Source: Oscillatoria sp. PCC 10802 | GTDB taxonomy: Bacteria; Cyanobacteriota; Cyanobacteriia; Cyanobacteriales; Oscillatoriaceae | Length of the DNA stretch: 64,000 nt | Direction of reading: 5' to 3' | Assembly: GCF_000332335.1 (NCBI RefSeq) | Contig: NZ_KB235948.1 | Location: 4,286,977 to 4,350,976, forward strand | Shown: piece by piece, positions 1 to 64,000 of the stretch | How positions within the stretch are numbered: position 1 is the stretch's first letter | Layout: each line of letters opens with the position of its first letter | Position numbers and translations under genes: made by a program | The notes under the pieces: model-generated | Told to the model about the DNA's origin: nothing | Seen by the model: the letters and a program-made list of their open reading frames with translations, nothing else | Databases searched by the model: none

Positions 1-152
1 GAGCCAGGGGATTGTACTCTGGGGGCGGCATAAAGGTGCGCCCCTGCCGGTGGCTGGCGTAGGCCACCCACTCGCCGCGCAGGGGGTGCCAGCGCAGGTG
101 GGGGTTTGCCGGCACCGGCTCGCTGCTGGGGCTGGGAGCTTGCAGTCCGCTG

Positions 153-2108
<1,956 letters not shown>

Positions 2109-2301
2109 ACTATCTACCTTAGCTGATATATAAAGGCTACCTTTTTTTGTCTTTGCTTAACGGAATCAAACCGGAAAATTGATTTTTCTTCACTTTCTAT
2201 TAGCGACCGCGAGTGTCTCAGCTATTCACGGGGAATTCCCCTGAGTTGAATAGCTTGCCTGCTTCCCCGTTATAGCGGTTTTCATCCGAGGTGAGGTACT
2301 G

Positions 2302-2334
2302 AGAAACCCGGTTTCTTAAAGAAACCGGGTTTCT
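2302..2334 (-). terminator. Palindromic hairpin AGAAACCCGGTTTCTT-AA-GAAACCGGGTTTCT, probable intrinsic terminator
   Basis: Perfect inverted repeat immediately downstream of the minus-strand cupin-like gene. It belongs to a dispersed hairpin family seen about 12 times in the window. Confidence 0.45.
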
Positions 2335-2371
2335 GGCATGTGTTTCATCCAACTGAAAACCGTTATATCCG

Positions 2372-2755
2372 CTATCTCCCCTCTCCAATCCCCTGCCGGC
2401 AAGAATCCCCCGGCTTCGATGGCCACCTGACCGTCAGGACGGTAGAGTCCAGCTCGGCAGCCCACGAATGGGGCACTCCGGGACACCAAAGAGCGTAATC
2501 CCCCGGGCGAGACAGCAGCACTTCTCCTTCGGGGAAGTGAATGCGAAATCGCCCTTCTATGAGGATAGAAAGTGTGGTCGCTTCCAAGTTGGTCGCCCAC
2601 TCCGATCTGCTCTCTCCAGCTTGATGAGCGCCCCATTTCACTTCCACAGCGGAGGTTGAGCGGGGGTCCCCGGTCGGGGATATAAAGTGACCGATGAACC
2701 AACCTCTCGCACCCTGAGCTTCTAGCGCGTTGGCAAAAACTACTTTAGACTCCAT
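2372..2755 (-). CDS. Cupin-fold small protein (hypothetical)
   Basis: 127 aa with two cupin-like motifs (GAHQAGESRSEW..E and GDYALWCPGVPHSW). The sibling ORF 2316..2702 in another frame is rejected. Confidence 0.45.
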   Translation of the reverse strand: MESKVVFANALEAQGARGWFIGHFISPTGDPRSTSAVEVKWGAHQAGESRSEWATNLEATTLSILIEGRFRIHFPEGEVLLSRPGDYALWCPGVPHSWAAELDSTVLTVRWPSKPGDSCRQGIGEGR

Positions 2756-2901
2756 TTGTTATTTCTGATAAACTCTCGTTACTTTCAGCAGTGCGGTATG
2801 CAAAACGCCCGCAAAAATGCGGGCTTACAAATATATTTGAGCGCAGGGAGAAAAGCAAAAACCGCCGCAATAAAAGCTCAATAAAATGCTTGCATTCAGA
2901 T

Positions 2902-3066
2902 TATAGCAGTATGCACTTAGGTTAGAAGATTAGACCTTCAGGGGGGGCGTCCCGCCTGCCCTACGTCTATATAGCAGTAAGCATTGAGGAAACCTACATT
3001 CCGGCCTACCTTGCTCCAGAGCTCCCGAAGCTTCTATTTTTCTAACCAATATGACTGTTGCTATAA
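2902..3066. repeat. MITE-like dispersed repeat, family A, complete ~165 bp copy
   Basis: Ends are TATAGCAGTATGCACTTAGGTTAGAA ... TTCTAACCAATATGACTGTTGCTATA. Internal perfect hairpin GTAGGGCAGGCGGGACGCCCCCCC. Near-identical copy at 29724..29886. Confidence 0.8.
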
Positions 3067-3280
3067 GCCTAAATTTCGTTGAGCCAGCCCAAAAGTTTGT
3101 TGTGAGATTACTTGACCGGTGATCCCCAGAGCCGGTCGAGCAATCTCCGAAGCCGGCTGTCTTTTGGAACGATGGCGATACCCCCTCCAGCGGAGCCACT
3201 TCAAAGCGCGGTCTTTACAGACTTGCGATCTAGCAATGGCAAGGGGTTCGGTTAACTCCTCAAATTAACAGCCGGTCCGC

Positions 3281-3490
3281 TCAGTGACTGAGAATGGGGG
3301 TTAATTGCTGCAGTTTGTTTCCCAGCCAATTATAGCCCTTCGCTACGCACTTTGGACAGAGTTCCCCGTAGCTGTCACCCCGCTCGTTGCAGACAATCAC
3401 TCTCGCTTTCCTCATCTGAAACTGCTCCTGGCAGAGCAAGCATGTTTCTTGATTGAAGCTGCCGTCGCACTCAATCTGGAATTGCATCAT
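3281..3490 (-). CDS. Small zinc-ribbon-like protein (two CxxC pairs), hypothetical
   Basis: 69 aa with CLLC..CPKC spacing typical of a zinc ribbon. No homolog recognisable by eye. Confidence 0.35.
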   Translation of the reverse strand: MMQFQIECDGSFNQETCLLCQEQFQMRKARVIVCNERGDSYGELCPKCVAKGYNWLGNKLQQLTPILSH

Positions 3491-4446
3491 ATATTCTTCT
3501 CCTTATTCCAAATGGTGATTCTACAGATTTCAGTACAGTGCCTGAAGTTACGCTAAAAAGCCTGATTTTACCCAAGTGGGGGCTAGCACACAAACGAGAA
3601 GAAGGGAGCTTGTTGAACTCAGGTTCTATAAACTTTTCCGGACTGCCGGTAAAACGCAGCCCCGATGTTTACAGCCAGGAGCAACTTTCCATTTCCGCCT
3701 CAGCAGAATGGATGGGCAGTTCTATCCCTTTCAGTTCCATCCTTGACCGCAAGCGAGAAAGAACTGCGGGTTTATAAAGCACGTCTCCTGTCGCATAGAT
3801 GAGATTTCGGAAGGGTTTTGAGCAATTTGGTATCCTTCAGGAAGGAGCTCTGCCTTTGCCGGTCACAGGAAGTGTTGGAAGTGAGCGGGGTGCGAGCGCC
3901 GGTGCGGATCTAGCGCAATCCAAAGCGCCTTAATTAGTTTAAGTCAGCCGTTCGCAATCCAAGTAGCCAATCATTTCAATTTCCTATCTTTTACAGGCTA
4001 GTTTATCACTGGTTTTTTCTATATCCTTCTACCTTGGGGCATGATTCTGTGTGAAATAAGTTTGTGATATTTAATACAAAGATACCCGAAAAGCCGTCGG
4101 TTGCGGTGATGGAGTGCCGGTGGGGTAAGCTATTTATACCTTTACTCTTCCTGAAGGCGTAAACCCCGAGGTTGTTGTCTCCTACCATTGGTCTGTGCGG
4201 TGTTATCTCTGTTACAGAGCTAACAAAAATCCCTGGCCGGCAGGTGGAGACAAATCGCAGCACCTTCCTCTCCGCCGGTTTCCAATACCTGATTTGAGCA
4301 CTGCCGCACCGGCCTTGTTTCTAGTGCGGTGCGCAGCGCTGCCGGTGCGAACGGACTCTGCTTGCATATCAGCCGGCGGGCAAGCAATTTTAACAGCTGT
4401 TCCAGAGGCGAGCTGGAGAATTCTTAGCTGAGGTCAATGGCCCGCA

Positions 4447-4478
4447 ACTAATTTCTCACCCCCTCACCCCCTCACCCC
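4447..4478. repeat. Heptanucleotide tandem repeat CCCCTCA x4 (STRR-like)
   Basis: ctcaccccctcaccccctcaccccctcagg. A shorter copy at 15510..15526. Reminiscent of cyanobacterial STRR heptamers. Confidence 0.5.
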
Positions 4479-4581
4479 CTCAGGATTTATAGTCATTAAT
4501 CAAACGCAGATGATAAAAGTGGGACAGTGAGTGGACCCCACACACCCACTCAGCCCAGTGTCCCGCCACTCGGCGAACTCT

Positions 4582-5946
4582 TCAGTTATAGGAACTCAGA
4601 GCTGCCTTTCGACTTTCAAACAGTTGCAGCACTCCTGAGACGATCGTCTCCACCACACGCTCGTCGCACTCAGAGAGAAATTCTTCCGACGAAATCGTTC
4701 CCGCAAAAAAGTCCTTGGCCGGCTTCAGGAGATTCCTCACCGAGTTAAACCCGATAGATTTGATGATAAAAGTAGTCGTAGGTGAATTTTTTATATCATA
4801 AGTGGATTCCCGGATTCGCCCCTTTGACAGCAACTCTAGCACTTCGCTTTCCAAGCCATTTGCTAGCTGGTGTCCGTTGGCTATATCGGGCAGGAGGCGT
4901 TCCAGAGCTGCGACCTTCCCGCCGGAACCCGGAAGCTCTCCCATCATGGCTGACAGGGGGATATCCCGTCCCATGCGATAGGAAAGCGCCTCCAGTATGG
5001 CGATCGCGACCAGCTTGCTCCCCAAATACAGCTTCGCCACTTCAATGTTCTTTCGCGTTCGCGCCACCAGGGCTTGGTAAGTCTCATCATCCGGCTCCTC
5101 CATGAACTGCTGGAACACCAACTCAGGTTTCAGGAAGTTCATAAACCCTTCCATCTTTTGCAGCGACCTGCGGAAGTCACGAACCGTGTAAGAATTGGTA
5201 TTTAACAGCTCGTGGTTGGTTTCGGGCAGCAGATTCCAGGTATTGTCCAAAAAATCCGCCGAAACGGAGCAGGCAAAATTTTCAACGTCCCGGTTCGCCA
5301 ATCGCACTGAGCGCTTCACCGCCGCAACGATTTGGGCATCTGTCCAGCCAAACTCGAACTGCCGGTTCGCTGAGGTCAAGCGGTGGTACAGCGCGTCGCA
5401 AGCAGTCAAACCGGACGGTAGCGGGGGGCGGAAGGGAATCGTGGCTTCGATACAGGCGGCGATCTGAGCGATGATATCAGGTTTGAGAAAGGGCTCTAGG
5501 GACTTGCCAGCAATCACAGCGCTGAGAAATTCGTTTTGCCCTGCGAATGGAGAGAGGTTCTGGCCGGCAGCAAACCCGAAGACCGCCGCCACAATCTCGA
5601 ACATGCGGTCTTTTGGCAGTTCCGCAGCCTCTCGAATTACCAGCTGTCCGCGCACCTCCCTGACAAAAGGAGCGATGAAACTGCCGATGTTGAGACTCAC
5701 TCCCTGATCGACTTGCACGTACACAAGGTCGTGAAACAAAGCTGCCAAGACTTCTATGGCATCTTTTGACCCGCCGACCTCAAAAATGTGATCCGGAGTG
5801 TGAAAATAGCGCCACGGGCCAGTCATTGTTTGAATAATCAGCTCAGCCGTCGTCTCCAGTTGCGCCGGCTCGACTTGACCCTGTAGCTGCTTGATGGCCC
5901 ACACCAAACTTTCCAAGCACCGTTGGCGATCGGCTTCCAAATCCAC
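4582..5946 (-). CDS. Hypothetical protein with possible HD-type motif
   Basis: 454 aa with protein-like composition. N-terminal H..(n)..HD pattern (FHTPDHIFEV...AALFHDLVY) suggests an HD phosphohydrolase-like fold. Not firmly identified. Confidence 0.55.
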   Translation of the reverse strand: MDLEADRQRCLESLVWAIKQLQGQVEPAQLETTAELIIQTMTGPWRYFHTPDHIFEVGGSKDAIEVLAALFHDLVYVQVDQGVSLNIGSFIAPFVREVRGQLVIREAAELPKDRMFEIVAAVFGFAAGQNLSPFAGQNEFLSAVIAGKSLEPFLKPDIIAQIAACIEATIPFRPPLPSGLTACDALYHRLTSANRQFEFGWTDAQIVAAVKRSVRLANRDVENFACSVSADFLDNTWNLLPETNHELLNTNSYTVRDFRRSLQKMEGFMNFLKPELVFQQFMEEPDDETYQALVARTRKNIEVAKLYLGSKLVAIAILEALSYRMGRDIPLSAMMGELPGSGGKVAALERLLPDIANGHQLANGLESEVLELLSKGRIRESTYDIKNSPTTTFIIKSIGFNSVRNLLKPAKDFFAGTISSEEFLSECDERVVETIVSGVLQLFESRKAALSSYN

Positions 5947-6367
5947 CGCAAGACCTCCCTTATTCCCTGATTCTTCCTTCTGTTTTGTAGCATAGTATCA
6001 AAGGAATGTCTAAAAATGCCAGATGTGGCTGCCCCGCGCACCCTCTTTTCCGGCTCCAGTCCGACCCTTGGCCGGCACTGCCATGTCCCCACACCCCCTC
6101 GCTCGAAAGCGCGCACTCCTCAAACAGAAGCCATAACTGCAGCGAACGCTTGCGGCTCTCCCCTGCTGTGGCTTTTTGCCGGCCCCACTGACGGAACTGC
6201 TTTCGGTTAATTCCTCCTAATTAATTTCTCCCCACGCTCCCGCACTCCCCCACTTCAGAGCGCACCCTAATTAGAAGGATTCAACCGAAATAGATATCAG
6301 CCGCCCCCTGCCGGCAGTGCCGGTGCGAACTCAAATATTGTGTTACCTGCAATACAAAAGCTCGCAT

Positions 6368-6520
6368 TATAGCATTAGGTTCGTACATTTCCGCCTCTTT
6401 TGCACCCCCGCACTCCGGCTTCTATTGTCCTAACCCATATTACTGCTGGGATATAGACGTAGGGCAGGCGTCCGCCGGGCCGGAAGGTCTAATGTCCTAA
6501 TCTAAGTGGCTACTGCTATA
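6368..6520. repeat. MITE-like dispersed repeat, family A variant (inverted relative to copy at 9943)
   Basis: TATAGCATTAGGTTCGTACATTTCCGCC...GGTCTAATGTCCTAATCTAAGTGGCTACTGCTATA. This is the reverse complement of the 9943..10102 copy. A partial third end lies at 6586..6622. Confidence 0.75.
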
Positions 6521-6848
6521 CGGCGTCGCGCTGGCGCGCCCGCACGGAACGGACGGGCCTCAATATTTCTGGGACAGCAGAGACTGTTGTCCTACGTCCT
6601 AACCTAAGTGCCTACTGCTATAATATCTGCTGCCTGCCTGACGAACGGTTAAATTCTCTGTCACTAGACAGAGGAAACATTAGCAATTTTTTGCTATAAT
6701 CCCACACTTTTAAAATCGGAGGGATAGTGTTGGGTTGTTCGCCTTGGCAAAAGCCTTTTAGCTGGTCGATCTCACTCCTGATTAGAGAGAGCAGCTCGGC
6801 TCCGGGGACAGTCCAATTGTTAATGTTTTATAGCATAACCGGCTCCCT

Positions 6849-8366
6849 TTACTGCACCCAGTGTTTTGCTCTCTCAACCGCTTGACGCCACACGGCGAAA
6901 TTCGCCTGCGCCAGGGAAGCGCCGTCTCCTGGCTGGAAAATCCGGTCAATCTGGCGGCGGGCGATTAGGGCGGAATAGTCTGGCCAAAAACCCGCCGCTA
7001 AGCCCGCTGCAAAGGCGGCTCCCTGTGCGGAGGCCTCTTTAACGACTGGACGCTCAACCGGCACTCCCAAAACATCCGCCTGAAACTGCATCAAAAAATC
7101 ATTGGGGCAGGCTCCTCCGTCCACCTTCAGCAGGGCGATATCGGTGCCGGTATCGCGGTTAATCGCCTCTACGACTTCCTTGACCTGGTATGCGATCGCC
7201 TCCAGCACGGCGCGCACCATGTGTTCTCGGCGCACGGAGCCGGTGATGCCGAAAAACGCCCCCCGCGCACTCATGTCCCAGTGGGGCGCACCCAAACCGC
7301 TCAAGGCGGGGACAAAGTAAACGCCGGCGGTGTCAGCCACCCGCTGCGCCATCTGTTCGGTATCCGCCGCCGCCTCAATCAGCTGGATGCCATCCCGCAA
7401 CCACTGCACGCAGGCTCCAGTGGTGAAAATGCTGCCTTCTATAGCATAGCCGGCTCGCACCGCACCGCTCTCAGCCGCCTGTGTCCAGGCAATGGTGGAG
7501 AGGAGCAGGTGGCGAGAGCGCTGCAAGGTATCGCCGGTGTGGGCGACCAGAAAGCAGCCAGTTCCGTATGTACACTTCAGCAAGCCGGGGCGGTCGCAGC
7601 CGTGAGCGAACAGGGAAGCCTGCTGATCTCCCAGGATAGCAGTCACCGGCACCGGCACGCCCAGCAATTCTGGCTCAGTGCTGCCAAAGAACCCCAAACT
7701 CGGCTGAATAGAAGGCATCATAAAAGCGGGAATCCCAAAAAGCTCCAAGAGTGACGCATCCCACTCCCGGGAAGCCAGATTCATCAGCATCGTGCGGCTG
7801 GCGTTGCTGCAATCGGTGGCGTGCACAGCCCCGCCGGTCAGCTTCCAGAGAATCCAGGTGTCAATGGTGCCGGCTAGGACATTATCCAGATTCGCCGGGG
7901 ACTCTTGCTTCTGGAGATACTCCTGCAACCAAGCGAGTTTCGTGGCAGAAAAATAGGCGTCCAGCACCAAGCCGGTGCGCTCGGCGATGTCTGGGGCGCA
8001 ACCGCGCTCGGTTAATTGATGGCACAGGGGAGCGGTGCGCCGGTCTTGCCAGACGATAGCATTGTGCAGGGGCCGCCCTGTGGTTTTGTCCCACAGCAGG
8101 CAGGTTTCTCGCTGCACCGAGAGCCCAATCGCCGCCACCTCCGCTGCAGCTACCCCCGCTTTCTGCAAAGCAGTCCGCATCGCCCAACAGGTATCCCGCC
8201 AAATTTCTTCAGGATCGTGCTCTAGCCACCCCGGCTGGGGGTAATATTGAGTCAGCTCTCTGTAAGCAGAGCTGACTGCCCTCCCCTCCGCATTGAACAG
8301 CATCGCCCGGTTGCCGGTGGTGCCGAGGTCTAGAGCCAGAATGTAGCCTTGAGTAAATTGACTCAT
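6849..8366 (-). CDS. glpK: Glycerol kinase
   Basis: 505 aa. N-terminal YILALDLGTTGNRAMLF..PQPGWLEHDPEEIW and the FGGY-family motifs throughout. Confidence 0.9.
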   Translation of the reverse strand: MSQFTQGYILALDLGTTGNRAMLFNAEGRAVSSAYRELTQYYPQPGWLEHDPEEIWRDTCWAMRTALQKAGVAAAEVAAIGLSVQRETCLLWDKTTGRPLHNAIVWQDRRTAPLCHQLTERGCAPDIAERTGLVLDAYFSATKLAWLQEYLQKQESPANLDNVLAGTIDTWILWKLTGGAVHATDCSNASRTMLMNLASREWDASLLELFGIPAFMMPSIQPSLGFFGSTEPELLGVPVPVTAILGDQQASLFAHGCDRPGLLKCTYGTGCFLVAHTGDTLQRSRHLLLSTIAWTQAAESGAVRAGYAIEGSIFTTGACVQWLRDGIQLIEAAADTEQMAQRVADTAGVYFVPALSGLGAPHWDMSARGAFFGITGSVRREHMVRAVLEAIAYQVKEVVEAINRDTGTDIALLKVDGGACPNDFLMQFQADVLGVPVERPVVKEASAQGAAFAAGLAAGFWPDYSALIARRQIDRIFQPGDGASLAQANFAVWRQAVERAKHWVQ

Positions 8367-8609
8367 CGTCAGCTGGCGTCAGTTATTAGTTGCTCTACCA
8401 TTGTGCCGGTGGCAGTGTGCTTTTACTCTCGGAAGGAGAAGAAGGGTGTCTGGGAACGAGAAAAAGCAACCGCCGCCAATAAAAATTATCCGCGAGCGCA
8501 GTTTCACCGGCTGCGCTCGCGGTTGTGCTCTCGTCTCAGGCAAAGACGCACGCTGATTGCGTCTCTACCGGCTTTTTTAGCAGGAATGCACCCAAACCCA
8601 CCGAATCGC

Positions 8610-9176
8610 TCACGATGTCGGAGCCGGTTCAGAGGCGGGAGTGGCTTCAGTCTGGCTCACGTCAGGAGCGTGTTGCTTGACACCTTCGCTCTCAGCTTCT
8701 AGAGTAGGCGTTGCTTCTCCCCCAGGGATTGCGCCAGAACTCTCACCCAAATTGATCCTCACCACTCGGCGCTGCGCTTCTTGCACCTTAGGCAGAGTCA
8801 GCGTCAAGATGCCATTCTTGTAATCGGCTCCCACCCGATCGTTCTGAACCGGCACAGGCAGGGGAATGGCCCGCTCAAATTTCCCGTAACGGAATTCCGA
8901 CCGGAAATAACCCTTTTCTTCCACCTTGTTTTCGTAGCGGTGTTCGCCGGCAATATAAACGGCGTCCCGAGTGACTCGGATATCCAAATCCTTTGGTTCC
9001 ATCCCAGGGATTTGCGCCCGCAGTAAGAGGTGGTCATCCGTATCTTGGAGTTCAACAGCAGGGGCCCAAGTCATCTCGTACTCGCGCCTGCCGCCTGACA
9101 GTTCCTCAAACAGTTCGTCAAACTGACGGCGTAACGTTTCGATTTCCCTGAAAGGTTGCCAACGTATTAATGCCAT
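8610..9176 (-). CDS. Hsp20/alpha-crystallin small heat-shock protein with Pro/Glu/Ala-rich C-terminal tail
   Basis: 188 aa. The alpha-crystallin domain spans APAVELQDTDDHLLLRAQIPGMEPKDLDIRVTRDAVYIAGEH...GKFERAIPLPVPVQNDRVGADYKNGILTLTLPK. Confidence 0.85.
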   Translation of the reverse strand: MALIRWQPFREIETLRRQFDELFEELSGGRREYEMTWAPAVELQDTDDHLLLRAQIPGMEPKDLDIRVTRDAVYIAGEHRYENKVEEKGYFRSEFRYGKFERAIPLPVPVQNDRVGADYKNGILTLTLPKVQEAQRRVVRINLGESSGAIPGGEATPTLEAESEGVKQHAPDVSQTEATPASEPAPTS

Positions 9177-9942
9177 ACGTTCAGTTCCCTCCGTTCCAGT
9201 TTACAGCTTTTCGGTTTTTGGTTTTTGGGTTTGATAGCTGCCAGTCAAATCGCTGCATATTTTGCTTGTCCGACCGGCATCAAGCGACCAACTGACCCGA
9301 CGCAAGAAAACCCGTTCAGCTGTCATATGAGCTGCGGATAACTCACGCCAATCGCCTCTCTCAAATGAGCCTTACTGGTTACTTCGATCTCAATTTCATT
9401 ATGTCTCGCCGCACAGTGTAGTCAGTGGGGAAAACCCTACTCTGTCAGTGGTATTGCCCGCACCTTTTGTGAGAGACACTGCTGCCGGCAGCTTGATGCC
9501 AATCCCTGGCTATTGTTGGGTTCGGCTAAACGGAAAGTGTTGCTGGAGTCTCACTCCGCCGCATCCTTTTCGATAAGCCCGACAGCCCTTAAGTGCGGCG
9601 ATCTGTGCCGCAACGCACCCTGCAGTGCGGGGAATCTTTCTTGGGAGTTTCATCTGTCCAGCTGCCTGTCTGAAAAAATCAAGGAACAGCTTGCCGGCAG
9701 CTAGAAACCCGGTTTTTTGCTCCCGCCGGCAGATTCAGATTTTTTGCGACCTCTTGCTGACTGGCGCTTACCGGCCTTTTCCTGATTCTGCCGGCACCGT
9801 AACCATTCCTGAGAGAAGTTACAGGAAAGAAATCAAGCTGCAGCGCCTTGCCAGCCGAGCCGGTTTGGTCGATGTAGGGCTTGAACTTGATTCAAAGACG
9901 TGCCCTAATATCGAAATAATATAGAGGAACGCTTACTATAAA

Positions 9943-10102
9943 TATAGCAGTATGCACTTAGGTTAAAACATTAGACATTCAGGGCAGCCAGACGCTGGCC
10001 TACGTCTATATCCCAGTAGTAATATGGGTTAGGACAATAGGAGCCGGAGTGCGGGAGTGCAAAAGAAGCCGAAATGTACGAACCTAAGTGGCTACTGCTA
10101 TA
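9943..10102. repeat. MITE-like dispersed repeat, family A
   Basis: TATAGCAGTATGCACTTAGGTTAAAAC...GTACGAACCTAAGTGGCTACTGCTATA. Inverted copy of 6368..6520. Confidence 0.75.
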
Positions 10103-10609
10103 TCCCCTCAAAACAGAGAACTATGATAAGTTGGCCGCCTAGCAATCACAAAGAATTTCTGTAAATTTATATTTTCTCTTTTCTTGGCGATCTTGGCGTC
10201 TACCCAACGGGCAAGCCGCTGGCGCGTCTATGGCGGTTTCTTTAAAAAAATATTTTCCAGACCCCAATTTAAATCGCTCTATAACTGTACCAAACTGGCT
10301 TTTGTTTCCGGCAGCAACCAGGAAAGGCCGTAGGGGCGAACAGGGGCGGTTTCGCGAGAAATCTCTCGGGGAAGCGGAGGAGATTTATCAACCCGTACCT
10401 ACAGCTGCCGGCTGGACTTTCCTGCTAATTTGGGGGTCAAAGGGAGTCAGGAGGCCATGTTATCCCTCGTTCCCAGCCTGAGGTAGGGAACGACTTCCTA
10501 GAGGCTCTGCCTCCTGTGGGCAGACAGGCAGCATTATTAGCCTAACAGCTAAGTTTCGCTGTGGCGGCCCAGCTCTGATGGGGAAAGAGTAATTTATTTT
10601 ATAGCAGCA

Positions 10610-10765
10610 GTCATATGGGTTAAGACAATAGGAGCTTCGGGAGCGGGGAAGCAAGGGAGGCCGGAATGTACCTTCCCTAAATGCCTACTGCTATATAGAC
10701 GTAGGGCAGGCGTCCCGCCCCCCCTGAAGGTCTAATGTTCTAACCTAAGTGCATACTGCTATATA
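10610..10765. repeat. MITE-like dispersed repeat, family A (CATATGGGTTAAGAC-type ends)
   Basis: TATAGCAGCAGTCATATGGGTTAAGACAATAGG ... internal ACGTAGGGCAGGCGTCCCGCC hairpin ... TTCTAACCTAAGTGCATACTGCTATATA. Confidence 0.75.
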
Positions 10766-12152
10766 GCTTATCTGCCATTCAATAATGTTAGTAAATCTAG
10801 CGTTTCTCATATTAGTGAGGGGCATAGAAACCCGATTTCCGGCCCCTAGCTCATCCAACTGAGAACCGCTATATAAAAATTGCCCGGGGGAGAAAGCGGA
10901 ACTTGGAGTGGCGGGCAGTTATGGCGCATAGATTTTGCACTACCCATCTCTATTCTCTCGTTACCAGGCTCTTCCTGGGAAGGCAATCTGGAGGCTCTGC
11001 CTCCTTTCAACGGAAAAGCAGGTTAAAAGCCGAAGAGCTTATTGACCGCCCTGCCGAACGCACCCGGCGGGTGGCGAGCTCTGTGGTGAGATGGGAAAAA
11101 TCCCAGAGGAGTCACAAGAAACCTGGTTTGTGGGGGTGGCTCAAAGGAGTCAGCTGGGTTGTGGGCGCGCAGGGAGCCGGCTGCCGGTTCTGGGGAACTT
11201 GGAGAGGGGTGCGCCTGCAGCCTGAGGCCAGTGGGGGGGAATTGGGCCTGTAGCAAGTGAATTTATGCCAAATCAGTTAGTTGGTGTTGATTGCCGTTTC
11301 TACTGCGAGACGACCGGCGTTGTTGAGATTGGGGAAATTGCTTGACGTTTTGCACGTTTTGCCCATTGCCGCCGGCAGCATCTCATGCGGCGAATGCGGC
11401 GGCAGGCGCTTGTGGCAAGCTGGCTTTTGTCGTATAGAGCGGTTCTCAGTCACAAAAACCGCACGGAAAGAAACTTCACCCGCCAGCCAATGCAGTTGCT
11501 CCCCTCCCCTGGAAGGGGAGAGGTCAATCTGTACTGCATCACACTAAAAATCCCTGTATGCAGCAGTGGCAGTCAGCTGATGCCCGCAATCAGCCCGAGA
11601 AAAAATCACTTCAGACCGGCAATAGCCAGAACAGCCGAGCTTGCAAAAAGCCGGCGCTACGCACCTGTAATCCCGCGTTGATAAAAGAGTTGTTTGCCGC
11701 ACTCTGTGCGAGTGCGGCTGTGCGCGGAAAGCGCCAGAGGCAATACGGGTGGGAGGAAGCATCAGGTGTGCGGTTGAAGAAACCGCCAGTATAGCAGAGA
11801 GAAGAGCGGATTTCGCATCTTTCTTCATGCGAGCTTTTGCCCACAGAATTAGCGCTCCTCTCTGAGCGGAAAGGGTTGATGTTGTTTGATGCCGCCAGAG
11901 GTGCGCCCAACTTTTCGGTCGGCGACACACTCCCGCCATCCTCCATTGAGCCGCCTGAACTTCTAGGGAACCGGGCGGACATCTCCCATTGCGAATTGTC
12001 GCGGTTCCCTGACAGAGAGTTGCAATGGTTTAGAGGGCCCGTCTGAACGTGGGGTGGGGGGAATTTTTTCATCGCGCTTCCTCCCGGTCGCCCCCCATGA
12101 CAGGCCATCCCCTTAACGGGAAAGGAAAGGGAGGGCAAGGCTCGGGCGCTTC

Positions 12153-12611
12153 TCAAGCAACAGCAGCGGTTTCTTCGCCGGATTCCGACTCCTCAGGGGC
12201 AGCGGATTCACCTACGTAGATGAGGTGAATATGTTTGTACCCGAGGCGGATTTCAAACTGATCCCCTGGCTTGAGTCCCATCTCTTTAGTATAATTTGAC
12301 CCAATTACCAGCTGACCATTTTTGTGGACACTGACGCGATAAGTCGCTTCGCGTCCCCGGCCATCTTTGGTTCCCGTTGGATCTAAGGCAATCCCCTTAG
12401 CCGCCAGCACCGCGTCGTAAAAATCGGTGAGATTGACTTTGACATTGCCACTGGAGCTGGTGCTGTAGTATCCGCAGCGCTTTGCTGTTTCCCGGCGGGG
12501 CAGGTGGGAAAGCTCTTTGACTTTTTGCAGGAGCGCCTTTCCGGTAAGGGTTGGGTATTCTTGTTCTGGTGCCATAGGTTCTCCGAAAATTGTTCTTGGA
12601 TCTCGCGACAA
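12153..12611 (-). CDS. AbrB-family transcriptional regulator (cyanobacterial cyAbrB/CalA-like)
   Basis: C-terminal SpoVT/AbrB swapped-hairpin motif VHKNGQLVIGSNYTKEMGLKPGDQFEIRLGYKHIHL. The true start is probably the internal Met at about 12575 (MAPEQEYPT). Confidence 0.7.
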   Translation of the reverse strand: MSRDPRTIFGEPMAPEQEYPTLTGKALLQKVKELSHLPRRETAKRCGYYSTSSSGNVKVNLTDFYDAVLAAKGIALDPTGTKDGRGREATYRVSVHKNGQLVIGSNYTKEMGLKPGDQFEIRLGYKHIHLIYVGESAAPEESESGEETAAVA

Positions 12612-14528
12612 TCTAATTTAAGCAAAAATAGGTGCTGTTTGACAATAGGGTTTTTCGGAAAAAGCCAAAAAAGCAGCCGGCAATGGGGGCAACGGGTCAA
12701 GTCTGACTCAGATTGCCCTCCTTGCAGCGGTTCGGGGCATCGCCGGACTTATGCCTTGGAATGTTGCGGCGGTTTTGTGCCCCCTCCTTGTTTTGCTGCT
12801 CGCGCAACCAGGAGTTGCGCTTGTCCGGGGTTGCCGGAAGGAATTGTGAGGAAGTTCTGGCAGTTTTCAACAGAGGCGCTCTCATGGGAAGCCCCTAAAC
12901 TGTTGAAGTTGTCTGGAAGCGGTCGCCCTTTTTAGGGGGTGGAGAGCGCCCCGGCTTTACAGGTGGCATCAAGGGCGGGTTTGCACAATCGGGTGCGGGC
13001 TGGTGCGTGGGGAGTGCAGATGGGGTCTTGCCGGACGCCGGGCTTTTTGGAATTCCGTCGGGGCGAGCCAACTGCTGCGCAGAGTGCCGGCGAGACTAGA
13101 GTGTCCAAAAAAGGCTCCCCCTTCCGCAATATAACGTCCAGTTGATTGTCCGGCAAGCGGGATTGAGGGCATCGGGCGGCGGCGGGGAAGGGCATTGAGG
13201 GGCAGCGGCTCTCGAGGGGGAGAGGAATTAATTGCGGTCAATTGACCGGACACTATATAAACGAGCAATTCTGGGGAGACGGGGGAATGGGGGAGGAGAA
13301 ATTTTCTTCGATTGCTGGCACGCTCAGACGCTTACTCGCCAGCCCTCAAGACGCTGCTGTGTCAGGACTTCTCCAATTTCGGCACTCCCGCCACAGCCGC
13401 CGCCTCCCCCGGAAGGCAGGTTTTTTTCCCCTTCAACAGCCCCCAAACAGCACCGGTTGAGGGAGCCAAAAGGCAAGCGCCACAACTGCAGCAATCCGCA
13501 CAGCTTGCAGCGCGCCGGCAGCGGATTGTCAGCCGGTGCTGACGCCCCCTGCCAGTTATGGTGCTCTCCAGACAATTCAAAGCAAGCAACTCCCTCACCT
13601 GGCAGCGCGCAACCCCACTGGCGGCAAGCGTACCGGCTAGGTGTTTAGCCGCACAGAAATGCCACTTTTGAGCCGAACTTCACCCGCCATACTGCCTCGC
13701 ACAGCCCGGCGGCACCGCTGGCAAAACTGGTTTTTTAATCGCCTGCGTGGCCACGCTGTTCTGTCGTCTCCGGTGAATTCACCTTAAAAAAGACCCTCAC
13801 CCCCATCCCCATCCCCAAAATGGTAGAGGGGAGAAAAATCCAGTCTTTTTCTCACTCCCCCTGACTGCCAGTGGGAGAGGGGCGCTGGGAGCCCCTCTGG
13901 GGATCGGCAGAGCGGGGGTGAGGGGGTGGGTTTTGCCGGTCAGCCGGCGCTATTAGATGAGTATTTTTTCTCGGCTCTCCCCCCGTCAAGCGCCAAAGGA
14001 AATTGCTCTGGTGAAGCGCCCGAATCTGGCAACCGCTGCCGCCCCACACAGGAGGCGATTTTGTCAGCCGGCAGCAGACCGGGCCTTTCAAACGGATCGA
14101 GGGCCGGCTTTGAGGATATCCTTTTTGCTAAAGTGCGGATTTAGGCTCCTCAGTCAAGCCGGCACTCTCGGGCCTGCAGCACTCATAATAGCAGTCGGTG
14201 ACGCTGGCACCGGCATAAAGAAAGTCTTTATCTTATCAGAAGTCACAGGCGCATATAATATTGATCGCCCCAACCGCTGCGTGCGCCCTTTGCCGCATTC
14301 CTCGCACAGGGGAATTCGCTCGCCACCGGGCGCAGATTTCCGGTTTCCATTCCGCCGGCGTGGCAAACGGGCAGCACTTTCTGAGATCCCCAGTTCCCGC
14401 AACTGCGGCTTTGGGCGCGCTGCCAGCCCCCAAACGGGGAAAAAGCCCGTTTGGGTGGGGACCTCTGTTGGATATTGCCGGGAAAAGCCTTCCGAAAGGC
14501 ATCTCTCTGGTTTATATTTGGACTGGAG

Positions 14529-15113
14529 TCAGCCAGCCGGCGCTTTGCCCCCTTTTCCCGAGGTGGCTGCAGTGTTTTTCTCCGGTTCGGGATCGGCAAA
14601 GGCCGGTTTGAGCAATTTCCAAGCCTCTTCTGCCTCTGGCAGCAACTTGTCGAACTCTACTTTGGCCGATGCCAAGCTGCTTAAGGTTTTAGCAAAAGCC
14701 TTATCTTGCGCCAGCTGGATTTGTTCAGCGCTTAAAGGTGTCATCGAAAAGACTGCTTCTATCAGCGCCATATATTCGCTAGCCTTTTTCTGCTGATCTT
14801 GCAAATCCGCTCTCTTTAAGGCAAATTCAGCTACGGTCCTAGCCGCCCTCTCTATAGGTGACAGGTCCTCGCTCCCCTCTGGAGGCTGATTTGACGGGGG
14901 TTTCGGTGCCTCTACGAAGATCAGATCCTTGGCTCCCAGTCCGTCAGGAAAACTATTGCTGTCGATTTCAGAAGTCTCTTCGCTCATCATGCGCATCACC
15001 TCATCTAGGGCTAGCGCCCGCGTTTTTTCGCTATCTTCTTTCCCCGGAACCGTAATGGTTAGACCGGGATGGTCTTTGACTGTGTAGGTTACCGTTAATT
15101 TACGCCGGCCCAT
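14529..15113 (-). CDS. Hypothetical acidic/coiled protein
   Basis: 194 aa with protein-like composition and no repeats. It overlaps a less plausible plus-strand ORF (13957..14796), which I reject. Confidence 0.4.
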   Translation of the reverse strand: MGRRKLTVTYTVKDHPGLTITVPGKEDSEKTRALALDEVMRMMSEETSEIDSNSFPDGLGAKDLIFVEAPKPPSNQPPEGSEDLSPIERAARTVAEFALKRADLQDQQKKASEYMALIEAVFSMTPLSAEQIQLAQDKAFAKTLSSLASAKVEFDKLLPEAEEAWKLLKPAFADPEPEKNTAATSGKGGKAPAG

Positions 15114-16192
15114 AAGTTATCCTCGGTGCAGACTCTTTGGTATTTTACATTCTAACAAATTCTCTCACAGGCGCGTGTGAGTGGAAATAGGCGCTGGGTA
15201 TCGGGTTGCTAAATGATGGGAACGCACCGGATTCCCCCTGGCGGCGTCCCCTGTCAAGCCCTTGCAGAAACTGCCGCCTATTTGATGCTTGCGCGTTCGG
15301 GATCTTTCGATTTTTACATCGCCGGCACAGGCGGGACGCCTGTTGCGGGACGCTCGCAAGGCACGCGACTGCTAGTTCGTGTAAATTTTCTCCCTTTTGG
15401 CCGGGACCCGCATTTTAGAATTGCGATCTCAGAACCGGCTCTTTAGGTGTTGAGTGAGTCAAACACTGAGAGCGCCAGCGCTCCCTCGAAGCCTCTTGGC
15501 GTGCGGTCTTTCTCACCCCCTCACCCCCTGCCTAAAGCCAGTTTTAATGCTTGCTCCTGCAACAGGTTACCGAAAATTCGGGATGACTCACGCTCCTGAC
15601 GCTCGCGTGTTTTGCCGATTCCACCGGCACAGCAATCTGGCCTTTCTATCCCCGCAACTGTGGGTGTTTCCCGCCCGACAAATCAAGTCAGTTGTGGGAA
15701 TTCCTCGGGGAGTTTAAGGGGTTGAAATTGCGCCTCCCTCACAGGCGCTTGCAGGAACACACTGATGCCGGCGCTGCCCCGAATTCGTTGGGCGCAAGCC
15801 TTATCTTCCAGAATACTTGACCGCTCAGGGGTGGCGCGATTGCCGGTGGCGATTGCCCAAAGCGCGGTGTGCCAGTGAGAGCGTTAACTAGCGCGCGCCG
15901 GTCAGCGATTAAACACTAGCTGAATTATGCGGGTTTCTCTGCCTGGAAAGACCGGTTTCTGGGATTGTCCCGAGCGGTCCTGTAGCGTGAAAGTGTCTCA
16001 GGTTGAATGCCAGACCGAAAAGCGCCGGTGGGAATCCTCACCGTTTGTCGCCCCACCGGCAATCGGGCGCTGATCTCATTTTTTCTGAACTGATCGTCAT
16101 ATCCCTCTTCTGTCACGTTGGGGCAATTTGACGAATTTGCGCTATTTCAGGGAACGACAGATCCGGCTTTCACCCTTGTTTGACAAAAGAGG

Positions 16193-16364
16193 GATATAGC
16201 ACTATGCACTTAGGTTAGAACAAGGGGTTTAACATGATGTAGGGGCGGGTTCACCCACAATCTGTGCCACACAGCTACAACACCGATAAACCCGCCCCTA
16301 ACCTCTGATAGAGCAGCCGGCAATTGGGCCATAGCGTGTCTTAACCAATATGACTGCTGCTATA
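16193..16364. repeat. MITE-like repeat family A with nested GGGGCGGGTT hairpin (family E)
   Basis: GATATAGCACTATGCACTTAGGTTAGAAC ... GTAGGGGCGGGTTCACCC...AAACCCGCCCCTAAC ... TCTTAACCAATATGACTGCTGCTATA. Confidence 0.7.
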
Positions 16365-16701
16365 TTTCTGAGCCGGTCAGCGGGCATTGGCTGGCAGCGC
16401 GCTGCCCATCCGCACCGCTCCGGCGTTACTACCAAGCAATCTACCGGAAATTTTATAAGATTTTATAAGAGAGTCTGGCGGGACGCCCCCTCCCTCACCC
16501 AGCCGGTGCATTTCCCCCCCCGCCCGATGGCACGGATTGCAGCAGGTGGCTCTAGGGTTTTATTGGAAGTAATCAAAAAGATTTTATTAAATTTCTTCCA
16601 AGAGGAGCAGTTGTGACAGTGCCGGCACAAGCGCCGGTGTTGTATTCTTCTGAAGCGGTGAGAAACCGGGGCGGGGGCAGGTGCAAAGGCTGCGCCGACA
16701 G

Positions 16702-16809
16702 CTATAGCAGCAGTCATATTGGGAACGGAGATCAGTGGCCTAGGGATAAGAGGCGTAGGACAGGCGTCCCGCCTGTCCTACTGTCCCGGTCTAAATAAAT
16801 ACTGCTATA
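16702..16809. repeat. MITE-like repeat family A, short copy with GTAGGACAGGCGTCCCGCCTGTCCTAC hairpin
   Basis: CTATAGCAGCAGTCATATTGGGAAC ... GCGTAGGACAGGCGTCCCGCCTGTCCTACTG ... AAATACTGCTATAA. Confidence 0.7.
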
Positions 16810-16842
16810 AGACCGGAATTTCCTTGCTCGTATTCTAAGGTA

Positions 16843-16930
16843 CTCGGTTTCTGGGAGAAGAAAAAACCGGGTTTCTTTGGGCGAGAGTGCCCGATTTACA
16901 GGCTCCCGTCCCAAGAAACCCGGTTTTTGG
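16843..16930 (-). terminator. Two GAAACCCGGTTTC-type hairpins downstream of recG
   Basis: CTCGGTTTCTGGGAGAAGAAAAAACCGGGTTTCTTTGG and CAAGAAACCCGGTTTTTGG lie 3' of the minus-strand recG stop at 17102. Confidence 0.4.
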
Positions 16931-17101
16931 CACAGATAAGAAATGATAAAAAATAAATAAAATTTGGTTGATTGCTCATTATGTAGCCGGTCGGGGCGTG
17001 CTGCCGGACGGACATCAGGAGCGCTCAACCGAACTGGCTATGGCGCAGGCACAGCCTGCGCCAAGCGGCAAAACCCCCACGAAAAACGCGGTCAGCCGCC
17101 G

Positions 17102-19636
17102 TCAAGTCCAAAGCGCCCCACCCATTAACTTTTGGTAGTGCCGCTCCAGTTCTGCCTTCATCTGCGGCCAGCTGTTCAGGGTTGCGTCCCCCTCCATCAC
17201 CTTCTCAGCGGCATCCCTAGCCAGGATCAAAACCTCCTGATCGTCCACTAAACTGGCCAGCATAAAATCAGGCAAGCCCGACTGGCGAGTGCCGAGCACC
17301 TCACCGGGCCCGCGCAGGCGCATGTCCATCTCGGCAATAAAAAAGCCATCTTGGGACTGCGCCATCACATTGAGCCGGTGGCGGGCGTCAGCTGACGCCC
17401 TGGGACTGGCCAGCAGCAAGCAGTAGGACTTGTCAGCGCCGCGACCGACGCGCCCCCGCAGCTGGTGCAGCTGGGACAGCCCGAATCTCTCCGCATTTTC
17501 AATGAGCATGACTGTAGCGTTGGGCACATCCACACCCACTTCCACCACGGTAGTTGCCACGAGAATTTGAGTCTTGCCAGCGCGGAATTTGCCAATAGCC
17601 GCCTCTTTATCAGCGGAAGACAGGCGTCCGTGGAGCAGCCCCACCTGGAATTCCGGGAAAACCACCTCCTGCAGGCGCTGGTACTCCTCAATGGCAGATT
17701 TCAAATCCAGCTTTTCCGATTCTTCCACCAGGGGAAGCACCACATAAACTTGGCGACCGCTCACCACTTCCCGGCGGATAAGATCGTAGGCGTGGGTGCG
17801 CTCTTGACCGGAAAGCACCGCTGTTTGAATCGGTTTCCTTCCAGGGGGCAACTCGTCAATTTGACTGACATCCAAATCGCCGTGCAGCGTCAGCGCCAGG
17901 GTTCGCGGGATGGGAGTGGCGGTCATGGTCAGGACGTGAGGCACCCCGTCAACGCCTTTTTGCTGCAATTTCGCCCGCTGCTCGACGCCAAACCGGTGCT
18001 GCTCGTCGATGACGATTAATCCCAGTTTGTGGAAGCTAACGGTTTCTTGAATCAGGGCGTGAGTGCCGACGAGCACGGGCAGCTCTCCCGTTTGCAGTCC
18101 GGCGTGGATTTGCCGGCGCTTCGAGGCTTTGGTCGAGCCGGTGAGCAGCTCCACCGGCAGGTGTAGCAAATTTAACCAAGACACCAACTTTTTGTAGTGC
18201 TGCTCGGCGAGCACCTCAGTGGGAGCCATCAGCGCCGCCTGGTAGCCAGATTGAATCGCCGCCAGCATCGCCACCACCGCCACCACCGTCTTGCCGGCAC
18301 CCACATCCCCCTGCACGAGCCGGTTCATCGGTTCCGGCTTTTGCAAGTCACTGAGGATTTCGTTAACCACCCGCTGCTGGGCATTCGTGAGCTTAAACGG
18401 CAGCAGCTTGTAGAACCTGTCAATCAGCTTGCCTTTAGAGCGAAGCTTGGTGCTATTCTGGGCAGAGCGCTGGCTGTAGCGGCGGCTGAGCAGTCCGAGC
18501 TGGAGGTAGAAAAACTCGTTAAAGACCAGCCGGCGTCTCGCCTCTTGCAGCAGCTCGCGATCGGGTGGGAAGTGGATATTGGCGATCGCCTCGTGCAAGT
18601 TCATCAGCCCGTAGCGATCGCGCACTTCCGCCGGCAGGGAGTCTTTGATCTGGCTGGCGGAGGGCAGCGCTGCGGAAACCGCCTTTCTCACCACCTCCGC
18701 CCCCACCCCTTCCGTCAGGGAGTAAACCGGCAGCAACCGCCCCACGGCCATCGATTCCATAGCGCCGTCGGCGTCATCAAGGACTTCCAATTGTGGGTCG
18801 TCCAGGGTTGTGCCGTATTTATTTTGTTTCACCAAGCCAGACGCAGCCACCGTAGCGCCGATCGGGTACAGGCGTTTTTGCTGCTCTTGCCAAGCCCGGG
18901 AGCTAAAGCGACCGGCAAAAAAGCGGCTTATTTTAAGCTGACCCGTGCGGTCTGTCAAGACCACCTCTAGAATGCTTAATTTCTTATTGCGCGGGCTAGT
19001 AAAGCAGTTGCATCGCTTCACCGTACCCACAACCGTCACTGTCTCTCCGGGCTCCAACTCCTGAATACTAACCTGGCGGGCGTAGTCAACATGGTCGCGG
19101 GGGTAGTAGAAAAGCAGGTCGCGCACACTCAACAGCCCCAATTTGGCCAGTCGCTCCGCATTTCTTGGCCCCACACCGTCCAGGCGAATCAGGGGTTGGT
19201 CGAGAGTGACCGTCGGAGTGCAGCCTACCGGACTCAGGGGGGCAGTTCGGGGCTGTTTCCCATTGGAGGTTGGGGATGGGGGGTTGCTGCCGCTCTCCTC
19301 CGCTTTCGCGATCGGCGGCTCCTTCTTTGCCTCAGAGCGCTCGCAAACCCGCTGCATCTGGAGGATGAACATGCGAGCGTTTGCGATCAGGCTCTGTCGC
19401 TCATCGAGATTCAGCTCGGGATAATTGCCAAATTGCGCCCCCATTTGCTGCCACCTGCGCCGGTAATACGGCGACAGCCCGGAGGGCGGTCGGCTAAAGC
19501 TCTCCCCAAGAAACTCACTAAAGCGCTTTTCTTTGCCTACTAAATCATTAAAGCCGCGTTCGGCTTCAATAGACAGCGCTTTTTGCAATCGGACCCAATC
19601 TGGTAATTCTGTTTCCACAGCCTTTCTCCTACACAA
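17102..19636 (-). CDS. recG: ATP-dependent DNA helicase RecG
   Basis: 844 aa with the helicase motifs I-VI (DVGAGKT, DEQHRFG, TATPIPRT, the QLRGRVGRG arginine finger region). Preceded by a long cyanobacterial-type N-terminal extension and wedge domain. Confidence 0.9.
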   Translation of the reverse strand: MCRRKAVETELPDWVRLQKALSIEAERGFNDLVGKEKRFSEFLGESFSRPPSGLSPYYRRRWQQMGAQFGNYPELNLDERQSLIANARMFILQMQRVCERSEAKKEPPIAKAEESGSNPPSPTSNGKQPRTAPLSPVGCTPTVTLDQPLIRLDGVGPRNAERLAKLGLLSVRDLLFYYPRDHVDYARQVSIQELEPGETVTVVGTVKRCNCFTSPRNKKLSILEVVLTDRTGQLKISRFFAGRFSSRAWQEQQKRLYPIGATVAASGLVKQNKYGTTLDDPQLEVLDDADGAMESMAVGRLLPVYSLTEGVGAEVVRKAVSAALPSASQIKDSLPAEVRDRYGLMNLHEAIANIHFPPDRELLQEARRRLVFNEFFYLQLGLLSRRYSQRSAQNSTKLRSKGKLIDRFYKLLPFKLTNAQQRVVNEILSDLQKPEPMNRLVQGDVGAGKTVVAVVAMLAAIQSGYQAALMAPTEVLAEQHYKKLVSWLNLLHLPVELLTGSTKASKRRQIHAGLQTGELPVLVGTHALIQETVSFHKLGLIVIDEQHRFGVEQRAKLQQKGVDGVPHVLTMTATPIPRTLALTLHGDLDVSQIDELPPGRKPIQTAVLSGQERTHAYDLIRREVVSGRQVYVVLPLVEESEKLDLKSAIEEYQRLQEVVFPEFQVGLLHGRLSSADKEAAIGKFRAGKTQILVATTVVEVGVDVPNATVMLIENAERFGLSQLHQLRGRVGRGADKSYCLLLASPRASADARHRLNVMAQSQDGFFIAEMDMRLRGPGEVLGTRQSGLPDFMLASLVDDQEVLILARDAAEKVMEGDATLNSWPQMKAELERHYQKLMGGALWT

Positions 19637-19652
19637 CTTTAAAATGCTCCAT

Positions 19653-19697
19653 TAAAAATTAAAAATGCAACGCTTATAACATTTTTAATTTTTAATC
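19653..19697. terminator. AT-rich perfect palindrome AAAAATTAAAAATG..CATTTTTAATTTTT
   Basis: Hairpin between the recG start and the 3' end of the 19710..20534 gene. A sister copy at 20557..20613 flanks the other side of that gene. Confidence 0.5.
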
Positions 19698-19709
19698 TTT
19701 ACTTGTTAA

Positions 19710-20534
19710 CTATCCGTCCGCCCAGCTAGATCGCCACGCAGACTCAGCTTCAGCGACTGCCCGCTCCCGCTGCTTTTTCTGATACTCCCGCACAAGCTTG
19801 CTAACCCGGACTGAAAGCTTGCGAATCTGCGAGCGCCACGCTCCTAGCTGCGAGTCGGAAAATTCAATCTCAGACAAGCGCAGATGTATGGCGAGCAGTT
19901 GAGTTACACTCGAGGCAGAGGAATCCTCAGGCCCCTCGGTTTCGATCAGTAAGTTTAATAAGTTGGGCGGTCCGGGCACAGTCTCTGCGGCAGCTTCTGC
20001 TTTTGCCGCCGCTTCTAGCACTTGTTCTGGCAATTTTTTCGGTAAAATGCCAGGTTGTTGCAATAAGCGATTCGCTCGGCGAGACGCTCCTTGCAGGATT
20101 TTTGCCAGCGACAAATCCAGGTGTTCCTGCCACTGCGCCAGTTGCTCTGGGCTGTTCAGCCGGCTGCCACAGGCGTCTTCCCGCAGGGAAAGCCCCAGTG
20201 GGGGCTCTGACTCCGGACTCTCGGGCGGCAGCTCTGGGGCTTTCTGCTCCGCATCTTTGCCGCCCGGTGAGTGCAGCATTTCCTGCAGCTGTTGCTGAGC
20301 GGAAGTTGCCAGCAACCGCAAGTCTTGCTGCAGCTGTTGCCGCTGGCTGTAAGACAGCTTGAGAAACTGCTCCGGATACCCCTGAGTGCAAATATGATAG
20401 CTAGCCAAGATTAGCTGCTGCCGCATCGCTTGCCCCAAGGCGGTCAAATAACTGGAGTAGGTGCTGTGCAATTCTTCTGCTAGCGCTAATGTCTCCCGCT
20501 CCAGCTCGGCGATTTCCTGCTCAATTTTATTCAC
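19710..20534 (-). CDS. Hypothetical Gln/Leu-rich coiled-coil protein
   Basis: 274 aa. Predicted coiled-coil N- and C-terminal parts with a Pro/Glu/Ser-rich middle. Bracketed by the two AT palindromes. Confidence 0.5.
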   Translation of the reverse strand: MNKIEQEIAELERETLALAEELHSTYSSYLTALGQAMRQQLILASYHICTQGYPEQFLKLSYSQRQQLQQDLRLLATSAQQQLQEMLHSPGGKDAEQKAPELPPESPESEPPLGLSLREDACGSRLNSPEQLAQWQEHLDLSLAKILQGASRRANRLLQQPGILPKKLPEQVLEAAAKAEAAAETVPGPPNLLNLLIETEGPEDSSASSVTQLLAIHLRLSEIEFSDSQLGAWRSQIRKLSVRVSKLVREYQKKQRERAVAEAESAWRSSWADG

Positions 20535-20556
20535 GGCGATGCCCCACTTTCTCCCG

Positions 20557-20613
20557 TTAAAAATTAAAAATTAAAAATGAACAGTATGCCCTGCCATTTT
20601 TAATTTTTAATTT
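20557..20613. terminator. AT-rich palindrome TTAAAAATTAAAAATTAAAAATG...CATTTTTAATTTTTAATTTT, tsf terminator
   Basis: Immediately 3' of the tsf stop at 20634 on the minus strand. Same motif family as 19653..19697. Confidence 0.5.
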
Positions 20614-20633
20614 TGCCTTTCTACTCTTTCTAC

Positions 20634-21293
20634 TTATTTGCTTCCCATCTGTGCGGCCACTTCTTCGGCAAAGTTGCTCTCTTGTTTTTCAATCCCTTCG
20701 CCCAGCACAAACCGCACGAAACGGCGCACCTGGATGTTTTCACCCAGCTGGGCGATGGCTTGCTTCACCAACTCCTCAACCGTGATATTTTGATCGCGAA
20801 TGAAGGGCTGGTCCATCAGAGACAGCTCTTTCAACCGCTTCTCAATCCGCCCTTGCACGATCTTTTCCCGGATGTTCACCGGCTTGCTAGCCAGGTCATC
20901 CCGCCCCATTTCAATCTCCTTTTCCTTTTCGATCATTTCAGCTGGGATGTCTGCAACCTTCACGTACTCCACATTCGGGCAAGCTGCAACTTGCATGGCG
21001 ATATTCCGCACCAGAGCTTGGAACTCTTTATTGCGGGCAACAAAATCGGTCTGGCAGTTCACTTCCACCAGCACGCCAATTCGCCCGCCGGTGTGAATGT
21101 AGCTATCCACCAACCCTTCTGCTGTCACGCGCCCCGCTTTTTTCTCCGCCGAGGTGATCCCCTTTTGCCGCAGCCATTCCATAGCTTTGGTCATGTCACC
21201 GTCGTTTTCCGCGAGTGCCTTTTTGCAGTCCATCATCCCCGCGCCGGTTTGGTCGCGCAGTTCTTTGACAGCTTTTGCAGATATTTCCGCCAT
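20634..21293 (-). CDS. tsf: Translation elongation factor Ts
   Basis: 219 aa. [45 protein letters not shown] (UBA-like N-terminus) followed by the EF-Ts dimerisation core. Confidence 0.92.
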
Positions 21294-21428
21294 CTGGTCT
21301 TATTCCTTCCTTCAATCAGTTTACAGGTGCCTCAATCCTCGGAAAGGATGAAGTGTGAAGTCTTCTGTGCGAACGGTATAATTAGTTCCCCCACCATGCC
21401 TTCATCCTCCATCCTTTCTAGCTACTTT

Positions 21429-22229
21429 CTAATCCTCAGATTCCTCATCGTCGCCATACGAGTCGCTGTCATCCATCTCCTCGTAGTCGAACTCCTCTTC
21501 TGCGGCTTCGTAATCTTCGTAGTCTTCTTCAGCTACTGCATCGAGCTGACCGTGACGCCCTTCATAAATGGCATCAGCCAGTTTCCCCAATATTAGCTTA
21601 ATCGAGCGGATGGCATCGTCATTCGCCGGAATCGGGATATCCACCAAATTGGGGTCGCAATTAGTGTCCAGCAGCGACACGATTGGAATATCTAGCTTCT
21701 GGCACTCTTGCACCGCGTTGTACTCCCGCCGCTGGTCTACGATGACCACTATATCGGGCACTTTCCGCATGCTTTTAATGCCGCCTAAATATTTTTGCAG
21801 TTTGCTCATCTCGCGGCGCAGCATTGAGCCTTCTTTTTTGGGCCGCAGCTCCAGAGCGCCGGTTTCCTCCATACGCTCCAGTTCTTTCAACCGATCCACC
21901 CGGCTTTTGATCGTGGCCCAGTTTGTCAGCATTCCGCCCAACCAGCGCTGGTTGACGTAGTACGCACCGCACCGCAACGCTTCTTGCGCGACAATGCCAG
22001 CGGCTTGGCGCTTGGTGCCGACAAACAGAAACTTCTTGCCCCCCTCCGAGGCCGTCCGCATGTACTCATACGCCTCCTCCATCAGCTGGGCGGTCTGCAC
22101 CAAGTCGATGATGTGAACGCCGTTGCGTTCTGTGAAGATGTACCGGGACATCTTGGGATTCCACCGGCGGGTCTGGTGACCGAAGTGTACCCCTGACTCC
22201 AACAGCTGAGCCAATGAAACAACTGGCAT
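21429..22229 (-). CDS. rpsB: 30S ribosomal protein S2 with acidic C-terminal tail
   Basis: 266 aa. [25 protein letters not shown] and [13 protein letters not shown] motifs. The rpsB-tsf pair is in conserved order. Confidence 0.92.
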
Positions 22230-22386
22230 ATCTTTCCTTCTCCTGATTCGGGTTCCCCTTCCATCCAGGCGTATTTCCCTGCGGAAACACCCGAACCCCT
22301 GGATGTGTGAGTTTAGACAACTTTACTAGAGTAGCACAAGTGCGCCCCCTGCAAGCAGAAAATTTTCCCTCGCCGGGGCAAGCCCT

Positions 22387-22920
22387 TCAGCAACCCAGGC
22401 GGCGCTCGCTCTCCGCAATCCCACCGGCTCTCAGCCATTCTATCGGTTCCTCCTCTGGTCTATCTGGGTTGACCCACACAATATCTCGGATTTCCGGCAC
22501 CAGTCCAGCAGCTTGGCCAAAAAGTCTCCTCACTCTCTCATCCAGAGAGATTACCGTCTTATCTGTTGCCAGTGCCGCCTCAATCAGGTGGAAATCCTTA
22601 AACATCGCTTCCCTCTCGCTGTCGAGCCCGGCAGTGCCTTCAATTTGCTTCCATAACTCTTCATTGGTTTGAATATCAGCTCGATATTCCAGCTTTTTCT
22701 TTGCGACCATCTGGCGTCGCCATGTACGAGCAAAGTTTGATTCGTGCTTAGTCCACTCATCTCTGATATCTGGTGTCATAACCACTCTGTGACATATATC
22801 CAGGACAGCTAGGAGAAAATCGCGGCAGTGTTTCGCTGTTGGGTGGGTTGCTTCCTCCCCCCCGGCAGCATTCGCAACAGAAGCATCAATCACTAGAAGT
22901 TGGGAAACTTTTTTGGCCAT
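22387..22920 (-). CDS. Hypothetical protein, PIN-like (predicted), partner of upstream ATPase
   Basis: 177 aa. LLVIDASVANAAGGEE (acidic residue after the beta1 strand) and FKDFHLIEAALATDKTVISLDERV (the D..T.D motif of PIN folds). Its start lies 2 nt after the stop of the ATPase gene, so translational coupling is likely. Confidence 0.45.
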   Translation of the reverse strand: MAKKVSQLLVIDASVANAAGGEEATHPTAKHCRDFLLAVLDICHRVVMTPDIRDEWTKHESNFARTWRRQMVAKKKLEYRADIQTNEELWKQIEGTAGLDSEREAMFKDFHLIEAALATDKTVISLDERVRRLFGQAAGLVPEIRDIVWVNPDRPEEEPIEWLRAGGIAESERRLGC

Positions 22921-22921
22921 A

Positions 22922-24310
22922 TCAGCCTTTTAACAGGCGAGCCTCCGCTGCGTCCAAATAGCGGCTTTCTAGTTTCAAAGACACATCCCCAAAGTCTTCT
23001 GGCCAGTCTCCAAACGCTCCCGCCTCATCCAGATCCGCGCTGCTGACTTCTGTAACACCGTCCTCTCGCCGTGTGAACCAGTGAAGTTTTACTGCGTCTG
23101 GCAACAGCTTCCCCTCTGCGACTAGAGATTGAACCGCCAGCAGCAGCACTTCGCTGTGGGTTTCCACAACGACTCGCACACCCCGAGAAGCCGCCTCGGC
23201 TAATACCTCTGCCAGAGCAGCTTGAGCCCGAGGATGCAGGTGAATTTCTGGCTGTTCTATGTAAACTAATTGGCCTGGTTCCGCTACCAGAAGGGCAACA
23301 AGCACCGGCAAAACCTGAGACACTCCGAACCCAACGTCAGCCACACTCACCATATCTATAACTCGACCTCGACGAGGCAAACGACCGACCTGCAGTTCAA
23401 CTTGCGTGTCATCAACCTGTCGGGCTCCCACTTTACAAGTCAGTCCCAGAGTTTCCAGAAAACGGCCCAAGTCTTGCAGACGTTTATCTTTAATTTTTTG
23501 CCATTGATTGACCACACTAGCAACGTAATTTTCAAACGTTCCCTGAAAGTCGCTGCCAACCGCTGTGATTTTGTAAGTTCGTTCTGGATTCCCTCGCAGT
23601 CCGGGAACGTGGATTACCTTTCTTATATAATTTTCAAATAACTCAGCTGGGCTTTTAATCAGCCGGAAAAATGACTGCTGCGCTAACTTCTCTCCCCCCG
23701 CACTTAATACGACTTCCAAAAAACATCTGTTCCTCCTCACACACCAATTCAATAAAATTTTTTGGCTTTCTGAAAAACTCACTTCAACTTCTTTCCTTTT
23801 AAATAAAGCTTCTTTTAAAGGATGGAAAGCTCCCGCCAACTTTTCTGCAGCCTGCCTAATATCCTCTTCCGCCATATTATACGAAATTGGAATTCGTTCG
23901 TCTTCATTCCTATAGGTCATTTCAGCCATTTCAATTCCTGTTTCGGGGTGCTTCTTAAAAAGCGTGCTGAGAAACTGACAATTGCTGATTTCAATCTTAA
24001 CACTAAAGCTATCACTGCTGTTCTTCTCAGACAGCTGAGAAAATAACTGTCCCGCTGAAGTAAACCTCACATTGGGCCCGGACAGCAGCAGCGGGCCAGG
24101 ATCGTAAGTTGCTTCCAGCGTTTGCTTGAGTAACAGCAGCGGCTGCATGATGCTGGATTTGCCGGAACTGTTGGCACCGGCAAGAATTGTCAGCGGACGG
24201 ATTTCCACACTGCACTCTTCGTACAGAGACTTGTACCCGCGTACTGAAATGCCGGCGATTCCCGGAGGGGAATCTTGCCTCTGACTTTTGGAATAGGTAG
24301 CTTGACTCAT
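22922..24310 (-). CDS. ABC/SMC-type AAA ATPase (AAA_21/DUF3696-like)
   Basis: 462 aa. Walker A ILAGANSSGKSSIMQ. Walker B/D-loop QLVYIEQPEIHLHP. H-loop VVETHSEVLL. No transmembrane or transporter partner nearby, as is typical of defence-island ATPases. Confidence 0.75.
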   Translation of the reverse strand: MSQATYSKSQRQDSPPGIAGISVRGYKSLYEECSVEIRPLTILAGANSSGKSSIMQPLLLLKQTLEATYDPGPLLLSGPNVRFTSAGQLFSQLSEKNSSDSFSVKIEISNCQFLSTLFKKHPETGIEMAEMTYRNEDERIPISYNMAEEDIRQAAEKLAGAFHPLKEALFKRKEVEVSFSESQKILLNWCVRRNRCFLEVVLSAGGEKLAQQSFFRLIKSPAELFENYIRKVIHVPGLRGNPERTYKITAVGSDFQGTFENYVASVVNQWQKIKDKRLQDLGRFLETLGLTCKVGARQVDDTQVELQVGRLPRRGRVIDMVSVADVGFGVSQVLPVLVALLVAEPGQLVYIEQPEIHLHPRAQAALAEVLAEAASRGVRVVVETHSEVLLLAVQSLVAEGKLLPDAVKLHWFTRREDGVTEVSSADLDEAGAFGDWPEDFGDVSLKLESRYLDAAEARLLKG

Positions 24311-24334
24311 GCTCTTAGCTCCGGCTCATCCCTC

Positions 24335-25303
24335 TCAGCATATCAATCTTTCCCCCTGCAGTTCAGCATAAGCTGAGTAGACTCCTCTCACATTATACCA
24401 GTTCAGGAAAATTCGCGCAATCTCCAGAGCTAACTGAGATTTCCCCCTGTCAATCAGCCACTGTAATAGAGGAGCCACTGTCCGCTCGTTCAGTCTTCCC
24501 CCCAGGGAGAGCGCCCCCCAAAGCAGCCGGTGCAGCCAAGTCATTTGAATCATCATTCGCACCTCCCAGGTGGGATGCTTTTGGTAGAACAGCACCCCCA
24601 TGCGACCGCGCTGAATTTCTTTATCAATCAGCGCCGGCAGCTGCTCCAAGGAAAAGGGGGGATGCCAGTGATAGCCGGCAGCGGCTGGGCATTTAATGAG
24701 TTTCAGCCCCAGCTGCTTTAGCCGCACCCCCAGTTCCAGGTCCTCCCAGCCGTAGAGTTGAAACCTCGTGTCAAACAGGCCGGCTTTTTCCAACCATTTA
24801 CGGGGGATAGCGACATTCCCTGTAGCGAAATACGCCGCAGAAAAATCGGTTATCTTGTAGCGCTCCGCCGTGGGGTTATCGAAGTTGGCGGTGTTGATAA
24901 CCCGACCGTATGTAAACACCCGATCCCCTCCCGACTCCTGAAATCCCCGCAGCAGCGCCTCAGCGTGCGCCGCGAGAAAATTCTCCGTGACGACTAGATC
25001 GCTGTCTATAAAAATAATAGTGTCACCGGCAGCCTTTTGTATTCCTAGATTCCGGGCAGCAGCTGGCCCACTGTGGTCTTGACAGAACCGGCGCAGGTGG
25101 GGAAACTCAGCGGAGTGTTCTTCCAGCCACTCGATCGTACCATCCGTCGAGCCATCATCCACCAGCACCACCTCGTAGCCGGTGACGGGGCTCTCACCCC
25201 CCAGCTGCTGGCGTTCCAGCGCGCGCAGGCACTTTTTCAGAATTGCCCTGCGATTGTAAGTTGGAATCACAACACTGAAAAACACTTCTTCCCCCCGCAG
25301 CAA
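24335..25303 (-). CDS. Glycosyltransferase family 2
   Basis: 322 aa. FSVVIPTYNRRAILKKCLRALERQ...YEVVLVDDGSTDGT, plus DxD (FIDSDL) motifs. Confidence 0.85.
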   Translation of the reverse strand: MLRGEEVFFSVVIPTYNRRAILKKCLRALERQQLGGESPVTGYEVVLVDDGSTDGTIEWLEEHSAEFPHLRRFCQDHSGPAAARNLGIQKAAGDTIIFIDSDLVVTENFLAAHAEALLRGFQESGGDRVFTYGRVINTANFDNPTAERYKITDFSAAYFATGNVAIPRKWLEKAGLFDTRFQLYGWEDLELGVRLKQLGLKLIKCPAAAGYHWHPPFSLEQLPALIDKEIQRGRMGVLFYQKHPTWEVRMMIQMTWLHRLLWGALSLGGRLNERTVAPLLQWLIDRGKSQLALEIARIFLNWYNVRGVYSAYAELQGERLIC

Positions 25304-26780
25304 ACCTTCTGAGCGGACGCACTTGACACCTGACCGCTAAATCGAACATTTACTTGAATACTCTTGAGATATCTAATCTTTGCGCTTCTCATTGTGAGCC
25401 CTCTAGCTAAACTCCCCACACACGCCTCCTTCGGGGGGTGCGCACACCTTCGCCTCACTTGACTGTTGGGCGCAGCGGAGACTTTCCGCCGCTTTTCCGT
25501 ACCGGGTGGGGGAATTGGGAGAGTGAGGTTTGCCATAAACTGACGGTCTGTTGCGATAGCCGGCAGCGCCGGGATTTCGGTAAATTTCAGGTTATTTCGC
25601 TCCACCGGCTTGATTCCCTGTTCCCACTCCCGATTGCAACCAACCCCCCCCTTGACAGTGAAGTTATAAAGGCAGCTCTTAATGATGTAGCGCTCAGTTT
25701 TCTTCAAGCTGTCTTTCCCCGGCGCTCTGTTGCAGTTTTTAACCTGCCGTTTCAGAAGCTCAGCACTCCCTCTAACTCTCTGCTTTTCATGGACTGACTT
25801 CCCTTTCCCCCTCCGTGAGGTGTGCCGCTGTTCTTTGAACACCTTTAACACGCTGTCATTGCCCCTCAATTCTGCCCCCTTACTTCCAGCACCCCTGCCA
25901 AAATTATCCCGCCTAAAATCGAGTGTTCTTATTAGGTCGTGCAGATTAACCGCACTCATAAACCCATGCCTCATGCCCCATGCCCCATGCCCGACATCAG
26001 AAATATTATGGATATACAGCCTGACGCGATCTAACGCCCTGTTTGTGCCTGACTGCGTTGGGTGAGCTGATAGCTCACAGACTTCTGCGATTTCTGCTTT
26101 CCTGTCCTTGCGGTGGAAAACCCCCTTTCTTGGGCGCAGGGCGCAGGTGCTGGGGAATGCCAAACACCGGCAATAGCAACCCTTTGAGTCAATCAATAAG
26201 TTTCGCTTATCGCCTGGAGTCTGGGAGTTTTCCTTTTTAAATAAATGAGCCCTGTCTGTGGGGCCTTGCGGCATGTAAGGGTTTTTCGCTATTCTTGGCA
26301 TCGGGGGAGTGGGAGTCGGCGGGGATGAATCGCCCCTGGTGGGTGTAATGCTGTCGAACATTGTAGAATACAAGACTGTATGGGTTTTTGCAGCTAAGCC
26401 TCTCAAGCGGTTTTTGGGAGTGGGAACCGGGGAATTCTGGAATCCATTGGCGTCATTATACCACAGACTTGGGCATTCCTCTGTCACCGGCAGATATTGT
26501 GACAGTATTCTGCCGGATTTTGCCGCTAGCGACCTGCTGGCCCACCGGCGAGAGCGAGGGAATGTCGGGACAGGTGCGGCCAGCGCAGATTTCTCCGCCT
26601 GAAACATCTATATTTGGCTTTGCCCTCTCTCCCTCTATCTCTTAACCGCACCGCTCAGATATTCAAAATTATTTTAGCGGAAGTGCTGTTCGGGTGGGGG
26701 CGGGTTGCACAGGGCGGATTGCGCTGCCCAGAGTGGGGACATGCGGCTCGCCCGCCCCGGAGTGCCGGCGAGCCCGAACC

Positions 26781-27398
26781 TCACAGCTTTTTGGGGGCGG
26801 CACGCCCCAGCAAGCGAATCAGGGCAACGCCGGTGAGAGCGGAGACAGCAAACCACGTCACCGCCAAACCCACTAACTCGCCGAGGAACAGGCGCGTGGA
26901 CAGGCGAACAGCCCAGCCCACAGCCCAGCCCAGGGGCAGCCCCAACGCCCAGCTGGCGGCACTGGCAAAGATCCAAGTCCCATCTCTGGCGACTTGCTTT
27001 TGGATGGTTAGCCACTGCGCCAGTCCAGTCAGAGCCCCCACCAGCGCTCCGTCGAAAACCCCATTAATCAACCGGAATCCGATATTTTCGCTTGTGGGTG
27101 CCATCCAGCCCAGGGCACCCACGCTGCTCGCCCCGATCAAGCCCCAGCTGAGGGCAGATGCCAATATCCACCGGCTCGCTTGGGGGAAGAGCTGTCTGAG
27201 GACAGCCCACTGCGCCAAGCCAATCGCCGCACCGCCGGCTAACCCTTGCACCACCCCCACATAAGGTCTGACACCGATTTCAACAAACAGCAGGCTCACC
27301 AAAAAGCCGGCTTGGGTGAGAGACACCCACTGCAACCAGAAAGCCCGTTCCTTGCTGGCGAGTTTGACAGGGGCATAGTAATAGAACGTTGCTGACAT
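26781..27398 (-). CDS. Hypothetical polytopic membrane protein
   Basis: Real start taken as the internal ATG at 27398 (MSATFYYYAPVKLASKERAFWLQW). About 205 aa with 5-6 hydrophobic helices rich in G/A/L/W. The long N-terminal extension in the ORF track overlaps the GHL10 gene and is rejected. Confidence 0.5.
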   Translation of the reverse strand: MSATFYYYAPVKLASKERAFWLQWVSLTQAGFLVSLLFVEIGVRPYVGVVQGLAGGAAIGLAQWAVLRQLFPQASRWILASALSWGLIGASSVGALGWMAPTSENIGFRLINGVFDGALVGALTGLAQWLTIQKQVARDGTWIFASAASWALGLPLGWAVGWAVRLSTRLFLGELVGLAVTWFAVSALTGVALIRLLGRAAPKKL

Positions 27399-27464
27399 TG
27401 GCGTTAAAAAAGTTCCGGGTAAAAGTGACGCAATCGAATCTGAGAGCTGCGCGGCCAGAAACCG

Positions 27465-27493
27465 GGTTTCTTTGAGAAACCCGGTTTCTCGGC
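27465..27493 (-). terminator. AGAAACCGGGTTTCTTTGAGAAACCCGGTTTCT hairpin, terminator of GHL10 gene
   Basis: Inverted repeat 12 nt downstream of the stop of the 27505..28857 gene. Confidence 0.5.
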
Positions 27494-27504
27494 TTCTATA
27501 AATT

Positions 27505-28857
27505 CTATCCCGCTGGAGTTGGCTTTTGCAAAAGTTTCGGTCGTGTGGCGGGCTCAGAAAAAATGTCCTGGAATGCCGCGCGGCGCTCCGGTGGCGACTC
27601 GGGTGCGATATAGCCCCACAAGCTCTCCCAGTAAAAAAAAGAGACGCCATTAAATCCGCGCTCGCGAGCCACCTGCACTTGCTTCTCGATTTGCTCCATA
27701 GCGACAGGACGCCCCCAGGTTCCGGTTGATATCCCCACGCCCACGGGAATCTTGCTGCGAGCCGCCGCCAGAGCCGGTTTTTGCAATTCCTCCACAAAAG
27801 TTGTCATGTCACCTCGATATACCTGCACCACCAATTCCTCTACCAAACCGCGCTGCACCCAAGTCGGCCAGTCTTGCAGATAGAGTTTGTATGAATAATC
27901 TTGCGAATTGGGAGACAGGGATATAATGCAGTTGGGGCTGACTGTTTTGACAGCCTGGTAGACCTTTTGCATGAAATCCGTAATCTTGTCGGCTCGCCAG
28001 CGCATCCACTCGGCGTCTCTGGGATTGTCAGGAGGGTTTTTGCCTGCGTGCTCTTGCTGGTAAAGCCGGAGCGTGAAAGGATCGTAACCGAATTCCACCG
28101 GCATGGCAAAGCGATCGTCAATTTGAATGCCAGCGACTCCATATTTACTGACAACTTCCACGAGCAAGTCGAGCATGAACTTCTGCACTTCTGGGTGGAG
28201 GGGGTTGAGCCAGACTTGGCTGATCTCCATCTGCTTGAGGATAAACTGCCTGACGTTTTCCCACACCGGCTTGGCGGTTGAATTGCCAGAGTCGATGCCG
28301 TTCTGTTCGTCGGCAATCTCCTTGAGAATCTGGCTGCTGTTGCGGCGAAAAGTCACCCACTCCGGGTGCCGGCGAACCAGTTCTGAGTTCGCCGGTGCCA
28401 TGAAGCCATACTCAAACCACGGGATAACGTCCATCTGGTAGCGGTATCCCTGTTTGATTATCTCCGCCAGGGAATCCTGCCCCAGCCGCACCAGCCCCAG
28501 CAGTGGCTCTCGATCTCGCCCCGTCACCTGTTTCGCCACCTGGCTCGGGTAAAAGGTCTGCCCCCGGTTCCACACGACCGGATATACTGTATTAAAGTTT
28601 AGTTGCGAGAGCTGCCGCATCGCTCGGTTCACCCCCCACGGGGCAAATAGCACTCCGCTAGTCACATTGGTCAGCCACACGCCCCGCACCTCTGTTCTAG
28701 CCGCCGGCGCGGCGGGAGAGCGGACTCCCACCGGACTCCCAACCCCTGAGATCCCATTGGGGTTGCTTTCGCTAAGTTGCCACAGCGCCGCCAGCAGCGC
28801 CAGTCCCAGGCATAGCAGGTACACCAGCCATCTCTTGTCAAATTTCTTCTTGCCCAT
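27505..28857 (-). CDS. Glycoside hydrolase-like family 10 (GHL10/DUF187) lipoprotein
   Basis: 450 aa. Signal peptide/lipobox region LVYLLCLGLALLAA. RGVWLTNVTSGVLF...NFNTVYPVVWNRGQTFYPS...VIPWFEYGFM TIM-barrel signature of the YngK/GHL10 family. Confidence 0.8.
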   Translation of the reverse strand: MGKKKFDKRWLVYLLCLGLALLAALWQLSESNPNGISGVGSPVGVRSPAAPAARTEVRGVWLTNVTSGVLFAPWGVNRAMRQLSQLNFNTVYPVVWNRGQTFYPSQVAKQVTGRDREPLLGLVRLGQDSLAEIIKQGYRYQMDVIPWFEYGFMAPANSELVRRHPEWVTFRRNSSQILKEIADEQNGIDSGNSTAKPVWENVRQFILKQMEISQVWLNPLHPEVQKFMLDLLVEVVSKYGVAGIQIDDRFAMPVEFGYDPFTLRLYQQEHAGKNPPDNPRDAEWMRWRADKITDFMQKVYQAVKTVSPNCIISLSPNSQDYSYKLYLQDWPTWVQRGLVEELVVQVYRGDMTTFVEELQKPALAAARSKIPVGVGISTGTWGRPVAMEQIEKQVQVARERGFNGVSFFYWESLWGYIAPESPPERRAAFQDIFSEPATRPKLLQKPTPAG

Positions 28858-29480
28858 CGTCCCTCAATAGCTGTGTTTACTGCTGTCAGAAGGTTTGAGT
28901 AACGAGCGCGCACCTTTGGTTCCGAGTCTCGCCCACCTGTGCCACCGGCAGCCGGGCGGTAACAGCGCTTTCAACCCTGGCGCTCCTGCAATTCCTGGCG
29001 AACCCCTTATTCCCTAAATCCCCCACTTGTCCCCTCTTTTTATAAATTTTGTTAATCTCGCACTGCCGGTCGAAAACAAGCTTGTCAATCGGTGAAATTA
29101 TAGAACGCGCTCTCAATCCGCTGCAACTGCGAGCGCGGCACCCTGAACCGGCACCGGCACCGAAACGCTCAAAAAATCCCCGCCAGAGCCTGACTTCCCC
29201 CCCTTCCTCCGGCTGGCTGCGCCGCGTTCTTCAACAAACCTCACTTTCCCCGCTCCCCCACTCGCGTTTTTCCAACAAAATCTTAACAATCGCCCCTCGC
29301 GCCAGACTCACAGCCATTCCCACTCGCCGGTCGGGACAGTTGCCATCCCGCCTGCCAAGCCGGGCACTTCTCTAAAACTTGCCGGCGTTCTAAAGAATTA
29401 TACAGAAATTAGCGGCCTGCCCTTTCATCCCCTCGTTCTGGGGCAGAAGCTGGGAACGCCGCTTTGGAGGCTCTGACTTG

Positions 29481-29579
29481 AACAGGACTTACGCTTGCGT
29501 CTCTATCTGTAGGGTGGGTTAGCGCTAGCGCGTAACCCACCACGCACCACATGAAGTGTCGCGGCCTAAGTCCTGTTGA
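29481..29579. repeat. Dispersed inverted-repeat element, family C (ACAGGACTTACGC...GCGTAAGTCCTGT)
   Basis: Termini are reverse complements enclosing GTAGGGTGGGTTAGCGCTAGCGCGTAACCCACC. A second inverted copy lies at 61403..61500. Confidence 0.7.
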
Positions 29580-29609
29580 AAATGTTTGTAGGGGCGGGTT
29601 CACCAACAT

Positions 29610-29726
29610 CTGATATAATAGTATGCACTTAGGTTAGGACATTATATCAAGAGGGTCGGAGGGAACGCCTGCCCTACGCCTTTTTCCCTAGGTCACGGAT
29701 GTCCTAACCAATATGACTGCTGCTAT
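29610..29726. repeat. MITE-like repeat family A, short copy
   Basis: TAGTATGCACTTAGGTTAGGAC...GTCCTAACCAATATGACTGCTGCTATA. Directly abutting the next full copy. Confidence 0.7.
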
Positions 29727-29886
29727 AGCAGTATGCACTTAGGTTAGAACATTAGACCTTCAGGGGGGGCGGGACGCCTGCCCTACGTCTATATCGCAGT
29801 AAGCATTTAGGAAACGTACATTCCGGCCTCCCTTGCTCCAGAGCTCCCGAAGCTTCTATTGTTCTAACCAATATGACTGCTGCTAT
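29724..29886. repeat. MITE-like repeat family A, complete copy (about 95% identical to 2902..3066)
   Basis: TATAGCAGTATGCACTTAGGTTAGAACATTAGACCTTCAGGGGGGGCGGGACGCCTGCCCTACGTC...GCTTCTATTGTTCTAACCAATATGACTGCTGCTATA. Confidence 0.8.
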
Positions 29887-30520
29887 ATAGCGTAGCGCAC
29901 CCGGACGGTGCTCCTTCGCAGAGACATTTTAGGTAAACCCGCCATTACCGGCAATCGGCGGGCCTCGTAGGGGCGCATAATTTTCATCGGTGGTGCGCAG
30001 TTCCGAAGTAACTGCTTGATTCGGCGCTTTTCTTGGGGTAAAGAATTATGGAGAAATTAGCTGCCTAACCTTTAATTTTTCAACCAATTCCAGTGGCGCA
30101 GTCTGTCACCGGCATCTCTTGACGCGCCTCGGGCAAATTGTGTGCAATTAAGAGATTTTCCCTCTCTCCCCCCCCTCCTAAAAAAGAAGCCAGAAGCAAG
30201 AATAAGCTGTTACGCTTTTAATATGCTTATTGTGGGAAGGAGGCATAGCCTCCAGAAGGGCGTTCCCAGCCTGAGGCTGGGAACGAGGGATAACGAGGGA
30301 TAGAGATGGATAGCAAAAATTAAATCGGCAACAGCTTAGTGCTGGCCGAGCGAGCGAGCTTCCCCGCGCCCCGGCTCTTTGAAGCTCCCCTGCTGCGCTC
30401 CGGGCACTCCTTTGCCGCCCGCCGGTTTCAAATCGTTAAGAATATCGGTAGTTTTTGCTGTCGCTTGGGTAAAATGGGTTAATAATACCTACTTGGTAGT
30501 TTTAGGAAATCTACATATCA

Positions 30521-31723
30521 ATGGGTCGCGCTAAAAAAGTTGTTCTGGCTTATTCCGGCGGAGTCGATACCTCAGTCTGCATTCCCTACCTGAAGCAGGA
30601 GTGGGGGGTTGAGGAAGTGATTGCCCTGGCTGCGGATCTCGGGCAAGGGGAAGAGCTCAAGCCGATACAGGAAAAAGCGCTCAAATCGGGTGCTGTTGAA
30701 TCCCTGGTGGTGGACGCCAAGGAAAGCTTTGTCAAAGACTACGGATTTCCAGCGATTCAGGCGAACGCCCTCTACGAAAATCGCTATCCGCTCTCGACTT
30801 CCCTCGCCCGCCCGCTGATTGCCAAGCTTCTGGTAGAAGCGGCTGAGAAATACGGCGCTGATGCGGTGGCGCACGGCTGCACCGGCAAGGGCAATGACCA
30901 AGTGCGCTTCGACGTTTCGATTGCGGCGCTCAACCCCAACCTGAAAGTCCTGGCACCGGCACGGGAGTGGGGGATGAGCCGGGAGGAAACCATCGCCTAC
31001 GGGGAGAAATTTGGCATTCCCGCGCCGGTGAAGAAATCCTCTCCCTACAGTATAGACCGCAACCTCTTTGGGCGCAGCATTGAGGCAGGCCCGCTGGAAG
31101 ATCCCGAGACGGAACCGCTCGAAGAAATTTATGCCATGACCCAGGCGATCGCCGACACGCCTGACGAGCCTGAATACGTGGAAATTGGCTTTGAGCGCGG
31201 CATGCCGGCCAGCCTCAATGGCCAAGTCCTGCCGGCGGTGGCGCTTGTCGAGCAGCTCAACCAGGTGGTTGGCAAGCACGGCTTCGGGCGCATCGATATG
31301 GTGGAAAACCGGCTCGTGGGCATCAAATCCCGCGAAATCTACGAAACACCGGCACTGCTGGCGCTGATCCTGGCTCACCGGGACTTGGAGAGCCTCACCC
31401 TCACCGCAGATGTCTCCCACTACAAGCGCGGTGTCGAAGAAACCTATGGCCAGCTAGTGTACAATGGCCTTTGGTACAGTCCCTTGAAGGCTGCCCTGGA
31501 CGCTTTCATTCAGCAAACCCAAGAGCGGGTGTCGGGGACGGTGCGGGTTAAGCTGTTCAAGGGCAGCGCCACGATCGTCGGTCGCCGGTCTGACTATTCC
31601 CTCTACAGCCCCGATTTGGCCACCTATGGCGCTGAAGACCAGTTTGACCACAAAGCCGCTGAGGGCTTTATCTATGTCTGGGGTCTGCCCACTCGCGTCT
31701 GGTCGCAAAAAACTAGGGGCTAG
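30521..31723 (+). CDS. argG: Argininosuccinate synthase
   Basis: 400 aa. [20 protein letters not shown]-loop, then canonical ArgG motifs ([24 protein letters not shown]). Confidence 0.93.
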
Positions 31724-31757
31724 AATGCCGGTGAAGTCATCCTAGAAACCTAGAAAC

Positions 31758-31794
31758 AAAGAAACCGGGTTTCTTGAAGAAACCCGGTTTCTGG
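31758..31794 (+). terminator. GAAACCGGGTTTCTTGAAGAAACCCGGTTTC hairpin, argG terminator
   Basis: Inverted repeat 35 nt after the argG stop. The mirror element at 31926..31961 follows the convergent dedA gene. Confidence 0.5.
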
Positions 31795-31925
31795 CCTCAT
31801 TCAATGACTTTATTTGTGTGAGCCCTCTCTTTTTTCTTTCCTTGGCGCGCTCTCACGGGGGCGGTTTATTAAAGAAGTAATTTTCACAAATCAAATATAG
31901 CCTTTCTCATCCTTTGTGAGGTGCC

Positions 31926-31961
31926 CAGAAACCCGGTTTTTTTAAGAAACCGGGTTTCAAA
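31926..31961 (-). terminator. AGAAACCCGGTTTTTTTAAGAAACCGGGTTTC hairpin, DedA gene terminator
   Basis: Inverted repeat just downstream of the minus-strand stop at 31970. Preceded by the conserved TTCTCATCCTTTGT box also seen at 51345. Confidence 0.5.
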
Positions 31962-31969
31962 GGCCATAC

Positions 31970-32599
31970 CTAGTCCCCACTTTCGAGTCCCTTGTTGCGA
32001 GACTCCAGCCAGAGGGGAACGGCAATCCAGGCGACTACCAGAACTAAGGCAACTGCAGCAAATCTGGCGGCTAAACTCACTAACTCCTCTAGGGGCACAA
32101 TTCGCCCGGCAAAGAAGGACAGCGTGACCATCACTGACGCCCACGCTGCTGCCCCAGCCAGGTTGTAGGCTGTAAATTTCAGGTACGGCATTTCCGCAAC
32201 GCCGGCTATGGGGCTAGCAAAAATCCGCAGTAAGGCAATGAACCTGCCCACAAATACCGTCTTGCCGGCGTTTTCGCTAAACCGAGTTTTGAGTTTTAGG
32301 AGCTGTTCTTCCGGAACGCGGAAAATTCGCCCCGCACTCACCAGCAAGGGCCAGCCGCCATACCTGCCTATCCAATAGCCAAAGTTGCCGCCTAAGGTTG
32401 CGCCCAAGATGGCGCTGCCCAGGACGAACCAGTAACTCAGCTCGCCGCTACCTGCCAGAAAGCCCCCGGCTATGGTGATGGTTTCACCGGGTAGCGGCAC
32501 TCCCAGGTTTTCTAGCAAGATTCCCAGAAACACTGCCCAGTAGCCGTATTGGTGGGCAAGTTGCTGAATGGTATCCAGCGATACAAATTCTAATGACAT
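31970..32599 (-). CDS. DedA/SNARE-associated family membrane protein
   Basis: 209 aa. YWAVFLGILLENLGVPLPGETITIAGGFLAG and FVGRFIALLRIFASPIAGVAEMPY motifs of the DedA family. Confidence 0.85.
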   Translation of the reverse strand: MSLEFVSLDTIQQLAHQYGYWAVFLGILLENLGVPLPGETITIAGGFLAGSGELSYWFVLGSAILGATLGGNFGYWIGRYGGWPLLVSAGRIFRVPEEQLLKLKTRFSENAGKTVFVGRFIALLRIFASPIAGVAEMPYLKFTAYNLAGAAAWASVMVTLSFFAGRIVPLEELVSLAARFAAVALVLVVAWIAVPLWLESRNKGLESGD

Positions 32600-32923
32600 T
32601 TAACACTGCCTTTATAATGTCTTAGTATTTTGTAACATATTGGCGTGCCGGTGGGGGTGGCCTCAGCCGGGCCGGCCATTCCCCCACCGGCAAAGGGCCG
32701 GCCCGGCACGTCCGCGCTCGGGTGGCTCTGGCCGATGGGAGAGCCGAACACCGTTTCCGGCAAAATGCCACCTTTTCCACCTGTTTTTCCGTTACATTAA
32801 TCACAGATCCCCCACACCGAAAAAGGGAAACTTATTTCTTACCAGAAGCATCTGAATAATGTTACTGTTTGGTTTTATTCAGCAGCAATCCGCACTTGCC
32901 AGTCTATTGAGTGAACAACAATT

Positions 32924-33283
32924 ATGATGGCCCGACAAGTCAGTCAACCGATCCTCCTCCAGCCCAAACAGCGTCTGGATTCAGAAGGCGGCTGCGCCCT
33001 CCAGCAACAGATTGCTGCCATCGCTCCCCAGTCCCACCAGATATGGGTCATTGATATGAGCCAGGTCGATTTCCTGGACAGCTCGGGGCTTTTTTCCCTG
33101 GTGGCCGGTCTTTCCACCGCTCGCAAACGCGGATGCCGCCTGGTTCTCTGCAATCTCAAAGCTGCAGTCAGGCTGGTCTTTGAAATCTCTCAGCTCGATA
33201 CTGTCTTTGAAATTTTTGACAGCTACGATACTGTTTTAGTTTCCCTCGATCGAGAGGCCGCCTCCCTAAGGAAGGCGGCTTAA
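32924..33283 (+). CDS. STAS-domain anti-sigma-factor antagonist
   Basis: 119 aa. VIDMSQVDFLDSSGLFSLVAGLSTARKRGCRLVLCNL is the SpoIIAA-like fold with the phosphorylatable Ser in the DSSGL motif. Confidence 0.75.
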   Translation: MMARQVSQPILLQPKQRLDSEGGCALQQQIAAIAPQSHQIWVIDMSQVDFLDSSGLFSLVAGLSTARKRGCRLVLCNLKAAVRLVFEISQLDTVFEIFDSYDTVLVSLDREAASLRKAA

Positions 33284-33377
33284 GTTTATTTATTCTTGAC
33301 TGAAAGCGCCCGCTGTGCTACAGGGTGCAGTTTTTGGCGTGAAAATTGAATGTTTAGAAAAGGGTTTTCTCCTCGTT

Positions 33378-34223
33378 CTAGGAATGCAGCAGGCACTCTG
33401 CTGAGTGAGCGACTGTCAAATCCAAGATCGGCCTGCCGGTCAGGCAGTGCCAGTGACAGCTAAATAAATCAGGATCTTGCACGCCGATGCTGGCCACCGC
33501 CGGCTCGGCTGGATAGGGCCACAAACGGTCAAAGCAAATCAGCTCCCCAAGAAATCCAAATTGCACTAAATAGGTCGCCGGCGGGGCGTCGAGGGAGCGC
33601 AGCAATCGGTACGCCAATTCGTACAGCTGCTGCCTCCAACTGTCCGAGACGTGCGCCGGCTGCCTGTAAATTTTACCATTTCCGGATATAGCGTTTGTTT
33701 TATCGCCTCGCTCTGTCTCGCTTGAGGCGGATTTTTTGGCTGAGTAATAATCCGGATTGCATATCACTTCCCCGTAGAGGGGCCCCTTTGCGGTGAGGAC
33801 AGCCGGCAGCCAGTGCTCGCCGGCACCCACCGGGTATCCCATTTGCTCGACGTGCCGGCGAAGTCCGGGGACATCGCGGCATGTCTGGTAGGTGCGCTGA
33901 GCGGGAAATGGGACAGTATCCGGTAAATTAAGCGTTAAAGGGCAGAGGAGCGCCTCACCGGCACTGAGGGCGCTGGCAATTCCCGGTTGCGTGAGGGATC
34001 TGGCGGAGAGGGCGCGGACGGGTGCCGGTGGGGCTTTGGGTGAAGCGGAGATAGCCTGCGTGAGAGCAGAAACCATTTGAGCTGTCGCCGGCGATGCCGG
34101 GATGAGTTCGCCAGAGTTCTCCGCTTCAGCATCGATTGCGATCAGGATTTCAGGCATTGCCAAACGAGGGCAAGTTGATAGGAGAGTTAGAAGGGGAGAA
34201 GCTGGGCAGATCCAGCTGGCCAT
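33378..34223 (-). CDS. Hypothetical protein
   Basis: 281 aa. Probable true start at MPEILIAIDAEAEN (about 34157). No recognisable domain by eye. Protein-like composition in the C-terminal half. Confidence 0.4.
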   Translation of the reverse strand: MASWICPASPLLTLLSTCPRLAMPEILIAIDAEAENSGELIPASPATAQMVSALTQAISASPKAPPAPVRALSARSLTQPGIASALSAGEALLCPLTLNLPDTVPFPAQRTYQTCRDVPGLRRHVEQMGYPVGAGEHWLPAVLTAKGPLYGEVICNPDYYSAKKSASSETERGDKTNAISGNGKIYRQPAHVSDSWRQQLYELAYRLLRSLDAPPATYLVQFGFLGELICFDRLWPYPAEPAVASIGVQDPDLFSCHWHCLTGRPILDLTVAHSAECLLHS

Positions 34224-34731
34224 TGCCGCGACGAGTGCGGACGGCGAGCCGGTAGTTGAGACTTTGCAGTTCGGCGTGAAGCTGGCGATTTTCGCGCTGG
34301 AGCATGGCCACTTTCTCTTTCACCGGCTCCATGCGCTCAGCAAACTTCTCGCGATAGACAATCGGCAATTCTTGCACGACTTGTTCCAGCATGCGGCTGC
34401 GGTCAGTCAATTCTTGCACAGACTGGCGCAGCTGGAAAAGCTCGGCATCGCGCTGGCCAACTTGCTCTTGGTAGAAGGCCAGCTGCTGCTCCAGACCTTG
34501 CAGCTGTTCGCGGATGGCCTTCATTTGGGCGCTGTTGCGTTCAGGCGCAGCCGGCTGCTGGGGCGGGACAAAGTTATTATTTTTGCCCTTGACGAGGCGG
34601 AACAGTTCCTGGGACAGCTGCTGGACGAGCTGGTCTTTCATCTGCAGCTCTTCCCGCAGTTGGGCGTTTTCGCTTTCCAGGGATTGCAGGGAGGGGAGTT
34701 CTGTTTGGCTCACGGTGGGTTGCAGCTCCAA
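34150..34731 (-). CDS. Hypothetical coiled-coil protein
   Basis: 193 aa. Heptad-rich QLREELQMKDQLVQQLSQELFRL...LQGLEQQLAFYQEQVGQRDAELFQLRQSVQEL with a Pro/Ser-rich tail. Confidence 0.5.
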   Translation of the reverse strand: MELQPTVSQTELPSLQSLESENAQLREELQMKDQLVQQLSQELFRLVKGKNNNFVPPQQPAAPERNSAQMKAIREQLQGLEQQLAFYQEQVGQRDAELFQLRQSVQELTDRSRMLEQVVQELPIVYREKFAERMEPVKEKVAMLQRENRQLHAELQSLNYRLAVRTRRGNGQLDLPSFSPSNSPINLPSFGNA

Positions 34732-34837
34732 AGATTAATAATGATTATGTCAGGAATGGGAGGCGGCGGGTGCCGGCTCTTCTATTCCTTATATTAGTTT
34801 TTCTGTTAATTTACCACTGGCGGCGGGTTTTGACCAT

Positions 34838-34925
34838 TCCGACGCAGGACAGGCGGGACGCCTGTCCTCCCGCCTGTCCGGTGCACAGGCGGGTGCGCAG
34901 GCGGGTGCGCAGGCGAGACGCCTGT
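34838..34925. repeat. GTAGGACAGGCGGGACGCCTGTCC palindrome plus 3x CAGGCGGGTGCG tandem
   Basis: gacgcaggacaggcgggacgcctgtcctcccgcctgtccggtgcacaggcgggtgcgcaggcgggtgcgcaggcgagacgcctgttgc. The same palindrome core occurs at 16755, 44645 and 52983. Confidence 0.6.
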
Positions 34926-34934
34926 TGCACTCCG

Positions 34935-35651
34935 TTAGGGGCTTCTGAGGCTCTCGACAAAGGCTGCGTGTGCCGGTGTGGCCAATCCCTGCTGCAGCAC
35001 CGCCAGCACCGCCGCCAAATCGCCGGCGAGCAGTGCGGGGACCCGAAGCCACAAACCGGGGAAAATCTCGCTGCGCAAAACACCGGCTTCATCTGGCTGC
35101 AGGGGGATATATTCGCCTTCTGTGAGTTTGTACCAGTCCACTCGACTGTCGTAAACCCGCCACACAAGATATTCTCGCACTCCATTGCGCCGGTAGGCTG
35201 TGAGTTTGTCGCCGACATCATAGGAAGCGCTGGAGGCGGCTACTTCAGCAATGAATTCCGGTGCGCCTTCCACATAGCCATCATCGCTGATGCGCGACTG
35301 TCCGCCGGCACTGGGTTCCAGTCGCAGGAGGGCATCGGGTTGGGGTTCGTTGTCCACATCCAGGCGCACTGTGGCATTGTCGCCCAACCGAACGCCGGGT
35401 GTGCCGGCAGTGTAGACACCCAACCAAGTAATCACCCGCGCGTGCGGTTCAGCGTGAGGCTCAAAACGTAACGGCGACGCCATATGCACCACTCCTTCAA
35501 TCAGTTCAGCTTTCTTAATGTGCGGCATTGCTTGGTAGCGCCGCTCGAATTCATAGCGAGTCAGGCGATCTCCATTCTCTAGGGGCGGCAATTTTTTCGG
35601 CTCTCCCGCCGGCAATTGCTCTGGGTTGCGCACTAATTTTTCGACTGTCAT
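34935..35651 (-). CDS. Uma2-family (DUF820) restriction-endonuclease-like protein
   Basis: 238 aa. RYEFERRYQAMPHIKKAELIEGVVHMASP...PDALLRLEPSAGG...APEFIAEVAASSASYDVGDKLTAYRRNGVREYLV (PD-(D/E)xK-like core). This family is hugely expanded in cyanobacteria. Confidence 0.8.
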   Translation of the reverse strand: MTVEKLVRNPEQLPAGEPKKLPPLENGDRLTRYEFERRYQAMPHIKKAELIEGVVHMASPLRFEPHAEPHARVITWLGVYTAGTPGVRLGDNATVRLDVDNEPQPDALLRLEPSAGGQSRISDDGYVEGAPEFIAEVAASSASYDVGDKLTAYRRNGVREYLVWRVYDSRVDWYKLTEGEYIPLQPDEAGVLRSEIFPGLWLRVPALLAGDLAAVLAVLQQGLATPAHAAFVESLRSP

Positions 35652-35943
35652 AAGATATTCCCTTTGCCTACCTGCTTCCAGTTTACCGGCTGGGGGGGAA
35701 ACCGGCAGATGTCACCTCCTGTAGAGACGCCACCCCGGCATTCGCACCCCAGGGGCTGTGAGCGGGGCCGCCGGCTCTAAATGTGCCGGTTCTGTGTGAC
35801 AGAAATTTTGGCAAAAATTGCACAATTTTCTGGATTTGTGCTATGCTAAGGATAATGGAAAAGGTGCGGCCATATAAGGTCATATTGGGCCACATTGGGC
35901 TAACGCCCAACTACAAACCTTTCCCCTCGCATTCCTAGAATCT

Positions 35944-36085
35944 GTAGGGTGCGTTCCGCCTGAGTGTACCCTTATTTGTGTGCGGAAATTGATCGGGCGG
36001 AACGCACCCCCCGGTTGCGGTGATCGGCTTTGCGAGCCGGCACCATTATGTGTGCGAGAATGGATGAGGCGGAACGCACCCTACT
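35944..36085. repeat. Palindromic dispersed repeat family D (GTAGGGTGCGTTCCGCC ... GGCGGAACGCACCCTAC)
   Basis: Termini are reverse complements. Other copies lie at 48011..48076 and 62203..62267, with a half-site at 61598..61622. Confidence 0.7.
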
Positions 36086-36098
36086 TTCTTTTGCTAGT

Positions 36099-36420
36099 TC
36101 CCCTGGCAATTAGCTAGGTTCCAGGCGATTGGAAATCGCGGCTATACAAACGAAGCCCGCCTTCGCGGGCTAAGAGTATATTGAGACTCTCAAAATCTGC
36201 GCGGTTTTCCTCGTTGCGCAGTTTTCCTTGTTCCTTCGTCCCCTGGCAATTAGCTAGGTTCCAGGCGATTGGAAATCGCGGCTATACAAACGAAGCCCGC
36301 CTTCGCGGGCTAAGAGTATATTGAGACTCTCAAAATCTGCGCGGTTTTCCTCGTTGCGCAGTTTTCCTTGTTCCTTCGTCCCCTGGCAATTAGCTAGGTT
36401 CCTGGTGATTGGAAAGAGAC
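36099..36420. repeat. Tandem direct repeat, 140-bp period x2.3, made of MITE family B units (GATTGGAAATCGCGGCTATACAAACGAAGCCCGCCTTCGCGGGCTAAGAG)
   Basis: CCCTGGCAATTAGCTAGGTTCCAGGCGATTGGAAATCGCGGCTATACAAACGAAGCCCGCC... recurs at 36101, 36241 and 36381. Copies 1 and 2 are identical. Confidence 0.85.
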
Positions 36421-36534
36421 TGTTGGCGAATTGATTGGGGGTTTTACCCCACCCCCAACCCCTCCCCGTTAACGGGGAGGGGAGCTTTCTGGTAACCCTT
36501 GTTTTCCCTTTTCCTTGTCTTTTCTGAAAAAAAA

Positions 36535-36720
36535 ACCGCGCAGATATTGAGAGTCTCGATCCACTCTTAGCCCGCGAAGGCGGGCTTCGTCTGTATAGCC
36601 GCGATTTCAATCGCCAGGAACCTGGCCAACTAGCCAGTGGTCTAACCCCTCACGCATTCGCCAACAGCTTCTTTCCAATCGCCGGAGAACTAGCAAAATC
36701 GCCTGGGAACTAGCTGTAAC
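36535..36720. repeat. MITE family B, inverted copy plus fragments
   Basis: CGCGCAGATATTGAGAGTCTC...CTTAGCCCGCGAAGGCGGGCTTCGTCTGTATAGCCGCGATTTCAATCGCC is the reverse complement of the units at 36120-36230. It lies 40 bp from the 3' end of the Gly-zipper/ATPase gene. Confidence 0.8.
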
Positions 36721-36761
36721 AGCTGAATATACAACGCCATCCTCAATGCGCTCAGATACGC

Positions 36762-39125
36762 TCATGCAAACCACCGGCGAATTAACTCCACCTGGAAGCG
36801 GAAACCGTCACCGGCATGTTCAATGAGTTCGCGGCGCAAAAGCAGGTTGAGGGTGCTGTCGAGGCTGTCGGGTTCCTCGCGGGAGAGAAATTGCCGGCTG
36901 GCTGTTGCGCGTTCCCCCTGTGCGGCGATGCAGCGCAATACGGCTAGCCCACCGGCATCTATTTGGTTGCGTTCGATGTCGGAGAAAAAGAAACTGCCAC
37001 TTTCTAAAGCACGCGGCACTGCAGCTTCTATATCGGCTAAGGTGGCAAACCGGCGCACTGAGGGATCTTGCTCGTTTTTGAGAATGACAATCTCGTTGCA
37101 GAGGAGTTGCACCAAAAAGGGGTGATGGCGGGTTAAATCTAGAATTCGCTGCACCGCATCGGGTTCATAGCGCAGGGTAAAATCTTTGATGGGGCGCTCT
37201 ATCAGCTGACGCGCTTCCGGTTCTCTCAGGTAGCTGATATGCACGACTTGCACGTTGATCAGGTAGCTCGCCCAGCGCTGAAATTCCTCTATCGTGTGGG
37301 AGCCGGCGAGCAGCACTTTGAAGCGGGGGCGGTGCTGGATTAAGTGGCGCAGCATTCCCAAAATTCGCTCTTCATCAAAGCGTCCTTTCCTGATGGCGCT
37401 GTCTAAAGCCTCGAATTCATCCAAGGCAAGCAGGGCGGTATTTTGTTCGAGTGTATTTTCGACTTCATCTAACCATTCGTCGAAGCCGGTGAAGGGATCT
37501 GCTGCTAGGGTTTCGCGGGGGAGGGGCGGCAGATTCAATTCGCTCTGTCGCTTGGCTGAGTTTATCATGCCTCTAGCGAGGTTGTAGAGAAAACCTGCCG
37601 GGTCACTCGCCTGTGATGCCGGTCCTTGCAAGTCCACAAACATGGGGATGATGCTGTTGGGGAGGAGGCGTCCGAGGTTGTTGAGAAGGGAGGTTTTGCC
37701 CATGCGCCGCTGACCGTAGAGTAGCAGAGGGGGGCGACGCCGGTCTAGCAGTAATTGCTCGATGCGCTTGCCAATCTCAGTGCCGCTGATATCAGCGGGT
37801 TTGACAAAGATTTCCTGCTGCTCATTCAGGGGGATGCCAGTGATGTAGGGGTTGTCAATCTCTTGGCGGAGTTCAGCTTCTTTTGCCAGTTCGGACACAC
37901 GCTCGGCAAGAATTTGATGCCAGCGGAGGGCGATGGGCTGAAACCGAACCGCGTATTTGTTGCTGCTGCGGGTTAAGTACCGCAACTGAGCTTCTAAACG
38001 GTCTGCAACAGCGCTGAGCGCTAGACGCTTGTTATAAGCACTTTCCTGATTGAGAGCAGCGTCTGCATCCTCGCTGATGCGACTGAAGATGCGGATCACT
38101 GCGCCGGCTGGGCTTTGCAGTTCGCTAATAACCAGACTGCGGTGAGCATTACGGATGGCTTCCACATCCGCACAGTTTTCTAAACTCCGTGCGTCCAGTT
38201 CAATTTGTGCCGCCTGTGCCGCCCAGCGCTGCCGGCTGGTACTCAGATATTCGATGGCAGCTTTTCCCTCAGCTGGGTTGCGCTCCATCACTAAAAGGAG
38301 ATGCTTGTCCAAGTCATATAGGGGAATGCGCTGCCACTCATCCCAAAAGGCAGAATGCCAGCGCAACAGACTGGGTTGAGTGCCTGTTCGTTTTTTGTCC
38401 AGTTGATACAGGAGGATATTCCATACGGTCAGGAAGGGATAGAGTACCGCTGGTAGCCACAAGTTTACAGTTACTCCCACGCCCGACGCCACGCCGAACG
38501 CCACGCCCCACGCCACGCCCGACGCCACGCCCAACGCCACGCCCAACGCCACGCCCAACGCCACGCCCCACGCCACGCCCCACGCCACGCCCCACGCCAC
38601 GCCCCACGCCACGCCCCACGCCACGCCCAACGCCACGCCCGACGCCACGGCCCACGCCACGGCGAACGCCACGCCCGACGCCACGGCCCACGCCACGGCG
38701 AACGCCACGCCGAACGCCACGCCGAACGCCACGCCCCACGCCACGCCCCACGCCACGGCCCACGCCACGCCGAACGCCACGCCCCACGCCACGCCGAACG
38801 CCACGGCCCACGCCACGACACGAAAAATTTTGTCAGCTGGCTCGCCCAACCCCCACAGCACCAATCCGAGAAGCAAGTTAGCCAGGACAGGGGAGAGCAG
38901 GTATCCTTGGAGCCGCAGCCGCCACAGAGCGAAGTTCCGCCAGCGCCCCTGTCTAATCAATAAAATCAGAGAGGAGTTAGGCTTCAAATCGGGGTCAATC
39001 CTGGTTATGTGATTGCGGAAAGCTGTGGGGCGGAAAAAAACCCAGAACATCAGTTGCAGCGTGCCCAGAATTAGGTTGGGGTGCTGCTCGGGTGCGTTGG
39101 TGTAGGCGTTGCGCGGGACGTTCAT
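36762..39125 (-). CDS. Membrane glycine-zipper tetrapeptide-repeat protein fused to C-terminal P-loop AAA+/STAND-like ATPase (novel architecture)
   Basis: 787 aa. Domain order:
- N-terminal conserved domain [39 protein letters not shown], shared with the paralog at 40861..42357.
- Hydrophobic helix [19 protein letters not shown].
- About 29 uninterrupted [G-V-A-(W/F/L/S)] repeats (aa ~141-259; about 35 units when flanking degenerate ones are counted).
- Conserved middle domain [67 protein letters not shown].
- ATPase with Walker [19 protein letters not shown] and Walker [12 protein letters not shown]. Confidence 0.8.
38476..38818. repeat. 12-bp tandem repeat (GCCACGCCCCAC / GCCACGCCGAAC variants), about 29 units, inside the CDS
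   Basis: Runs of identical consecutive units, for example cacgccccacgc at 38560-38620. On the minus strand it encodes [12 protein letters not shown]. Confidence 0.95.
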
Positions 39126-39141
39126 GCTAATTCTTTACCTG

Positions 39142-40233
39142 TCACTCCAACAAATGTTTGAAGCCCTGTATCTGCCGTAAACCTTCTTTGCGCCAGCCGT
39201 CTCCAGTTTCCCCATTTTCCAGACTAACCAATCGTTCTCGACAGAGGATTTGCAGCAGAAGTGGCCATCGTCCGCTCTGGGTGAGAATCCACTCTACATC
39301 CTCATCTGGGAAGGTCATCGGCGAACCGGCAATCAACTCACGCGCCTCTGCCTCTGTCAGCGGCCCCAAAGTCGCGCTATATCCGAAAATGTTGAAAAAC
39401 GGAGAACTGTGCTTGGTGTTGTGAGCCAGTTCAACCGGCGATTCCGGCGCTGCCAGCACAAACGCCAGATTTCCACCGGCATAATTGGTTGCCCAAGATC
39501 GCAAACACTCCCAGAACCCATCATCTAATTCTGGACAGCGTTGCAGTGCGACGCCTATCTCATCCAGCAGGATAACTGTGGGCGAGTGCAGCTTGTCGCC
39601 AACCGCATCCATGAAGCGATCCAAATCGCAGGGGTTGGGCACCGGCACACCCAGCTCCTTTAATATGTAGCTTAGCAACCCCTCCCGGCTGTGCCGGCGG
39701 GTATCTTGGAAGTCTGCGAAAATCCAGCGATAGCGTTGTGGATGCGGCAGCCAGTCGGACTTTTGGCCAGGGCGCAACTGTGCCGGTGGGGTGGTGGTGA
39801 TGTTTTTCAGGTAGTGCAGCAGGGAAGTCTTGCCGGTGCGCTTCTTGCCGATAATGGCGGCGTTTTGCAGGGGGTGGCGTTTCAGCAAGCCGAAAATGCG
39901 TTGAAGTTCGTAGTTGCGCCCAAAGAACTGGCGAGGGTAGGTGATGGGGTTGCCGGTGATGAAGGGCGAGAGTTCCTCAATGGGTGCCGGTGGGGGTTGT
40001 GGATCTTCCTCTTCTTTACAGGCTATTTCTTGCCAGTCAAACCCCAGTTTCTCGCTGAGTTCTACAAAATTCAGATAATCAACGGGTTGGCCACCGAGGA
40101 AGTTCTTGACGGTGGACAGAGATAGTCCTACCGCGTCAGCCAAAGCTGCCTGGCTGGCATGGCCCTTAAGCTTGAGGGCCGATTTTACTTCATTGATGTA
40201 CTCTGGGGCAACCTTGTTCGACCGCGACATCAC
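39142..40233 (-). CDS. HTH (XRE-type) DNA-binding domain fused to AAA+ ATPase domain
   Basis: 363 aa. N-terminal helix-turn-helix SQAALADAVGLSLSTVKNFLGG. Walker A NAAIIGKKRTGKTSLLHYL. Walker B PTVILLDEIGVAL. It ends 16 nt upstream of the Gly-zipper/ATPase gene on the same strand, so a two-gene operon is likely. Confidence 0.8.
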   Translation of the reverse strand: MMSRSNKVAPEYINEVKSALKLKGHASQAALADAVGLSLSTVKNFLGGQPVDYLNFVELSEKLGFDWQEIACKEEEDPQPPPAPIEELSPFITGNPITYPRQFFGRNYELQRIFGLLKRHPLQNAAIIGKKRTGKTSLLHYLKNITTTPPAQLRPGQKSDWLPHPQRYRWIFADFQDTRRHSREGLLSYILKELGVPVPNPCDLDRFMDAVGDKLHSPTVILLDEIGVALQRCPELDDGFWECLRSWATNYAGGNLAFVLAAPESPVELAHNTKHSSPFFNIFGYSATLGPLTEAEARELIAGSPMTFPDEDVEWILTQSGRWPLLLQILCRERLVSLENGETGDGWRKEGLRQIQGFKHLLE

Positions 40234-40386
40234 TGTTCCCAGGAAGGACTATCCGATTATAGAGCTTTTTTCCAGCCCAACCACAAGTCATCCCTAAGTC
40301 ATCTCAAAGTCACCTGTTTCCCACCCCGCATCTGAACCAGCGCTAGGTTTAGATGGAATTGTAGAGCTCAAACCGACTAAAACGCC

Positions 40387-40710
40387 ATGTTGAATGAAAC
40401 CCCAAACACCAACCAGACGTTACCCTCTACTTCGGAACCTGATGACGCTGTTCTGGACATGGAGCGAGAGTTCATGGAAGAACGTTTGCGTCAAGCTCGT
40501 CTCAGCTTCAACCTGACTCTCATACTGACAGCCGTGAGTGCTGTCATCAGTGTTGTGGGTGTCGGACTTTTGTTTGCGGGGAAAGTCCCGGAGGGAAGCG
40601 TCACGACAGCTGGGGGGTTGAGTTGCAACATTGTCAGCTTATTAAGGCTGACTAAGGAAACCAATGACCGGCTGGACAAAATGGCTCAGGAGTTCAAGGA
40701 CGAAGATTGA
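40387..40710 (+). CDS. Small membrane-anchored protein, hypothetical
   Basis: 107 aa. Acidic N-terminus, predicted amphipathic helix, one transmembrane segment LTLILTAVSAVISVVGVGLLFAG, short basic/acidic tail. Divergent from the HTH-ATPase gene and convergent with the paralog. Confidence 0.45.
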   Translation: MLNETPNTNQTLPSTSEPDDAVLDMEREFMEERLRQARLSFNLTLILTAVSAVISVVGVGLLFAGKVPEGSVTTAGGLSCNIVSLLRLTKETNDRLDKMAQEFKDED

Positions 40711-40760
40711 CAAAGTAGGGTGGGTTACGCGTCATCTATTATAGCACATAATGGGTTGGG

Positions 40761-40779
40761 TGAGAAACCGGGTTTCTTG
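40761..40779. terminator. GAGAAACCGGGTTTCTTGG half-palindrome between convergent genes
   Basis: Lies between the stop of 40387..40710 (+) and the stop of 40861..42357 (-). A member of the GAAACCCGGTTTC family. Confidence 0.35.
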
Positions 40780-40860
40780 GGGGCTGGGGGGTGGGTTCCG
40801 CCAAGCGAGATTTTCGCACACAAATCAGGGGTGCTGTCAGGCGGAACCCACCCTACTTAA

Positions 40861-42357
40861 CTACAGGGGGCGCTGTGTGTCCGGTAGCATGTGGGGGCTA
40901 CCGGCTTGTTGGTCAATTTTTGCCGCCAATTCGCGCACACAACCGGCTACAATCTCATACCAGCGAAGAGCAATCGGGTAAAAACGAAGGGCGTCTTTAT
41001 CGCCGCAGGCGGTTAACTCCCGCAAGAAGTTATCCAGATTCTGCGCGACAGCGCTGAGGGCTAGCAGCCGATTAAAGGCACTCTCCTGACTCACACCGGC
41101 ATCTACTTCTTGGCTAATCTGGCTAAAGCTGATCAGCCAAACACCGGCAGGGCTTTCTGAATCACCGGCACCCAAGTTTTGGTGTGCGTTACTGATATCT
41201 CGCACGCCCCCACAATTTTCTAAACTCCTGGCGTCTATTTCAATCTGCGCTGCCTGCGCCGCCCAGCGCTGCCGGCTGGATTTCAGGTAGTTAATTGCGG
41301 CTTTTGCTTCATCGGGATTGCGGTCCAGTATCAAAATCAGGTGTTTGTCTAATTTGGGGAAAGGCAAAAACTGCCACTCATGCCAGAATGCGGAGTGCCG
41401 GTGCAGCAAACTGAATTGACTCCCGGCAAATCGTTTATCCAGTTGATAGAGGAAGATATTCCATACTGTTAATAAAGGATAAAATACTACCGGCAGCCAA
41501 TAGTTGACAGACACTCCCAGCGCGAACGCCACGCCCGAAGATACCCCCGACGACAGGCCAAATGCTAAGCCCAAGGTGACAATCGACGCCAAGCGCCACC
41601 CGACGCGCCACGCGATGTCGGGCGAGACGCCGGGAACTGCGCCCGACACCACGCCCAAGGTGACGCCCAAGGTGAAGCCGGACATCACGCCCAACACCAC
41701 GCCCAAGGCAAGACCGGATGTCAAGCCCGACACCACGCCGGATGACATGTGAAACGCCACGCCCAACCCAACGCCAAACACGACGCCCAACCCGACGCCC
41801 CACCCCACACTCCGCCTGGCGCTGAACCCCGGACTCAAGGTGACGCCCAGGACTGCGCCCGACGCCGCGCCCAACCCGACGCCCCACCCGACGCCCCACG
41901 CGAACCCCAAGGCCAAGTTGAGGGCCACGCCCCACGCCATAGCTAACCCGACGCCCAAGGTGACGGCTAGGGCCACGCCTGAGGCCACGCCCCACTGCAC
42001 GCCCGACGCCACCCACGATGTCAGCCCCCACCACACGCCGGACGCCACGCGCCAGAAAATGATTTCTTTTGATTGGCCGAGTGCGGACAGTATTAAACCC
42101 AGGATTGAAAATGCCAGGAAAGGTAATATTAAATATTCCTGGATTAGCAGTCGCCACAAAGCCCAGTTGCGCCACCGCAAACGGGTGCCCTGTTGCCGAT
42201 TTGGGTCTAAGGCGGGGTCAATGCGGGTGAGGTGGTTGCGCCATGCTGAGGGGCGGAAAAAAAGCCAGAACAGCAGTTGCAAACTGCCCAGAATAATGTT
42301 AGGATGTTGTTCGGGGGCATCTGTGTATGTGCTGGGTGGAATAGTGGGAGAGGTCAT
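40861..42357 (-). CDS. Paralog of Gly-zipper repeat membrane protein, lacking the ATPase domain
   Basis: Start taken at the ATG at 42357 (MTSPTIPPSTYTDAPEQHPNIILGSLQLLFWLFFRP, which aligns with the N-terminus of 36762..39125). Degenerate GVxxGVxx glycine-zipper region of about 190 aa. Middle domain shared almost motif for motif (YWLPVVFYPLLTVWNIFLYQLDKR...[37 protein letters not shown]). Ends before any Walker motifs. The upstream 126 nt of the track ORF lie in a MITE and are rejected. Confidence 0.7.
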   Translation of the reverse strand: MTSPTIPPSTYTDAPEQHPNIILGSLQLLFWLFFRPSAWRNHLTRIDPALDPNRQQGTRLRWRNWALWRLLIQEYLILPFLAFSILGLILSALGQSKEIIFWRVASGVWWGLTSWVASGVQWGVASGVALAVTLGVGLAMAWGVALNLALGFAWGVGWGVGLGAASGAVLGVTLSPGFSARRSVGWGVGLGVVFGVGLGVAFHMSSGVVSGLTSGLALGVVLGVMSGFTLGVTLGVVSGAVPGVSPDIAWRVGWRLASIVTLGLAFGLSSGVSSGVAFALGVSVNYWLPVVFYPLLTVWNIFLYQLDKRFAGSQFSLLHRHSAFWHEWQFLPFPKLDKHLILILDRNPDEAKAAINYLKSSRQRWAAQAAQIEIDARSLENCGGVRDISNAHQNLGAGDSESPAGVWLISFSQISQEVDAGVSQESAFNRLLALSAVAQNLDNFLRELTACGDKDALRFYPIALRWYEIVAGCVRELAAKIDQQAGSPHMLPDTQRPL

Positions 42358-42460
42358 GGATGCTTCTGGTTGATTCACCTTAATAATGAACCGCCAAGAC
42401 GCGCCAGCGGTTTCCCGTAGGGTAAATGCCAAGTACGCCAAGTTTTGCCTGGTTCCGGGC

Positions 42461-42692
42461 GATTGGAAATCGCAGCTATACAAACGAAGTCCGCCTGCGC
42501 GGACTAAGAGATTTTGCTAAGTTCCAGGCGAATGGAATTCGCGGTTCCAGGCGAATGGAATTCGCGGCTATACAAACCAAGTCCGCCTACCCAACGGGCA
42601 CGGGCTTCGCCCAACGCGGACTAAGAAAAGAGGGAAATTCTTGAAACCCGCGCAGGCGGGTTTCGTCTGTATAGTTGCGGTTTCAACCGCCG
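42461..42692. repeat. MITE family B composite copy (direct 30-bp duplication plus inverted terminus)
   Basis: GGTTCCGGGCGATTGGAAATCGCAGCTATACAAACGAAGTCCGCCTGCGCGGACTAAGAG...GTTCCAGGCGAATGGAATTCGCG x2 ... CGCAGGCGGGTTTCGTCTGTATAGTTGCGGTTTCAACCGCC. It flanks the 5' side of the Gly-zipper paralog. Confidence 0.8.
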
Positions 42693-42707
42693 AGAGACTG
42701 CGGGTTA

Positions 42708-44567
42708 CTAAGCGCTGACAAAGGAAACGGCGACGCGAAATCCGAAGCGGTTATTCCGGATTTCTGGCACAACCCTGCAGCGGAAAGCGGAACGGCAATC
42801 CCTGGGGTTGCTGAACCAAGAACCCCCGCGCAGCAACCGGCGATTTTGATTGCCACCGGCATCCCAAACACCCCCATCCGCTAGCGCACCGGCATAATTA
42901 TCATGCCACGGATCGGCGCACCACTCCCAGACATTCCCGTGGGTGTCGTACAAACCAAAAGTGTTGGCTGGAAAACTCCCCACATCTGCTGTCTGTTTGC
43001 TATAGGTTCCTTTGGGTTCAGAAGCGTAAGTATAGTTGCCGTGATAATTAGCTATTTCAGTTGTAACTGTCTCGCCAAAGTGGAAGGGCGCAGTGCGGGT
43101 GTCCTCGCCGGCAGACGCACGACAGGCATATTCCCACTCAGCTTCGCTGGGTAAGCGGTAGTTGCGCCCGGTTACTTGGGAGAGTCGCGCACAAAATTCG
43201 ACAGCATCGTACCAGGATACATTCTCCACCGGCCTGTTTGCGCCTTTGAAATAAGACGGATCGGGATTTAAATCCAGGTACACCTTGGGTAGGGCTGCGA
43301 CAGCTTTCCACTGCGCCTGTGTTACGGCATATTTCCCCATAAAAAAGGGCTGCACTTTTACCAGGTGCTGCGGGCTTTCTTCATTATATCGCCCTGACTC
43401 AGTTTTTGGGGAACCCATCAGGAAAGTTCCCCCTGGAATCGACACCATTTCCAAGGGCACCCCACTGCCAGCGTCTTGGGCAAAGTATTCCGCTTGCCGG
43501 CGCGTGCGGCTGATTTCTCGCCCGTAAGTGTCTACGGTAATAGCGTCGAAGGCAAACTGCTGCAAGGGTGTTTTGCCTGAGGGGGGAGAGGTGCTAACCG
43601 AAAGGGGAACTCCCGACGTTAGCAATCCAATCCCGGCAAAACCGGCAGCTTTAAAAAGTTGCCGGCGTGTCGGGGAATCCTCTTTTATCAGGGAGGAAAC
43701 CGCTTGCAGCGCTTCCACTGCTGACGGGTAGCGCCGGCGGGAGTCACGGCGCACCATTGTGTCTAAAATCTTGGCCAGCTGGGGGCTAACTCGCACTTTG
43801 TTGCGCCAGATAATGTCACCCGTCTGGGGATTTTCTGGCAGTCGCCGGGGAAAGATGCCGGTGAGTGCTTGAATTGCTGTCATTCCCAGAGCGTACACAT
43901 CGCTGCTAAACTGGGGGTTGCCCTTCGCTTGCTCATTTGGCATGTATCCGGGGGTGCCAATCCCAACTGTTAAATTCGCCTGAGTTGGCGCACTCACCAC
44001 TTGGGTGCAGACTTGCTTAATTGCGGCAAAGTCTATCAAGACAATTTTACCATCTTGGCGGCGTCGGATTAAGTTTGCCGGTTTGATATCGCGGTGGATC
44101 GCACCCTCCTGATGCGCGTGAGAGAGGACTGTCAGCACATCCAGCAAAAAGGCAATCACCCGTTCTTCCGTCCACCGGCATCCCGGTTTGATTTCCGCGC
44201 ACAAGTCCTCGCCTTCTATAAAGTCTCGCACGAGATAGAACTCTTGATTCTCCTCGAAGTGAGCTAGGACTCGGGGAATTTGGTCGTGTTCGCCCAATTT
44301 GTGGAGGAGTTTAGCTTCCGTGTCAAATAGGGTTCTGGCAATCTCCAACGCGGACAGATTGTTGGACAGGGGTTTGAGCTGTTTGACGGCGCAGGTAGGA
44401 CTATCTGGCAACTGGGTGTCAGAGGCGAGGAAAGTTGACCCAAATCCCCCGCCTCCCAAGTGTTTGACGATCTTATATCGCCCCGCAATGGTTGTTCCCA
44501 ACATGTGTTTCATGCAGTTCAATGGCAAGTTTCGCTCTAGGATACAGCCTTTGCGCACAAATGTCAA
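42708..44567 (-). CDS. Ser/Thr protein kinase fused to C-terminal formylglycine-generating-enzyme (FGE/sulfatase-modifying factor) domain
   Basis: 619 aa. Kinase subdomains GGGGFGSTFLA, VKQL, HRDIKPANLI, DFAAIK, GTPGYMPNEQ. C-terminal FGE fold (YAVTQAQWKAV...NVSWYDAVEFCARLS...RLPSEAEWEYACRA...RGGSWFSNPRDCRSAFR). Confidence 0.85.
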   Translation of the reverse strand: MTFVRKGCILERNLPLNCMKHMLGTTIAGRYKIVKHLGGGGFGSTFLASDTQLPDSPTCAVKQLKPLSNNLSALEIARTLFDTEAKLLHKLGEHDQIPRVLAHFEENQEFYLVRDFIEGEDLCAEIKPGCRWTEERVIAFLLDVLTVLSHAHQEGAIHRDIKPANLIRRRQDGKIVLIDFAAIKQVCTQVVSAPTQANLTVGIGTPGYMPNEQAKGNPQFSSDVYALGMTAIQALTGIFPRRLPENPQTGDIIWRNKVRVSPQLAKILDTMVRRDSRRRYPSAVEALQAVSSLIKEDSPTRRQLFKAAGFAGIGLLTSGVPLSVSTSPPSGKTPLQQFAFDAITVDTYGREISRTRRQAEYFAQDAGSGVPLEMVSIPGGTFLMGSPKTESGRYNEESPQHLVKVQPFFMGKYAVTQAQWKAVAALPKVYLDLNPDPSYFKGANRPVENVSWYDAVEFCARLSQVTGRNYRLPSEAEWEYACRASAGEDTRTAPFHFGETVTTEIANYHGNYTYASEPKGTYSKQTADVGSFPANTFGLYDTHGNVWEWCADPWHDNYAGALADGGVWDAGGNQNRRLLRGGSWFSNPRDCRSAFRCRVVPEIRNNRFGFRVAVSFVSA

Positions 44568-44730
44568 TCACCTTTTTTGCCAAAGTTTTCACCCTCACCC
44601 CCTACCTCTCTCTCCCTACTTCGGATAGGGGGTTCTTGGGTTAAGACGTAGGACAGGCGTCTCGCCTGTCCCTATCCTTGCTAACAAGTGAGATGCCTTG
44701 TCTGGGAAGGTGTCCCCTCCCGCAATAAAT

Positions 44731-46386
44731 CTACCGGCTCTCAATGCTCAAATCCACATCTGCCGGTGTAAAATATAACTGGGCGCTGCCCTCACTCAAG
44801 GCGGCAATGGCATCCTGTTTCCGCAAAGTATTAAAAATCGCCAGCTTCTCCGATGCTGGCATGCCATTCCCCAACCCGTCAAAGAACGCCCTGACGCGAA
44901 TTGCCTCCGCCTCACCGGCAGTTACCGCCTCGGTTTGCGCGTGCTGCCGGCGCAAGTCCAGCAGCTGTCCCTTCAGCCGCTCAACTTCAATCTCCCCCTC
45001 TATCTCCTTAAGTTTAACATCATTATCGCCCTCCTGTTTCTGCAGCCGGTTCAGCCGGTTTGTCGTCTCCTGGATAATCTCTAGCAAAATCCGCTGCGTG
45101 TCCGGATCTTTGCAAGCGACTGAGCGCACTTCCACCGCATGAAGCGCCACCCCACGCTCGGCATAAAAGCTGTCCTCCACGCCCAGCACCGCCTGTCTGA
45201 CTATGGCATTAAACCCCGCCAGAAATCTTTCCAGCGATACCTGCGATACGGACTGAATAATCAGGCTGCGAGCGTGGGCGCAAATCGCGCCGGTGGTATC
45301 ATCTGTCGCCTGAATCATGGCAGCTACATCCACAATCTGCCAGAAAAACGTCAAGCCGATAATCAATTCTACATTATCCTGCGTTCGCGCTTCAAACTCG
45401 TACCACATGAATTTGGGTCGCCCGTCAATGTGGGTGAAGATGAGGTTTTTCTCGTTTTTGTGCAGCCCGCTGGCCCACCGGAATTCCACCAGCTCCTCAT
45501 ACGGCTGCAAAAAGAAAGACCGTTCATCACCTGTTCCCCGTTTTATGCTATAATCTCCAAAGCGGTCTTTGACGACGACCGTTTCGTGATTCTCCAGCAA
45601 AATGCGCTGGCGCACTTCTACGATTTCTTGATTCGCCTCCGGACAGAAAACCTGCGTCTCTGTTATCAATCGTAGCGTGCCAGTTTGCGTGTCCCGCACC
45701 AGGACTGCAGTGTGTTCGTCAATATTGACCCCTTCCCCGATGCTGCTTAAAATATCTTCGATAATCTCTTCCGCAGGAGTCAGGTAGAAACTCCTCTCGC
45801 CGCGCTCCACGCGAATCATGCCGGTGCTTTTATCAATCACCTTGACATACTGATTTTGCTGCAGTAAAATAGGAGTGCGGAGTTCGACAATTTCCTGATT
45901 GGCAGCTGGAATGAACACTTGGGGGTCGGAAATCAGCTGCAGTTGGCCGGTGGAAATATCTCGCACCAGCACCGCTGTTCCCTCATCAATATTGACACCC
46001 TCCCGCACCGGCTCTAGAATCTGTTCAGTGGGGTTGAGACAGACACTGCGATCTCCTCTTTCCACCCGAATCGCGCCGGTGCGCTTGTCAATTAGCCGGA
46101 TGTACTGGTTGCTTTTCAGGGGGATGGCGGAAAGCTGTTCCAGGATTTCCTCACTCGCCGCCGGGAAGTACAGCTTGGGGCCAAATTCGTTGCGCAACTC
46201 GCCGGTGAGGGTGTCGCGCAGGCGCAGGTATTCGGTTGGCCCAAGGGTTTTGGCCTTGCGGCGCTGCACCCGCCACCAGGGCTGGGAGTAAAACACAGCG
46301 GGCCCATTCACTGTCCACCGGCGCGTGAAGCCCTCGACGAGCAGCTGTTCGTCTTCTTTGAGATAATATATCCAGGGCAAAAACAT
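44731..46386 (-). CDS. Major vault protein (MVP) homolog: MVP repeats, band-7-like shoulder and cap-helix
   Basis: 551 aa. At least 5 MVP repeats of about 45 aa (YIRLIDKRTGAIRVERGDRSVCLNPTEQILE, VKVIDKSTGMIRVERGERSFYLTPAEEIIEDI, KRGTGDERSFFLQPYEELVE; compare eukaryotic MVP KGEKSFFLQPGEQLE). Shoulder region GAICAHARSLIIQSVSQVSLERFLAGFNAIVRQAVLG (compare [37 protein letters not shown]). Then a coiled-coil cap-helix. Confidence 0.8.
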   Translation of the reverse strand: MFLPWIYYLKEDEQLLVEGFTRRWTVNGPAVFYSQPWWRVQRRKAKTLGPTEYLRLRDTLTGELRNEFGPKLYFPAASEEILEQLSAIPLKSNQYIRLIDKRTGAIRVERGDRSVCLNPTEQILEPVREGVNIDEGTAVLVRDISTGQLQLISDPQVFIPAANQEIVELRTPILLQQNQYVKVIDKSTGMIRVERGERSFYLTPAEEIIEDILSSIGEGVNIDEHTAVLVRDTQTGTLRLITETQVFCPEANQEIVEVRQRILLENHETVVVKDRFGDYSIKRGTGDERSFFLQPYEELVEFRWASGLHKNEKNLIFTHIDGRPKFMWYEFEARTQDNVELIIGLTFFWQIVDVAAMIQATDDTTGAICAHARSLIIQSVSQVSLERFLAGFNAIVRQAVLGVEDSFYAERGVALHAVEVRSVACKDPDTQRILLEIIQETTNRLNRLQKQEGDNDVKLKEIEGEIEVERLKGQLLDLRRQHAQTEAVTAGEAEAIRVRAFFDGLGNGMPASEKLAIFNTLRKQDAIAALSEGSAQLYFTPADVDLSIESR

Positions 46387-46552
46387 GCTAAAATCTCTGA
46401 AAGAACTACAGATATTCTGCCCGTTTGCTCGCCCCCGGTTAGCAGCGCCCCCACCGGCACAGGGGAAACCCGCCGCTGGGGCCAGAAACCGGGTTTATTC
46501 GGCGAAACCCGGTTTCTATTAAAATGTAGAGGGTGTAAGGTTTTGTGAGAAT

Positions 46553-47173
46553 TTGATGATGATTTCCGGGTTGCGGTTGGTGAAAAGTTTTCTTGCGGGT
46601 GCGGGACCGGGCTGCCGGTGGCGGCAGGCTGTGTCTGGCTTCCTGCGGTTGCTCGTCGTTGCGGCGATCTGCCTGCTGCTGGTGCTAGCACAGCCGGCAC
46701 AAGCCGGTATAAACGATGACAAATTCGACGGCAATATTTTCGTCCTGTATGCCGGCAACGGCTCTCTGGTGCCGCCGAAAGTGACGCTGGCAGAGTCCCT
46801 CAAGCAAAGCAAGCCGGCCATCGTGACATTCTATCTCGATGACAGCAGCGACTGCAAGCAATTTGCCTCCCTCGTCTCCCGACTGCAAGCTTTCTACGGG
46901 CGTGCGGCGAATATTATCCCAGTAAATGTGGATGCCATTGCGCCCAAATCGAGTTATGACAGGACGGAACCGGGCTATTATTACGAAGGCGCAGTCCCCC
47001 AAACCGCGATAATCGACCAGTCGGGCAACGTGGTGTTTAACGCCAAGGGGCAAGTTCCCTATGAGGAAATAGACGACGTGTTGCGGAAAGTATTTGATTT
47101 GCTGCCCCGTTCCGAATCGGTTGAGCTGAAGCGCCGGTCCTTCAACGAGTTTAACAGCGAGTTGAGTAAGTAG
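46553..47173 (+). CDS. Thioredoxin-like fold protein with signal peptide (hypothetical)
   Basis: 206 aa. Signal-like LLVVAAICLLLVLAQPAQA. PAIVTFYLDDSSDCKQFASLV and TAIIDQSGNVVFNAKGQV resemble the thioredoxin/TlpA-like fold with an SxxC site. The start may be downstream of the annotated Met. Confidence 0.5.
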   Translation: MMMISGLRLVKSFLAGAGPGCRWRQAVSGFLRLLVVAAICLLLVLAQPAQAGINDDKFDGNIFVLYAGNGSLVPPKVTLAESLKQSKPAIVTFYLDDSSDCKQFASLVSRLQAFYGRAANIIPVNVDAIAPKSSYDRTEPGYYYEGAVPQTAIIDQSGNVVFNAKGQVPYEEIDDVLRKVFDLLPRSESVELKRRSFNEFNSELSK

Positions 47174-47371
47174 GCAGAAAACATGCCCTTCCGGGCACCC
47201 CTTCCTTAAGAGCCGGCTGTGAAAAATCAGCATTTCCTGACAGCCGGCGCTTAATTGTGCGCTCGCAGACAGAACTGAAAATCTCCCCTGCCGATAATGT
47301 CCGGAACTTAGATAGCAGCCACCGGCATACAGAGGTTAAACTATCCGAAACTGCGACCAGAAGGTGTTCTG

Positions 47372-47980
47372 ATGACAAAATACAGCACGCAGGAGCTAAT
47401 CAAAATCTTGGCTGACGAGCGCCTCGCCTGCCTGAAGGGACAGCGCCTGAACCTGGCTGCGACTCCTTCTACCGGCAACCCTGTAATCGACAAGTTTCTC
47501 AAAGCGGAGGGGTTGCAAAAGTTCACAGCCTATCAAGATTTTAAAGCCACTGTCCACCGCTACCAGCTCGAACATCAAGTATCCGGGATTGTCTGGCGTC
47601 AGCTGGCGCTCAAGGGCAAAACTGTGGGAATCCCCGAAGTGGACGACCAGCTGATTGCCCTCCCCAGTGACATCCAGACGCTGAAGAAGGCTAAGCCTAA
47701 AATCCTGGCATTCTGGAAGGAAGTTACAGCGGGGATGGACTTGTACCTGAGCGTTCACGGCGGCAAAGATTACCGGCAAGTCGAGCCGGCTGATGTAAGC
47801 CAGATTGCCCTGGGCACAGAATGGGCCGGCTTGTGCGCGTGGGAGCATAGAAATTTCCTGGAAATCGTCTTGCAGCTGGCATGGGGGAAGCCAGAAGAAG
47901 CCGCTTACCGGCGGGGGTGGCCAGATTCGGGCAGCGAGTATATCCATGCTGTAAATCCGGGCTGCCGGCCTATTTGTTAA
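47372..47980 (+). CDS. Hypothetical protein
   Basis: 202 aa with protein-like composition. Clean start with an upstream AG-rich region. No recognisable domain. Confidence 0.45.
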   Translation: MTKYSTQELIKILADERLACLKGQRLNLAATPSTGNPVIDKFLKAEGLQKFTAYQDFKATVHRYQLEHQVSGIVWRQLALKGKTVGIPEVDDQLIALPSDIQTLKKAKPKILAFWKEVTAGMDLYLSVHGGKDYRQVEPADVSQIALGTEWAGLCAWEHRNFLEIVLQLAWGKPEEAAYRRGWPDSGSEYIHAVNPGCRPIC

Positions 47981-48088
47981 TATCAATATTTAACTAACTC
48001 GATCCCAGAAGTAGGGTTCGTTCCTTGAGTTCCGCATAGAATCACGGTGCGGAAAAAGCGCGGAACGCACCCTACTGCGGATAGAATT

Positions 48089-49132
48089 TTAGGGCAAACG
48101 CTGGCACAGCAGCAAGCCAACCCACCGCTGCGGGTCAGTCCAAACGCGCACCGGCACTAAACCTCGCCCTTGCAGGTACTCCCGCATCTCATCCAAATCG
48201 AACTTGCGCGAAATTTCTGTTAGAATCGTCTCACCGGCCCCCAACTCAACACTTAAATCCAGAGCGCGTAAGCGAACGTTTTGCGCTCGCAAACTCCGCA
48301 AGTGCATCTCAATTTGGCGCTGACCTTCATTATAAAACGCCCAGTGTTCAAATTGAGACGGATCGAAATTTCCCTCAAAACGCCAGTTCAGGTGGCGCAG
48401 CATATTCAGATTGAACTCAGCCGTCACCCCTTGAGCGTCACTATACGCCGGTTCCAGCACCTCCTTTGATTTGTGCAAGTCAATCCCCAGCAGGAAAAAA
48501 TCACCCGCCTGCAGAGCGCCCGCAATTTGCGATAAAAACACATCGCACTCCTGGCGCTTCAGATTCCCCAAACTGCTGCCGATAAAACAAATCATCCGCG
48601 CCTTCAGGGGCGAAGGTGCCAGTTTTGACAGCGCCAGCTCGTAAGTGCTCACCAACCCGTGAACCTCCAGCTGCGGGTAATCCGCCAGCAGTGCGCGGGC
48701 GCTGCTTTCCAGGATGCCGGCACTGACATCAATTGGCAGATAGCGCAGCCGGTAGCCCAACTCGCTGTAAGCATCCAGAAGAATGCGAGTTTTCGTCGAA
48801 CTCCCACTCCCCAGTTCCGCGATTTCGCACTCGCCGGTCAGTTCGGCAATCTCGCCGGCACACCCGCGCAAAATCGCCGCCTCCGTGCGCGTCACATAAT
48901 ATTCCGGCAGCTCGCAAATCCGCTCGAACAGCATCGAGCCCCGATCGTCGTAAAAATAGCGCGGCGGCAGAGATTTCGGACTCTCACTCAGCCCGCTGAC
49001 AATATCGCTGCCAAGAGTCAATTCTGTTTCCAAAAGCGCAGTCGGGGTGAGCAGATGCTCTATGCGCAAACGTTCCTCAGTGGTTCCCGGTTTGCGAATA
49101 CCGGTAGAAGTTAAATTGTTTGGCGATTGCAT
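48089..49132 (-). CDS. egtD: L-histidine N-alpha-methyltransferase (ergothioneine biosynthesis)
   Basis: 347 aa. PKSLPPRYFYDDRGSMLFERICELPEYYVTRTE and ELGSGSSTKTRILL are EgtD signatures. Confidence 0.88.
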   Translation of the reverse strand: MQSPNNLTSTGIRKPGTTEERLRIEHLLTPTALLETELTLGSDIVSGLSESPKSLPPRYFYDDRGSMLFERICELPEYYVTRTEAAILRGCAGEIAELTGECEIAELGSGSSTKTRILLDAYSELGYRLRYLPIDVSAGILESSARALLADYPQLEVHGLVSTYELALSKLAPSPLKARMICFIGSSLGNLKRQECDVFLSQIAGALQAGDFFLLGIDLHKSKEVLEPAYSDAQGVTAEFNLNMLRHLNWRFEGNFDPSQFEHWAFYNEGQRQIEMHLRSLRAQNVRLRALDLSVELGAGETILTEISRKFDLDEMREYLQGRGLVPVRVWTDPQRWVGLLLCQRLP

Positions 49133-49242
49133 GATAATTCTGCTAGACGCACCAGCGGCTAAACAACACAGCCTTTCCCGTCACCCTCACAAGCGCGATT
49201 TTCCAGGCTGCTCTATTCTCCCACACCGCAGTAGGGATTCTA

Positions 49243-49279
49243 CAGAAACCCGGTTTCTTTAACAAACCGGGTTTCTTGG
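49243..49279 (-). terminator. AGAAACCCGGTTTCTTTAACAAACCGGGTTTCT hairpin downstream of egtB
   Basis: Inverted repeat 9 nt 3' of the egtB stop at 49288, between egtB and egtD. Confidence 0.45.
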
Positions 49280-49287
49280 CACTCCTC

Positions 49288-50613
49288 CTACCTAGCGCAG
49301 CGAAAACCGACAAAAAGCTGCCTCACCCAAGGGTGATACCAGTTGCGGAAGCTGCCTCGCAGCGCCCTGGGGCGAGTCGCCCAGCTCCCCCCTTTGAGAA
49401 CCCGGTGCTGCCGGTCAAAATACACCTGGGAATAACCGGCATAGGGGTAGAACTCAAACCCCTGATAGCCCTCAAACCAGCTGGATGTCCACTCCCAGAC
49501 ATTCCCCAGAGCGTCGCACACGCCCCAAAAGCTCGCCCCTGCGGGGAAAGCACCGGCAGGCGTCGTCTGAGCGTACAGATTGTCGTGATTGCACCGGCTG
49601 GCGTCGGGAGGATCTTCCCCCCAGGGGTAGGTGCGCCGGCATCGAGCACTCGCATCCCAGCAGACGGCTTTTTCCCACTCCGCCTCGCTGGGCAACCGCT
49701 TGCCGGCAAACCGCGCAAAGGCATCCGCTTCATACCAGCTCACCCCGCACACGGGATGGCTGTCAAAACACGAGTCACCCGACCAATATAAAGGCTGCCT
49801 GACCGAATTCTTTTGCACCCACTCCCAGCCCTCGCTTGACCAAAAGCTGGAATTGTGATATCCTCCCGCCTCGATAAATTGCCGGTACTGCCCGCAAGTT
49901 ACAGGATAGCGGTCAATCCAGTAGGTGTCCAAATAGAGCCGGTGAGCCGGTCGCTCATTATCAAAAGCGTCGGTGGAGTCAGAACCCCGCTCAAATTCCC
50001 CAGCAGGAATTTCAATCATTTCAGCTAGGGCACCGGGCGCTAGGCATGGGGCATCGGGTGCGAGCACTCTCCCCTGTTGCGGAGAAATCCCCTGCCAGCC
50101 GACTAGCCTGGTCAGGAATGTTACCGTTTCGCAGTGCTGGCTTTCGTGCTGGACAATAAAGCTCCAGAGGCGCTGTTGCTCCCCCACCGGCGCGATTTCC
50201 AGATAGTCCAGCACTTTTGAGCGCACCGTGTCCAGATAGTGGCGCAGCTCACCTAGCGAAGGCAGGTACACCCGTTCCGCTTTCGGCAAACCATTCGCTG
50301 GGAACAGCCTGTGATATTCTGGAAACACCGGCGGATAGCCGGCGGTGCGCTGCAGCAGCCACAGCGCTTCGGTGTAGGCGATGTGCCCCAAATGCCAGCC
50401 AGGGGGGCTGAAGTCGGGATGGGCTTGCTGGCTGAAGGTGGCGCGATCCATACCTTCAAACAGTTTTAGGGTGGCGGTGCGGCACTCCTGCAAGGCGTTG
50501 CGAATGGCGTCTCTAGAGTTGATAGATTTGGATTTCAAGGTTCTCTCCCACACTGATAATACTCTGTTCTGGGCAGCGATTCCAGCTGCCGGCGAACAAA
50601 GGTTCAGAAGCAA
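49288..50613 (-). CDS. egtB: Hercynine oxygenase / sulfoxide synthase EgtB (DinB-like N-domain plus FGE-like C-domain)
   Basis: 441 aa. DinB_2 region (ECRTATLKLFEGMDRATFSQQAHPDFSPPGWHLGHIAYTEALWLL, His triad). FGE-sulfatase fold (GDSCFDSHPVCGVSWYEADAFARFAGKRLPSEAEWEKA...KGGSWATRPRALRGSFRNW). The first ~100 nt of the track ORF overlap egtC, so the true start is probably an internal GTG/TTG near 50540. Confidence 0.85.
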   Translation of the reverse strand: MLLNLCSPAAGIAAQNRVLSVWERTLKSKSINSRDAIRNALQECRTATLKLFEGMDRATFSQQAHPDFSPPGWHLGHIAYTEALWLLQRTAGYPPVFPEYHRLFPANGLPKAERVYLPSLGELRHYLDTVRSKVLDYLEIAPVGEQQRLWSFIVQHESQHCETVTFLTRLVGWQGISPQQGRVLAPDAPCLAPGALAEMIEIPAGEFERGSDSTDAFDNERPAHRLYLDTYWIDRYPVTCGQYRQFIEAGGYHNSSFWSSEGWEWVQKNSVRQPLYWSGDSCFDSHPVCGVSWYEADAFARFAGKRLPSEAEWEKAVCWDASARCRRTYPWGEDPPDASRCNHDNLYAQTTPAGAFPAGASFWGVCDALGNVWEWTSSWFEGYQGFEFYPYAGYSQVYFDRQHRVLKGGSWATRPRALRGSFRNWYHPWVRQLFVGFRCAR

Positions 50614-51295
50614 TAATCACCGCATTCGGGAACGTTGGGTCGTCTCGCAGCCAGTATAGAGAAGGCACCGCCGCCCCAGTGGCAAACCGGCTGGCAGCCA
50701 GCGTCTGTCCGTCACTGAGGAGCAGGTTTGCTGAGACGCTGGTTTGATGGGAGGTTGCCAATTCTCCCAAGACGGCTAGCCCCGAGCGCAAAGCATTTTC
50801 TAGAGTGCCTTGGCTCGCCAATTCCTCAGTCAGCAAGGCAAAAATGTGCTCCGAATCGGTCGTGCCGTCAATCCCCTGGTAGGCTGTGTCGCTGAGGCGA
50901 TCTCGAATTGGCCGGTAAAGGCTGGAGCGGAAGTTTTGAATGAAGCCGTTGTGAGTGCCTAAAATCTTGCCGTGGCGAAAGGGCTGGCAGTTGCTCAAAT
51001 CTACGGCTTGTCCGGAGGTGGCGCTGCGGACATTCGCCAGCACGCACCCTGACTCAATGTACCGGCTCAATTGGGGAAGGTTAATATCGCTCCAGATGGG
51101 CAGGGTGTTTTTGTAGGTAAAAGGATCTGTGTCTCGCTGCGGGTGATACCAGCCTATGCCAAAGCCATCGGCGTTGAGCAAGCCGGCTGTCATTTCCCGG
51201 GGTTGGTAACTTTGGGCAATCAGGGAGTGTTTGGGTTTGTACAGGAGATAGTCCAGCAGGATAGGCGGGCCAAGGTAGCCAAGTAAGCGGCACAT
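50513..51295 (-). CDS. egtC: Class-II glutamine amidotransferase EgtC (gamma-glutamyl-hercynylcysteine sulfoxide hydrolase)
   Basis: 260 aa. N-terminal MCRLLGYLG with catalytic Cys2. GFGIGWY and HNGFIQNF motifs of Ntn-type GATase. Confidence 0.8.
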   Translation of the reverse strand: MCRLLGYLGPPILLDYLLYKPKHSLIAQSYQPREMTAGLLNADGFGIGWYHPQRDTDPFTYKNTLPIWSDINLPQLSRYIESGCVLANVRSATSGQAVDLSNCQPFRHGKILGTHNGFIQNFRSSLYRPIRDRLSDTAYQGIDGTTDSEHIFALLTEELASQGTLENALRSGLAVLGELATSHQTSVSANLLLSDGQTLAASRFATGAAVPSLYWLRDDPTFPNAVIIASEPLFAGSWNRCPEQSIISVGENLEIQIYQL

Positions 51296-51360
51296 GTTTT
51301 GGGGGTCTGTTTGTGGGTTTTGTATCAGTGTATTTTAGAGCGTTTCTCATCCTTTGTACT

Positions 51361-51396
51361 GAGAAACCCGGTTTCTTTAAGAAACCGGGTTTCTGG
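51361..51396. repeat. GAGAAACCCGGTTTCTTTAAGAAACCGGGTTTCTGG palindrome with flanking conserved boxes
   Basis: Preceded by TTCTCATCCTTTGT and followed by TTCATCCAGCTGAGAACCGCTATAT. The same composite occurs at 2290-2360 and 10800-10880. It sits in the divergent egtC promoter region, so it is not a terminator here. Confidence 0.7.
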
Positions 51397-51465
51397 GCAA
51401 ACACGTTCATCCAGCTGAGAACCGCTATATTTGAACCGCCCCCGTGAAGGAGCGCCAAGGAAGAT

Positions 51466-52017
51466 GTGGTATGGTTTGATATTTTTTGGTTTGGGGTGTG
51501 TTTTAATCCGGGTTGGTCTGCAGGGGGGTGGTGCCGCTGCTGTTGTGGGGCGGTGCTAGTTTTTGGGCTGCCGGTGCGGCATACGGCTGGCTGGGGGCGA
51601 GGGTGTTTGGCAAGCGCTCAGATGGGAGTCTGGCAAAGCCGGCAGCCAGTTTGTTGCTGCCTTGTCCTGTTATTGATTTGGGAAATTTGGCATGTTCAAA
51701 GGTTCATTGGGGCTGAGGAGTGCTATAATGAGATAGCGCCGGGAATCTGGCTGGGGCGCACACCTCTTGCCAATGAGCTGCCGGCTGAGATTAGCTTGAT
51801 AGTGGATATGACCGCTGAATTTCCTGCGGTGCGAGAGGCGATTACCAGCAGGGCTTATATCTGCGTTCCTGCGCTCGACGCTTGCCGGTATCAGGCGCAT
51901 GGGGCATGGCGCATGGGGCTGCGCTTTGCCCTTTTCTACCGGCGACTTTTCTGTTTCTTTCTGAAGAAAGATGCCGCCTCAATAATTGTAGCAGCTATCA
52001 TGGAATTAGTCAAGTAA
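51466..52017 (+). pseudogene. Possible gene fragment with dual-specificity-phosphatase-like N-terminal half, or hypothetical protein
   Basis: The first 75 codons are GT-rich low-complexity DNA (Cys/Trp/Gly-rich, unlikely to be coding). The distal part (IAPGIWLGRTPLANELPAEISLIVDMTAEFPAVREAITSRAYICVPALD) resembles the front half of a DSP/PTP-like fold. It terminates before any HCxxGxxR catalytic loop. Confidence 0.25.
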
Positions 52018-52040
52018 ATTTCGCTTGAAAAGAGGGAAAA

Positions 52041-52376
52041 ATGAGAAGTTTTCTCAGCAAGATTTTACCCAAGTTCCCTAGAAGCTCAGCACGGGCGCTG
52101 ACAGGAGTAGCGCTCCTGGGTGTCGCCACCTCGGCGCTCCCGCCCCAGCGAGTTATCAACGGGCTGTATTATCCGACAAGCGCCCAATACTTTTTTAGGG
52201 AAGGACAGCAGAAGTTTGACAGGGAAATTGAAAGGCTCACCCAGGGCAAGCTGTCCACTGCCGACGAGCGTCTGCTTGAGATTAATCAGGAACTGCGGAA
52301 ACATAAAGATATATTGCGACTGGAACATCCCGATAGCAAACCGGGGGGTGCCGGTGAATCTGGCTCGCAGCAATAG
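52041..52376 (+). CDS. Small secreted hypothetical protein
   Basis: 111 aa. Signal-like N-terminus (LTGVALLGVATSALP) followed by a charged helical region. Confidence 0.4.
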   Translation: MRSFLSKILPKFPRSSARALTGVALLGVATSALPPQRVINGLYYPTSAQYFFREGQQKFDREIERLTQGKLSTADERLLEINQELRKHKDILRLEHPDSKPGGAGESGSQQ

Positions 52377-52579
52377 GTGTGATATCATGTCCGCTTGTAT
52401 GGGTTGTGTGCACATACCCTTGTAGGGGCGGGTTCTGCCAATATATTTTTGCCACAGATCAGAATAAGAATAAACCCGCCCCGACCTCGCGTACAACAAC
52501 GGTGCTACCGGACATGGTGTGAAGTGTGAGGTGGTGAGCTGTCATAAAGTAGGCTGGTTGAAGCAAAGCGTCACCCACC

Positions 52580-52960
52580 CTACTTAAAACTGAAAGCTGC
52601 AGCCGCCAGACAGCCCCAGCCAATGATAAATGCCGCTCCCCCCACCGGCGTGACTGCACCCAGCCACTTGATGCCGGTGAGGCTGAGAGCGTACAAACTC
52701 CCCGAGAACATCGCCACACCGGCAATAAAAGCAACCCCCGCCGCGACGAGAGCTGGCGGTGCCGGGGATTCAGTGCGAGTTAACAGCAAAACTACTGCTA
52801 GCAGGGCTAAGGCGTGATACATTTGATAGCGAGCGCCGGTTTCAAAAATGGACAGCGCCCGCTCACTGAGCTGTTCCTTCAAAGCGTGAGAGGCAAAAGC
52901 ACCGGCAGCCACAGACAGTCCGCCGAAAATTGCCGCAATTGCCAAAAAAATCCGAATCAT
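52580..52960 (-). CDS. DUF423 (YgdD-like) small membrane protein
   Basis: 126 aa with 4 TM helices. GAFASHAL...YQMYHALALL...GSLYALSL motifs are typical of DUF423. Confidence 0.75.
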   Translation of the reverse strand: MIRIFLAIAAIFGGLSVAAGAFASHALKEQLSERALSIFETGARYQMYHALALLAVVLLLTRTESPAPPALVAAGVAFIAGVAMFSGSLYALSLTGIKWLGAVTPVGGAAFIIGWGCLAAAAFSFK

Positions 52961-53023
52961 ATTGATATTTTACAAACGATTGTAGGGGACAGGCGGGACG
53001 CCTGTCCTACGTCTAGAAAAGCT

Positions 53024-53713
53024 CTAGCGGCGAGTTGCTTCCAGAAGGCGCGAGAAATAAAAGCGAGTGCTGGTCATCGTCTGCCGGCCAATTGAAAAGC
53101 CATTGCTTTCCAGAATTTTGACAAGATCGGCTTCGCGATGCTGGTAAGCGCGGGTGGTTTTGCTCGGTCCGGGGAACAGCTCCCCGACTTTCTTGAGCAA
53201 ACTCAGAGCAAAAGTCTTCGGCGCAAAACTGAGAATCACGCGCGACTCCGCCATAGAACAGAGGTGCCCGATCATCTCAGCAGCCTTATCTTGCGGGTAG
53301 TGAATCAGCACGTCCAGACAAATCACCGTGTGGTAGCTACCGCTCAAGGTTTCCAAATCCTGCGCCGTGAAGGTGACATTGTTGGCAGCGCCCAGAACTC
53401 CCCTCGCTCTCTGGTAGGCTTCTGCAACCATTTTTTCCGAGATATCGCTCCCGTAGACGATTGCTCCCGCTTGAGCCAGGGGAATGCTCAGACTGCCAAC
53501 ACCGCAACCGGCATCACACACCGACAGCCCCCGCAAATTGCCATCAGCACTCAGCCAGCTAATGACTGTATCCACCGTCTGCTGGTGTCCGGAGCGGATG
53601 TCCAGCTGGACTTTGCTCACCTCGCCATCGCCATAAATCCGCCGCCAGCGCTCAAAGCCGGTGGCGTTAAAATATTCCCTGACGATGGTTTTGTCATCAA
53701 CTGCGTTCATCAA
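53024..53713 (-). CDS. chlM: Mg-protoporphyrin IX O-methyltransferase
   Basis: 229 aa. KTIVREYFNATGFERWRRIYG N-terminus. SAM motif VCDAGCGVGSLSIPLA. C-terminal DVLIHYP. Confidence 0.9.
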   Translation of the reverse strand: MMNAVDDKTIVREYFNATGFERWRRIYGDGEVSKVQLDIRSGHQQTVDTVISWLSADGNLRGLSVCDAGCGVGSLSIPLAQAGAIVYGSDISEKMVAEAYQRARGVLGAANNVTFTAQDLETLSGSYHTVICLDVLIHYPQDKAAEMIGHLCSMAESRVILSFAPKTFALSLLKKVGELFPGPSKTTRAYQHREADLVKILESNGFSIGRQTMTSTRFYFSRLLEATRR

Positions 53714-53954
53714 TCTGCCTGCGGTTCAACTGTTTCCAACTTTCAACTTACCACGCCCAGTCGCCTTTCCCATCTGATGCCGGGGAAACCCAACCGGCTC
53801 CCCCTTTTTCTTGGGCACCGTACAGGGGGCGGTTAGGCTAATAATGCTGCAAGTGGTCGAAAGGGGCGAGCCTTTGGGCTACGCTGAACTTACAAACGAA
53901 AACTTGGCCTATTGGCGGGGCCAGCCTTTGGGCTACGCTGAACTTACAAACATG

Positions 53955-55136
53955 CTATAATTTCAACCTCTGCCAGCTCAACTCTCCTGTCGCCTCATCC
54001 AAATGCCAGCGCAACAAATGAGCCGGCTGCCCTGCCGCCATTGCCGGCAAGCCAATGGCGCGTCTGGGCGCTTCTGTGGCGAGGGCTATGGCACGCTCCG
54101 CCCCACAAATGTCCCACTTGACCAGATTTTCCACCCCGGCTAGCAGGGGTAGCGCCGTGCCGGCAAGGGTTCCGTCCTGCAGCCGGCAGGTCCCGCCCCG
54201 AACCTCCATCTGCCTGGTGTCCCAAGGGTAAACCCCATCCGGCAATCCCACCGGCGCTAGGGCGTCGCTGACGAGAAACACTCCTTTTTCGTAGAAACTC
54301 GCCCGCAGCAGCAAATCCATCGCCGTCGGGCAAACGTGCTCCCCATCCGCAATCAAGCCGCACCAGACATCCGGATGGACAATCGCCGCACCCAGCAATC
54401 CGGGCTGCCGGTGGTGCAGCGCCGGCATGGCATTGAAAGCGTGTGTCACCATCGACGCACCCCGGGCAAAGGCTTCCCGGGCTGCCTCAGCTGTGGCCAT
54501 AGAGTGGCCCAGACTCACCGTAATTCCCAGAGCGCGCAAATAGGAAATCGCCTCGCCGGTGGGGTCTAGCTCCGGCGCTAGGGTGACGACTTTCACAATA
54601 CCGGCGTAATCTCCCAAAACCCACTTGACGTTTTCCACCGTAAGCGGTATAATATGCTCCGCCGGGTGAGCGCCGCGCTTTTCAGGATTGAGAAAAGGCC
54701 CTTCCAGGTGGACGCCGAGAATTCTGGCTGCCGGTGCGCCGGCACGCTGCGACGCGGCAAAATCCGCCAAGACAGCGAGGGCGCGGTGAAACTTCTCTAT
54801 AGAAGTGGTGACAAGGGTGGGCAAAAATCCATCCACACCCTGATTCCAGAGGAACTCGCAGATAGCAGGCAGCCGGTGGGCACTGTCGGGGCCGAGGTCG
54901 GGAAAGGCCAAACCCAGGGCCCCATTAATTTGAACATCCACCCCACCGAGAGAAATCCAGTCCCCCGAAACATCCACAACCGCAGGCGGTGCGGGCGCTT
55001 CCGATTGGCCCTCCGCAACGCCAGCCGGCACAATCGACCGAATCACCCCAAGGCCATCAATCCGAATTCGGTGCCTGCCTTCCCAACCGGGCACCCGAGC
55101 GTTGATAATATCCATCGCAGCAACAACCAATAGCAC
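53955..55136 (-). CDS. nagA: N-acetylglucosamine-6-phosphate deacetylase
   Basis: 393 aa amidohydrolase. [29 protein letters not shown], metal-binding His/Glu pattern. Confidence 0.85.
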
Positions 55137-55191
55137 ACTTAATCAACCCAATTATTCCTTCTTGGCGCTCTCGGCGTCTTGGCGGTTCAAA

Positions 55192-55749
55192 ATGACTCAA
55201 CCAGAAATCGGCATCATCATGGGCAGCGACTCCGACTTGCCCACCATGCAGGGCGCGATCGCCATCTGCGAACAATTCCAAATCCCTTGCGAAGTGGCCA
55301 TCGTCTCCGCCCACCGCACGCCCGAACGCATGGTAGAATACGCAAAGCTTGCCCACCTGCGGGGCCTGAAAGTGATTATTGCCGGTGCCGGCGGTGCCGC
55401 CCACCTGCCCGGAATGGTGGCCTCCCTGACGCCGCTGCCGGTGATTGGAGTGCCGGTGCCCAGCCGCCACCTCCAGGGTGTGGACTCGCTCTATTCCATT
55501 GTCCAAATGCCGGCGGGGGTGCCGGTGGCTGCCGTGGCCATCGGCAGCGCCACCAATGCGGGCCTCTTAGCCGTGCGGATTCTGGCGACTCATAAGCCAG
55601 ACTTATTAGAGCGCGTGCGGGTGTATCAGGCTTCTCTGGCTGAATCTGTAATGCAAAAGCAAGCGCGGCTCGACATTTTGGGGCATAAGGAATACTTATC
55701 AGAGATGGGACTCGCACCCACACCGGCAGGAGGTGCCGGTCGGGCGTGA
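55192..55749 (+). CDS. purE: N5-carboxyaminoimidazole ribonucleotide mutase
   Basis: Start at the internal ATG ([19 protein letters not shown]). SAHRTP and [16 protein letters not shown] motifs. The upstream 30 codons of the track ORF overlap nagA and are rejected. Confidence 0.9.
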
Positions 55750-56128
55750 GGGCGGCAACTTTGTAAAAAAAATCGCCAGAAGCGGGCAAAATGTAGTCTG
55801 TTATACAGAAAGGGGATTTTATAATTGCTGGAATCGTTGTGAGTTCTATCTAGTCGGTCTATATTTAGTCTTTTGCGCAATTGGAGGGCAAGGGGCAAGG
55901 GGCATTGAGCATGGAATTTTCATGCTTTTGTTGCGCCAAATTGGGGAGGGGGGACTGACCGGCAGTTCCTCAAAGAGAACCGTTTAGCTGTGTTTGGCTC
56001 GTCGGGGTAAAAACATCGAAGTTATGTCTAATGTAACGAAAAAAAAGTTAAAAAATAGACAAAAGCGGCGGTCTGCCCGGTGGGGCGCGGCGCTACCCCT
56101 AGGGAGCCGAACTGTCAAACGGTTGCAA

Positions 56129-57772
56129 ATGGCTATTCACCGGCTAACTCGTGGCGGGCAAGCGTGCATCCCCCTGGTGGCGCTGATTTTGCTGGCGTGG
56201 GGGTGGGCAGCAGTTGCCCAGATGGAAACAGCACAGGCCCCAGAAACAGCACCGGCAGCGATTGAGGAAACAGCACCGGCACCGGCAAAGGGAACAGCAC
56301 CGGCACCGGCACTGGAAACCGCACCGGCAAAAGGAACAGCACCGGCACAGGAAACAGCAACAGCGCCGGCAGCAACACCAACGGTGGCAGAGCTAAAGGT
56401 AGCGCTGGACACGCTGTGGGTGGCGATTGCCGCCTTCCTGGTATTCTTTATGAACGCTGGGTTTTGCATGCTGGAAACGGGATTGTGCCGGCAGAAAAAC
56501 GCCGTCAACGTCCTCTCAAAGAACTTGATTGTGTTCGCTCTCGCCACCGTCGCCTTTTGGGCGATTGGGTTTGGCTTGATGTTTGGGGATGGGAATGCTT
56601 TCATTGGGCTGAATGGGTTTTTCCTGACCGGCGCGGACAACAGCCCCGCAACAGGAGCGGCTTACGATGGGGTGTTTGACGCGCTCAACTGGACGGGAGT
56701 GCCCCTGAGCGCCAAGTTTTTGTTCGAGCTGGCGTTTGCCGGCACCGCCGCCACAATTGTGTCAGGGGCGGTGGCGGAGCGAATTAAGTTTGTTGACTTC
56801 TTAATTTTCAGCCTTTTACTGGCGGGGATTTCCTACCCGATCACCGGGCACTGGATATGGGGCGGGGGCTGGCTGCACAAAGCGGGATTCTACGATTTTG
56901 CCGGTTCGACTGCAGTGCACTCAGTCGGGGGCTGGGCGGCTTTGATGGGAGCGGCTTTCCTCGGTCCGCGCTGGGGCAAGTATGAAGAGGGGCAGTCGTT
57001 TGCCATGCCGGGGCACAACATGAGTATTGCCACTTTAGGCTGTTTGATCCTGTGGTTGGGCTGGTTTGGCTTCAATCCAGGTTCGGTTATGGCGGCCAAT
57101 CCGGAGGCGATATCGCATATCGCTGTCACAACGAACATGTCCGGTGCCGCCGGCGGAATTGCGGCGACAATAGCATCTTGGCTTTATCTTGGCAAGCCGG
57201 ATCTTTCGATGATTATCAACGGCATTTTGGCAGGGCTGGTTAGCGTCACAGCATCCTGCGCTTACGTCAGCATTGGCAGCGCTTTTGCGATTGGCTCGAT
57301 TGCCGGCATTCTGGTCGTTTTCTCTGTGACTTTCTTTGACCGGCTGAAGATTGATGACCCAGTGGGGGCGACTTCGGTTCACCTTGTCTGCGGCATCTGG
57401 GGCACTCTGGCTGTGGGTCTTTTCAGTGTTGGCCCGGGGGGGTTCCCTTGGATGGTGGACTTGCAGGGCAATCCAGCCGGTCCGCACGGTTTGTTTGTGG
57501 GGGGGGGTTTGGAAACCTTGGGGGCTCAAATTCTTGGCATTGTATCTGTGGGAGGTCTGACTGTTCTGCTGAGCACCCTGTTTTGGCAGGGGCTGAAAGC
57601 AACTCTAGGCATCCGCGTTTCGCAACAGGAGGAATTCGCAGGTTTGGATATTGGCGAACACGGGATGGAAGCTTACAGCGGGTTCGCTAAAGAAGCCGGT
57701 GCGGGCGGTTTTATTCCCGAACGCCCCAGTGGGATGGGGGGTGGCAGTGGGGGAATGCCTAAACGTCCTTAG
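56129..57772 (+). CDS. amt: Ammonium transporter (Amt family) with Ala/Pro/Thr-rich N-terminal periplasmic extension
   Basis: Start chosen at [10 protein letters not shown]. Signal/TM then AAVAQ, then repeated TAPAPA(K/L)GTAPA units, then the Amt core ([25 protein letters not shown] ... twin-His region). The upstream 45 codons in the track are basic low-complexity and less likely. Confidence 0.88.
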
Positions 57773-58161
57773 GCGCTGAGAAAGAGAGGGGAAAAGAAAA
57801 AATGCTCGCCCGATATCTGCCGGAGTGCTGCAGGGGTTCCCCCGACCTATTTGTGCCGCACCGGCAAGGGGATTAATAAATCCGCCCGCGCGCCGGCAGC
57901 ATGGGGCGAAGGTCAGTGGGGGCGCGCTCACCCAACATATTTGTCCCACAGGGAAGAAGATGAATCAACTCGCTCCCGCCCCTGCCTGAGATCAAACCGT
58001 CTGGAATAGATATCACGCAGTGCTGAAATTTTATGAGCGTCGAGCGAAAGGTTTTCAGGAAATTTGCGAGGATTTGCAGTGAATTGTTCAAGCGGCATCT
58101 GAGGATGATAAATTTTTCAAATGGCATTCATTGATAGTTTCAAATTAGAGGGCAACAATAA

Positions 58162-59838
58162 GTGCTAAAGAAAGTTCTGATTGCCGGGATAGTTTCGGTG
58201 TGTCTGCTGAGTGGCCTGCTGATGGGCAGGGTGGTGGCTCAAGATCCGAGTCCTTCTCCTGAGCAGAGCGCACCGGCAGAGGTTGCTCCCGAGGGGGCTG
58301 CACCGGCAGAGGGTGCTCCCGAGGGGGTTGCGCCGGCGGCGGGTGTGTCTCCGCAACCGGCAGCGCCGGCGGCGGGTGTGTCTCCGCAACCGGCAGCGCC
58401 GGTAGAGGTTTCTCCGCAACCGGTCGCGCCGGCGGCGGGTGTCTCTCCGCAGCCGGTGGCTCCCGCACCAGTGTTTCCTGAACCTGTCGTTGCGCCGGCA
58501 ACAGGGGAAGAAACGGCTGCAGCGGCGGCGTCTCCGATTGACACCGGCGATACCGCCTGGATGCTGATCTCGTCAGCGCTGGTGCTGCTGATGACTCCGG
58601 GGCTGGCATTCTTCTACGGGGGACTGGTGCGATCGCGCAACGTCCTCAATACGATGATGATGAGTTTGATTTTGATGGCGGTTGTCGGCGTCGTCTGGGT
58701 GCTGTGGGGCTACAGTCTGGCGTTTGCGCCGGTGTCTGTAACGCCGCCTGCAGCTCCGGGAGAAGCGGCGACGTTCGATGCTAATCCGATTATTGGCAGC
58801 TTGAACTGGATGTTTTTGGGCGGCGTCGCTTTTGACGCGCCCGATCCGGTGGGCTACGCGCCAACGATTCCCCACCAGCTGTTTATGGCTTACCAGATGA
58901 TGTTCGCCATGATCACGCCGGCGCTGATCTCTGGGGCGATTGTGGAGCGGATGAGCTTTAAGGCGTATTTCTGGTTCATCCTGATTTGGGCGACGTTTAT
59001 CTACTCTCCCCTGGCGCACTGGGTTTGGGGCAAGGGCTGGATTGGGGCGATGGGAGCGCTGGACTTTGCCGGCGGCACGGTTGTTCACATCAGTTCTGGA
59101 GTTTCGGCAGTGGTAGCGGCTTGGATGATTGGCCCCCGCAAGACCTTCATGGTGCAGCCGGCGGCTCCCCACAATGTGCCCTATGTGCTGCTGGGGATTG
59201 GCATCCTCTGGTTTGGCTGGATGGGGTTCAATGCCGGCAGCGCTTTGGGCGCTGGCTCCCTGGCCGCAGTGGCGTTTGTGGCCACAACGGTGTCTGCTGC
59301 GGCAGCCGGTCTGACCTGGGTGATTTTGGAGTGGGTGCTGCGGGGCAAGCCAACGGCGATTGGCATTGCTAGCGGTTTCCTGGCCGGTTTGGTGGGCGTT
59401 ACCCCTGCAGCGGGATTCGTGACTCCCATCGGGGCGCTCCTGATTGGGTCAATTACCTCGGTGTGCTGTTTCTTTGGGGTGAGCTTGCGCGCCAAACTGC
59501 AGTTTGACGATTCGCTGGACACCTTCCCCGTCCACGGTCTCGGCGGTACGGTGGGGGCGCTTCTCACCGGCATCTTTGCCACGAAAGAGGTCAATGCGGC
59601 GGGGAATAATGGCTTGCTGTTCGGCAACCCGTCGCTATTGGTAACTCAGATCGTCGGTGTGGTTGCTACCTACATTTTTGCGGCGGCGGGCACCTTTGTG
59701 ATCCTGAAAGCGCTGGGAGCGATTATGGAGCTGCGCGTGAAGCCGGAATCGGAAGACCAAGGGTTGGATATCAACGAGCACGGCGAAGAGGGTTACGGCG
59801 AGGAGTTCGCTTCTGGGCTGAGTTTCCCTGGGAAGTAG
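58162..59838 (+). CDS. amt: Ammonium transporter (Amt family), second tandem paralog with Pro/Ala-rich repeat extension
   Basis: 558 aa. Signal peptide MLKKVLIAGIVSVCLLSGLLMGRVVAQ. Then AAPAAGVSPQPAAP-type repeats (about 90 aa). Then the Amt core (DTGDTAWMLISSALVLLMTPGLAFFYGG...). Confidence 0.9.
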   Translation: MLKKVLIAGIVSVCLLSGLLMGRVVAQDPSPSPEQSAPAEVAPEGAAPAEGAPEGVAPAAGVSPQPAAPAAGVSPQPAAPVEVSPQPVAPAAGVSPQPVAPAPVFPEPVVAPATGEETAAAAASPIDTGDTAWMLISSALVLLMTPGLAFFYGGLVRSRNVLNTMMMSLILMAVVGVVWVLWGYSLAFAPVSVTPPAAPGEAATFDANPIIGSLNWMFLGGVAFDAPDPVGYAPTIPHQLFMAYQMMFAMITPALISGAIVERMSFKAYFWFILIWATFIYSPLAHWVWGKGWIGAMGALDFAGGTVVHISSGVSAVVAAWMIGPRKTFMVQPAAPHNVPYVLLGIGILWFGWMGFNAGSALGAGSLAAVAFVATTVSAAAAGLTWVILEWVLRGKPTAIGIASGFLAGLVGVTPAAGFVTPIGALLIGSITSVCCFFGVSLRAKLQFDDSLDTFPVHGLGGTVGALLTGIFATKEVNAAGNNGLLFGNPSLLVTQIVGVVATYIFAAAGTFVILKALGAIMELRVKPESEDQGLDINEHGEEGYGEEFASGLSFPGK

Positions 59839-60030
59839 GGGTAGCTTGCCGGTTTCAGGGAGGGAGAACCCCACCCCCCAACCCCCTCCCCGCAAGCGGG
59901 GAGGGGGAGAAAGAGGAGGGGGTTTTTCTCGTTCCCAGGCTCCTTATGGGAGACGCCTGAAAGGAGGCTCCGCCTCCGTCTCTTCTCGCAATTCCTTCCA
60001 GGCGGCGCGCACCTGCCGGCTTTCACCGGC

Positions 60031-60939
60031 ATGCTGGTTGCGGAGGGTGCCGGTGAGCGTTCGGAATTAAGATCGGATTCAAACAGTGTTGAATTAGATC
60101 TCGTGGCGATTCGCTTTAAAACTACTGTTCCGACTTGGGCGTTTGTCGCCCTGGCTTCCAATGTGTTACTGATGCTGGCCGTCTTCGTGGTGCTGCAGCG
60201 GGAGGCCAGGTTGCTGGGGGCTGCCAGAGCTAATGCCCAGGCGGCGCAAGTGCAGTCTCAGTCCCAATCGGCACAGGCACCCACCTTAGGGCCACGCCTC
60301 CAGTGGACTTACGAGCAGTGGGTGGGGCAGCTAAAGCGGGAGGCTGATGCTGCAGCGGAAAAGAAACCCCAGCGGTTGAGCATCCTGGCGGGGGATTCCA
60401 TCACTATGTGGTTTCCGCCGGAACTGTTGCCCCCGGGGCGCATTTGGCTGAACCAGGGGATTTCTGGAGAAACGTCCGAGGGGCTGCTCAAGCGGCTGAC
60501 GCTGTTTGACCGCACTGAACCGGAGACGGTTTTTGTGATGATTGGGATTAATGACTTGATCCGGGGGGTGGCGGATGATACGATTCTCAATAACCAGCGG
60601 CTGATTATTCAGGATTTGCGCTCGGTTCATCCCTACACGCAGATTGTAGTCCAGTCGATTTTGCCCCACAGTGCCGATAAGGCAACCTGGGAGGGGCGAG
60701 AGCGCTTGCTGGCAATTCCGAATCAGCGGATTCGCAAGTTGAACAAGGAACTCGCTGCGATTGCGGCGGAACAAGGTGTGGAGTATTTGGATTTGTATCC
60801 TTTGTTTGCGGACGCCCAAGGCAATCTGCCGATGTCATTCAGTACGGATGGCTTGCATTTGAATTCTCAAGGCTATTTGGTGTGGCGTTCCGGGCTGCTG
60901 CTGTTCAGCCAGTTGAGGCTGGAAGAGCCGGCTTTTTAG
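60031..60939 (+). CDS. SGNH/GDSL-family hydrolase
   Basis: 302 aa. N-terminal TM helix. GDSIT block I (ILAGDSITMWF), block III GINDL, block V DGLHLN..GY. Confidence 0.75.
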   Translation: MLVAEGAGERSELRSDSNSVELDLVAIRFKTTVPTWAFVALASNVLLMLAVFVVLQREARLLGAARANAQAAQVQSQSQSAQAPTLGPRLQWTYEQWVGQLKREADAAAEKKPQRLSILAGDSITMWFPPELLPPGRIWLNQGISGETSEGLLKRLTLFDRTEPETVFVMIGINDLIRGVADDTILNNQRLIIQDLRSVHPYTQIVVQSILPHSADKATWEGRERLLAIPNQRIRKLNKELAAIAAEQGVEYLDLYPLFADAQGNLPMSFSTDGLHLNSQGYLVWRSGLLLFSQLRLEEPAF

Positions 60940-60991
60940 GGATTGACAAATTGTAATTTCTATGCTTATAAGACTAGGGAAATAGGTTAGT

Positions 60992-61133
60992 TTCCGGGCG
61001 ATTAGCTACTTTTCGGGCGATTGGAAATCGCGGCTATACAAACAAAGTCCGCCTGCGCGGACTTAAGAGAAGAGCGGCAGCGTAAAACCCCTTGTCTTGC
61101 CGGTTTTATCTGTATAGCTGGGGTTTCAATCGC
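60992..61133. repeat. MITE family B copy
   Basis: TTTCCGGGCGATTAGCTACTTTTCGGGCGATTGGAAATCGCGGCTATACAAACAAAGTCCGCCTGCGCGGACTTAAGAG ... CCGGTTTTATCTGTATAGCTGGGGTTTCAATCGC (inverted terminus). Confidence 0.8.
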
Positions 61134-61402
61134 TTATTTTCATAGCCCAAATATAGCTGCGCCTCAAAAAATAGATGTTTCTTAGGGGCTGTACAGATAA
61201 CGGTCGCGGCTAATTGCGCCATCTTTTACATCGCATTCCACAGGATTTGAACCTAAATCCCAAATAGAAGATGTTTGGTTGAGGGGAATAATAATAATTT
61301 GCCCCCCTCTTGAATAATCTCAAATTCTTGATGGTCTCCTAACAGCTCTTTAGGAATTAATAAGCCTTGTTCTGTTGCTATTAACTTCATGGTAAATTAC
61401 TA

Positions 61403-61500
61403 ATGCAGGACTTACGCAGCGACTCTTAATGTGGTGTGGTGCCGGTTACGCTATCGCTAACCCACCCTACAGATAGGGGCTTTGCGTAAGTCCTGTTCAA
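61403..61500. repeat. Family C inverted-repeat element (GCAGGACTTACGC...GCGTAAGTCCTGT), inverted relative to 29481..29579
   Basis: atgcaggacttacgcagcgactcttaatgtggtgtggtgccggttacgctatcgctaacccaccctacagataggggctttgcgtaagtcctgtt. Confidence 0.7.
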
Positions 61501-61515
61501 TATATTTTGTAGCCC

Positions 61516-61960
61516 CCCACCGGCATTCTATCACAGAGGTGCCGGTGCATACCGTTTGTAGTTGGGCTTTAGCCCTAAAAGACTTCTACTTCTAGGGAAT
61601 ACTCTGAAGGCGGAACGCACCACCGGCACTCGTTGGGGCGGGTTTATTCAGATGTTGGGTTGTGGGGGAAAGATTTCGCGTGAGCCCGCCCCCACCGGCA
61701 TTCTATCACAGAGGTGCCGGTGCGTGCGAGACACCGGCACTCGTTGGGGCGGGTTTATTCAGATGTTGGGTTGTGGGGGAAAGATTTCGCGTGAGCCCGC
61801 CCCCACCGGCATTCTATCACAGAGGTGCCAGCGGGTGCAAGATGCCGGTTTTCGTGGGGTGGGGGCGGGTTTATTTAGATGTTGAGTTGTGTGGCAAATA
61901 TTTCGGGCGAACCCGCCCCTACAATATTCGGCATTCTATCACAGAGGTGCCGGTGCGTGC
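61516..61960. repeat. Tandem repeat, period about 112-122 bp x4, each with a GGGGCGGGTTTATTCAGATGTTG...GCCCGCCCC hairpin
   Basis: The anchor CGGCATTCTATCACAGAGGTGCC recurs at 61521, 61696, 61808 and 61930. Confidence 0.85.
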
Positions 61961-62102
61961 CGTTTGTAGTTGGGCTTTAGCCCAAAAAGGTTTGTAGTTG
62001 GGCTTTAGCCCAAAAAGGTTTGTAGTTGGGCTTTAGCCCAAAAAGGTTTGTAGTTGGGCTTTAGCCCAAAAGTTTGTAGTTGGGCTTTAGCCCAAAAGTT
62101 TG
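61961..62102. repeat. Minisatellite GTTTGTAGTTGGGCTTTAGCCCAAAAAG, 26-28 bp x5, each with a GGGCT-TT-AGCCC hairpin
   Basis: Directly abutting units with no spacers, so not a CRISPR array. A solo unit lies at 61556..61583. Confidence 0.85.
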
Positions 62103-62262
62103 TAACACTCGTTGCGGCGGGTTTATTCAGATGTTGCGTTATGTGGCAAATAGTTCGGGCGAACCCGCCCCAAGAGGCATTCATGGGGGCGCTAAAAGCG
62201 CGGTGCGTTCCGCAGAAGCGCGACTTCTACTTCTGCGGAATCCTCTCAACGCGGAACGCACC

Positions 62263-64000
62263 CTACTCTTTGAGCAAGCGCTTCAGTTCCTCATCCGTGA
62301 AGGGATTCGTCCCCGCTTTCAGGACGTCAACCCAGCGCTGCCTTTGCGATTTTGCCTTCTTATAATAATCCTTCATCCAAGAAGGCTGATTGTCAATCCA
62401 AGCGATAAATGCCTGGAAGTCCTCAATCGCGCCTTTTGGGTTGCCGGTGAGCGCCCGGGCAATGCCGCGACTATCCCGATACTCTATATTATAAGGCTGA
62501 AGCGCCACGGATTTGTCGCAGACAAATAGCACGTCTTTGGCGTGCCGGTGCAAACTGCCGTACCGGCAGAGAGTATTCCAAGAATTCGCTGAAATGTCAA
62601 AGTTTGGGTCGAACTTTTGGGCTTGTGCGTAAGCGGCGATGGCTTCCCTCACCTTGCCTTTCCGGACAAGCGCTTCTCCCTTACTCACTAAAACGGGTGC
62701 CGGCTCAAAGTCGGGGTCGAGTTGCAATGCCTTCTGAAATTCCGCCACCGCAGCTTCAATATTGCCCTCTTCGGCAAGCTGTTCGCCCTTCTTAACTCGT
62801 TCGGAAGCTTCTGCTAATTGCTTGGCTTTGGTTTCTGGATTGAGGGGTAAGCCCGGATTCCACTTTAAGGCGGTGCGGAACGTAGCAACTGCCTCCTCAA
62901 CATTGCCTCCTCTCGCTTCCGCCTCCCCTTGCTCAACCAAAAATGGCGCGGCTGCCAGCCGGTTGGATTGGGTTTGGCACACTTCTAGTTTTTCCAAGTC
63001 TTTGGGATGGGTGACAAGGTAATCGTTCAGCCAGTTGCAACCGCGCGCCAGCAGTTCATCTAAGCTGTCAGCCCGCCACAGCCGGATTGTACCGTCAGAG
63101 GAGGCGGTGACGATGCGCTTTCCGTCGGGGCTGAAACTGGCGCTGATGACAGGACCCTGATGCCCTTTTAGCTCGGACAGCAGCTTGCCGGTGCTGTCCC
63201 ACACCCGGGCTGTATTGTCAGAGGAGGCGGTGACGATGCGCTTTCCGTCGGGGCTGAAACTGGCGCTGATGACATAACCCTGATGCCCTTTTAGCTCGGA
63301 CAGCAGCTTGCCGGTGCTGTCCCACACCCGGGCTGTTTTGTCAGAGGAGGCGGTGAGGATGCGCTTTCCGTCGGGGCTGAAACTGGCGCTGGTGACAGGA
63401 ACTTTTAGCTCGGACAGCAGCTTGCCGGTGCTGTCCCACACCCGGGCTGTTTTGTCCCAGGAGGCGGTGAGGATGCGCTTTCCGTCGGGGCTGAAACTGG
63501 CGCTGATGACATAACCCTGATGCCCTTTTAGCTCGGACAGCAGCTTGCCGGTGCTGTCCCACACCCGGGCTGTTCTGTCAGAGGAGGCGGTGAGGATGCG
63601 CTTTCCGTCGGGGCTGAAACTGGCGCTGATGACAGCACCCTGATGCCCTTTTAGCTCGGACAGCAGCTTGCCGGTGCTGTCCCACACCCGGGCTGTACTG
63701 TCATAGGAGGCGGTGAGGATGCGCTTTCCGTCGGGGCTGAAACTGGCGCTGATGACATAACCCTGATGCCCTTTTAGCTCGGACAGCAGCTTGCCGGTGC
63801 TGTCCCACACCCGGGCTGTTCTGTCAGAGGAGGCGGTGAGGATGCGCTTTCCGTCGGGGCTGAAACTGGCGCTGATGACAGCACCCTGATGCCCTTTTAG
63901 CTCGGACAGCAGCTTGCCGGTGCTGTCCCACACCCGGGCTGTTTTGTCATCGGAGGCGGTGAGGATGCGCTTTCCGTCGGGGCTGAAACTGGCGCTGGTG
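62263..64000 (-). CDS. WD40-repeat protein with C-terminal TPR-like region (N-terminus beyond window end)
   Basis: At least 12 near-identical WD40 units (ARVWDSTGKLLSELKGHQGxVISASFSPDGKRILTASSD). Then TPR-like helices (GNIEAAVAEFQKALQLDP, GKVREAIAAYAQAQKFDP). Then a conserved tail. The repeat DNA continues to base 64000, so the real start lies outside the window. Confidence 0.85.
   Translation of the reverse strand, partial: TSASFSPDGKRILTASDDKTARVWDSTGKLLSELKGHQGAVISASFSPDGKRILTASSDRTARVWDSTGKLLSELKGHQGYVISASFSPDGKRILTASYDSTARVWDSTGKLLSELKGHQGAVISASFSPDGKRILTASSDRTARVWDSTGKLLSELKGHQGYVISASFSPDGKRILTASWDKTARVWDSTGKLLSELKVPVTSASFSPDGKRILTASSDKTARVWDSTGKLLSELKGHQGYVISASFSPDGKRIVTASSDNTARVWDSTGKLLSELKGHQGPVISASFSPDGKRIVTASSDGTIRLWRADSLDELLARGCNWLNDYLVTHPKDLEKLEVCQTQSNRLAAAPFLVEQGEAEARGGNVEEAVATFRTALKWNPGLPLNPETKAKQLAEASERVKKGEQLAEEGNIEAAVAEFQKALQLDPDFEPAPVLVSKGEALVRKGKVREAIAAYAQAQKFDPNFDISANSWNTLCRYGSLHRHAKDVLFVCDKSVALQPYNIEYRDSRGIARALTGNPKGAIEDFQAFIAWIDNQPSWMKDYYKKAKSQRQRWVDVLKAGTNPFTDEELKRLLKE
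63090..64000. repeat. Coding tandem repeats, about 123-bp period, over 90% identical (WD40 blades)
   Basis: GCGCTTTCCGTCGGGGCTGAAACTGGCGCTGATGAC recurs about every 121-126 bp. Confidence 0.9.

Follow-up and report, generated by a model that had tools for sequence, protein, structure and literature searches.

MITEs of the Stowaway type, a plant family derived from Tc1/mariner elements, are short and non-coding, carry terminal repeats like those of their partner, duplicate TA and fold as rods. REP palindromes are normally tied to HUH/RAYT transposases. Among cyanobacterial IS630-family elements, ISY100 (ISTcSa) moves by cut and paste, duplicates TA and requires only 30 bp at each end (PMC2170065), and ISMae21 is an IS of 956 bp (PMC2779907). 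Nezha, a MITE of ~130-170 bp in Anabaena variabilis and Nostoc PCC 7120, shares its repeats with ISNpu3 and is known from filled and empty sites (PMC3184786); its reference copy has the 10-bp direct repeat CATTATCTAC (PMC6042816). The available text of Di Nocera et al. 2013 describes GTAG-tagged REPs of cyanobacteria, including GTAG-15 dimers of A. variabilis embedded in TATAGGA...TCCTATA palindromes. MaeMITEs of Microcystis and the MITEs of Anabaena sp. 90 are abundant, intergenic, short inverted-repeat elements that are sometimes tied to pseudogenes and rearrangements; those of Anabaena sp. 90 are classed as type II, there being no IS with the same ends.

The 64-kb stretch of DNA analyzed here (the window) carries a repeat family, family A, of eight full or near-full copies (107-170 bp) and one 63-bp fragment between 2.9 and 29.9 kb; a first-pass annotation had counted about eight copies of 105-170 bp in mixed orientations. 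Copies indeed occur on both strands, with strand defined by the orientation of the TATAGCAGTATGCACTTAGG end. The density given there, about one per 8 kb, needs correction: nine copies crowd into the first 30 kb, and 30-64 kb holds none. Allowing up to one mismatch, TATAGCAGTA occurs 19 times in the window (0.99 expected) and GTAGGGCAGGCG nine times (0.38 expected), both far above chance expectation. Copies 2902 and 29724, previously put at about 95% identity, are 94% identical; the values are 93% for 10600 and 29724, 88% for 2902 and 10600, and 94% for the cores of 6368 and 9943. The annotation had read recent spread from this likeness; the spread holds, but its recency is only moderate, with copies 88-94% identical and no identical pair. 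The copies stay below the 600-bp size bound of a MITE, and the ORFs that overlap them are short and have no family match in a Pfam scan. Family A in this window is a genuine but ordinary set of dispersed repeats.

Table 1. Family A copies, solo hairpins and an empty target site in the window. P-left, X and Y are modules described in the text.
Feature	Position	Strand	Remarks
164-bp composite MITE	2902..3065	+	P-left 2902-2969, then TA, then whole X-type element 2970-3065
Empty TA target site	4146..4150		L022 orthologue filled: 97-bp MITE + duplicated TA
153-bp composite MITE	6368..6520	-	P-left + Y-type element
MITE fragment	~6560..6622	-	One terminal repeat + degenerate REP-like hairpin
160-bp composite MITE	9943..10102	+	P-left + Y-type element
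164-bp composite MITE	10600..10763	-	P-left + X
Solo REP-like hairpin	15328..15344		Core CAGGCG-GGA-CGCCTG only
170-bp MITE	16195..16364	+	Interior with different nested repeat
107-bp MITE	16703..16809	-	Degenerate ends; perfect 12-bp REP-like palindrome at 16755-16781
114-bp simple MITE	29614..29727	+	Adjoins the 29724-29887 copy
164-bp composite MITE	29724..29887	+	Junction CTGC-TA-TAGCAG; TA-TA beyond far end
Two solo REP-like hairpins, 34850 and 34910	34846..34932		
Solo GTAG-type REP hairpin (at 44654)	44640..44705	-	In apparent decayed L014-type MITE interior, terminal repeats lost
Solo GTAG-type REP hairpin (at 52990)	52987..53015	+	GGGGACAGGCG-GGA-CGCCTGTCCTACGTCT

Copies are bounded by imperfect inverted repeats of ~28 nt, which read TA-TAGCAGTAnnCAnnTnGGTTAGRACAT at one end and its imperfect inverted complement, TTCTAACCAATATGACTGCTGCTATA, at the other. 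The two motifs that had been taken for opposite termini, TATAGCAG(T/C)A and CTTAGGTTAGAA, both lie within the same ~28-nt end. All ends in the window read TA-TAG..., with one mutated exception (TA-TAATAG at 29614), and no duplication beyond TA is seen outside the window copy ends. One end of the copies still spells the close of a transposase gene, its final three codons plus the stop (ATGTCCTAA). Elements of 100-170 bp with the same terminal sequence are present in Oscillatoria, Anabaena, Nostoc, Symploca, Calothrix, Lyngbya, Leptolyngbyaceae and other genomes; conservation across these genomes is restricted to the termini, and the interiors vary and are unrelated. An element of the Oscillatoria princeps RMCB-10 MAG (L046) shares 102/113 positions (90% identity) with the 29614-29727 copy.

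An autonomous element with matching terminal repeats, as the annotation had envisaged, is found in an uncultured Oscillatoria MAG, the closest available relative, as a 961-bp IS630-family insertion sequence with family A's ends (L018:3482-4442). Its transposase contains HTH_Tnp_IS630 (E 1.5e-13) and DDE_3 (E 7e-26) domains, encoded in two frames that meet at an A9 run, and the fused protein scores 192 bits against a cut-off of 100 with the NCBIfam IS630 equivalog model NF033545. The better MITE end matches the right inverted repeat (IRR) of this IS at 26-28/29 positions, whereas the other end type matches the IRR at 21-23/29 and resembles the left inverted repeat. Further IS copies with these ends occur at L062, L063 and L058, with remnants at L064 and L065. 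On plasmids of Nostoc, Gloeothece and Leptolyngbya, elements annotated as "IS630 family transposase" likewise begin TATAGC, and the Nostoc UHCC 0926 element begins TATAGCAGTAGCCATATACGTTAGGACAT. Family A thus very probably consists of non-autonomous type I MITEs derived from an IS630/Tc1-mariner-family IS of an Oscillatoria-like cyanobacterium, and is a new member of an established kind. It is type I, unlike the MITEs of Anabaena sp. 90, because a matching IS630-family partner exists.

The L018 IS (961 bp, ~290 aa) resembles ISY100 and ISMae21 in size class, imperfect repeats of ~24-29 bp, two N-terminal HTH motifs plus DDE, and TA flanks, the likeness to ISY100 being one of description. ISY100 is described with a single ORF, whereas the L018 frame is split at the A-run, presumably to be read by a -1 frameshift. 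Among the matches listed, tblastn hits to the transposase come in two or three pieces and never in one, a pattern that suggests a conserved frameshift. Since the frameshift is present in 3/3 IS copies of the closest lineage and one of these, L062, is clearly degenerate, it may reflect decay rather than programmed frameshifting. Exact-protein look-ups returned only short Logan contigs, which break at the repeats. The window elements, unlike ISY100, carry no transposase. No transposase gene was found in the 64-kb window or in the other loci retrieved by the genome scan, and an active IS in this particular genome is putative.

Mobility was assessed at orthologous loci of the same MAG, L022 and L026, both in synteny with the window; L022 aligns to window 3-7287 at 72-95% identity. 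Presence/absence differences are seen at three sites. The 2902 copy is missing from the orthologous L022 site, L026 carries a MITE absent from the window, and window 4146 is empty where L022 is filled (3197-3297). At this last site the gap is exactly 99 nt, equal to the 97-bp element plus TA, and a 4-bp TATA duplication would require 2 nt more. The flanks of the other two sites are too diverged for the junctions to be read. On target-site duplication, a check proposed with the annotation, one clean filled/empty pair fits insertion at TA with these 2 bp duplicated. The mobile MITE-like family proposed there is borne out by short non-coding copies, terminal repeats matching an autonomous IS630 element, TA flanks, and orthologous presence/absence. 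As identity among copies is 88-94%, never complete, and several ends are damaged (6368, 16703), present activity is only putative; the end at 6368 lacks 9 nt of the terminal repeat, so the 6368-6520 copy is probably immobile.

Family A shares with Stowaway elements short length, lack of coding content, terminal repeats like the partner's, a TA target and a rod fold. It differs in its bacterial host, its bacterial IS630 partner, and its mosaic interiors, which include REP-like palindromes. Nezha is a cyanobacterial MITE of similar size with IS-shared ends and filled/empty orthologous sites. Membership of family A in Nezha was rejected, since a 2-bp TA as opposed to a direct repeat of ~10 bp indicates a different transposase family.

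The 153-164-bp copies are composites of half an element and a whole element. P-left, which in the 2902 copy comprises a terminal repeat and a degenerate REP-like hairpin, agrees at 61/70 positions with nt 1-70 of a complete 131-bp element (L047), which has TA exactly at the junction position. The second modules match whole elements elsewhere, X at 78/95 positions (L008) and Y at 75/94 (L039). In the window and in L062, P-left runs directly into the TATAGCAG end of another element, and three different elements serve as its partner.

We propose that the copies, which retain just ~28-bp imperfect terminal inverted repeats and no protein-coding content, are mobilized in trans by the ~290-aa transposase of a full-length IS. 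HTH_Tnp_IS630 would bind DNA and DDE_3 catalyze, in a protein read via a -1 frameshift at the A-run; both ends would be bound, the element excised by double-strand cuts and pasted into TA, and the TA duplicated. Because inserted elements end in TA and are flanked by TA, their ends would be new targets, giving abutting pairs and nested insertions. The 29724-29887 copy seems to have used the TA at the end of the 29614-29727 copy as its target, and the same abutting arrangement is found in L036. If the transposase then acted on the outer end of one element together with the far end of the element beside it, a new composite MITE could result, and we infer such a sequence of events for the composites.

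The internal GC-rich palindrome is best read as a small repeat in its own right, of the GTAG-tagged REP type. As written in the first-pass annotation, the perfect hairpin GTAGGGCAGGCG..CGCCTGCCCTAC is absent; a 12/12 palindrome occurs in 1/9 copies (16703-16809), as the A/T variant GTAGGACAGGCG-GGA-CGCCTGTCCTAC. In five copies the arms are 7-8/12 complementary, and in three an arm is absent. The hairpin is also not specific to the family: 5/6 of the cores in the window (n=6) lie outside family A, standing alone at 15328, 34850, 34910, 44654 and 52990. The consensus of these solo hairpins, GGGACAGGCG-RGA-CGCCTGTCCTACGYCT, reads (C)GTAG-GACAGGCG-...-CGCCTGTC on the opposite strand and agrees with the GC-rich 20-40-bp palindrome, GTAG-tagged at one end, that marks this REP type. 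Across the window and the related-genome loci, 15 cores are inside or close to MITEs and 16 stand alone, a ratio biased because the loci were chosen for containing MITE ends. Like the GTAG REPs in the available text of Di Nocera et al. 2013, the hairpin, (C)GTAG-GACAGGCG-loop-CGCCTGTC(C), is GC-rich and found solo or inside TATAG-ended inverted-repeat elements, a likeness of description rather than to the GTAG-12/-15/-16 consensus. It differs in that one arm is degenerate in most family A copies.

A tentative reading, which we consider unlikely, is that of a chimera in which GTAG-type REPs colonize, or are captured by, IS630-type MITEs and ride along. The TA immediately 3' of the hairpin (CCTACGYC-TA) would be a preferred IS630 target, repeatedly seeding composites. 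If so, DNA hairpins would guide where Tc1/mariner-type elements integrate in bacteria, with MITEs as vehicles for the spread of REPs.

Three 164-bp composites have the same interior and three unrelated flanks, and a second interior is common to two further copies. Such sharing at unrelated loci calls for amplification after the short form arose. It speaks against each copy being an in-situ remnant of a full-length IS630 element, its interior deleted locally, that was never mobile as a short element. IS copies of the lineage are indeed decaying and cut by other insertions (L062, L064 and L065), and the transposase stop-codon region is kept at one end of each copy, as expected on that account; outside the terminal repeat, however, nothing in the interiors is similar to the transposase gene, and we regard local decay as very improbable.

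Still harder to sustain is the suggestion that the copies are REPINs (REP doublets) moved by a RAYT (HUH tyrosine) transposase instead of an IS630 DDE enzyme. The GTAG tag of the palindrome does resemble the GTAG REP superfamily of cyanobacteria, and its occurrence outside the elements implies dynamics of its own; a REPIN/RAYT explanation may hold for the hairpin alone. The elements themselves, however, are bounded by TATAGC... inverted repeats and not by REPs, three copies wholly lack a palindrome arm, the match of the ends to an IS630 element extends into its coding sequence, and TA is duplicated. No RAYT (Y1 transposase) gene is present among the 40 window ORFs scanned against Pfam.

As RNA, full-length copies fold stably: the 164-nt copy forms a rod closed by its two ends (-63 kcal/mol, z -4.65), and the 107-nt copy has a z of -5.1. 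In addition, the palindrome exists in two variants, GGGCAGGCG/CGCCTGCCC and GGACAGGCG/CGCCTGTCC, set apart by a change in each arm. Both observations would suit structured noncoding RNA genes or cis-regulatory RNAs (terminators, attenuators or sRNAs, as the annotation had suggested for the hairpin) that function as RNA and are not mobile. Rod folding is nevertheless expected of any element with inverted terminal repeats, and the hairpin is degenerate in 8/9 copies. The whole window has no Rfam match at gathering scores, and at E<=1 the sole match in 2700-30100 is to a miRNA model, irrelevant here and not within any copy. In 2000-18000 there are 23 terminator-like sites (GC-rich stem plus T-run), about as many as in shuffled sequence, and none overlaps a copy; after the hairpin, one strand reads GTCTATA and the other CCCCCCTGAAGG. 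With conservation across genomes only at the termini, both orientations in use, copies missing at orthologous sites in the relative and no fixed context across relatives, a conserved RNA gene, the refutation envisaged for the mobile reading, is hardly credible.

Some copies show further features. The 16195-16364 copy contains a nested repeat, GTAGGGGCGGGTT...AAACCCGCCCCTA, that is kin to repeats at 61.6-61.9 kb. The first-pass annotation placed all copies in intergenic DNA, and none overlaps a Pfam-supported ORF; yet the fragment end at 6622 directly adjoins a truncated pseudogene remnant (6621-6836). The 6368-6520 copy and the 6560-6622 fragment stand in place of 1.69 kb present in L022, and this pair borders a 1.7-kb deletion which truncated a gene.

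Repeat finding and sequence extraction delimited the copies of family A, a MITE-like repeat family, in the window, a chromosomal stretch of ~55% GC with housekeeping genes for a GH2 hydrolase, an FGGY kinase, HSP20, RecG, ribosomal protein S2, and ArgG; a search for tRNA and tmRNA genes found 0. Allowing at most one mismatch, the motif TATAGCAGTA is matched 19 times in the window against 0.99 expected and GTAGGGCAGGCG nine times against 0.38, so the repeats listed in the first-pass annotation are indeed present. The three 164-bp copies share 88-94% pairwise identity, and the cores of the 6368 and 9943 copies (named by start position) are 94% identical. Sensitive BLASTN with every copy as query revealed no further members in 30-64 kb, where only isolated internal hairpins matched. 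The main reading in that annotation, mobile MITE-like repeats, is right, but some details need correction. The two quoted "termini" are pieces of a single end, and the opposite end is its imperfect inverted complement. Similarly, the internal hairpin described as perfect is so only in the 16703 copy, as the variant GTAGGACAGGCG-GGA-CGCCTGTCCTAC; elsewhere its arms have 7-8 of 12 complementary positions (five copies) or an arm is missing (three copies).

Positions of family A members, solo REP-like hairpins, and palindromic doublets in the window (strand is relative to the TATAGCAGTA-bearing end)
Feature	Position	Strand
Family A copy	2902-3065	+
Family A copy	6368-6520	-
Family A fragment	~6560-6622	-
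Family A copy	9943-10102	+
Family A copy	10600-10763	-
Family A copy	16195-16364	+
Family A copy	16703-16809	-
Family A copy	29614-29727	+
Family A copy	29724-29887	+
Solo REP-like hairpin	15328	
Solo REP-like hairpin	34850	
Solo REP-like hairpin	34910	
Solo REP-like hairpin	44654	
Solo REP-like hairpin	52990	
AGAAACCCGGTTTCTTnAAGAAACCGGGTTTCT doublet	2298-2339	
AGAAACCCGGTTTCTTnAAGAAACCGGGTTTCT doublet	27453-27498	
AGAAACCCGGTTTCTTnAAGAAACCGGGTTTCT doublet	31751-31797	
AGAAACCCGGTTTCTTnAAGAAACCGGGTTTCT doublet	31921-31964	
AGAAACCCGGTTTCTTnAAGAAACCGGGTTTCT doublet	40759-40793	
AGAAACCCGGTTTCTTnAAGAAACCGGGTTTCT doublet	46480-46514	
AGAAACCCGGTTTCTTnAAGAAACCGGGTTTCT doublet	49240-49289	
AGAAACCCGGTTTCTTnAAGAAACCGGGTTTCT doublet	51358-51399	

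A degenerate form of the end, TATAGCAGYANNCAYWTWGGTTAG, was scanned against one genome per species and occurs at at least 54 loci. Of those listed, one lies in a MAG labelled Sericytochromatia and all others in cyanobacterial assemblies; the genomes include Oscillatoria, Anabaena azotica, Nostoc, Symploca, Calothrix, Lyngbya, Cyanothece, Leptolyngbyaceae, and others. In nearly all listed loci the motif opens a 100- to 170-bp unit closing in ...GCTATA, with interiors that vary between lineages. One viral-contig match to the degenerate terminal repeat, in a 34% GC contig, has no element structure and was taken as chance.

An autonomous element with matching ends, for which the first-pass annotation had proposed a search, is absent from the window and present in L018, a locus that, like L022 and L026, comes from the MAG uncultured Oscillatoria sp. 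SRP220891_co5_255, the nearest relative available. This 961-bp IS630 unit (L018:3482-4442) has both family A-type ends and two ORFs, matching HTH_Tnp_IS630 (E 1.5e-13) and DDE_3 (E 7e-26), the second in the -1 frame, with an A9 run where the two overlap. Joined into one 290-aa protein, they score 192 bits with the NCBI IS630 equivalog model and so pass its cut-off of 100. This protein has 1,756 relatives (E ≤ 1e-20); among the best 120 of these, those with names are almost all "IS630 family transposase," mostly cyanobacterial. Every listed tblastn match of the transposase on plasmids falls in two or three pieces, never one, suggesting that the frameshift may be a conserved feature. Across the window and the 54 loci listed in the first genome scan, tblastn detected the transposase only in L018. 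Annotated IS630 elements on plasmids of Nostoc UHCC 0926 (beginning TATAGCAGTAGCCATATACGTTAGGACAT), Gloeothece PCC 7822, and Leptolyngbya boryana also begin TATAGC, and two further copies of the L018-lineage IS (L062 and L063) have the same ends. A metagenome scan with the exact terminal repeat returned three loci, two of which are IS remnants severed by MITE insertion.

Family A ends in the window are identical to the right inverted repeat of the L018 element at 26-28 of 29 positions. A second end type, TATAGCAGCAGTCATATTGGTTAG, agrees with it at 21-23 of 29 and has GTCAT.T..GG in common with the left inverted repeat. The first end type contains ATGTCCTAA, the final three transposase codons and the stop codon, and their retention is direct sequence evidence that family A descends from the IS. 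The ~28-nt end is conserved widely over cyanobacterial orders and therefore offers a simple probe for this IS630 lineage and its derivatives. Family A works like Tc1/mariner-derived MITEs, with every defining feature that could be tested found in it; any active partner that this genome encodes would lie outside what the window covers.

Comparison with the related MAG bears on mobility. L022 is collinear with window positions 3-7287 (72-95% identity), and L026 is collinear with 40889-43269 (92%). This small aligned extent (~7 kb plus one further locus) contains three presence/absence differences: L022 lacks the 164-bp copy at 2902, and the window lacks the MITEs at L022 3197-3297 and L026 79-209. 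One clean filled/empty pair sets GCTATTTATACCTTTAC in the window against GCTACTTA-TA-[TAGCAG...CTGCTA]-TA-TCTGCAC in L022, with a 99-nt gap, the exact length of a 97-bp element and the duplicated TA together. Insertion had earlier been proposed at TA or TATA; the 2-bp TA duplication holds at this one clean pair, whereas a 4-bp TATA duplication, which would need two extra bases, is ruled out, as 2 bp account for the empty site with no indel. All window ends read TA-TAG... but for one mutated end (TA-TAATAG, 29614), with no additional duplication outside. This TA pattern is the signature of IS630/Tc1/mariner transposition. The cyanobacterial ISY100 duplicates TA on insertion in vitro and requires only 30 bp of each end (PMC2170065), which would explain the movement of such short derivatives.

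Further, 1.69 kb of L022 is missing from the window (window 6276-6836 versus L022 5552-7549); the window lineage has a deletion here, bounded by the 6368 MITE and the adjacent fragment. Relative to L022, the window has lost an esterase-like 237-aa ORF, and of a neighbouring 197-aa ORF it keeps only residues 1-72 and an in-frame stop (6621-6836, minus strand), a remnant that ends right at the MITE fragment. Family A marks real genome change: compared with the nearest available relative, a 1.7-kb deletion has truncated a gene and insertions differ at three sites. Searching with the exact ArgG and HSP20 proteins recovered only short Logan contigs, which share the window's structure and stop in or at repeats. 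Family A explains the fragmented assemblies of this organism. Those Logan contigs that can be placed on the window break off at dispersed repeats, and the HSP20 contig ends inside family A elements.

The 164-bp copies are ruled out as simple elements by a second, partly degenerate TATAGCAGTA inside them (at 2970, 10686, and 29792) and by matches to whole elements elsewhere; they are composites. P-left, their opening 68-70 nt, agrees at 61 of 70 positions with the start (70 nt) of a complete 131-bp element in Oscillatoria princeps (L047), which has TA exactly at the junction position. The remaining ~96 nt (X) match the whole L008 element at 78 of 95. The 153- and 160-bp copies consist of P-left and another whole element, Y, which agrees with the L039 element at 75 of 94 positions. 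The halves fold poorly alone (z -0.7 and -0.3), whereas the composite folds into a rod (z -4.65). The flanks of the three 164-bp composites all differ, so their spread followed the formation of the composite. In the mechanism we envisage, one element would insert into a TA inside another, and the host's outer end and the guest's far end would then serve together as the ends of a new mobile unit. The abutting pair at 29614-29887, with CTGC-TA-TAGCAG at its junction and TA-TA after the second element, fits insertion into the neighbour's terminal TA; L036 has the same arrangement. A different nested repeat, related to repeats at 61.6-61.9 kb, lies in the 16195 copy. The composite junction CCTACGTCTATATNGCAGTANGCATT had 0 matches in a metagenome scan. 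Composite and REP-bearing copies provide a tidy natural example of new MITE variants arising.

The first-pass annotation had assigned the internal hairpin to family A, but it also occurs outside family A copies. Since it occurs solo and has the GTAG tag, we treat it as a repeat of its own, putatively REP-like, that lies within some MITEs. Related Oscillatoria loci carry it both solo and inside elements; its consensus is GGGACAGGCG-RGA-CGCCTGTCCTACGYCT, preceded on the other strand by GTAG. This tag defines the GTAG superfamily of REP sequences, which has been reported in cyanobacteria, and in Anabaena variabilis REP dimers are embedded in TATAGGA...TCCTATA palindromes (PMC3733652). No RAYT, the Y1 transposase tied to REPs, was seen among the 40 window ORFs scanned. 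A suggested role of the hairpin as a terminator, attenuator, or sRNA finds no support in the sequence. No terminator-like site overlaps a family A copy (window 2000-18000), and the only promoter-like site in the copies is a 9-of-12 match on the border of the 10600 copy; for both kinds of site the totals were at shuffle level. Rfam gave nothing relevant at gathering scores over the whole window or at E ≤ 1 over 2.7-30.1 kb. For annotation, the copies are best masked and given the label IS630-type MITE, not taken for RNA genes or regulatory hairpins.

Family A belongs to a well-known kind of element, and a literature search of limited reach found no published description of the family itself. 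Nezha membership is ruled out by the 10-bp direct repeat of Nezha. The MITEs of Anabaena sp. 90 are "type II," and family A differs from them in having a matching IS. Elhai et al. (2008) reportedly described small dispersed repeats lying within MITE-like sequences of cyanobacteria, and family A is probably linked to their "SDR" elements.

The window holds other repeats. A second small family with two hairpins, GGAGGCAGAGCCTCC...GTTCCCAGCCTGAGGCTGGGAAC (10459-10515, 29430-29478, and 30238-30294; also L026 ~215-270, L016, and L039), is often near family A copies, and two of three ArgG-bearing Logan contigs stop exactly at the edge (30296) of one such repeat. The eight copies of the palindromic doublet AGAAACCCGGTTTCTTnAAGAAACCGGGTTTCT form a third dispersed family, mostly just downstream of genes and possibly terminator-like. 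A 140-bp unit containing GGCGATTGGAAATCGCGGCTATACAAACGAAGCCCGCCTTCGCGGGCT is in tandem at 36095-36451 and inverted at 36532-36708, with relatives at 42429-42684 and 60987-61063. Positions 61521-62210 form a dense non-coding repeat array. Its 28-nt unit, GTTTGTAGTTGGGCTTTAGCCCAAAAAG, runs head to tail without spacers and so is not CRISPR-like; its 111-nt units with GTTGGGGCGGGTTTATT...CCCGCCCC have a relative nested in the 16195 MITE.

The 1.5 kb at 3068-4580 has no ORF of >100 aa, yet is 77-88% identical to L022 and contains the empty TA target of the clean pair; it may hold small genes or non-coding RNA. Long 12-nt-period tandem repeats (38393-38896 and from 41493 onwards) lie in two paralogous large ORFs, 36762-39125 (STAND/AAA_22 NTPase-like) and 40861-42483, whose flanking segments are 75% identical; L026 is 92% identical to the latter ORF. 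A 551-aa ORF at 44731-46386 (minus strand) weakly matches major vault protein repeat and shoulder domains and Band_7 (E 1e-7 to 1e-4), a set unusual for a bacterium. Adjacent genes at 48089-50613 (minus strand) match Methyltransf_33 (E 1e-116) and DinB_2 plus FGE-sulfatase, and we take them to be an EgtD/EgtB pair for ergothioneine biosynthesis. Pro/Ala/Gly-rich coding tandem repeats with periods of 18-33 nt occur within 55994-59838 (at 56.2-56.4 and 58.2-58.5 kb), and in the 62263-63933 region a 123-nt-period repeat (62953-63981) lies within a 556-aa ORF.

Follow-up and report, generated by a model that had tools for sequence, protein, structure and literature searches.

A two-gene cassette of an ABC-type ATPase and a PIN-fold protein beside rpsB in Oscillatoria sp. 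PCC 10802: a probable conflict module related to HEC-03

Introduction

What is the role of a gene pair, encoding a 462-aa ATPase and a 177-aa protein, that lies between rpsB-tsf and a glycosyltransferase gene? An initial annotation of the window, the whole stretch of 64,000 nucleotides from Oscillatoria sp. PCC 10802 analyzed here, described this cassette as an insertion among housekeeping genes and as a candidate defence or toxin module. Our analysis confirms the observation and supports the interpretation.

Two known systems frame the question. HEC-03 (Hma-embedded candidate 03; WP_025259138.1 and WP_025259137.1 of Pseudomonas cichorii ATCC 10857) is a two-gene system of an ATPase and a VapC-like PIN protein. 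Its defence is experimentally validated and requires both genes, as shown for the Pseudomonas cichorii system only, and the system is toxic upon induction (Payne et al. 2024, bioRxiv 10.1101/2024.01.29.577857). Menshen is NsnABC (Millman et al. 2022; Li et al. 2025, PMC12065111). Its NsnC joins an inactive PIN-like domain at the N-terminus to a toxin domain at the C-terminus (PMC12065111), and all major Menshen inPIN families lack the catalytic residues (Li et al. 2025, PMC12065111).

Gene organization of the locus

Both ORFs were found on the minus strand at the positions first annotated, with the flanking genes as described there; the glycosyltransferase is a GT2 enzyme.

20634..21293, minus strand: tsf, flank of the pair
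21429..22229, minus strand: rpsB, flank on the PIN side
22230..22386, minus strand: spacer between PIN gene and rpsB, containing the conserved rpsB leader; downstream boundary of the inserted pair
22387..22920, minus strand: small ORF for a stand-alone PIN-fold protein, 177 aa, ATG start; predicted active Mg-dependent RNase and effector of the pair
22922..24310, minus strand: ABC-type (SMC-head-like) ATPase, NsnB/HEC-03-like, 462 aa, ATG start, stop codon included
24311..24334, minus strand: spacer from GT2 stop to ATPase start, 24 nt, no promoter-like site
24335..25303, minus strand: GT2, flank on the ATPase side

Each protein is 100% identical to an annotated Kamptonema formosum protein, and database homologues number 505 for the 177-aa protein and more than 7,600 for the ATPase. 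The junction reads ...GGC TGA t ATG GCC, so that the intergenic gap is 1 nt and not the 2 nt given before. This suggests translational coupling. The short spacer without a promoter-like site makes co-transcription of the pair with GT2 likely. A promoter and terminator scan gave no signal beyond shuffled background. Rfam returned no match over the whole window at gathering thresholds, with chance-level matches only around the locus. The rpsB leader sequence is kept in loci with and without the ATPase-PIN pair.

The ATPase

Pfam assigns AAA_21 (4.9e-26) and AAA_15 (1.7e-22) to the large protein. The AAA_21 assignment of the initial annotation thus holds, while the DUF3696 likeness proposed with it stays below the Pfam threshold (E 0.0021, 18.7 bits against a cut-off of 22). 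Pfam's own label for AAA_21 is 'putative AbiEii toxin, Type IV TA system'. The top PADLOC match is Menshen NsnB (PDLC03878, 1.4e-57), aligning ATPase residues 20-443 with profile positions 4-334 of 345, and the HEC-03 ATPase model PDLC04148 matches at 2.8e-42. By BLASTP, the HEC-03 ATPase WP_025259138.1 shares 53% identity over 78 aa (E 5e-22) and 43% over 61 aa, with the motifs NSSGKSS, DVGFGVSQVLP, EQPEIHLHP and ESHSE in common. The following elements could be placed:

24152..24178, minus strand: Walker A, residues 45-53, GANSSGKSS; invariant in the 55-sequence alignment A2 and in a 191-sequence alignment
23630..24040, minus strand: Insert-1 cassette, residues ~91-227; hypervariable, beta-rich, low GC; proposed sensor/specificity domain
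23315..23341, minus strand: ABC signature equivalent, residues 324-332, ADVGFGVSQ; GxG form, not SGG
23246..23269, minus strand: variant Walker B, residues 348-355, LVYIEQPE, followed by HLHP; E-Q replaces D-E
23153..23164, minus strand: H-loop, residues 383-386, ETHS; T384, H385 and S386 invariant in alignment A2
22925..23101, minus strand: C-terminal DUF3696-like tail, residues ~404-462; two strands and a long helix; proposed PIN docking site

Walker A and H-loop are present as annotated, and Walker B is of a non-canonical form. The motif EQPExHLHP is invariant across the family in both alignments, and the HEC-03 ATPase carries the same Walker B, FMEQPEIHLHP. The E-Q pair suggests a slow-hydrolysing switch. 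The same substitution of GxG for SGG in the signature has been described for NsnB (PMC12065111).

The best structural match is an SMC head, and the likeness to SMC/Rad50 is confined to this head domain. The predicted structure contains no coiled coil and has the beta-rich Insert-1 instead; neither Pfam nor the predicted structure reveals a nuclease domain. A housekeeping ATPase of the RecF/RecN/SbcC/SMC type was rejected (NCBIfam recF E 0.18, other models far below their cut-offs), and the protein is no orthologue of RecF, RecN or SbcC. We conclude that it is a stand-alone ABC/SMC-head-type ATPase such as defence systems use. This part of the earlier proposal stands, with a change of nearest relatives: Menshen NsnB and HEC-03 take the place of OLD, Gabija, PARIS and Septu, which match more weakly in PADLOC.

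Against Oscillatoria princeps, the one comparison on which our dN/dS values rest, the ATPase core is under purifying selection with an omega of about 0.2. Oscillatoria Prado101 (L005) was left out because an internal stop in the MAG gene broke the codon alignment. Between Kamptonema and Tolypothrix, core identity is 82% as against 67% for RecG. The tail consists of strands at 407-426 and a helix at 438-461 in the predicted structure. By analogy with Menshen, we propose that this tail may hold the PIN protein: in the AF3 models of that system, the PIN-like domain sits between two DUF3696 tails of the NsnB dimer (PMC12065111).

The PIN protein

For the 177-aa protein, neither single-sequence nor profile searches gave a meaningful match in Pfam, NCBIfam, PADLOC, PHROGs or PDB sequences; the Pfam PIN model PF01850 has no sequence match to it, and no Pfam model covers its family, which at 50% identity falls into 2,267 clusters. 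We therefore base the assignment as a PIN protein on the predicted structure, which is a VapC-like PIN fold, and on where the conserved motifs lie. In this way the PIN-like nature first suggested from acidic-residue patterns was borne out. Nob1, Utp24 and HARP are among the fold matches. The catalytic residues span

22540..22887, minus strand: PIN acidic set, with D12 at 22885-22887, E55 at 22756-22758, D109 at 22594-22596 and D127 at 22540-22542

and are conserved in 149 (D12), 149 (E55), 151 (D109) and 142 (D127, with E in a further eight) of 151 PIN sequences. Their placement relative to the predicted strands fits PIN topology, from which, rather than from coordinates, we infer their spatial clustering. 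With this D-E-D-D set intact, the protein is predicted to be an active Mg-dependent RNase. It contains no additional effector domain. It has a conserved C-terminal extension of ~45 aa (W149-x-N-P, W162-L, G166-A), and the gene is under purifying selection with an omega of 0.26 in the comparison named above.

Insert-1 is hypervariable

The initial annotation did not contain the strong variability of Insert-1, which is a new observation. GC drops to 0.41 in this segment. Its nucleotide identity to Oscillatoria princeps and Oscillatoria Prado101 is 32-52%, while the flanks are 90-100% identical, and column entropy in the 191-sequence alignment reaches 2.4-3.4 bits compared to less than 1 in the ATPase core. 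The identities of core and Insert-1 are decoupled. The cores of the Kamptonema and Oscillatoria princeps alleles are 96% identical. Synonymous divergence is in excess as well, with a dS against Oscillatoria princeps of 0.86 in Insert-1 and 0.10-0.25 in the surrounding sequence; for the ATPase core the dS is 0.13-0.25. Strands are predicted at 101-142 and 175-204. Variation in Insert-1 and Insert-2 has been proposed to set the trigger specificity of such ATPases (Payne et al., bioRxiv 10.1101/2024.01.29.577857). We propose Insert-1 as sensor or specificity domain; its variability suggests that it may recognize an invader-derived trigger.

Distribution and genomic context

In each of the 83 related loci examined, which come from at least five phyla including Cyanobacteria, Poribacteria, Acidobacteriota and Planctomycetota, an ATPase gene directly precedes the PIN gene. 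No conserved third gene accompanies the pair among 80 loci. A pattern-based scan located relatives at 142 places in genomes of 185,579 species, a patchy distribution.

Comparison of the rpsB-GT2 interval across related genomes showed the pair present in some and absent in others. The order GT2-ATPase-PIN-rpsB-tsf-recG is common to Oscillatoriales, Coleofasciculaceae and Nostocales. The GT2|rpsB junction is empty in Microcoleus FACHB-672, Chroococcidiopsis TS-821 and Nostoc linckia. Since GT2 lies directly beside rpsB in several cyanobacteria, the pair is accessory, as the idea of an insertion implied, and its presence or absence is polymorphic at a conserved chromosomal site. The same site is occupied in several cyanobacterial orders, so the insertion is ancient and shared by them. 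A recent horizontal insertion in Kamptonema was rejected, given the site and order shared by several lineages and the 90-100% nucleotide identity to Oscillatoria princeps and Oscillatoria Prado101 on either side of Insert-1. Most phyla and many cyanobacteria have the pair away from rpsB; flanks at other sites are Hsp70-like, EngA/Der GTPase, LeuRS and similar genes. The tree of the family follows taxonomy, and inheritance of the pair seems to have been vertical, at sites particular to each lineage.

The pair lies outside defence islands and mobile elements. A tblastn search with the PIN protein gave no match on 72,556 plasmids and 50,697 phages. PADLOC on 127 flanking proteins of non-syntenic loci returned scattered matches only, namely mad2 in three proteins and a type I methyltransferase, a type II methyltransferase, a DpdF-like and a PD-T4-6-like protein in one each; these are counts per protein, without assignment to individual loci. 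When ten large flanking proteins were examined singly, none had a defence match.

Discussion

The closest known system is HEC-03. Both are two-gene operons of the same order, with 461 and 157 aa in HEC-03 and 462 and 177 aa here, in which the genes overlap or abut. The ATPases are homologous and DUF3696-type and share the EQPEIHLHP Walker B as well as the GFG signature, and a VapC-like PIN is encoded directly downstream. The two differ in the PIN partner and in context. The PADLOC partner model of HEC-03 fails to detect the 177-aa protein, which has no PADLOC match at E <= 1. With hhalign, the probability is 1.9% against the single HEC-03 PIN, which is not significant, and 27% (P 6.8e-4) against a profile of seven HEC-03-type PINs, which covers the N-terminal half only and is suggestive. 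HEC-03-type pairs reside inside Hma systems or on plasmids, often then with a third gene (RNA ligase or HNH), whereas the pair described here is chromosomal, flanked by housekeeping genes, without a third gene and without plasmid or phage copies. It is thus not embedded in or beside defence systems or mobile elements.

Menshen is similar in the ATPase, which is NsnB-like over its full length and of NsnB type, with the sub-threshold DUF3696 tail as its C-terminus. In both, Walker B is altered (to EN in NsnB and to EQ here), the signature is of the GxG form, an SMC head is the best structural match, and the downstream partner starts with a PIN-like fold. In contrast to Menshen, no gene for NsnA (ParB-DUF262 plus ParBDB) is found upstream, where GT2 ends 24 nt before the ATPase. 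The PIN is stand-alone with its catalytic set intact, while NsnC is an inactive adaptor with a toxin, and the variable element is located inside the ATPase instead of in NsnA-N or NsnC. PARIS (AriA/AriB), Septu (PtuA/PtuB), Gabija (GajA/GajB) and OLD use TOPRIM, DUF4435 or HNH nucleases rather than a PIN; the ATPase here is not fused to a nuclease, their matches to it cover conserved ABC blocks only, and the PADLOC models of AriB, GajB and PtuB do not match the 177-aa protein.

We consider the cassette, with a probability of roughly 0.6, to be a two-gene conflict module that is complete in itself and belongs to the 'ABC ATPase plus nuclease effector' type, with HEC-03 architecture and an NsnB-type ATPase. 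Most likely it is a switch for phage defence or a toxin switch, and belongs to a kind of system that is known already, not to a new one; the defence or toxin activity itself is what we infer from these relationships. By analogy, the ATPase would oligomerize via its ABC heads and keep the PIN RNase inactive via the C-terminal DUF3696-like tails. Recognition of an invader-derived trigger by the Insert-1 domain may then shift the ATP-binding or hydrolysis state, which would release or activate the PIN. The intact D-E-D-D site and the VapC-like fold suggest that the PIN could cut cellular or phage RNA, and growth or infection would stop. Several observations count against a defence reading. The PIN matches no PADLOC model, the HEC-03 partner included. 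Housekeeping flanks, vertical inheritance and the lack of plasmid or phage copies are an atypical context for defence, few defence genes occur among the 127 neighbours, where nearly every matching PADLOC family is represented by a single protein, and the ATPase core is unusually conserved.

A chromosomal toxin-antitoxin or addiction module with no dedicated antiviral role is a reading that we regard as unlikely but worth weighing. Here the PIN would act as a toxin like VapC, which the ATPase would counteract as a protein antitoxin or control as a regulator, and the module would persist as its loss is harmful or for stress-induced growth arrest. The VapC-like fold with its intact active site, the tight coupling of the genes and their stable long-term residence at fixed chromosomal sites amid housekeeping genes agree with this, as do the Pfam label of AAA_21 and the toxicity of induced HEC-03. 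As in VapBC, the PIN has four conserved acidic residues. [quoted passage not shown] Why an 'antitoxin' should carry a hypervariable, recombining surface domain is difficult to see unless it meets a fast-evolving ligand from outside. Moreover, the nearest characterized relatives are phage-defence systems, and clean loss of the pair, with an empty site left behind, has occurred in many lineages.

The position beside rpsB-tsf would be meaningful if the pair were a lineage-specific housekeeping factor for RNA processing or ribosome quality control, in which the ATPase regulates a PIN RNase acting on rRNA, tRNA or mRNA. Many PIN proteins, for example Nob1, Utp24 and HARP, are RNA-maturation enzymes, and these three are among the fold matches. 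The gene order shared by Oscillatoriales, Coleofasciculaceae and Nostocales, the very high conservation of the ATPase core, the tree that follows taxonomy and the translation genes found in other contexts (EngA/Der GTPase, LeuRS) are in line with such a role. We nevertheless judge it improbable, as the pair is patchily distributed (the 142 places noted above), is missing from the GT2|rpsB junction of close relatives and is not near rpsB in most phyla and many cyanobacteria. In addition, rpsB retains its own conserved leader downstream of the pair, and a hypervariable cassette is unexpected for a housekeeping enzyme.

A decayed, non-functional remnant of three-gene Menshen that lost NsnA and the NsnC effector domain would accord with NsnB as top match, with the PIN-like start of NsnC and with the ~8% of catalogued Menshen systems that are cyanobacterial, but we reject it as highly improbable and largely refuted by the conservation data, namely the two-gene form in 83 of 83 loci without a conserved NsnA-like neighbour, purifying selection on both genes, a large PIN family, and catalytic residues that every major Menshen inPIN family lacks.

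Beyond the conflict module of HEC-03 kind, we tentatively raise the possibility that the pair represents an unnamed large family in which a PIN with catalytic activity is under the direct control of an NsnB-type ATPase. This family may be a simpler, possibly ancestral form behind the inactive-PIN adaptor of Menshen. Recognition of invaders would reside in an exchangeable Insert-1. In contrast to typical defence systems, the module would be maintained over very long times at fixed chromosomal sites, for example beside rpsB in cyanobacteria of filamentous form, and turnover would be limited to the sensor cassette. If the conflict-module model is right, a widespread relative of HEC-03 and Menshen, currently uncalled as PADLOC models see only the ATPase half of the pair, would join the ABC-ATPase/nuclease immune systems. 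The near-identical cores with very different Insert-1 would offer a natural system for how such ATPases sense infection. An immune-like module would be passed on vertically at a housekeeping locus instead of on mobile elements, and the family would suggest how the inactive PIN adaptors of Menshen could have evolved from PIN effectors that were active.

Gene order and the two-gene module

On the minus strand, the genes of the locus are arranged as follows.

24335..25303, minus, glycosyltransferase (GT2)
22922..24310, minus, ATPase, 462 aa
22387..22920, minus, small ORF (PIN protein), 177 aa
21429..22229, minus, rpsB
20634..21293, minus, tsf
between tsf and recG, minus, hypothetical protein, 274 aa
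17102..19636, minus, recG

This gene order and the ATPase/ORF spacing confirm the coordinates and the two ORFs of the initial annotation; a single base, not the 2 nt given there, separates the ATPase stop codon from the next ATG. A gap of 24 nt lies between the end of GT2 and the ATPase start. The window belongs to Kamptonema formosum, whose annotated proteins match both predictions at 100% identity. A profile scan with the small protein over one genome per species found 142 relatives, from which 80 loci were fetched. All 80, together with 3 additional loci, have an ATPase homologue (46–94% identical) whose gene ends shortly before the PIN gene, and clustering of all flanking ORFs revealed no third gene common to the loci beyond lineage-specific synteny. 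The loci come from Cyanobacteria, both filamentous and other, and from Poribacteria, Acidobacteriota, Planctomycetota and KSB1. The ATPase and PIN genes form one real two-gene module.

The ATPase

The ATPase matches AAA_21 (4.9e-26) and AAA_15 (1.7e-22) in Pfam, with DUF3696 slightly below threshold. In PADLOC it scores best against Menshen NsnB (1.4e-57, full length), followed by the HEC-03 ATPase model (2.8e-42) and PDC-M55A (1e-37); AriA, GajA and Old are far weaker and mostly cover shorter stretches. The earlier proposal of an OLD/Gabija/PARIS/Septu-like ATPase thus holds for the defence type and not for the named relatives. Membership of the RecF/RecN/SbcC-type housekeeping ATPases, which would have spoken against that proposal, did not emerge: no NCBIfam orthologue was found, and recF matched with E 0.18. 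The ATPase has a canonical Walker A (GANSSGKS), a signature motif of the GxG form (ADVGFGVSQ), a Walker B that reads hhhhEQ followed by PExHLHP, and an ETHS H-loop. NsnB departs likewise, from DE to EN and from SGG to GxG (Li et al. 2025), and the HEC-03 ATPase carries the identical EQPEIHLHP.

The PIN protein

The 177-aa protein had no match in any sequence library searched (Pfam, NCBIfam, PADLOC, PHROGs, PDB sequences). A word-indexed search gave 505 family matches, and an exhaustive search gave 2,267 clusters at 50% identity, 841 of them with E <1e-30. In an alignment of the protein with 150 cluster representatives (151 sequences), D109 is kept in every sequence, D12 and E55 in 149 each, and D127 in 142, with E in 8 others; position 49 is T or S in 141. 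In the predicted structure, these sites map to the end of strand 1, the helix that follows strand 2, the long helix preceding strand 4 and a point shortly past strand 4. Judged by this topology, the acidic residues would occupy the PIN D-E-D-D positions, in agreement with the PIN-like fold first guessed. The family also has a conserved C-terminal extension (W149-x-N-P, W162-L, G166-A) that has no counterpart in VapC. A plain toxin–antitoxin module is an unlikely reading of the pair, though the strongest of the alternatives.

A hypervariable segment on a conserved core

DNA identity to the two closest genomes is 90–100% over the whole 8.4 kb except at window ~23650–24030, where it drops to 32–52% and GC to 0.32–0.47. 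Among 191 family members, ATPase residues 21–90 and 228–460 are extremely conserved (column entropy mostly <1 bit), whereas residues ~91–227 reach 2.4–3.4 bits. Core and insert identity are decoupled: pairs with at least 90% core identity may show 18–47% insert identity, and at 80–85% core identity the insert ranges from 10 to 87%. In the structure model the variable segment forms a beta-rich domain that follows helix 1 and precedes strand 2; this is the ABC 'Insert-1'. Payne et al. singled out this region as the likely trigger-specificity determinant.

Between Kamptonema and Oscillatoria princeps, dS is 0.10–0.17 for flanking genes, 0.195 for the PIN gene and 0.13–0.25 for the ATPase core; Insert-1 has dS 0.86 and dN 0.41. 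This synonymous excess rules out positive selection on an otherwise co-inherited gene as the source of the divergence and implies either that recombination has replaced the allele or cassette, or that a balanced polymorphism of great age is present. We count this cassette as the most informative new observation on the pair.

In a metagenome-assembled Oscillatoria sp. Prado101 genome (locus L005, 3017–4396), the ATPase gene contains an internal stop and several odd substitutions at otherwise invariant positions, e.g. RCFL to RWFL. Either the assembly is wrong here or the copy is decaying.

Insertion site and history

The same arrangement, GT2-ATPase-PIN-rpsB-tsf-hyp-recG, is also present in Oscillatoria princeps, Oscillatoria Prado101, Symplocastrum, Coleofasciculaceae, Tolypothrix and Calothrix NIES strains, Anabaena subtropica, Anabaena WFMT and Anabaena cylindrica. 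Coleofasciculus retains the GT2 side alone and two further loci the rpsB side alone. The site is empty, with GT2 followed by rpsB-tsf-hyp-recG, in Microcoleus FACHB-672, Chroococcidiopsis TS-821 and Nostoc linckia FACHB-104; comparison of this interval across related genomes, as initially proposed, therefore shows presence/absence variation, and the pair is not universal there. Poribacteria and a second Oscillatoriales set each have their own conserved site, the latter adjoining an Hsp70-like gene. In a neighbour-joining tree built on the ATPase core, sequences cluster according to taxonomy (Nostocales, Coleofasciculus, Poribacteria, Acidobacteria, Planctomycetes). From the empty sites, the shared sites and this tree, we conclude that the pair is accessory, largely vertically inherited within lineages and repeatedly lost. 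The suspected insertion is accurate as to an accessory pair with empty junctions in three cyanobacteria, but it is old, at a site common to several lineages.

Neither 72,556 plasmids nor 50,697 phage records contained a copy of the PIN family. The flanking genes are mostly housekeeping, and among 127 flanking proteins from non-syntenic loci nearly every matched PADLOC family was hit by one protein only. This context points away from mobile elements and defence islands. A housekeeping RNA factor is an improbable reading of the pair.

In Aerosakkonema (L084, 6067–6720), an unrelated Ser/Thr-rich protein of 217 aa, probably secreted, occupies the GT2/rpsB junction. Accessory genes may repeatedly land at this intergenic position.

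Neighbouring features

The rpsB 5' leader (window 22233–22320, minus) has an outer stem CACAUCCAGG...CCUGGAUGG and an inner stem GUUUCC...GGAAAU. Its UUCGGGU is complementary to a downstream ACCCGAA beside the Shine-Dalgarno sequence, a pairing that could form a pseudoknot. Six cyanobacterial loci, some carrying the pair and some lacking it, conserve the leader, with compensatory changes at 4 base pairs; it had no Rfam match and is probably a cyanobacterial S2 autoregulatory leader. Its conservation in both cases places the pair after the GT2 stop and ahead of the rpsB promoter/leader.

Upstream of GT2, ~2.2 kb (window 25304–27500) lack a convincing gene or an Rfam match. GC skew switches sign near 26000, GC rises to 0.65 at 26750–27250, and the start of the region is not conserved with Oscillatoria princeps in the DNA alignment.

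25267..26607, minus, 446-aa ORF of odd composition, no Pfam match
26781..27797, minus, 338-aa ORF, no Pfam match
27505..28857, minus, ordinary gene for a 450-aa protein with a GHL10 glycosyl-hydrolase-like domain (1.9e-83)

Relation to known defence systems

In HEC-03, a DUF3696 ABC ATPase of 461 aa precedes a VapC-like PIN of 157 aa. The system defends E. coli against phages, both genes being required, and its induction is toxic (Payne et al.). Its ATPase is homologous to the one described here and its PIN only marginally similar to the 177-aa protein. PADLOC would not call the locus HEC-03, since its model of the partner finds no match in that protein. HEC-03-type PIN homologues were found on 12 plasmids; in the inspected loci a DUF3696/AAA ATPase lies directly upstream, and usually a third gene follows, encoding an RNA ligase family protein or HNH endonuclease. 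The family studied here has neither plasmid carriage nor this third gene. Three-gene plasmid operons of a DUF3696 ATPase, a ~175-aa PIN and an 'RNA ligase family protein' occur in Aeromonas, Azotobacter, Tistrella and Rhodococcus (L089–L093, ~1100–3730 each); in Acinetobacter soli (L088) the third gene encodes an HNH endonuclease. The ligase partner suits an RNA-cleaving PIN whose action is then repaired or reset.

Like the pair, Menshen has an ATPase of this type and a partner with a PIN-like domain, but it depends on NsnA, and its PIN is an inactive domain joined to a toxin (Li et al. 2025); neither feature was found at this locus, and a Menshen remnant is very improbable.

We conclude that this real two-gene module is most likely, with a probability of about 0.6, an ATPase-gated PIN RNase deployed against phages or other invaders. 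Rather than a new type of system, it is a variant of one already known. The combination of a hypervariable, recombining candidate sensor cassette on a highly conserved core, a stand-alone PIN predicted to be active, long-term residence beside rpsB and absence from mobile elements is unusual and makes the pair a directly testable system.

Follow-up and report, generated by a model that had tools for sequence, protein, structure and literature searches.

In 2021 Kaur, Iyer, Burroughs and Aravind defined the nSTAND1 clade of NTPases (PF20703) in conflict systems that multicellular bacteria carry (PMC8195603). The proteins described there carry beta-propeller, TPR or FGS sensors at the C-terminus and EAD, Death-like or enzymatic effectors at the N-terminus; the nSTAND1 tables of that study do not contain the multi-TM plus NTPase architecture treated here (PMC8195603). 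Two-TM proteins of the SLATT and CyanoTRADDas_TM (PF20712) type are predicted pore-forming effectors, and PF20712 has been tied to TRADD-N conflict systems by Pfam and NCBI. Antiviral STAND (Avs) and other bacterial NLR-like proteins reportedly carry N-terminal effectors, TM effectors among them (Gao et al. 2022; Kibby et al. 2023). KAP P-loop NTPases are membrane-associated and have been implicated in conflict, with TM helices that interrupt the NTPase domain itself, and the soluble archaeal ATPase_2 (PF01637) proteins PAB2304 (2qen) and SSO1545 (2fna) as well as the ORC/Cdc6 proteins have functions that are unassigned or lie in replication.

In this context, we analyzed a block of four genes, A to D, in a 64-kb window (the whole stretch of DNA that was analyzed) from Oscillatoria sp. 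PCC 10802. All elements that a preliminary description had reported were found at the positions it gave, and the block comprises the following features.

36099..36610, no strand: dispersed MITE-like repeats, 140-bp unit in 2.3 copies plus an inverted copy, A-side boundary of the block (TRF, pattern search)
36762..39125, minus strand: gene A, 787 aa (ORF, Pfam, more than 1660 homologues, AF2 model, PDB fold matches)
36765..37850, minus strand: A aa 426-787, AAA+/STAND-like NTPase with helical lid and C-terminal winged helix (Pfam, motifs, Foldseek, invariant columns)
37107..37127, minus strand: A HHPFLVQ, GxP-like (H668-P669 invariant in the alignment)
37410..37433, minus strand: A Walker B LLALDEFE, aa 565-572 (motif search; columns invariant in 40 homologues)
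37689..37715, minus strand: A Walker A GQRRMGKTS, aa 471-479 (motif search; columns invariant in 40 homologues)
37851..38399, minus strand: A aa 243-425, all-helical, family-specific mid domain, HSAFWDEWQ...
38400..38471, minus strand: A aa 219-242, conserved last TM helix (hydropathy, alignment)
38472..38819, minus strand: A aa 103-218, repeat of 28 canonical units G[G/C/T]C GTG GCG T[GG/TC/CG/TG] and one degenerate unit
38832..38918, minus strand: A aa 70-98, first clear TM helix (hydropathy scan, maximum Kyte-Doolittle value 1.92)
38919..39125, minus strand: A aa 1-69, N-terminal domain (columns nearly invariant in a 40-sequence alignment)
39142..40233, minus strand: gene B, 363 aa, putative N-terminal HTH (aa ~14-76) and NTPase of A's type
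39250..39273, minus strand: B GRWPLLLQ, GxP-type motif (motif search)
39553..39576, minus strand: B Walker B VILLDEIG (motif search)
39823..39849, minus strand: B Walker A GKKRTGKTS (motif search)
40387..40710, plus strand: gene C, 107 aa, two-TM protein with a stand-alone CyanoTRADDas_TM domain (PF20712), oriented away from B
40861..42357, minus strand: gene D, 498 aa, truncated A paralog with N-domain, degenerate period-4 Gly region (aa ~102-281) and mid domain
42440..42680, no strand: copies of the A-side MITE-like repeat, D-side boundary of the block (TRF, pattern search)
42708..44567, minus strand: Ser/Thr kinase plus FGE-sulfatase (FGS) protein, upstream of D (Pfam)

Gene A encodes, in order, an N-terminal domain, a minisatellite-coded membrane region, a helical bundle, an AAA+/STAND-like NTPase and a winged helix. 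Motifs and modelled fold mark the C-terminal domain as a true AAA+/STAND-like NTPase of the ORC/STAND type: the AAA_22 match (32 bits) lies above the cut-off of 27, and the Walker motifs and ORC/Cdc6-like fold matches agree with the P-loop ATPase recognized earlier. The best PDB fold matches were 2qen and 2fna, followed by ORC/Cdc6 and RuvB (Foldseek E 3e-6 to 1e-4 for 2qen, 2fna, ORC subunits and RuvB). They cover AAA+ core, lid and winged helix (aa ~430-787), a part modelled with pLDDT mostly 70-90, at 11-17% identity to proteins that, unlike A, have neither a membrane nor a mid domain. A helix-helix-hairpin is predicted at aa 744-777. Further Pfam matches of A include ATPase_2, AAA_14 and AAA_16, with ATPase_2 under its cut-off in both A and B. 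Following Leipe et al. 2004, we take HHPFLVQ to be the GxP-type motif; such a motif, together with a winged helix C-terminal to the NOD, likens A to STAND proteins.

The family also resembles nSTAND1 in its PY.G.PL lead-in, in its filamentous or multicellular hosts and in the NCBI name 'nSTAND1 domain-containing NTPase' given to some members. PF20703 scores 24.5 bits on A, just under the gathering score of 27.1, and 29.3 bits on the homologue P0017, and precomputed PF20703 matches are present on most homologues. Unlike nSTAND1 proteins, however, the A family has an N-terminal polytopic membrane module and no C-terminal sensor. The tripartite effector-NOD-sensor STAND architecture was rejected, as A and B both end at the winged helix and neither Pfam nor AF2 reveals a C-terminal repeat or sensor domain in them; an enzymatic effector domain was likewise absent from A and B. 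KAP identity was also discarded: the hydrophobic segments of A are all confined to aa 18-242, ahead of the NTPase, and no KAP match was obtained with Pfam.

A is a predicted membrane protein. Its N-terminal domain, which has no Pfam match, contains one hydrophobic or amphipathic helix (AF2 helices 18-31 and 33-43, pLDDT ~75). The 40-sequence alignment shows tight conservation of the mid domain and of the TM helices on either side of the repeat, with P79 and L81 conserved in the first helix and W223, P225, P230 and N236 nearly invariant in the last. Between these helices, the array encodes (G/A)-V-A-(W/F/L/S) x 29 in frame; of the roughly 29 uninterrupted repeats described before, 28 are canonical and one is degenerate. 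The repeat sits within 140 consecutive uncharged residues of mean Kyte-Doolittle hydropathy 1.74, which makes membrane embedding the natural reading, and small residues, (G/A/S)xxx(G/A/S), stay in register over 29 consecutive units of this hydrophobic segment, the pattern of a transmembrane glycine zipper. Since position 1 is G22/A6/V1, the continuous GxxxG zipper proposed at first is really small-xxx-small. The segment is most naturally read as a putative membrane-embedded alpha-helical zipper; AF2 places a helix there, but with pLDDT 29-44 and thus no confident structure. Transmembrane glycine zippers (GxxxGxxxG), reported in VacA, MscL and KcsA (Kim et al. 2005), span 2-4 turns of one helix. 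GlyZip repeats are also carried by cyanobacterial calcyanin (PMC8890360). A shares with both the small-xxx-small periodicity in a hydrophobic segment and has no sequence relationship to either; unlike known zippers, it extends over 116 residues without a loop, is minisatellite-coded and presents two alternating small faces (G and A).

Gene B ends 16 nt before A on the same strand, a gap read directly from the sequence, and encodes a soluble protein with a putative HTH and, by its motifs, an NTPase of the type found in A. It scores 26.3 bits against AAA_22, just under the cut-off of 27, and is also borderline for AAA_16. B had been introduced as an XRE-HTH plus AAA ATPase gene; strand, gap and NTPase stand, whereas the HTH matches are weak (HTH_24 E 4e-4; PHROG 'transcriptional repressor' E 5e-3) and the XRE subtype is presumptive. 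As a partner upstream of A, the HTH-ATPase gene is nearly obligatory, with 70 of 80 genome loci and 22 of 25 metagenome loci having it there. In homologous loci, antitoxin-like genes together with PIN, GIY-YIG or HNH nucleases are often located between B and A.

Gene C is a clear PF20712 member (E 1.5e-18, 67 bits, cut-off 24.3), and since this is a two-TM domain, the single TM segment originally assigned to it has to be corrected. Its homologues bear the name 'TRADD-N-associated membrane domain-containing protein'. In 18/80 loci, which span several orders, the gene lies upstream of B at the same place and in the same divergent orientation, and it is also present at loci L087, L091 and L103. 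C has no adjoining TRADD-N gene (no Pfam match in its immediate neighbours B and D, nor in A) but is paired with the B-A module, whose membrane region is unrelated to it.

The alignment of D to A stops exactly at the 'NPYITG' linker of A, before the ATPase. The domain content of this ATPase-less paralog is as first described, yet it is no conserved component: a second A-type copy within 10 kb of A occurs only in the closest relative, Oscillatoria princeps, and in none of the other 79 loci. Conservation of the neighbourhood applies to B and, in part, to C, and not to D. The O. princeps orthologue of D is 91-92% identical, with dN/dS 0.23. A natural combination of B with an ATPase-less A, accompanied by C, is found at locus L087. 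The kinase-FGE protein is a possible, though uncertain, partner of D; in Calothrix brevissima NIES-22, too, the D-type gene has Pkinase+FGE genes on its flanks. At the O. princeps locus (L001) D comes after two ORFs of comparable length (617 and 607 aa), whose kinase-FGE identity is presumptive. The MITE-like repeat pattern bounding the block was found in 5 copies versus 0 expected.

The A family is established rather than a one-off, and the gene pair is widely conserved in filamentous cyanobacteria. Its more than 1660 members are already annotated as 'AAA family ATPase' or 'nSTAND1 domain-containing NTPase', which makes the earlier label of a novel system too strong. Filamentous cyanobacteria account for almost all homologues and Chloroflexota for a few; no homologue was found on plasmids or phages. 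The ATPase is 66-77% identical across orders, and in Nostocales 36 loci have upstream Aldedh and TPP-enzyme genes in common. This conservation, synteny and absence from plasmids and phages are unlike typical patchy, mobile defence genes, and they fit vertically inherited signalling as well as a conflict system.

As the best explanation we tentatively propose, without holding it to be probable, that B and A form a membrane switch of cell suicide or defence. Nucleotide-dependent (hetero-)oligomerization of the A and B NTPase modules would gather the N-terminal membrane modules of several A molecules; the zipper helices could then pack by their two small-residue faces into an oligomeric assembly that leaks or depolarizes the membrane, so that the affected cell would arrest growth or die and spare the rest of the filament. 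The HTH of B would link the switch to DNA, by sensing or by transcriptional control, and C could act as a facultative two-TM co-effector. D, a lineage-specific truncated copy, might join the assembly via the N, TM and mid domains that it has in common with A or, alternatively, be driven in trans by B, as at the natural loci with B followed by an ATPase-less A. This logic would be the canonical one of an N-terminal effector activated by NOD oligomerization, and a pore or effector role of A would be plausible. As in Avs and NLR-like proteins, a possible N-terminal effector precedes the NOD, which makes oligomerization the natural model of activation; A differs from them in lacking a C-terminal sensor and any PADLOC match, in being far more conserved and vertically inherited, and in needing a second NTPase gene.

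Several observations argue for the suicide switch: the architecture and NTPase class of A, the uncharged stretch with its family-wide period-4 glycines, the B-A linkage in genomes and metagenomes, the recurrent placement of C with its TRADD-N-tied family, the arrangement at L087, the frequent antitoxin-like and nuclease genes in the B-A gap, the membrane segment being the variable part of A, and the near-confinement to filamentous cyanobacteria. That nSTAND1 was defined in conflict systems found in multicellular bacteria (PMC8195603) points the same way. Against it count that no component significantly matched the PADLOC-DB v2 defence models (best E 0.0016, P-loop only, 26-41 residues), C being faintly similar to an RT-associated SLATT (E 0.03), and that A and B lack an enzymatic effector and a C-terminal sensor. 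The absence of the architecture from the nSTAND1 tables (PMC8195603), a conservation pattern unlike that of mobile defence genes and the low-confidence zipper model weigh in the same direction, and the nuclease cassettes between B and A might have inserted independently as selfish elements.

Those conservation data lend some force to a second explanation, which we consider rather unlikely: non-lethal signalling from membrane to DNA, such as might operate in envelope stress, filament integrity or differentiation. Here A would be a membrane sensor or tether that holds or activates B, a STAND-type transcription factor, through NOD-NOD contacts, and the output would be gene regulation. AfsR and MalT are of the HTH plus NOD type, and B could be likened to them, minus a sensor of its own. 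The putative HTH, the common NTPase type of two translationally close genes, the strong conservation with Nostocales synteny and chromosomal-only distribution, and the lack of PADLOC matches all suit this explanation. Against it stand the weak HTH matches and three features that one would not expect of an ordinary regulator: a hypervariable membrane segment, a PF20712 partner, and toxin and nuclease cassettes.

The repeat is regular at the DNA level too. TRF reports a period of 12 with 28.4 copies (38477..38817, score 486), and a pattern of two units has 33 matches within A versus 0.02 expected by chance; elsewhere in the 64-kb window the unit matches only two degenerate copies in D. Synonymous variation among the units of A is absent: all changes are non-synonymous and fall on unit nucleotides 2, 11 and 12. 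In the protein, position 3 of the unit is A28/G1 and position 4 is W13/F7/S4/L4. The consensus GGC GTG GCG NNN is kept across orders against local codon usage, with the same unit in 58 of 74 orthologous loci, 10-49 copies, and no tandem repeat in 14 of the 74. Compared with O. princeps, the window has the units in a different order, at 98% identity between the two ATPases. A diversity-generating retroelement target was rejected, given that the unit is restricted to A and the two D matches and that the variable region is a tandem array rather than a single VR; no reverse transcriptase was found among the neighbouring genes examined.

Such data recall fungal NLRs, whose repeats are reportedly highly conserved internally (Paoletti et al. 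2007; Dyrka et al. 2014), and raise the thought that the array, instead of being the effector, serves as a variable module for recognition or sensing, with effectors (C, or the gap nucleases) that act in trans. A conserved NOD beside near-identical units that shuffle, expand and contract, the purely non-synonymous variation confined to two residue positions, the reordering relative to O. princeps, the DNA-level constancy of the unit and the range of copy number would fit this well. We nonetheless think it improbable: a target of a charge-free membrane helix array is hard to imagine, the gene is kept in several lineages that have lost the DNA repeat, and apparent dN/dS within repeats is inflated by misalignment. 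In fungal NLRs the repeats form soluble WD40, ANK or TPR sensors C-terminal to the NOD; those of A are hydrophobic, four residues long and N-terminal. Equally improbable is a neutral, slippage-prone membrane anchor or spacer in an AAA+ machine with an unrelated job, its regularity a mutational by-product, as both the period-4 pattern and the GGCGTGGCG unit are retained from order to order, in genomes with a GC content of 0.42, and the flanking helices and mid domain are tightly conserved, even though the membrane segment varies from 145 to 448 aa (the remaining protein being constant at ~565 aa), gives way to ordinary Gly-rich TM helices with charged loops in some lineages and is missing altogether from one low-coverage MAG copy. 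In one Microcoleus lineage T4SS_pilin-like hairpins replace the membrane segment. Family-wide, glycine autocorrelation is 0.42 at +4 and 0.37 at +8, compared to ~0.09 at other lags.

These results describe B-A as a module of two NTPases that is conserved in filamentous cyanobacteria and inherited with the chromosome. The regularity of its repeat is a family-wide minisatellite phenomenon at the DNA level, which the preliminary description had missed. Besides the frequent antitoxin or nuclease cassettes in the B-A gap, what is newly found is that the putative zipper is encoded by a 12-nt coding minisatellite that is kept at the DNA level and is expandable.

We class the locus formed by genes A and B as an NTPase module of NLR/STAND-like type whose membrane domain is N-terminal. 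A encodes an N-domain, a glycine zipper specified by a 12-nt repeat, a mid domain and an NTPase; B, upstream of A, encodes an HTH and an NTPase. Beside them lie C, a PF20712 gene, and D, an ATPase-less paralog of A. This four-gene block with its repeat array, recognized in the preliminary description, was recovered by ORF map, Tandem Repeats Finder, motif positions and the alignment of D, and the Walker A and Walker B motifs of A were found where they had been placed. Read directly, 16 nt separate the B stop from the A start.

Genes of the A-D block (ORF map) and their neighbours in the window
34150..34731, minus strand: coiled-coil protein, 193 aa, downstream of A
34935..35651, minus strand: Uma2-family putative endonuclease, downstream of A
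36762..39125, minus strand: A, 787 aa
39142..40233, minus strand: B, 363 aa
40387..40710, plus strand: C, 107 aa
40861..42357, minus strand: D, 498 aa, counted from the ATG that agrees with the orthologues
42708..44567, minus strand: Ser/Thr kinase + FGE-sulfatase gene, upstream of D
44731..46386, minus strand: protein with matches to the major-vault-protein (MVP) repeat, MVP shoulder and SPFH/Band-7, 551 aa, past the kinase-FGE gene

The whole window gave no match to Rfam, and a promoter and terminator scan yielded signals no higher than background. Copies of a dispersed repeat of MITE-like type (…GGTTCCAGGCGATTGGAAATCGCGGCTATACAAACGAAGCCCGCCTTCGCGGGCT…), which includes a GC-rich hairpin, lie at 36099..36610, 42440..42680 and 61037..61063. 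They flank the A-B-C-D block on either side, and one of the sets forms a tandem duplication of 140 bp.

The family of A is present in the databases and undescribed in the literature searched, which yielded no paper on the architecture. An exact-sequence look-up of A returned no matching record. More than 1660 homologs exist, and the 120 listed share 52-73% identity in the best local alignment. They are annotated as 'AAA family ATPase', 'ATP-binding protein' or 'nSTAND1 domain-containing NTPase', and homologs occur in Nostoc, Calothrix, Microcoleus, Coleofasciculus, Scytonema and related genera. Scanning one genome per species located 391 loci, a few of them in Anaerolineae/Chloroflexota; the closest belongs to Oscillatoria princeps RMCB-10 (identity 87% for the best aligned segment and 89% when the whole protein is compared). 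In a metagenome scan no relative exceeded 72% identity. The expected co-occurrence with an upstream HTH-ATPase gene held well, since B lies upstream of A on the same strand in 70 of the 80 retained loci, most others being cut by a contig end, and in 22 of 25 loci of an independent metagenome set. The Nostocales locus is syntenic, with an aldehyde dehydrogenase and a TPP enzyme upstream in 36 loci, which argues for vertical inheritance; no family member was found on PLSDB plasmids or INPHARED phages. As a separate observation, an Acinetobacter ursingii plasmid (NZ_MH220285.1, 199623-200891; L134) encodes an N-6 DNA methylase with a distant C-terminal A-type NTPase module (27% identity to A), in a type I restriction-like cluster beside another ATP-binding protein.

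The proposed C-terminal NTPase of A is supported by profile and fold. Against Pfam, AAA_22 scored above its cut-off and nSTAND1, ATPase_2, AAA_14 and AAA_16 below theirs. An AlphaFold2 model of full-length A, built with 40 homologs, is confident across the C-terminal half, and in the PDB its fold is matched best by 2qen and 2fna, archaeal proteins of the ATPase_2 family, followed by ORC/Cdc6 subunits and RuvB; from these AAA+-type matches the domain combines an AAA+ core with a lid and a winged helix. The motif HHPFLVQ is invariant in A and has the counterpart GRWPLLLQ in B, and we take both to be the GxP motif of STAND helical domains. B further has the lead-in and P-loop region in common with A (BLASTP E 9e-5). 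Its description as an XRE-HTH protein stands in part: an HTH is indicated by weak matches (HTH_24 E 4e-4, PHROG repressor family E 5e-3), and the XRE subtype is undemonstrated. A KAP NTPase identity for A was rejected because TM placement is wrong. Searches of A-D against PADLOC, PHROGs and NCBIfam gave P-loop fragments and nothing else informative, and PDB sequence searches with the NTPase half of A and with B gave nothing useful, matches to neuroserpin being spurious. It was in the conflict systems of multicellular bacteria that Kaur et al. (PMC8195603) defined the nSTAND1 clade. The NTPase of A lies at the edge of this clade, whose defining tripartite architecture has a C-terminal sensor, an arrangement that A does not share; the tables and supplement of Kaur et al. 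2021 (PMC8195603) list no multi-TM + nSTAND1 protein. By PADLOC, the A-D locus belongs to no system.

The least expected feature of the A family is its persistent coding minisatellite. Tandem Repeats Finder places an array of period 12 nt and 28.4 copies at 38477..38817 in A, and a two-unit pattern has 33 matches within the gene versus 0.02 by chance. Read in frame (38472..38819, minus strand), the array comprises 28 units, each G[G/C/T]C GTG GCG T[GG/TC/CG/TG], and one degenerate unit. At the first residue 22 units have G, six have A and one has V; the second is V throughout, the third is A in 28 units, and the fourth is W (13), F (7), S (4) or L (4). The units vary at unit nucleotides 2, 11 and 12 only, and all differences are non-synonymous. 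Over 100 homologs, the segment from the N-domain to HSAFW ranges from 145 to 448 aa with the remainder of the protein constant at ~565 aa, and the same comparison finds the period-4 glycine family-wide.

Tandem repeats of 12 nt or multiples thereof (24-108 nt) are found in 58 of 74 orthologous loci (L001-L079) from several cyanobacterial orders, among them the GGCGTGGCGNNN unit of the window or its 24-108-nt multiples. Most arrays contain the core GGCGTGGCG, and those of 12-nt period reach 49 copies, mostly 10-49. Within the repeat segment GGC, GTG and GCG make up medians of 57%, 61% and 45% of the Gly, Val and Ala codons, as against 29%, 23% and 12% outside it in the same genes; median GC is 0.60 in the segment, against 0.44 elsewhere in the gene and 0.42 for the locus, the genomes being at ~0.42 GC. 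The sharing of units across orders, together with the codon and GC skew, indicates that the minisatellite DNA itself has persisted, beyond the peptide pattern alone. The array turns over by gain, loss and shuffling of units; between the window and O. princeps the ATPases are 98% identical and the unit order is different. In some lineages the DNA repeat has been lost, and ordinary Gly-rich TM helices with charged loops are found there. In the Microcoleus sp. LAD1_D3 orthologue (L055/P0059, aa ~234-287) two T4SS_pilin-like TM hairpins (PF18895, 40.9 bits) replace the glycine zipper, which suggests that the membrane segment of the family is a swappable cassette. Targeting of the repeat by a DGR was rejected, as the window contains no copy that could serve as template and the part that varies is arranged in tandem. 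An uncultured Oscillatoria MAG contig of coverage ~3 (L006, 390-2231) contains a 93%-identical orthologue that continues in frame without aa ~68-222, that is TM1 and the entire array, through either real loss or repeat collapse in assembly.

By hydropathy scan, none of residues 103-242 of A is charged, and Kyte-Doolittle values average 1.74 over the repeat. AlphaFold2 draws the repeat as a helix at pLDDT 29-44, which carries no weight as helix evidence; the repeat may instead be beta-rich and amyloid-like, in which case G and A would occupy one strand face and V and X the opposite one. The mid domain (aa 243-425), modelled alone, is a confident helical bundle (pLDDT 85.8). Searched exhaustively with phmmer against 1.84 billion cluster representatives, it matched only 323 clusters, and in nearly all full-length matches listed the domain lies ~360 residues from the C-terminus, corresponding to an A-like architecture. 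This position and the restricted matches mark it as a domain private to the A family.

C, taken at first for a plain single-TM protein, turned out to carry the two-TM PF20712 domain (Pfam E 1.5e-18); it is a true member of this family, but without a TRADD-N partner here. C-family genes lie divergently upstream of B in 18 of 80 loci from several orders, and also in L087, L091 and L103. At the same position 26 Nostoc loci have an unrelated 78-aa gene with one N-terminal TM helix (e.g. L004 7730-7963, minus strand); the Nostoc c7 small protein was rejected as a C homolog at an hhalign probability of 5%.

The alignment of D to A takes in the N-domain, a period-4 Gly region that is degenerate, and the mid domain; D ends at the 'NPYITG' linker of A, in agreement with its proposed status as a paralog minus the ATPase. 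A second N/mid-domain copy within 10 kb occurs in O. princeps only among the 80 retained loci, and ATPase-less A-type forms of 390-580 aa are sporadic elsewhere. That D is a frameshifted fragment of a full-length gene was rejected: C is only 150 nt away, and dN/dS against O. princeps is 0.23. From this value D is judged to be not decaying, the sole use made of a comparison that is noisy at dS ~0.08 (ATPase 0.17, N-domain 0.44, mid domain 0.96, B 0.71); neither the mid-domain value nor a repeat value of 5.5, obtained from an arbitrary repeat alignment, was relied on. In the metagenomic locus L087 (5263-8179), C is followed by B, an ATPase-less A-type gene of 392 aa and an unrelated acetyltransferase; this naturally occurring pairing of B with a membrane module that lacks the second NTPase shows that the membrane and mid module can operate with the NTPase of B alone. 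In Calothrix brevissima NIES-22 (L083) an ATPase-less A-type gene sits between two Pkinase+FGE-sulfatase genes (3484-5538 and 8800-10905), and in O. princeps (L001, 2412-6370) two ORFs of a size similar to kinase-FGE, putatively such genes, precede D. Pkinase+FGE-type kinases are common in cyanobacteria, and their pairing with D-type genes may be a separate association or chance.

B and A are directly adjacent in only 14 of 70 loci, the window included; small cassettes fill the other gaps (L003-L079 and L081), and this interval between the two orthologues is a hotspot for them. The cassettes consist of an antitoxin-like gene (clusters c4 and c22, with a common YDDPFEP..PLE.WEVLQ tail) plus a PIN gene, of a GIY-YIG gene, of a c22-like plus an HNH gene in Calothrix PCC 6303, or of a 203-aa protein with a PD...E-A-K motif. 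They may be variable effectors of the B-A system or unrelated selfish insertions.

What the data show directly is how the proteins are built, which class of NTPase they carry, that B and A are linked, that the membrane segment varies, that C is facultative and that D is lineage-specific. That the B-A module is a conflict or cell-death system is a reading we favour tentatively, short of calling it probable. ATP-driven oligomerisation of the NTPase modules of A and B would cluster the N-terminal membrane modules; the zipper helices, with two small-residue faces given by G and A ~200 degrees apart, would then pack into an oligomeric assembly perturbing the membrane, and the HTH of B would tie the switch to DNA. 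The main rival, a non-lethal membrane-to-DNA signalling pair, is somewhat less likely; high conservation, Nostocales synteny, a chromosomal-only distribution and the lack of any defence-model match speak in its favour. For the array itself, a role as a variable module for recognition, like the repeats of fungal NLRs, is improbable, and a neutral, slippage-prone anchor is equally doubtful. The same low standing applies to the most far-reaching proposal, that the repeat is a selected, hypermutable coding minisatellite supplying filament populations with a variable membrane-embedded module (either a surface for recognition or an oligomerisation zipper of tunable length) in a bacterial NLR-like switch, making it a prokaryotic intramembrane counterpart of the fast-shuffling fungal NLR repeat sensors, with the B-A gap as a swappable nuclease-effector slot.

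Filamentous cyanobacteria have many predicted NTPase-based death or immunity systems, of which, to our knowledge, hardly any has been tested. The A family is abundant and readily recognised, its hosts include Nostoc and Calothrix strains whose genomes are complete, and its simple two-gene core with B makes it experimentally tractable. Its unbroken small-xxx-small zipper of ~120 residues is of evolutionary and protein-design interest. Whatever its function, the repeat combines unusual persistence with in-frame length variation: a 12-nt coding minisatellite has been kept at the DNA level throughout the Nostocales-Oscillatoriales divergence, within a TM region and against genomic codon usage. If A is indeed an ATP-gated membrane effector, it would represent a new class of membrane-disrupting N-terminal module for bacterial NLR-like proteins.

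Follow-up and report, generated by a model that had tools for sequence, protein, structure and literature searches.

Classical contingency loci carry units of 1–7 bp, in which copy changes shift the reading frame or the promoter spacing, with high-frequency on/off switching. Contingency loci and in-frame coding VNTRs share several traits with an array found in Oscillatoria sp. PCC 10802, within the 64,000-nucleotide stretch of DNA that was analysed (the window): the tandem units are coding, slippage or recombination alters their number, and related strains differ in it. The product of contingency loci is a surface antigen, whereas that of the window array is a hydrophobic segment of the inner membrane, and its 12-bp unit always stays in frame.

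Repeats with high internal conservation (HIC) are known from the WD40 domains of the Podospora HET-E/NWD genes and from WD40 and TPR arrays of cyanobacterial and actinobacterial NLR-like proteins (bioRxiv 10.1101/2025.09.29.679196). Like the window array, they are found in STAND NTPases of multicellular organisms, with tandem units 80–100% identical within a gene (bioRxiv 10.1101/2025.09.29.679196); concerted evolution, repeat-number polymorphism, shuffling and variation at few unit positions are also common to both. The differences concern size and location: HIC units have 34–42 residues and the window unit has 4 (12 bp); HIC repeats are soluble C-terminal sensors (beta-propellers or solenoids), whereas the window array is hydrophobic, N-terminal and placed between membrane segments. 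Based on Pfam, it is none of the superstructure-forming C-terminal sensor repeats (WD40, TPR, ANK, LRR).

Two further comparisons concern the membrane. The transmembrane glycine zipper (GxxxGxxxG) of channel-forming proteins has the same periodicity, which permits close helix–helix packing. As cited in PMC8890360, known glycine zippers have up to about three steps per membrane span (Kim et al. 2005); the window array has 28 consecutive steps (112 residues) and is not a single span. The GlyZip of the cyanobacterial protein calcyanin (CcyA) is also a long apolar segment with Gly or another small residue every fourth position, longer than classical zippers, and has been proposed to form a compact membrane-embedded helix assembly (PMC8890360). 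Calcyanin is built from three conserved motifs, each about 50 residues long and with Gly-Pro at its centre, a dipeptide that the window array lacks; unlike the window gene, it is conserved in length, tracks the species tree and has neither a DNA-level tandem repeat nor an NTPase fusion.

Concerning the host protein, Kaur et al. (2021, PMC8195603) describe nSTAND1 and TRADD-N-associated systems of multicellular bacteria as conflict systems. The window module resembles them in its P-loop STAND-like NTPase, CyanoTRADDas_TM neighbour, occurrence in filamentous cyanobacteria and nearby kinase-FGE genes. It differs in that its nSTAND1 score is just below the cut-off and that TRADD-N, death-like and enzymatic effector domains are absent from the module. 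In the literature searched, the membrane array was found nowhere described.

The 12-bp array and its host protein

The features of the locus, in window coordinates, are the following:

36762..39125, minus strand: gene of a membrane-anchored STAND-type P-loop NTPase of 787 aa, with the array inside
38814..39125, minus strand: conserved N-terminal domain, residues 1–104, with a motif of 17 residues (alignment, hydropathy)
38478..38813, minus strand: coding minisatellite of 28 complete in-frame 12-bp units (336 bases)
38394..38477, minus strand: conserved membrane segment of 28 residues (217–244) adjoining the array
36762..37778, minus strand: C-terminal NTPase module, residues about 450–787, with a Walker motif of 10 residues
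39142..40233, minus strand: HTH + AAA ATPase gene of 362–363 aa (Pfam), ending 16 nt upstream of the 787-aa gene
40387..40710, plus strand: divergent gene of a 107-aa CyanoTRADDas_TM protein with two TM helices (Pfam PF20712, 1.5e-18)
40861..42357, minus strand: truncated paralog of 498 aa, with the N-domain, a degenerate array and a helical middle region, without the NTPase

Tandem Repeats Finder locates the repeat at 38477–38817 (period 12, 28.4 copies, 89% matches, 0% indels, score 486); the first-pass annotation, which gave 38476–38818 and about 29 units, was essentially right about its extent. It was also right that the repeat is translated in frame (from the minus strand), each 12-bp unit making one small-xxx-small step. 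On the coding strand, which within the array is 58% G and has no A, the unit is GCG-(TGG/TTC/TTG/TCG)-(GGC/GCC)-GTG, and the product (A-[W/F/L/S]-[G/A]-V)28 forms residues 105–216 of the 787-aa ORF. The small residue is Gly in 22 units and Ala in 6, at the same position in all 28, and there is no Gly-Pro within the array. A base equals the one 12 nt away at 295 of 329 positions; spans of 329 positions across the window have a mean of 90.8 matches (sd 17.8), and the runner-up is the paralog with 201. The periodicity of the array is far beyond chance.

There are six unit types, variable at 3 of the 12 positions (5, 6 and 8) and invariant at the other 9; HIC repeats have units at least about 70–80% identical, a level that the array reaches with 89% DNA matches. 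The longest run of identical units is five (AWGV), which gives a perfectly periodic stretch of 71 nt; the runs of five to six given by the first-pass annotation are close to this. Three consecutive ALGV units and a 36-bp block (12 residues) present twice in tandem are also found. All Ala codons are GCG (28/28) and all Val codons GTG (28/28), and every variant alters the amino acid (TGG/TTG/TTC/TCG for W/L/F/S, GGC/GCC for G/A). The wobble variants mentioned in the first-pass annotation are therefore absent, with zero synonymous variation among the 28 units; its W, F and L variants are present, but Ser and the Gly-to-Ala change had been overlooked. Its claim of expansion at the DNA level is supported by the runs of identical units, the tandem 36-bp block and the uniform codon set.

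Other readings of the same DNA were rejected. The PTPR repeat ORF of the plus strand (38189..38881) and the GRGV and WRGA frames of the minus strand are restricted to the repeat, in contrast to the 787-aa frame, which homologs conserve over its full length. DNA hairpins were rejected as a driver of slippage, as neither strand folds better than shuffled sequences (z = 0.9). The array contains no canonical G-quadruplex motif with loops of up to 7 nt; its G4Hunter score averages 1.07, and motifs emerge only if loops of up to 12 nt are permitted, which is weak evidence and is given no weight here. The Rfam search of the 35–45 kb region gave no match.

The 787-aa protein has more than 1,654 homologs in filamentous cyanobacteria, mostly named 'AAA family ATPase' or 'nSTAND1 domain-containing NTPase'. 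The invariant columns of the N-terminal domain in the family alignment are Y8, P12, H15, N17, I19, Q24, W28 and N38, and hydropathy indicates a hydrophobic helix at about residues 74–93. A homolog search with this domain (102 residues) returned 13 short fragments only and was uninformative on other architectures. In the C-terminal module, the Walker A motif GQRRMGKTS is invariant across the family alignment, and the module ends in a winged-helix-like region. Pfam assigns AAA_22 (E = 1.7e-7, 32 bits against a cut-off of 27); nSTAND1 (PF20703) scores E = 2.6e-5 and 24.5 bits, below its cut-off of 27.1, and many homologs have a precomputed PF20703 match and the NCBI name nSTAND1. The Foldseek matches of the NTPase are ORC/Cdc6 subunits, Aeropyrum ORC2, NRC3/NRC4, CED-4, Apaf-1 and Avs3/4, with probabilities of 0.93–1.0 (0.99–1.0 except for Apaf-1); the TM-scores are low, a consequence of the low overall confidence of the model. 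By Foldseek, the NTPase with its helical/winged-helix module resembles in fold the ORC/Cdc6 and Apaf-1/NLR groups.

C-terminal sensor repeats are typical of STAND immune proteins. Pfam finds no TPR, WD40 or LRR domain in the 787-aa protein, which terminates with the NTPase and winged-helix module and does not have the tripartite architecture of effector, NTPase and C-terminal repeat sensor. No PADLOC defence-system model matches it (best E-value 0.0016, to the P-loop only), the PDB sequence search gave no meaningful match, and no Gly-zipper family is found among the Pfam hits at E ≤ 0.01. We infer the function of the protein from its domain context.

The array lies in an uncharged stretch of 140 residues (103–242) with a small residue every fourth position. 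Its mean Kyte-Doolittle hydropathy is 1.7, and it is flanked by the conserved N-terminal membrane domain and by the conserved membrane segment 217–244, which is followed by a cluster of positive charges. All 28 units conform to the glycine-zipper motif, (G/A/S)xxx(G/A/S)xxx(G/A/S) in a hydrophobic segment. Of the tunable glycine-zipper membrane segment proposed by the first-pass annotation, the small-xxx-small steps stand and the single zipper helix does not, because 112 residues as one helix would measure about 170 Å, several bilayer thicknesses. Most plausibly, the array forms several tightly packed membrane helices. AlphaFold2 (full protein, 56 sequences) gives a mean pLDDT of 61.5; it models the array as two helices of 66–71 residues with a pLDDT of 31–47, which are not credible. 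Some family members have T4SS-pilin-like (PF18895) hairpin modules instead of the array, and in one locus of the family (L006) a natural deletion leaves 0 units. The array family is a natural series in length and composition for the folding of very long small-xxx-small membrane segments, and the same question applies to calcyanin.

Array variation among relatives

The syntenic ortholog of Oscillatoria princeps RMCB-10 (795 aa) carries 30 units, against 28 in the window. The order of the units also differs: only the last two (AFGV-ASGV) are shared by position. The flanks are 89.7% (312 nt, 5') and 95.9% (1,716 nt, 3') identical, with no indel in these 2,028 coding bases. The O. princeps array is identical in two records, an 8.6-Mb contig and an independent scaffold assembly. 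In Nostoc DedQUE02 and DedQUE03, four proteins (717, 753, 753 and 773 aa) match exactly outside the array and differ inside it by a 36-residue deletion and a 20-residue duplication, although these differences derive from short-read metagenome assemblies and may be assembly artefacts. The junction of the deletion sits in the locally repeated sequence VVGGVGVGV. All observed array differences are multiples of four residues (8, 20 and 36 aa), and family-wide the distance from the N-terminal anchor to the post-array anchor ranges from 149 to 337 residues.

Length variation, which the first-pass annotation had expected to appear when repeat counts of orthologs are compared, is thus seen both against O. 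princeps and in Nostoc. Its term contingency tract is not supported in the strict sense, which requires high-frequency change within clonal populations and a phenotypic switch: the tandem tract lies in a coding region and copy number differs between close relatives, but gain or loss of 12 bp leaves the reading frame unchanged, so that copy number provides no on/off or promoter-strength switch. Ongoing instability of the array is an inference from comparisons between species and between assemblies.

Other relatives show no change. The arrays of Scytonema sp. HK-05 are identical in two independent assemblies. The paralog cluster has no change of array length among 10 sequences at least 90% identical, and the degenerate arrays of clusters 1 and 4 have no indels among relatives about 90–95% identical; in cluster 4, two full-length proteins are both of 780 aa and one is truncated, with no array indel. 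Length differences in the 90%-identity clusters 1, 2, 8 and 9 were set aside, as they are differences in start-codon annotation and not in the array. Homogeneous arrays vary in length and degenerate ones are length-stable, so that length polymorphism and shuffling track internal homogeneity as in HIC repeats. Two metagenome scans with flank patterns common to the window and the ortholog found no match.

The codons of the arrays point to the DNA level. Within the 787-aa gene, GCG makes up 28 of the 34 Ala codons of the central region, compared with 9 of 56 elsewhere. In Microcoleus, GTG encodes Val at 28/31 array codons of K4-B3 (2/29 in the remainder of the gene), at 33/33 of A006_D1 (2/28) and at 14/15 of OTE_8 (1/26). 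Arrays of several genera share the GCG/GTG/GGC codons, against the codon usage elsewhere in those genes, and in one lineage (L022) GTA is the Val codon throughout the array. The residue preceding Gly is the most variable unit position family-wide (3.46 bits, compared with 2.5–2.7). The dN/dS test among the units that the first-pass annotation had proposed is uninformative: four or five mutational events plus duplication explain all six unit types and leave the test powerless, and the absence of synonymous changes among the unit mutations (0/5) has a chance probability of about 0.24.

Explanations for the array

We consider it probable that the locus is an in-frame coding minisatellite with turnover of whole units, located in the N-terminal, membrane-embedded region of a STAND-type NTPase from a candidate conflict module of cyanobacteria. 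Comparison with relatives shows whole units and small blocks of units being duplicated, deleted and reshuffled at the DNA level; replication slippage or unequal recombination between units is the likely mechanism. Because the unit has 12 bp, every gain or loss keeps the downstream NTPase in frame. New unit types arise by single-base changes (TGG to TTG, TCG or TTC; GGC to GCC) and are then amplified, and concerted evolution leaves the units near-identical within one gene while their number and order diverge between close relatives. Such turnover would make the size and lining of the membrane part vary between lineages, and the variation may be either selected or merely tolerated. Repeats homogenised by concerted evolution yet variable between strains are known for the soluble WD40/TPR sensors of NLRs; the minisatellite would extend them to a four-residue hydrophobic membrane unit of a STAND NTPase.

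An assembly artefact, in which the array exists but its 28 units in the given order are a product of collapse or expansion, is unlikely. The assembly risk raised by the first-pass annotation is real: two independent short-read assemblies of the same strain break after unit 4, 13 among the best 120 homologs start inside their own array, N-terminal fragments of 96–158 aa are common in databases, and the protein collection has no exact entry for the 787-aa product or for the 795-aa O. princeps ortholog. In short-read genomes this family, which exceeds 1,600 members in filamentous cyanobacteria, is frequently cut short or wrongly assembled at the array, and array length is therefore untrustworthy without long reads. 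However, the ORF is uninterrupted and keeps its frame, the O. princeps array is similar in kind and size and agrees between its two independent records, and the variant units suffice to anchor reads of a few hundred bases. A true contingency locus, with high-frequency length change in clonal populations, selected bet-hedging and subpopulations differing in the length of the membrane segment, is conceivable and in our view rather unlikely. The 71-nt periodic run with its tandem identical units and blocks, the two-unit difference from the ortholog and the array lengths differing between two assemblies each of Nostoc DedQUE02 and DedQUE03 would fit it. On the other hand, on/off switching, the defining behaviour of classical contingency loci, is absent with a 12-bp unit; over the first four units and 3.7 kb of flanking sequence, the window does not differ from either of two independent short-read data sets; the Scytonema HK-05 arrays agree between assemblies; and for differences seen between species or draft assemblies an ordinary minisatellite mutation rate suffices.

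Selection on the protein enters the other readings. The array could be a hypervariable recognition surface, an intramembrane sensor of an NLR-like protein with the pre-Gly position under diversifying selection, like the highly internally conserved WD40, TPR or ANK repeats of NLRs in fungi and bacteria. A C-terminal sensor domain is missing from the protein, the array is its sole hypervariable part, variation is focused on one of four unit positions both within the array and family-wide, internal conservation correlates with length polymorphism as in fungal NLRs (bioRxiv 10.1101/2025.09.29.679196), and a WD40 array with high internal conservation occurs in the same window. We nevertheless regard this as quite doubtful: the variable position mostly samples single-base neighbours of TGG, so mutation and amplification are enough without selection; with 4–5 independent events tests of selection are powerless; a hydrophobic unit of four residues presents little that could be recognised specifically; and unrelated hairpin modules replace the array in some family members. 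Constraint at the protein level only, in which selection keeps the period-4 pattern and the DNA repeat is old, stable and incidental, would explain why the small-residue pattern is found family-wide, even where the DNA repeat has decayed, and why degenerate arrays are stable. It is very improbable, as the codon uniformity of the arrays contradicts the codon usage of each gene, a synonymous GTA sweep is seen in one lineage, and the order is scrambled, with a two-unit difference, next to a 3' flank 96% identical to that of the ortholog. A bolder reading goes further than the minisatellite: the array would be the first HIC repeat module embedded in the membrane that is known from a prokaryotic NLR-like system, the minisatellite would let lineages rapidly retune a helix bundle for pore formation or sensing in its size, its lining or its intramembrane recognition surface, and selection for instability, or array exchange between paralogs or genomes, would keep the unit alike across genera. 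We hold this reading to be speculative and unlikely.

Neighbouring genes and the paralog

The HTH-AAA gene is directly upstream of the 787-aa gene, on the same strand, in about 30 fetched family loci (53–92% identity, tblastn), and the CyanoTRADDas_TM gene is in the same position in 14 fetched loci. Judged from these loci, the three-gene module (CyanoTRADDas_TM, HTH-AAA ATPase and, last, the 787-aa NTPase) is conserved across filamentous cyanobacteria. It is a candidate conflict system which is now testable, and its putative members would be the 787-aa NTPase, the HTH-AAA ATPase encoded upstream of it and the divergently transcribed CyanoTRADDas_TM protein. Within such an NTP-driven conflict (immunity/cell-death) module, the array may be the part that is inserted in the membrane and oligomerises or perforates. 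PADLOC found nothing meaningful for the HTH-AAA protein, the 2-TM protein or the paralog.

The paralog has the same sequence as WP_017718322.1 (Kamptonema formosum / Oscillatoria sp. PCC 10802) and is 50% identical to residues 3–428 of the 787-aa protein. Its period-4 region is longer and degenerate, with 33 small-xxx-small steps; its 12-bp arrays are short (2–4 copies) and the GCG/GTG/GGC bias is partly eroded, which agrees with the degenerate repeat that the first-pass annotation had recognised in it. Kinase-FGE genes are found close to the three-gene module, and a WD40 array with high internal conservation is located elsewhere within the window.

Organisation of the 12-bp array

The array of the focal gene is placed by Tandem Repeats Finder at 38477-38817 with period 12 (28.4 copies, 89% matches, no indels, score 486), so the first-pass annotation had its coordinates, unit and copy number right. 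The tract was also correctly taken as coding and in frame: within the minus-strand ORF of 787 residues, residues 105-216 are 28 repeats of GCG-NNN-GSC-GTG, read as Ala-[Trp/Phe/Leu/Ser]-[Gly/Ala]-Val. The features of the locus are listed below.

Features of the focal locus
36762..39125, minus strand: focal gene, 787-aa ORF
38477-38817, minus strand: 12-bp array, inside the focal ORF
39142..40233, minus strand: HTH-AAA ATPase, ending 16 nt before the focal gene
40387..40710, divergent to the minus-strand genes: 107-aa CyanoTRADDas_TM protein
40861..42357, minus strand: truncated paralog with N-domain, degenerate array and middle region, without the NTPase
42708..44567, minus strand: Ser/Thr kinase-FGE-sulfatase protein

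Six unit types are found in the window array, and nine of the 12 unit positions are invariant, with variation at positions 5, 6 and 8 only. The Trp, Phe and Leu variants had been noticed before; the Ser and Gly-to-Ala variants had been missed, and the reported wobble variants are wrong, as there is no synonymous difference between units anywhere in the window array.

Unit types of the window array
AWGV: 9 copies
AFGV: 5 copies
AWAV: 4 copies
ASGV: 4 copies
ALGV: 4 copies
AFAV: 2 copies

Perfect periodicity extends over at most 71 nt (AWGV five times); ALGV occurs three times consecutively, and one 36-bp block is found twice in tandem. In total, 295/329 array positions carry the same base as the position 12 nt away, against a window-wide mean of 90.8 (sd 17.8) for spans of equal length. 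The runner-up span in the window is the paralog (201), whose degenerate array agrees with its earlier description as an older version of the repeat.

Length change between relatives and assembly risk

The comparison of repeat counts in orthologs, proposed in the first pass, shows that the length differs between relatives. The syntenic ortholog of Oscillatoria princeps RMCB-10 (L001; the independent scaffold L005 is identical) has 795 residues and 30 units vs 28 in the window; the flanks align without indel over 312 nt 5' (89.7% identical) and 1,716 nt 3' (95.9% identical). The 14 unit types of its array follow another order than in the window, and positional agreement is limited to the final two units. 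In a 90%-identity cluster, four proteins of Nostoc sp. DedQUE02/03 (717, 753, 753 and 773 residues) show no difference outside the array; within it they are set apart by a 36-residue deletion with its junction in the locally repeated VVGGVGVGV and by a duplication of 20 residues. As the underlying assemblies are from short reads, the forms may be either true alleles or assembly errors; in both cases the array is the fragile part of the proteins. The two assemblies of Scytonema HK-05 give matching arrays. No indel is found in the repeat region of the paralog cluster (10 sequences at 90-100% identity), nor in the arrays of two further clusters with degenerate arrays and 36-45 substitutions. Homogeneous arrays thus vary whereas degenerate ones are stable, so that instability tracks homogeneity, as is described for the highly internally conserved (HIC) repeats of fungal NLRs (bioRxiv 10.1101/2025.09.29.679196). 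The HIC repeats of NLR-type STAND proteins are the closest analogue of the array in evolutionary behaviour, but differ in unit size, in chemistry and in their place within the protein; with classical contingency loci the array has only tandem-repeat mutability in common. Two metagenome scans with flank patterns gave no match.

The predicted risk for assembly is real. In two independent Logan short-read assemblies (SRR3926829 and SRR29904083) contigs break off after the first 360 nt of the focal gene; the readable one matches window 38766..42487 at 100% identity, and its two ends fall just behind the fourth array unit and within a 140-bp dispersed element. Of the best 120 homologs, 13 start inside their own array, and databases contain many N-terminal fragments of 96-158 residues, which amounts to an annotation warning for array-bearing genes. 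An ortholog on an uncultured Oscillatoria sp. MAG contig (L006; CAZJNL010001155.1, 1-640, coverage about 3), 93% identical in its C-terminal part, lacks in frame the whole array together with the second hydrophobic helix, GWRNPAV being joined to QWLPVVLYPFL. Because the two sides of this junction share no long k-mer, the deletion is probably a genuine allele and not a shortcut taken by the assembler.

Concerning codon use, GCG encodes 28/34 Ala in the central region of the window gene and 9/56 in the rest. In three Microcoleus genes GTG encodes 28/31, 33/33 and 14/15 Val in the arrays vs 2/29, 2/28 and 1/26 outside them. Val is GTA all through the array of Oscillatoria PMC 1068.18 (GTG 2/23; TRF consensus GTAGCGTTGGGC), a synonymous change that swept through the array and thereby carries a signature of concerted evolution. 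This usage points to a process at the DNA level, in keeping with the recent expansion proposed in the first pass. A dN/dS test among the window units has no power, since all unit types are accounted for by TGG to TTG, TCG or TTC and by GGC to GCC, with amplification afterwards. Folding of either array strand is no better than that of shuffled sequences (z = 0.9), and the array contains no canonical G-quadruplex motif, its G4Hunter potential being only moderate; turnover would therefore be explained most simply by identical units misaligning with one another, through slippage or unequal recombination. One and the same 12-bp unit is retained in the arrays of genera that differ by 26-38% in the protein sequence of the NTPase part, possibly through selection on the DNA or through array exchange between paralogs or genomes.

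The protein family and its conserved module

Based on Pfam, residues about 450-770 of the focal protein form a P-loop NTPase (AAA_22, 1.7e-7), with nSTAND1 slightly below the cut-off (2.6e-5). The AlphaFold2 model has a mean pLDDT of 61.5, and its C-terminal module resembles ORC/Cdc6, plant NRC3/4, CED-4, Apaf-1 and Avs3/4. A query of the 570 residues that follow the array retrieved more than 1,654 homologs (about 62-74% identical), named 'AAA family ATPase' or 'nSTAND1 domain-containing NTPase'; the hosts are almost all filamentous cyanobacteria, e.g. Microcoleus, Nostoc, Calothrix, Scytonema and Coleofasciculus. Members on contigs binned as Chloroflexota (L020, L023 and L025; Anaerolineae and Caldilineaceae MAGs), 65-66% identical to the window NTPase part, reflect either horizontal transfer or mis-binned cyanobacterial contigs; the HTH-AAA partner lies upstream in L020 and L025.

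The layout common to all members is a conserved N-terminal domain of ~100 residues, a variable central hydrophobic region, the conserved TINLWLPVVLYPFLTxWNxLLYQLDK, basic residues, a helical middle region and the NTPase. Between the N-terminal and post-array anchors, the best 120 of the more than 1,654 homologs have 149 to 337 residues. Most members show a period-4 pattern G-[V/L]-[A/V]-x, with the residue preceding each Gly as the most variable position (3.46 bits vs 2.5-2.7 bits), and some contain two or three T4SS-pilin-like hairpin modules (PF18895) instead. Microcoleus sp. ARI1-B5 (L027, protein P0153) and ARI1-A5 (P0001) have 24-bp units of eight residues, some of them polar (GGVASNFM and VWGVVRNV); these sister strains apparently differ in how many SNFM units they carry (at least four in a row vs three), P0001 being truncated at a contig end. 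In the window protein, residues 103-242 include no charged residue, and the array has a mean hydropathy of 1.7. The model is uninformative there (pLDDT 31-47). A single zipper with stepwise tuned length, as first suggested, is implausible: 112 residues as a helix would measure ~170 A, which is several times the thickness of a bilayer, and the region must therefore fold back or take another arrangement. The closest analogue in sequence pattern is the calcyanin GlyZip domain (PMC8890360), which, unlike the window array, is length-conserved and not a DNA repeat.

Among the fetched loci, tblastn places the HTH-AAA gene immediately upstream of the family gene in about 30, which represent many genera, and the 2-TM (CyanoTRADDas_TM) gene at the matching position in 14; on this basis the three genes make up a conserved module. 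In multicellular bacteria, nSTAND1 NTPases and TRADD-N-associated components have been described as constituents of conflict systems for immunity or cell death (PMC8195603), a description that makes the module a candidate for a conserved, uncharacterised conflict module. Defence-system profiles gave no match to the focal protein, and the literature searched describes neither the array nor the three-gene module as such. The main interest lies in the very long small-xxx-small membrane segments, which form a natural series within this candidate conflict module.

Neighbouring genes and other repeats

The product of the paralog is identical to WP_017718322.1 (Kamptonema formosum / Oscillatoria sp. 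PCC 10802). The truncated paralog is kept at about 90% identity in several relatives (L041 and L042 among the loci) and adjoins a Ser/Thr kinase-FGE-sulfatase (C-type-lectin-fold) gene in the fetched loci that reach past it. This architecture is a known target of diversity-generating retroelements; the kinase also matches PADLOC PD-T4-6 models (1e-95). A 551-aa protein (44731-46386, minus strand) weakly resembles the repeat and shoulder domains of the major vault protein as well as an SPFH/Band 7 domain, and is found at 93% identity in O. princeps, adjoining kinase-FGE genes.

The 140-bp element (GGTTCCAGGCGATTGGAAATCGCGGCTATACAAACGAAGCCCGCC...) is present in 2.3 tandem copies at 36099-36415, just 3' of the focal gene, and as a third copy with 3 mismatches at 42451-42495, just 5' of the paralog, where the same-strain short-read contig breaks; these copies bracket a four-gene block. 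A related 23-bp repeat is found twice at 42521-42567. A 123-bp tandem repeat (63076-63997, 7.6 copies, 93% matches) at the ORF 62263..63933 (minus strand) encodes WD40 repeats (Pfam WD40 2.5e-85, 7 stretches); this is a second array of high internal conservation in the window, and its type has been described for NLR-like proteins. At 61621-62104, with the ammonium-transporter genes on one side and this WD40 gene on the other, three copies of a 111-bp repeat (86% matches) are directly followed by 5.2 copies of a 28-bp repeat (98% matches, GTTTGTAGTTGGGCTTTAGCCCAAAAAG).
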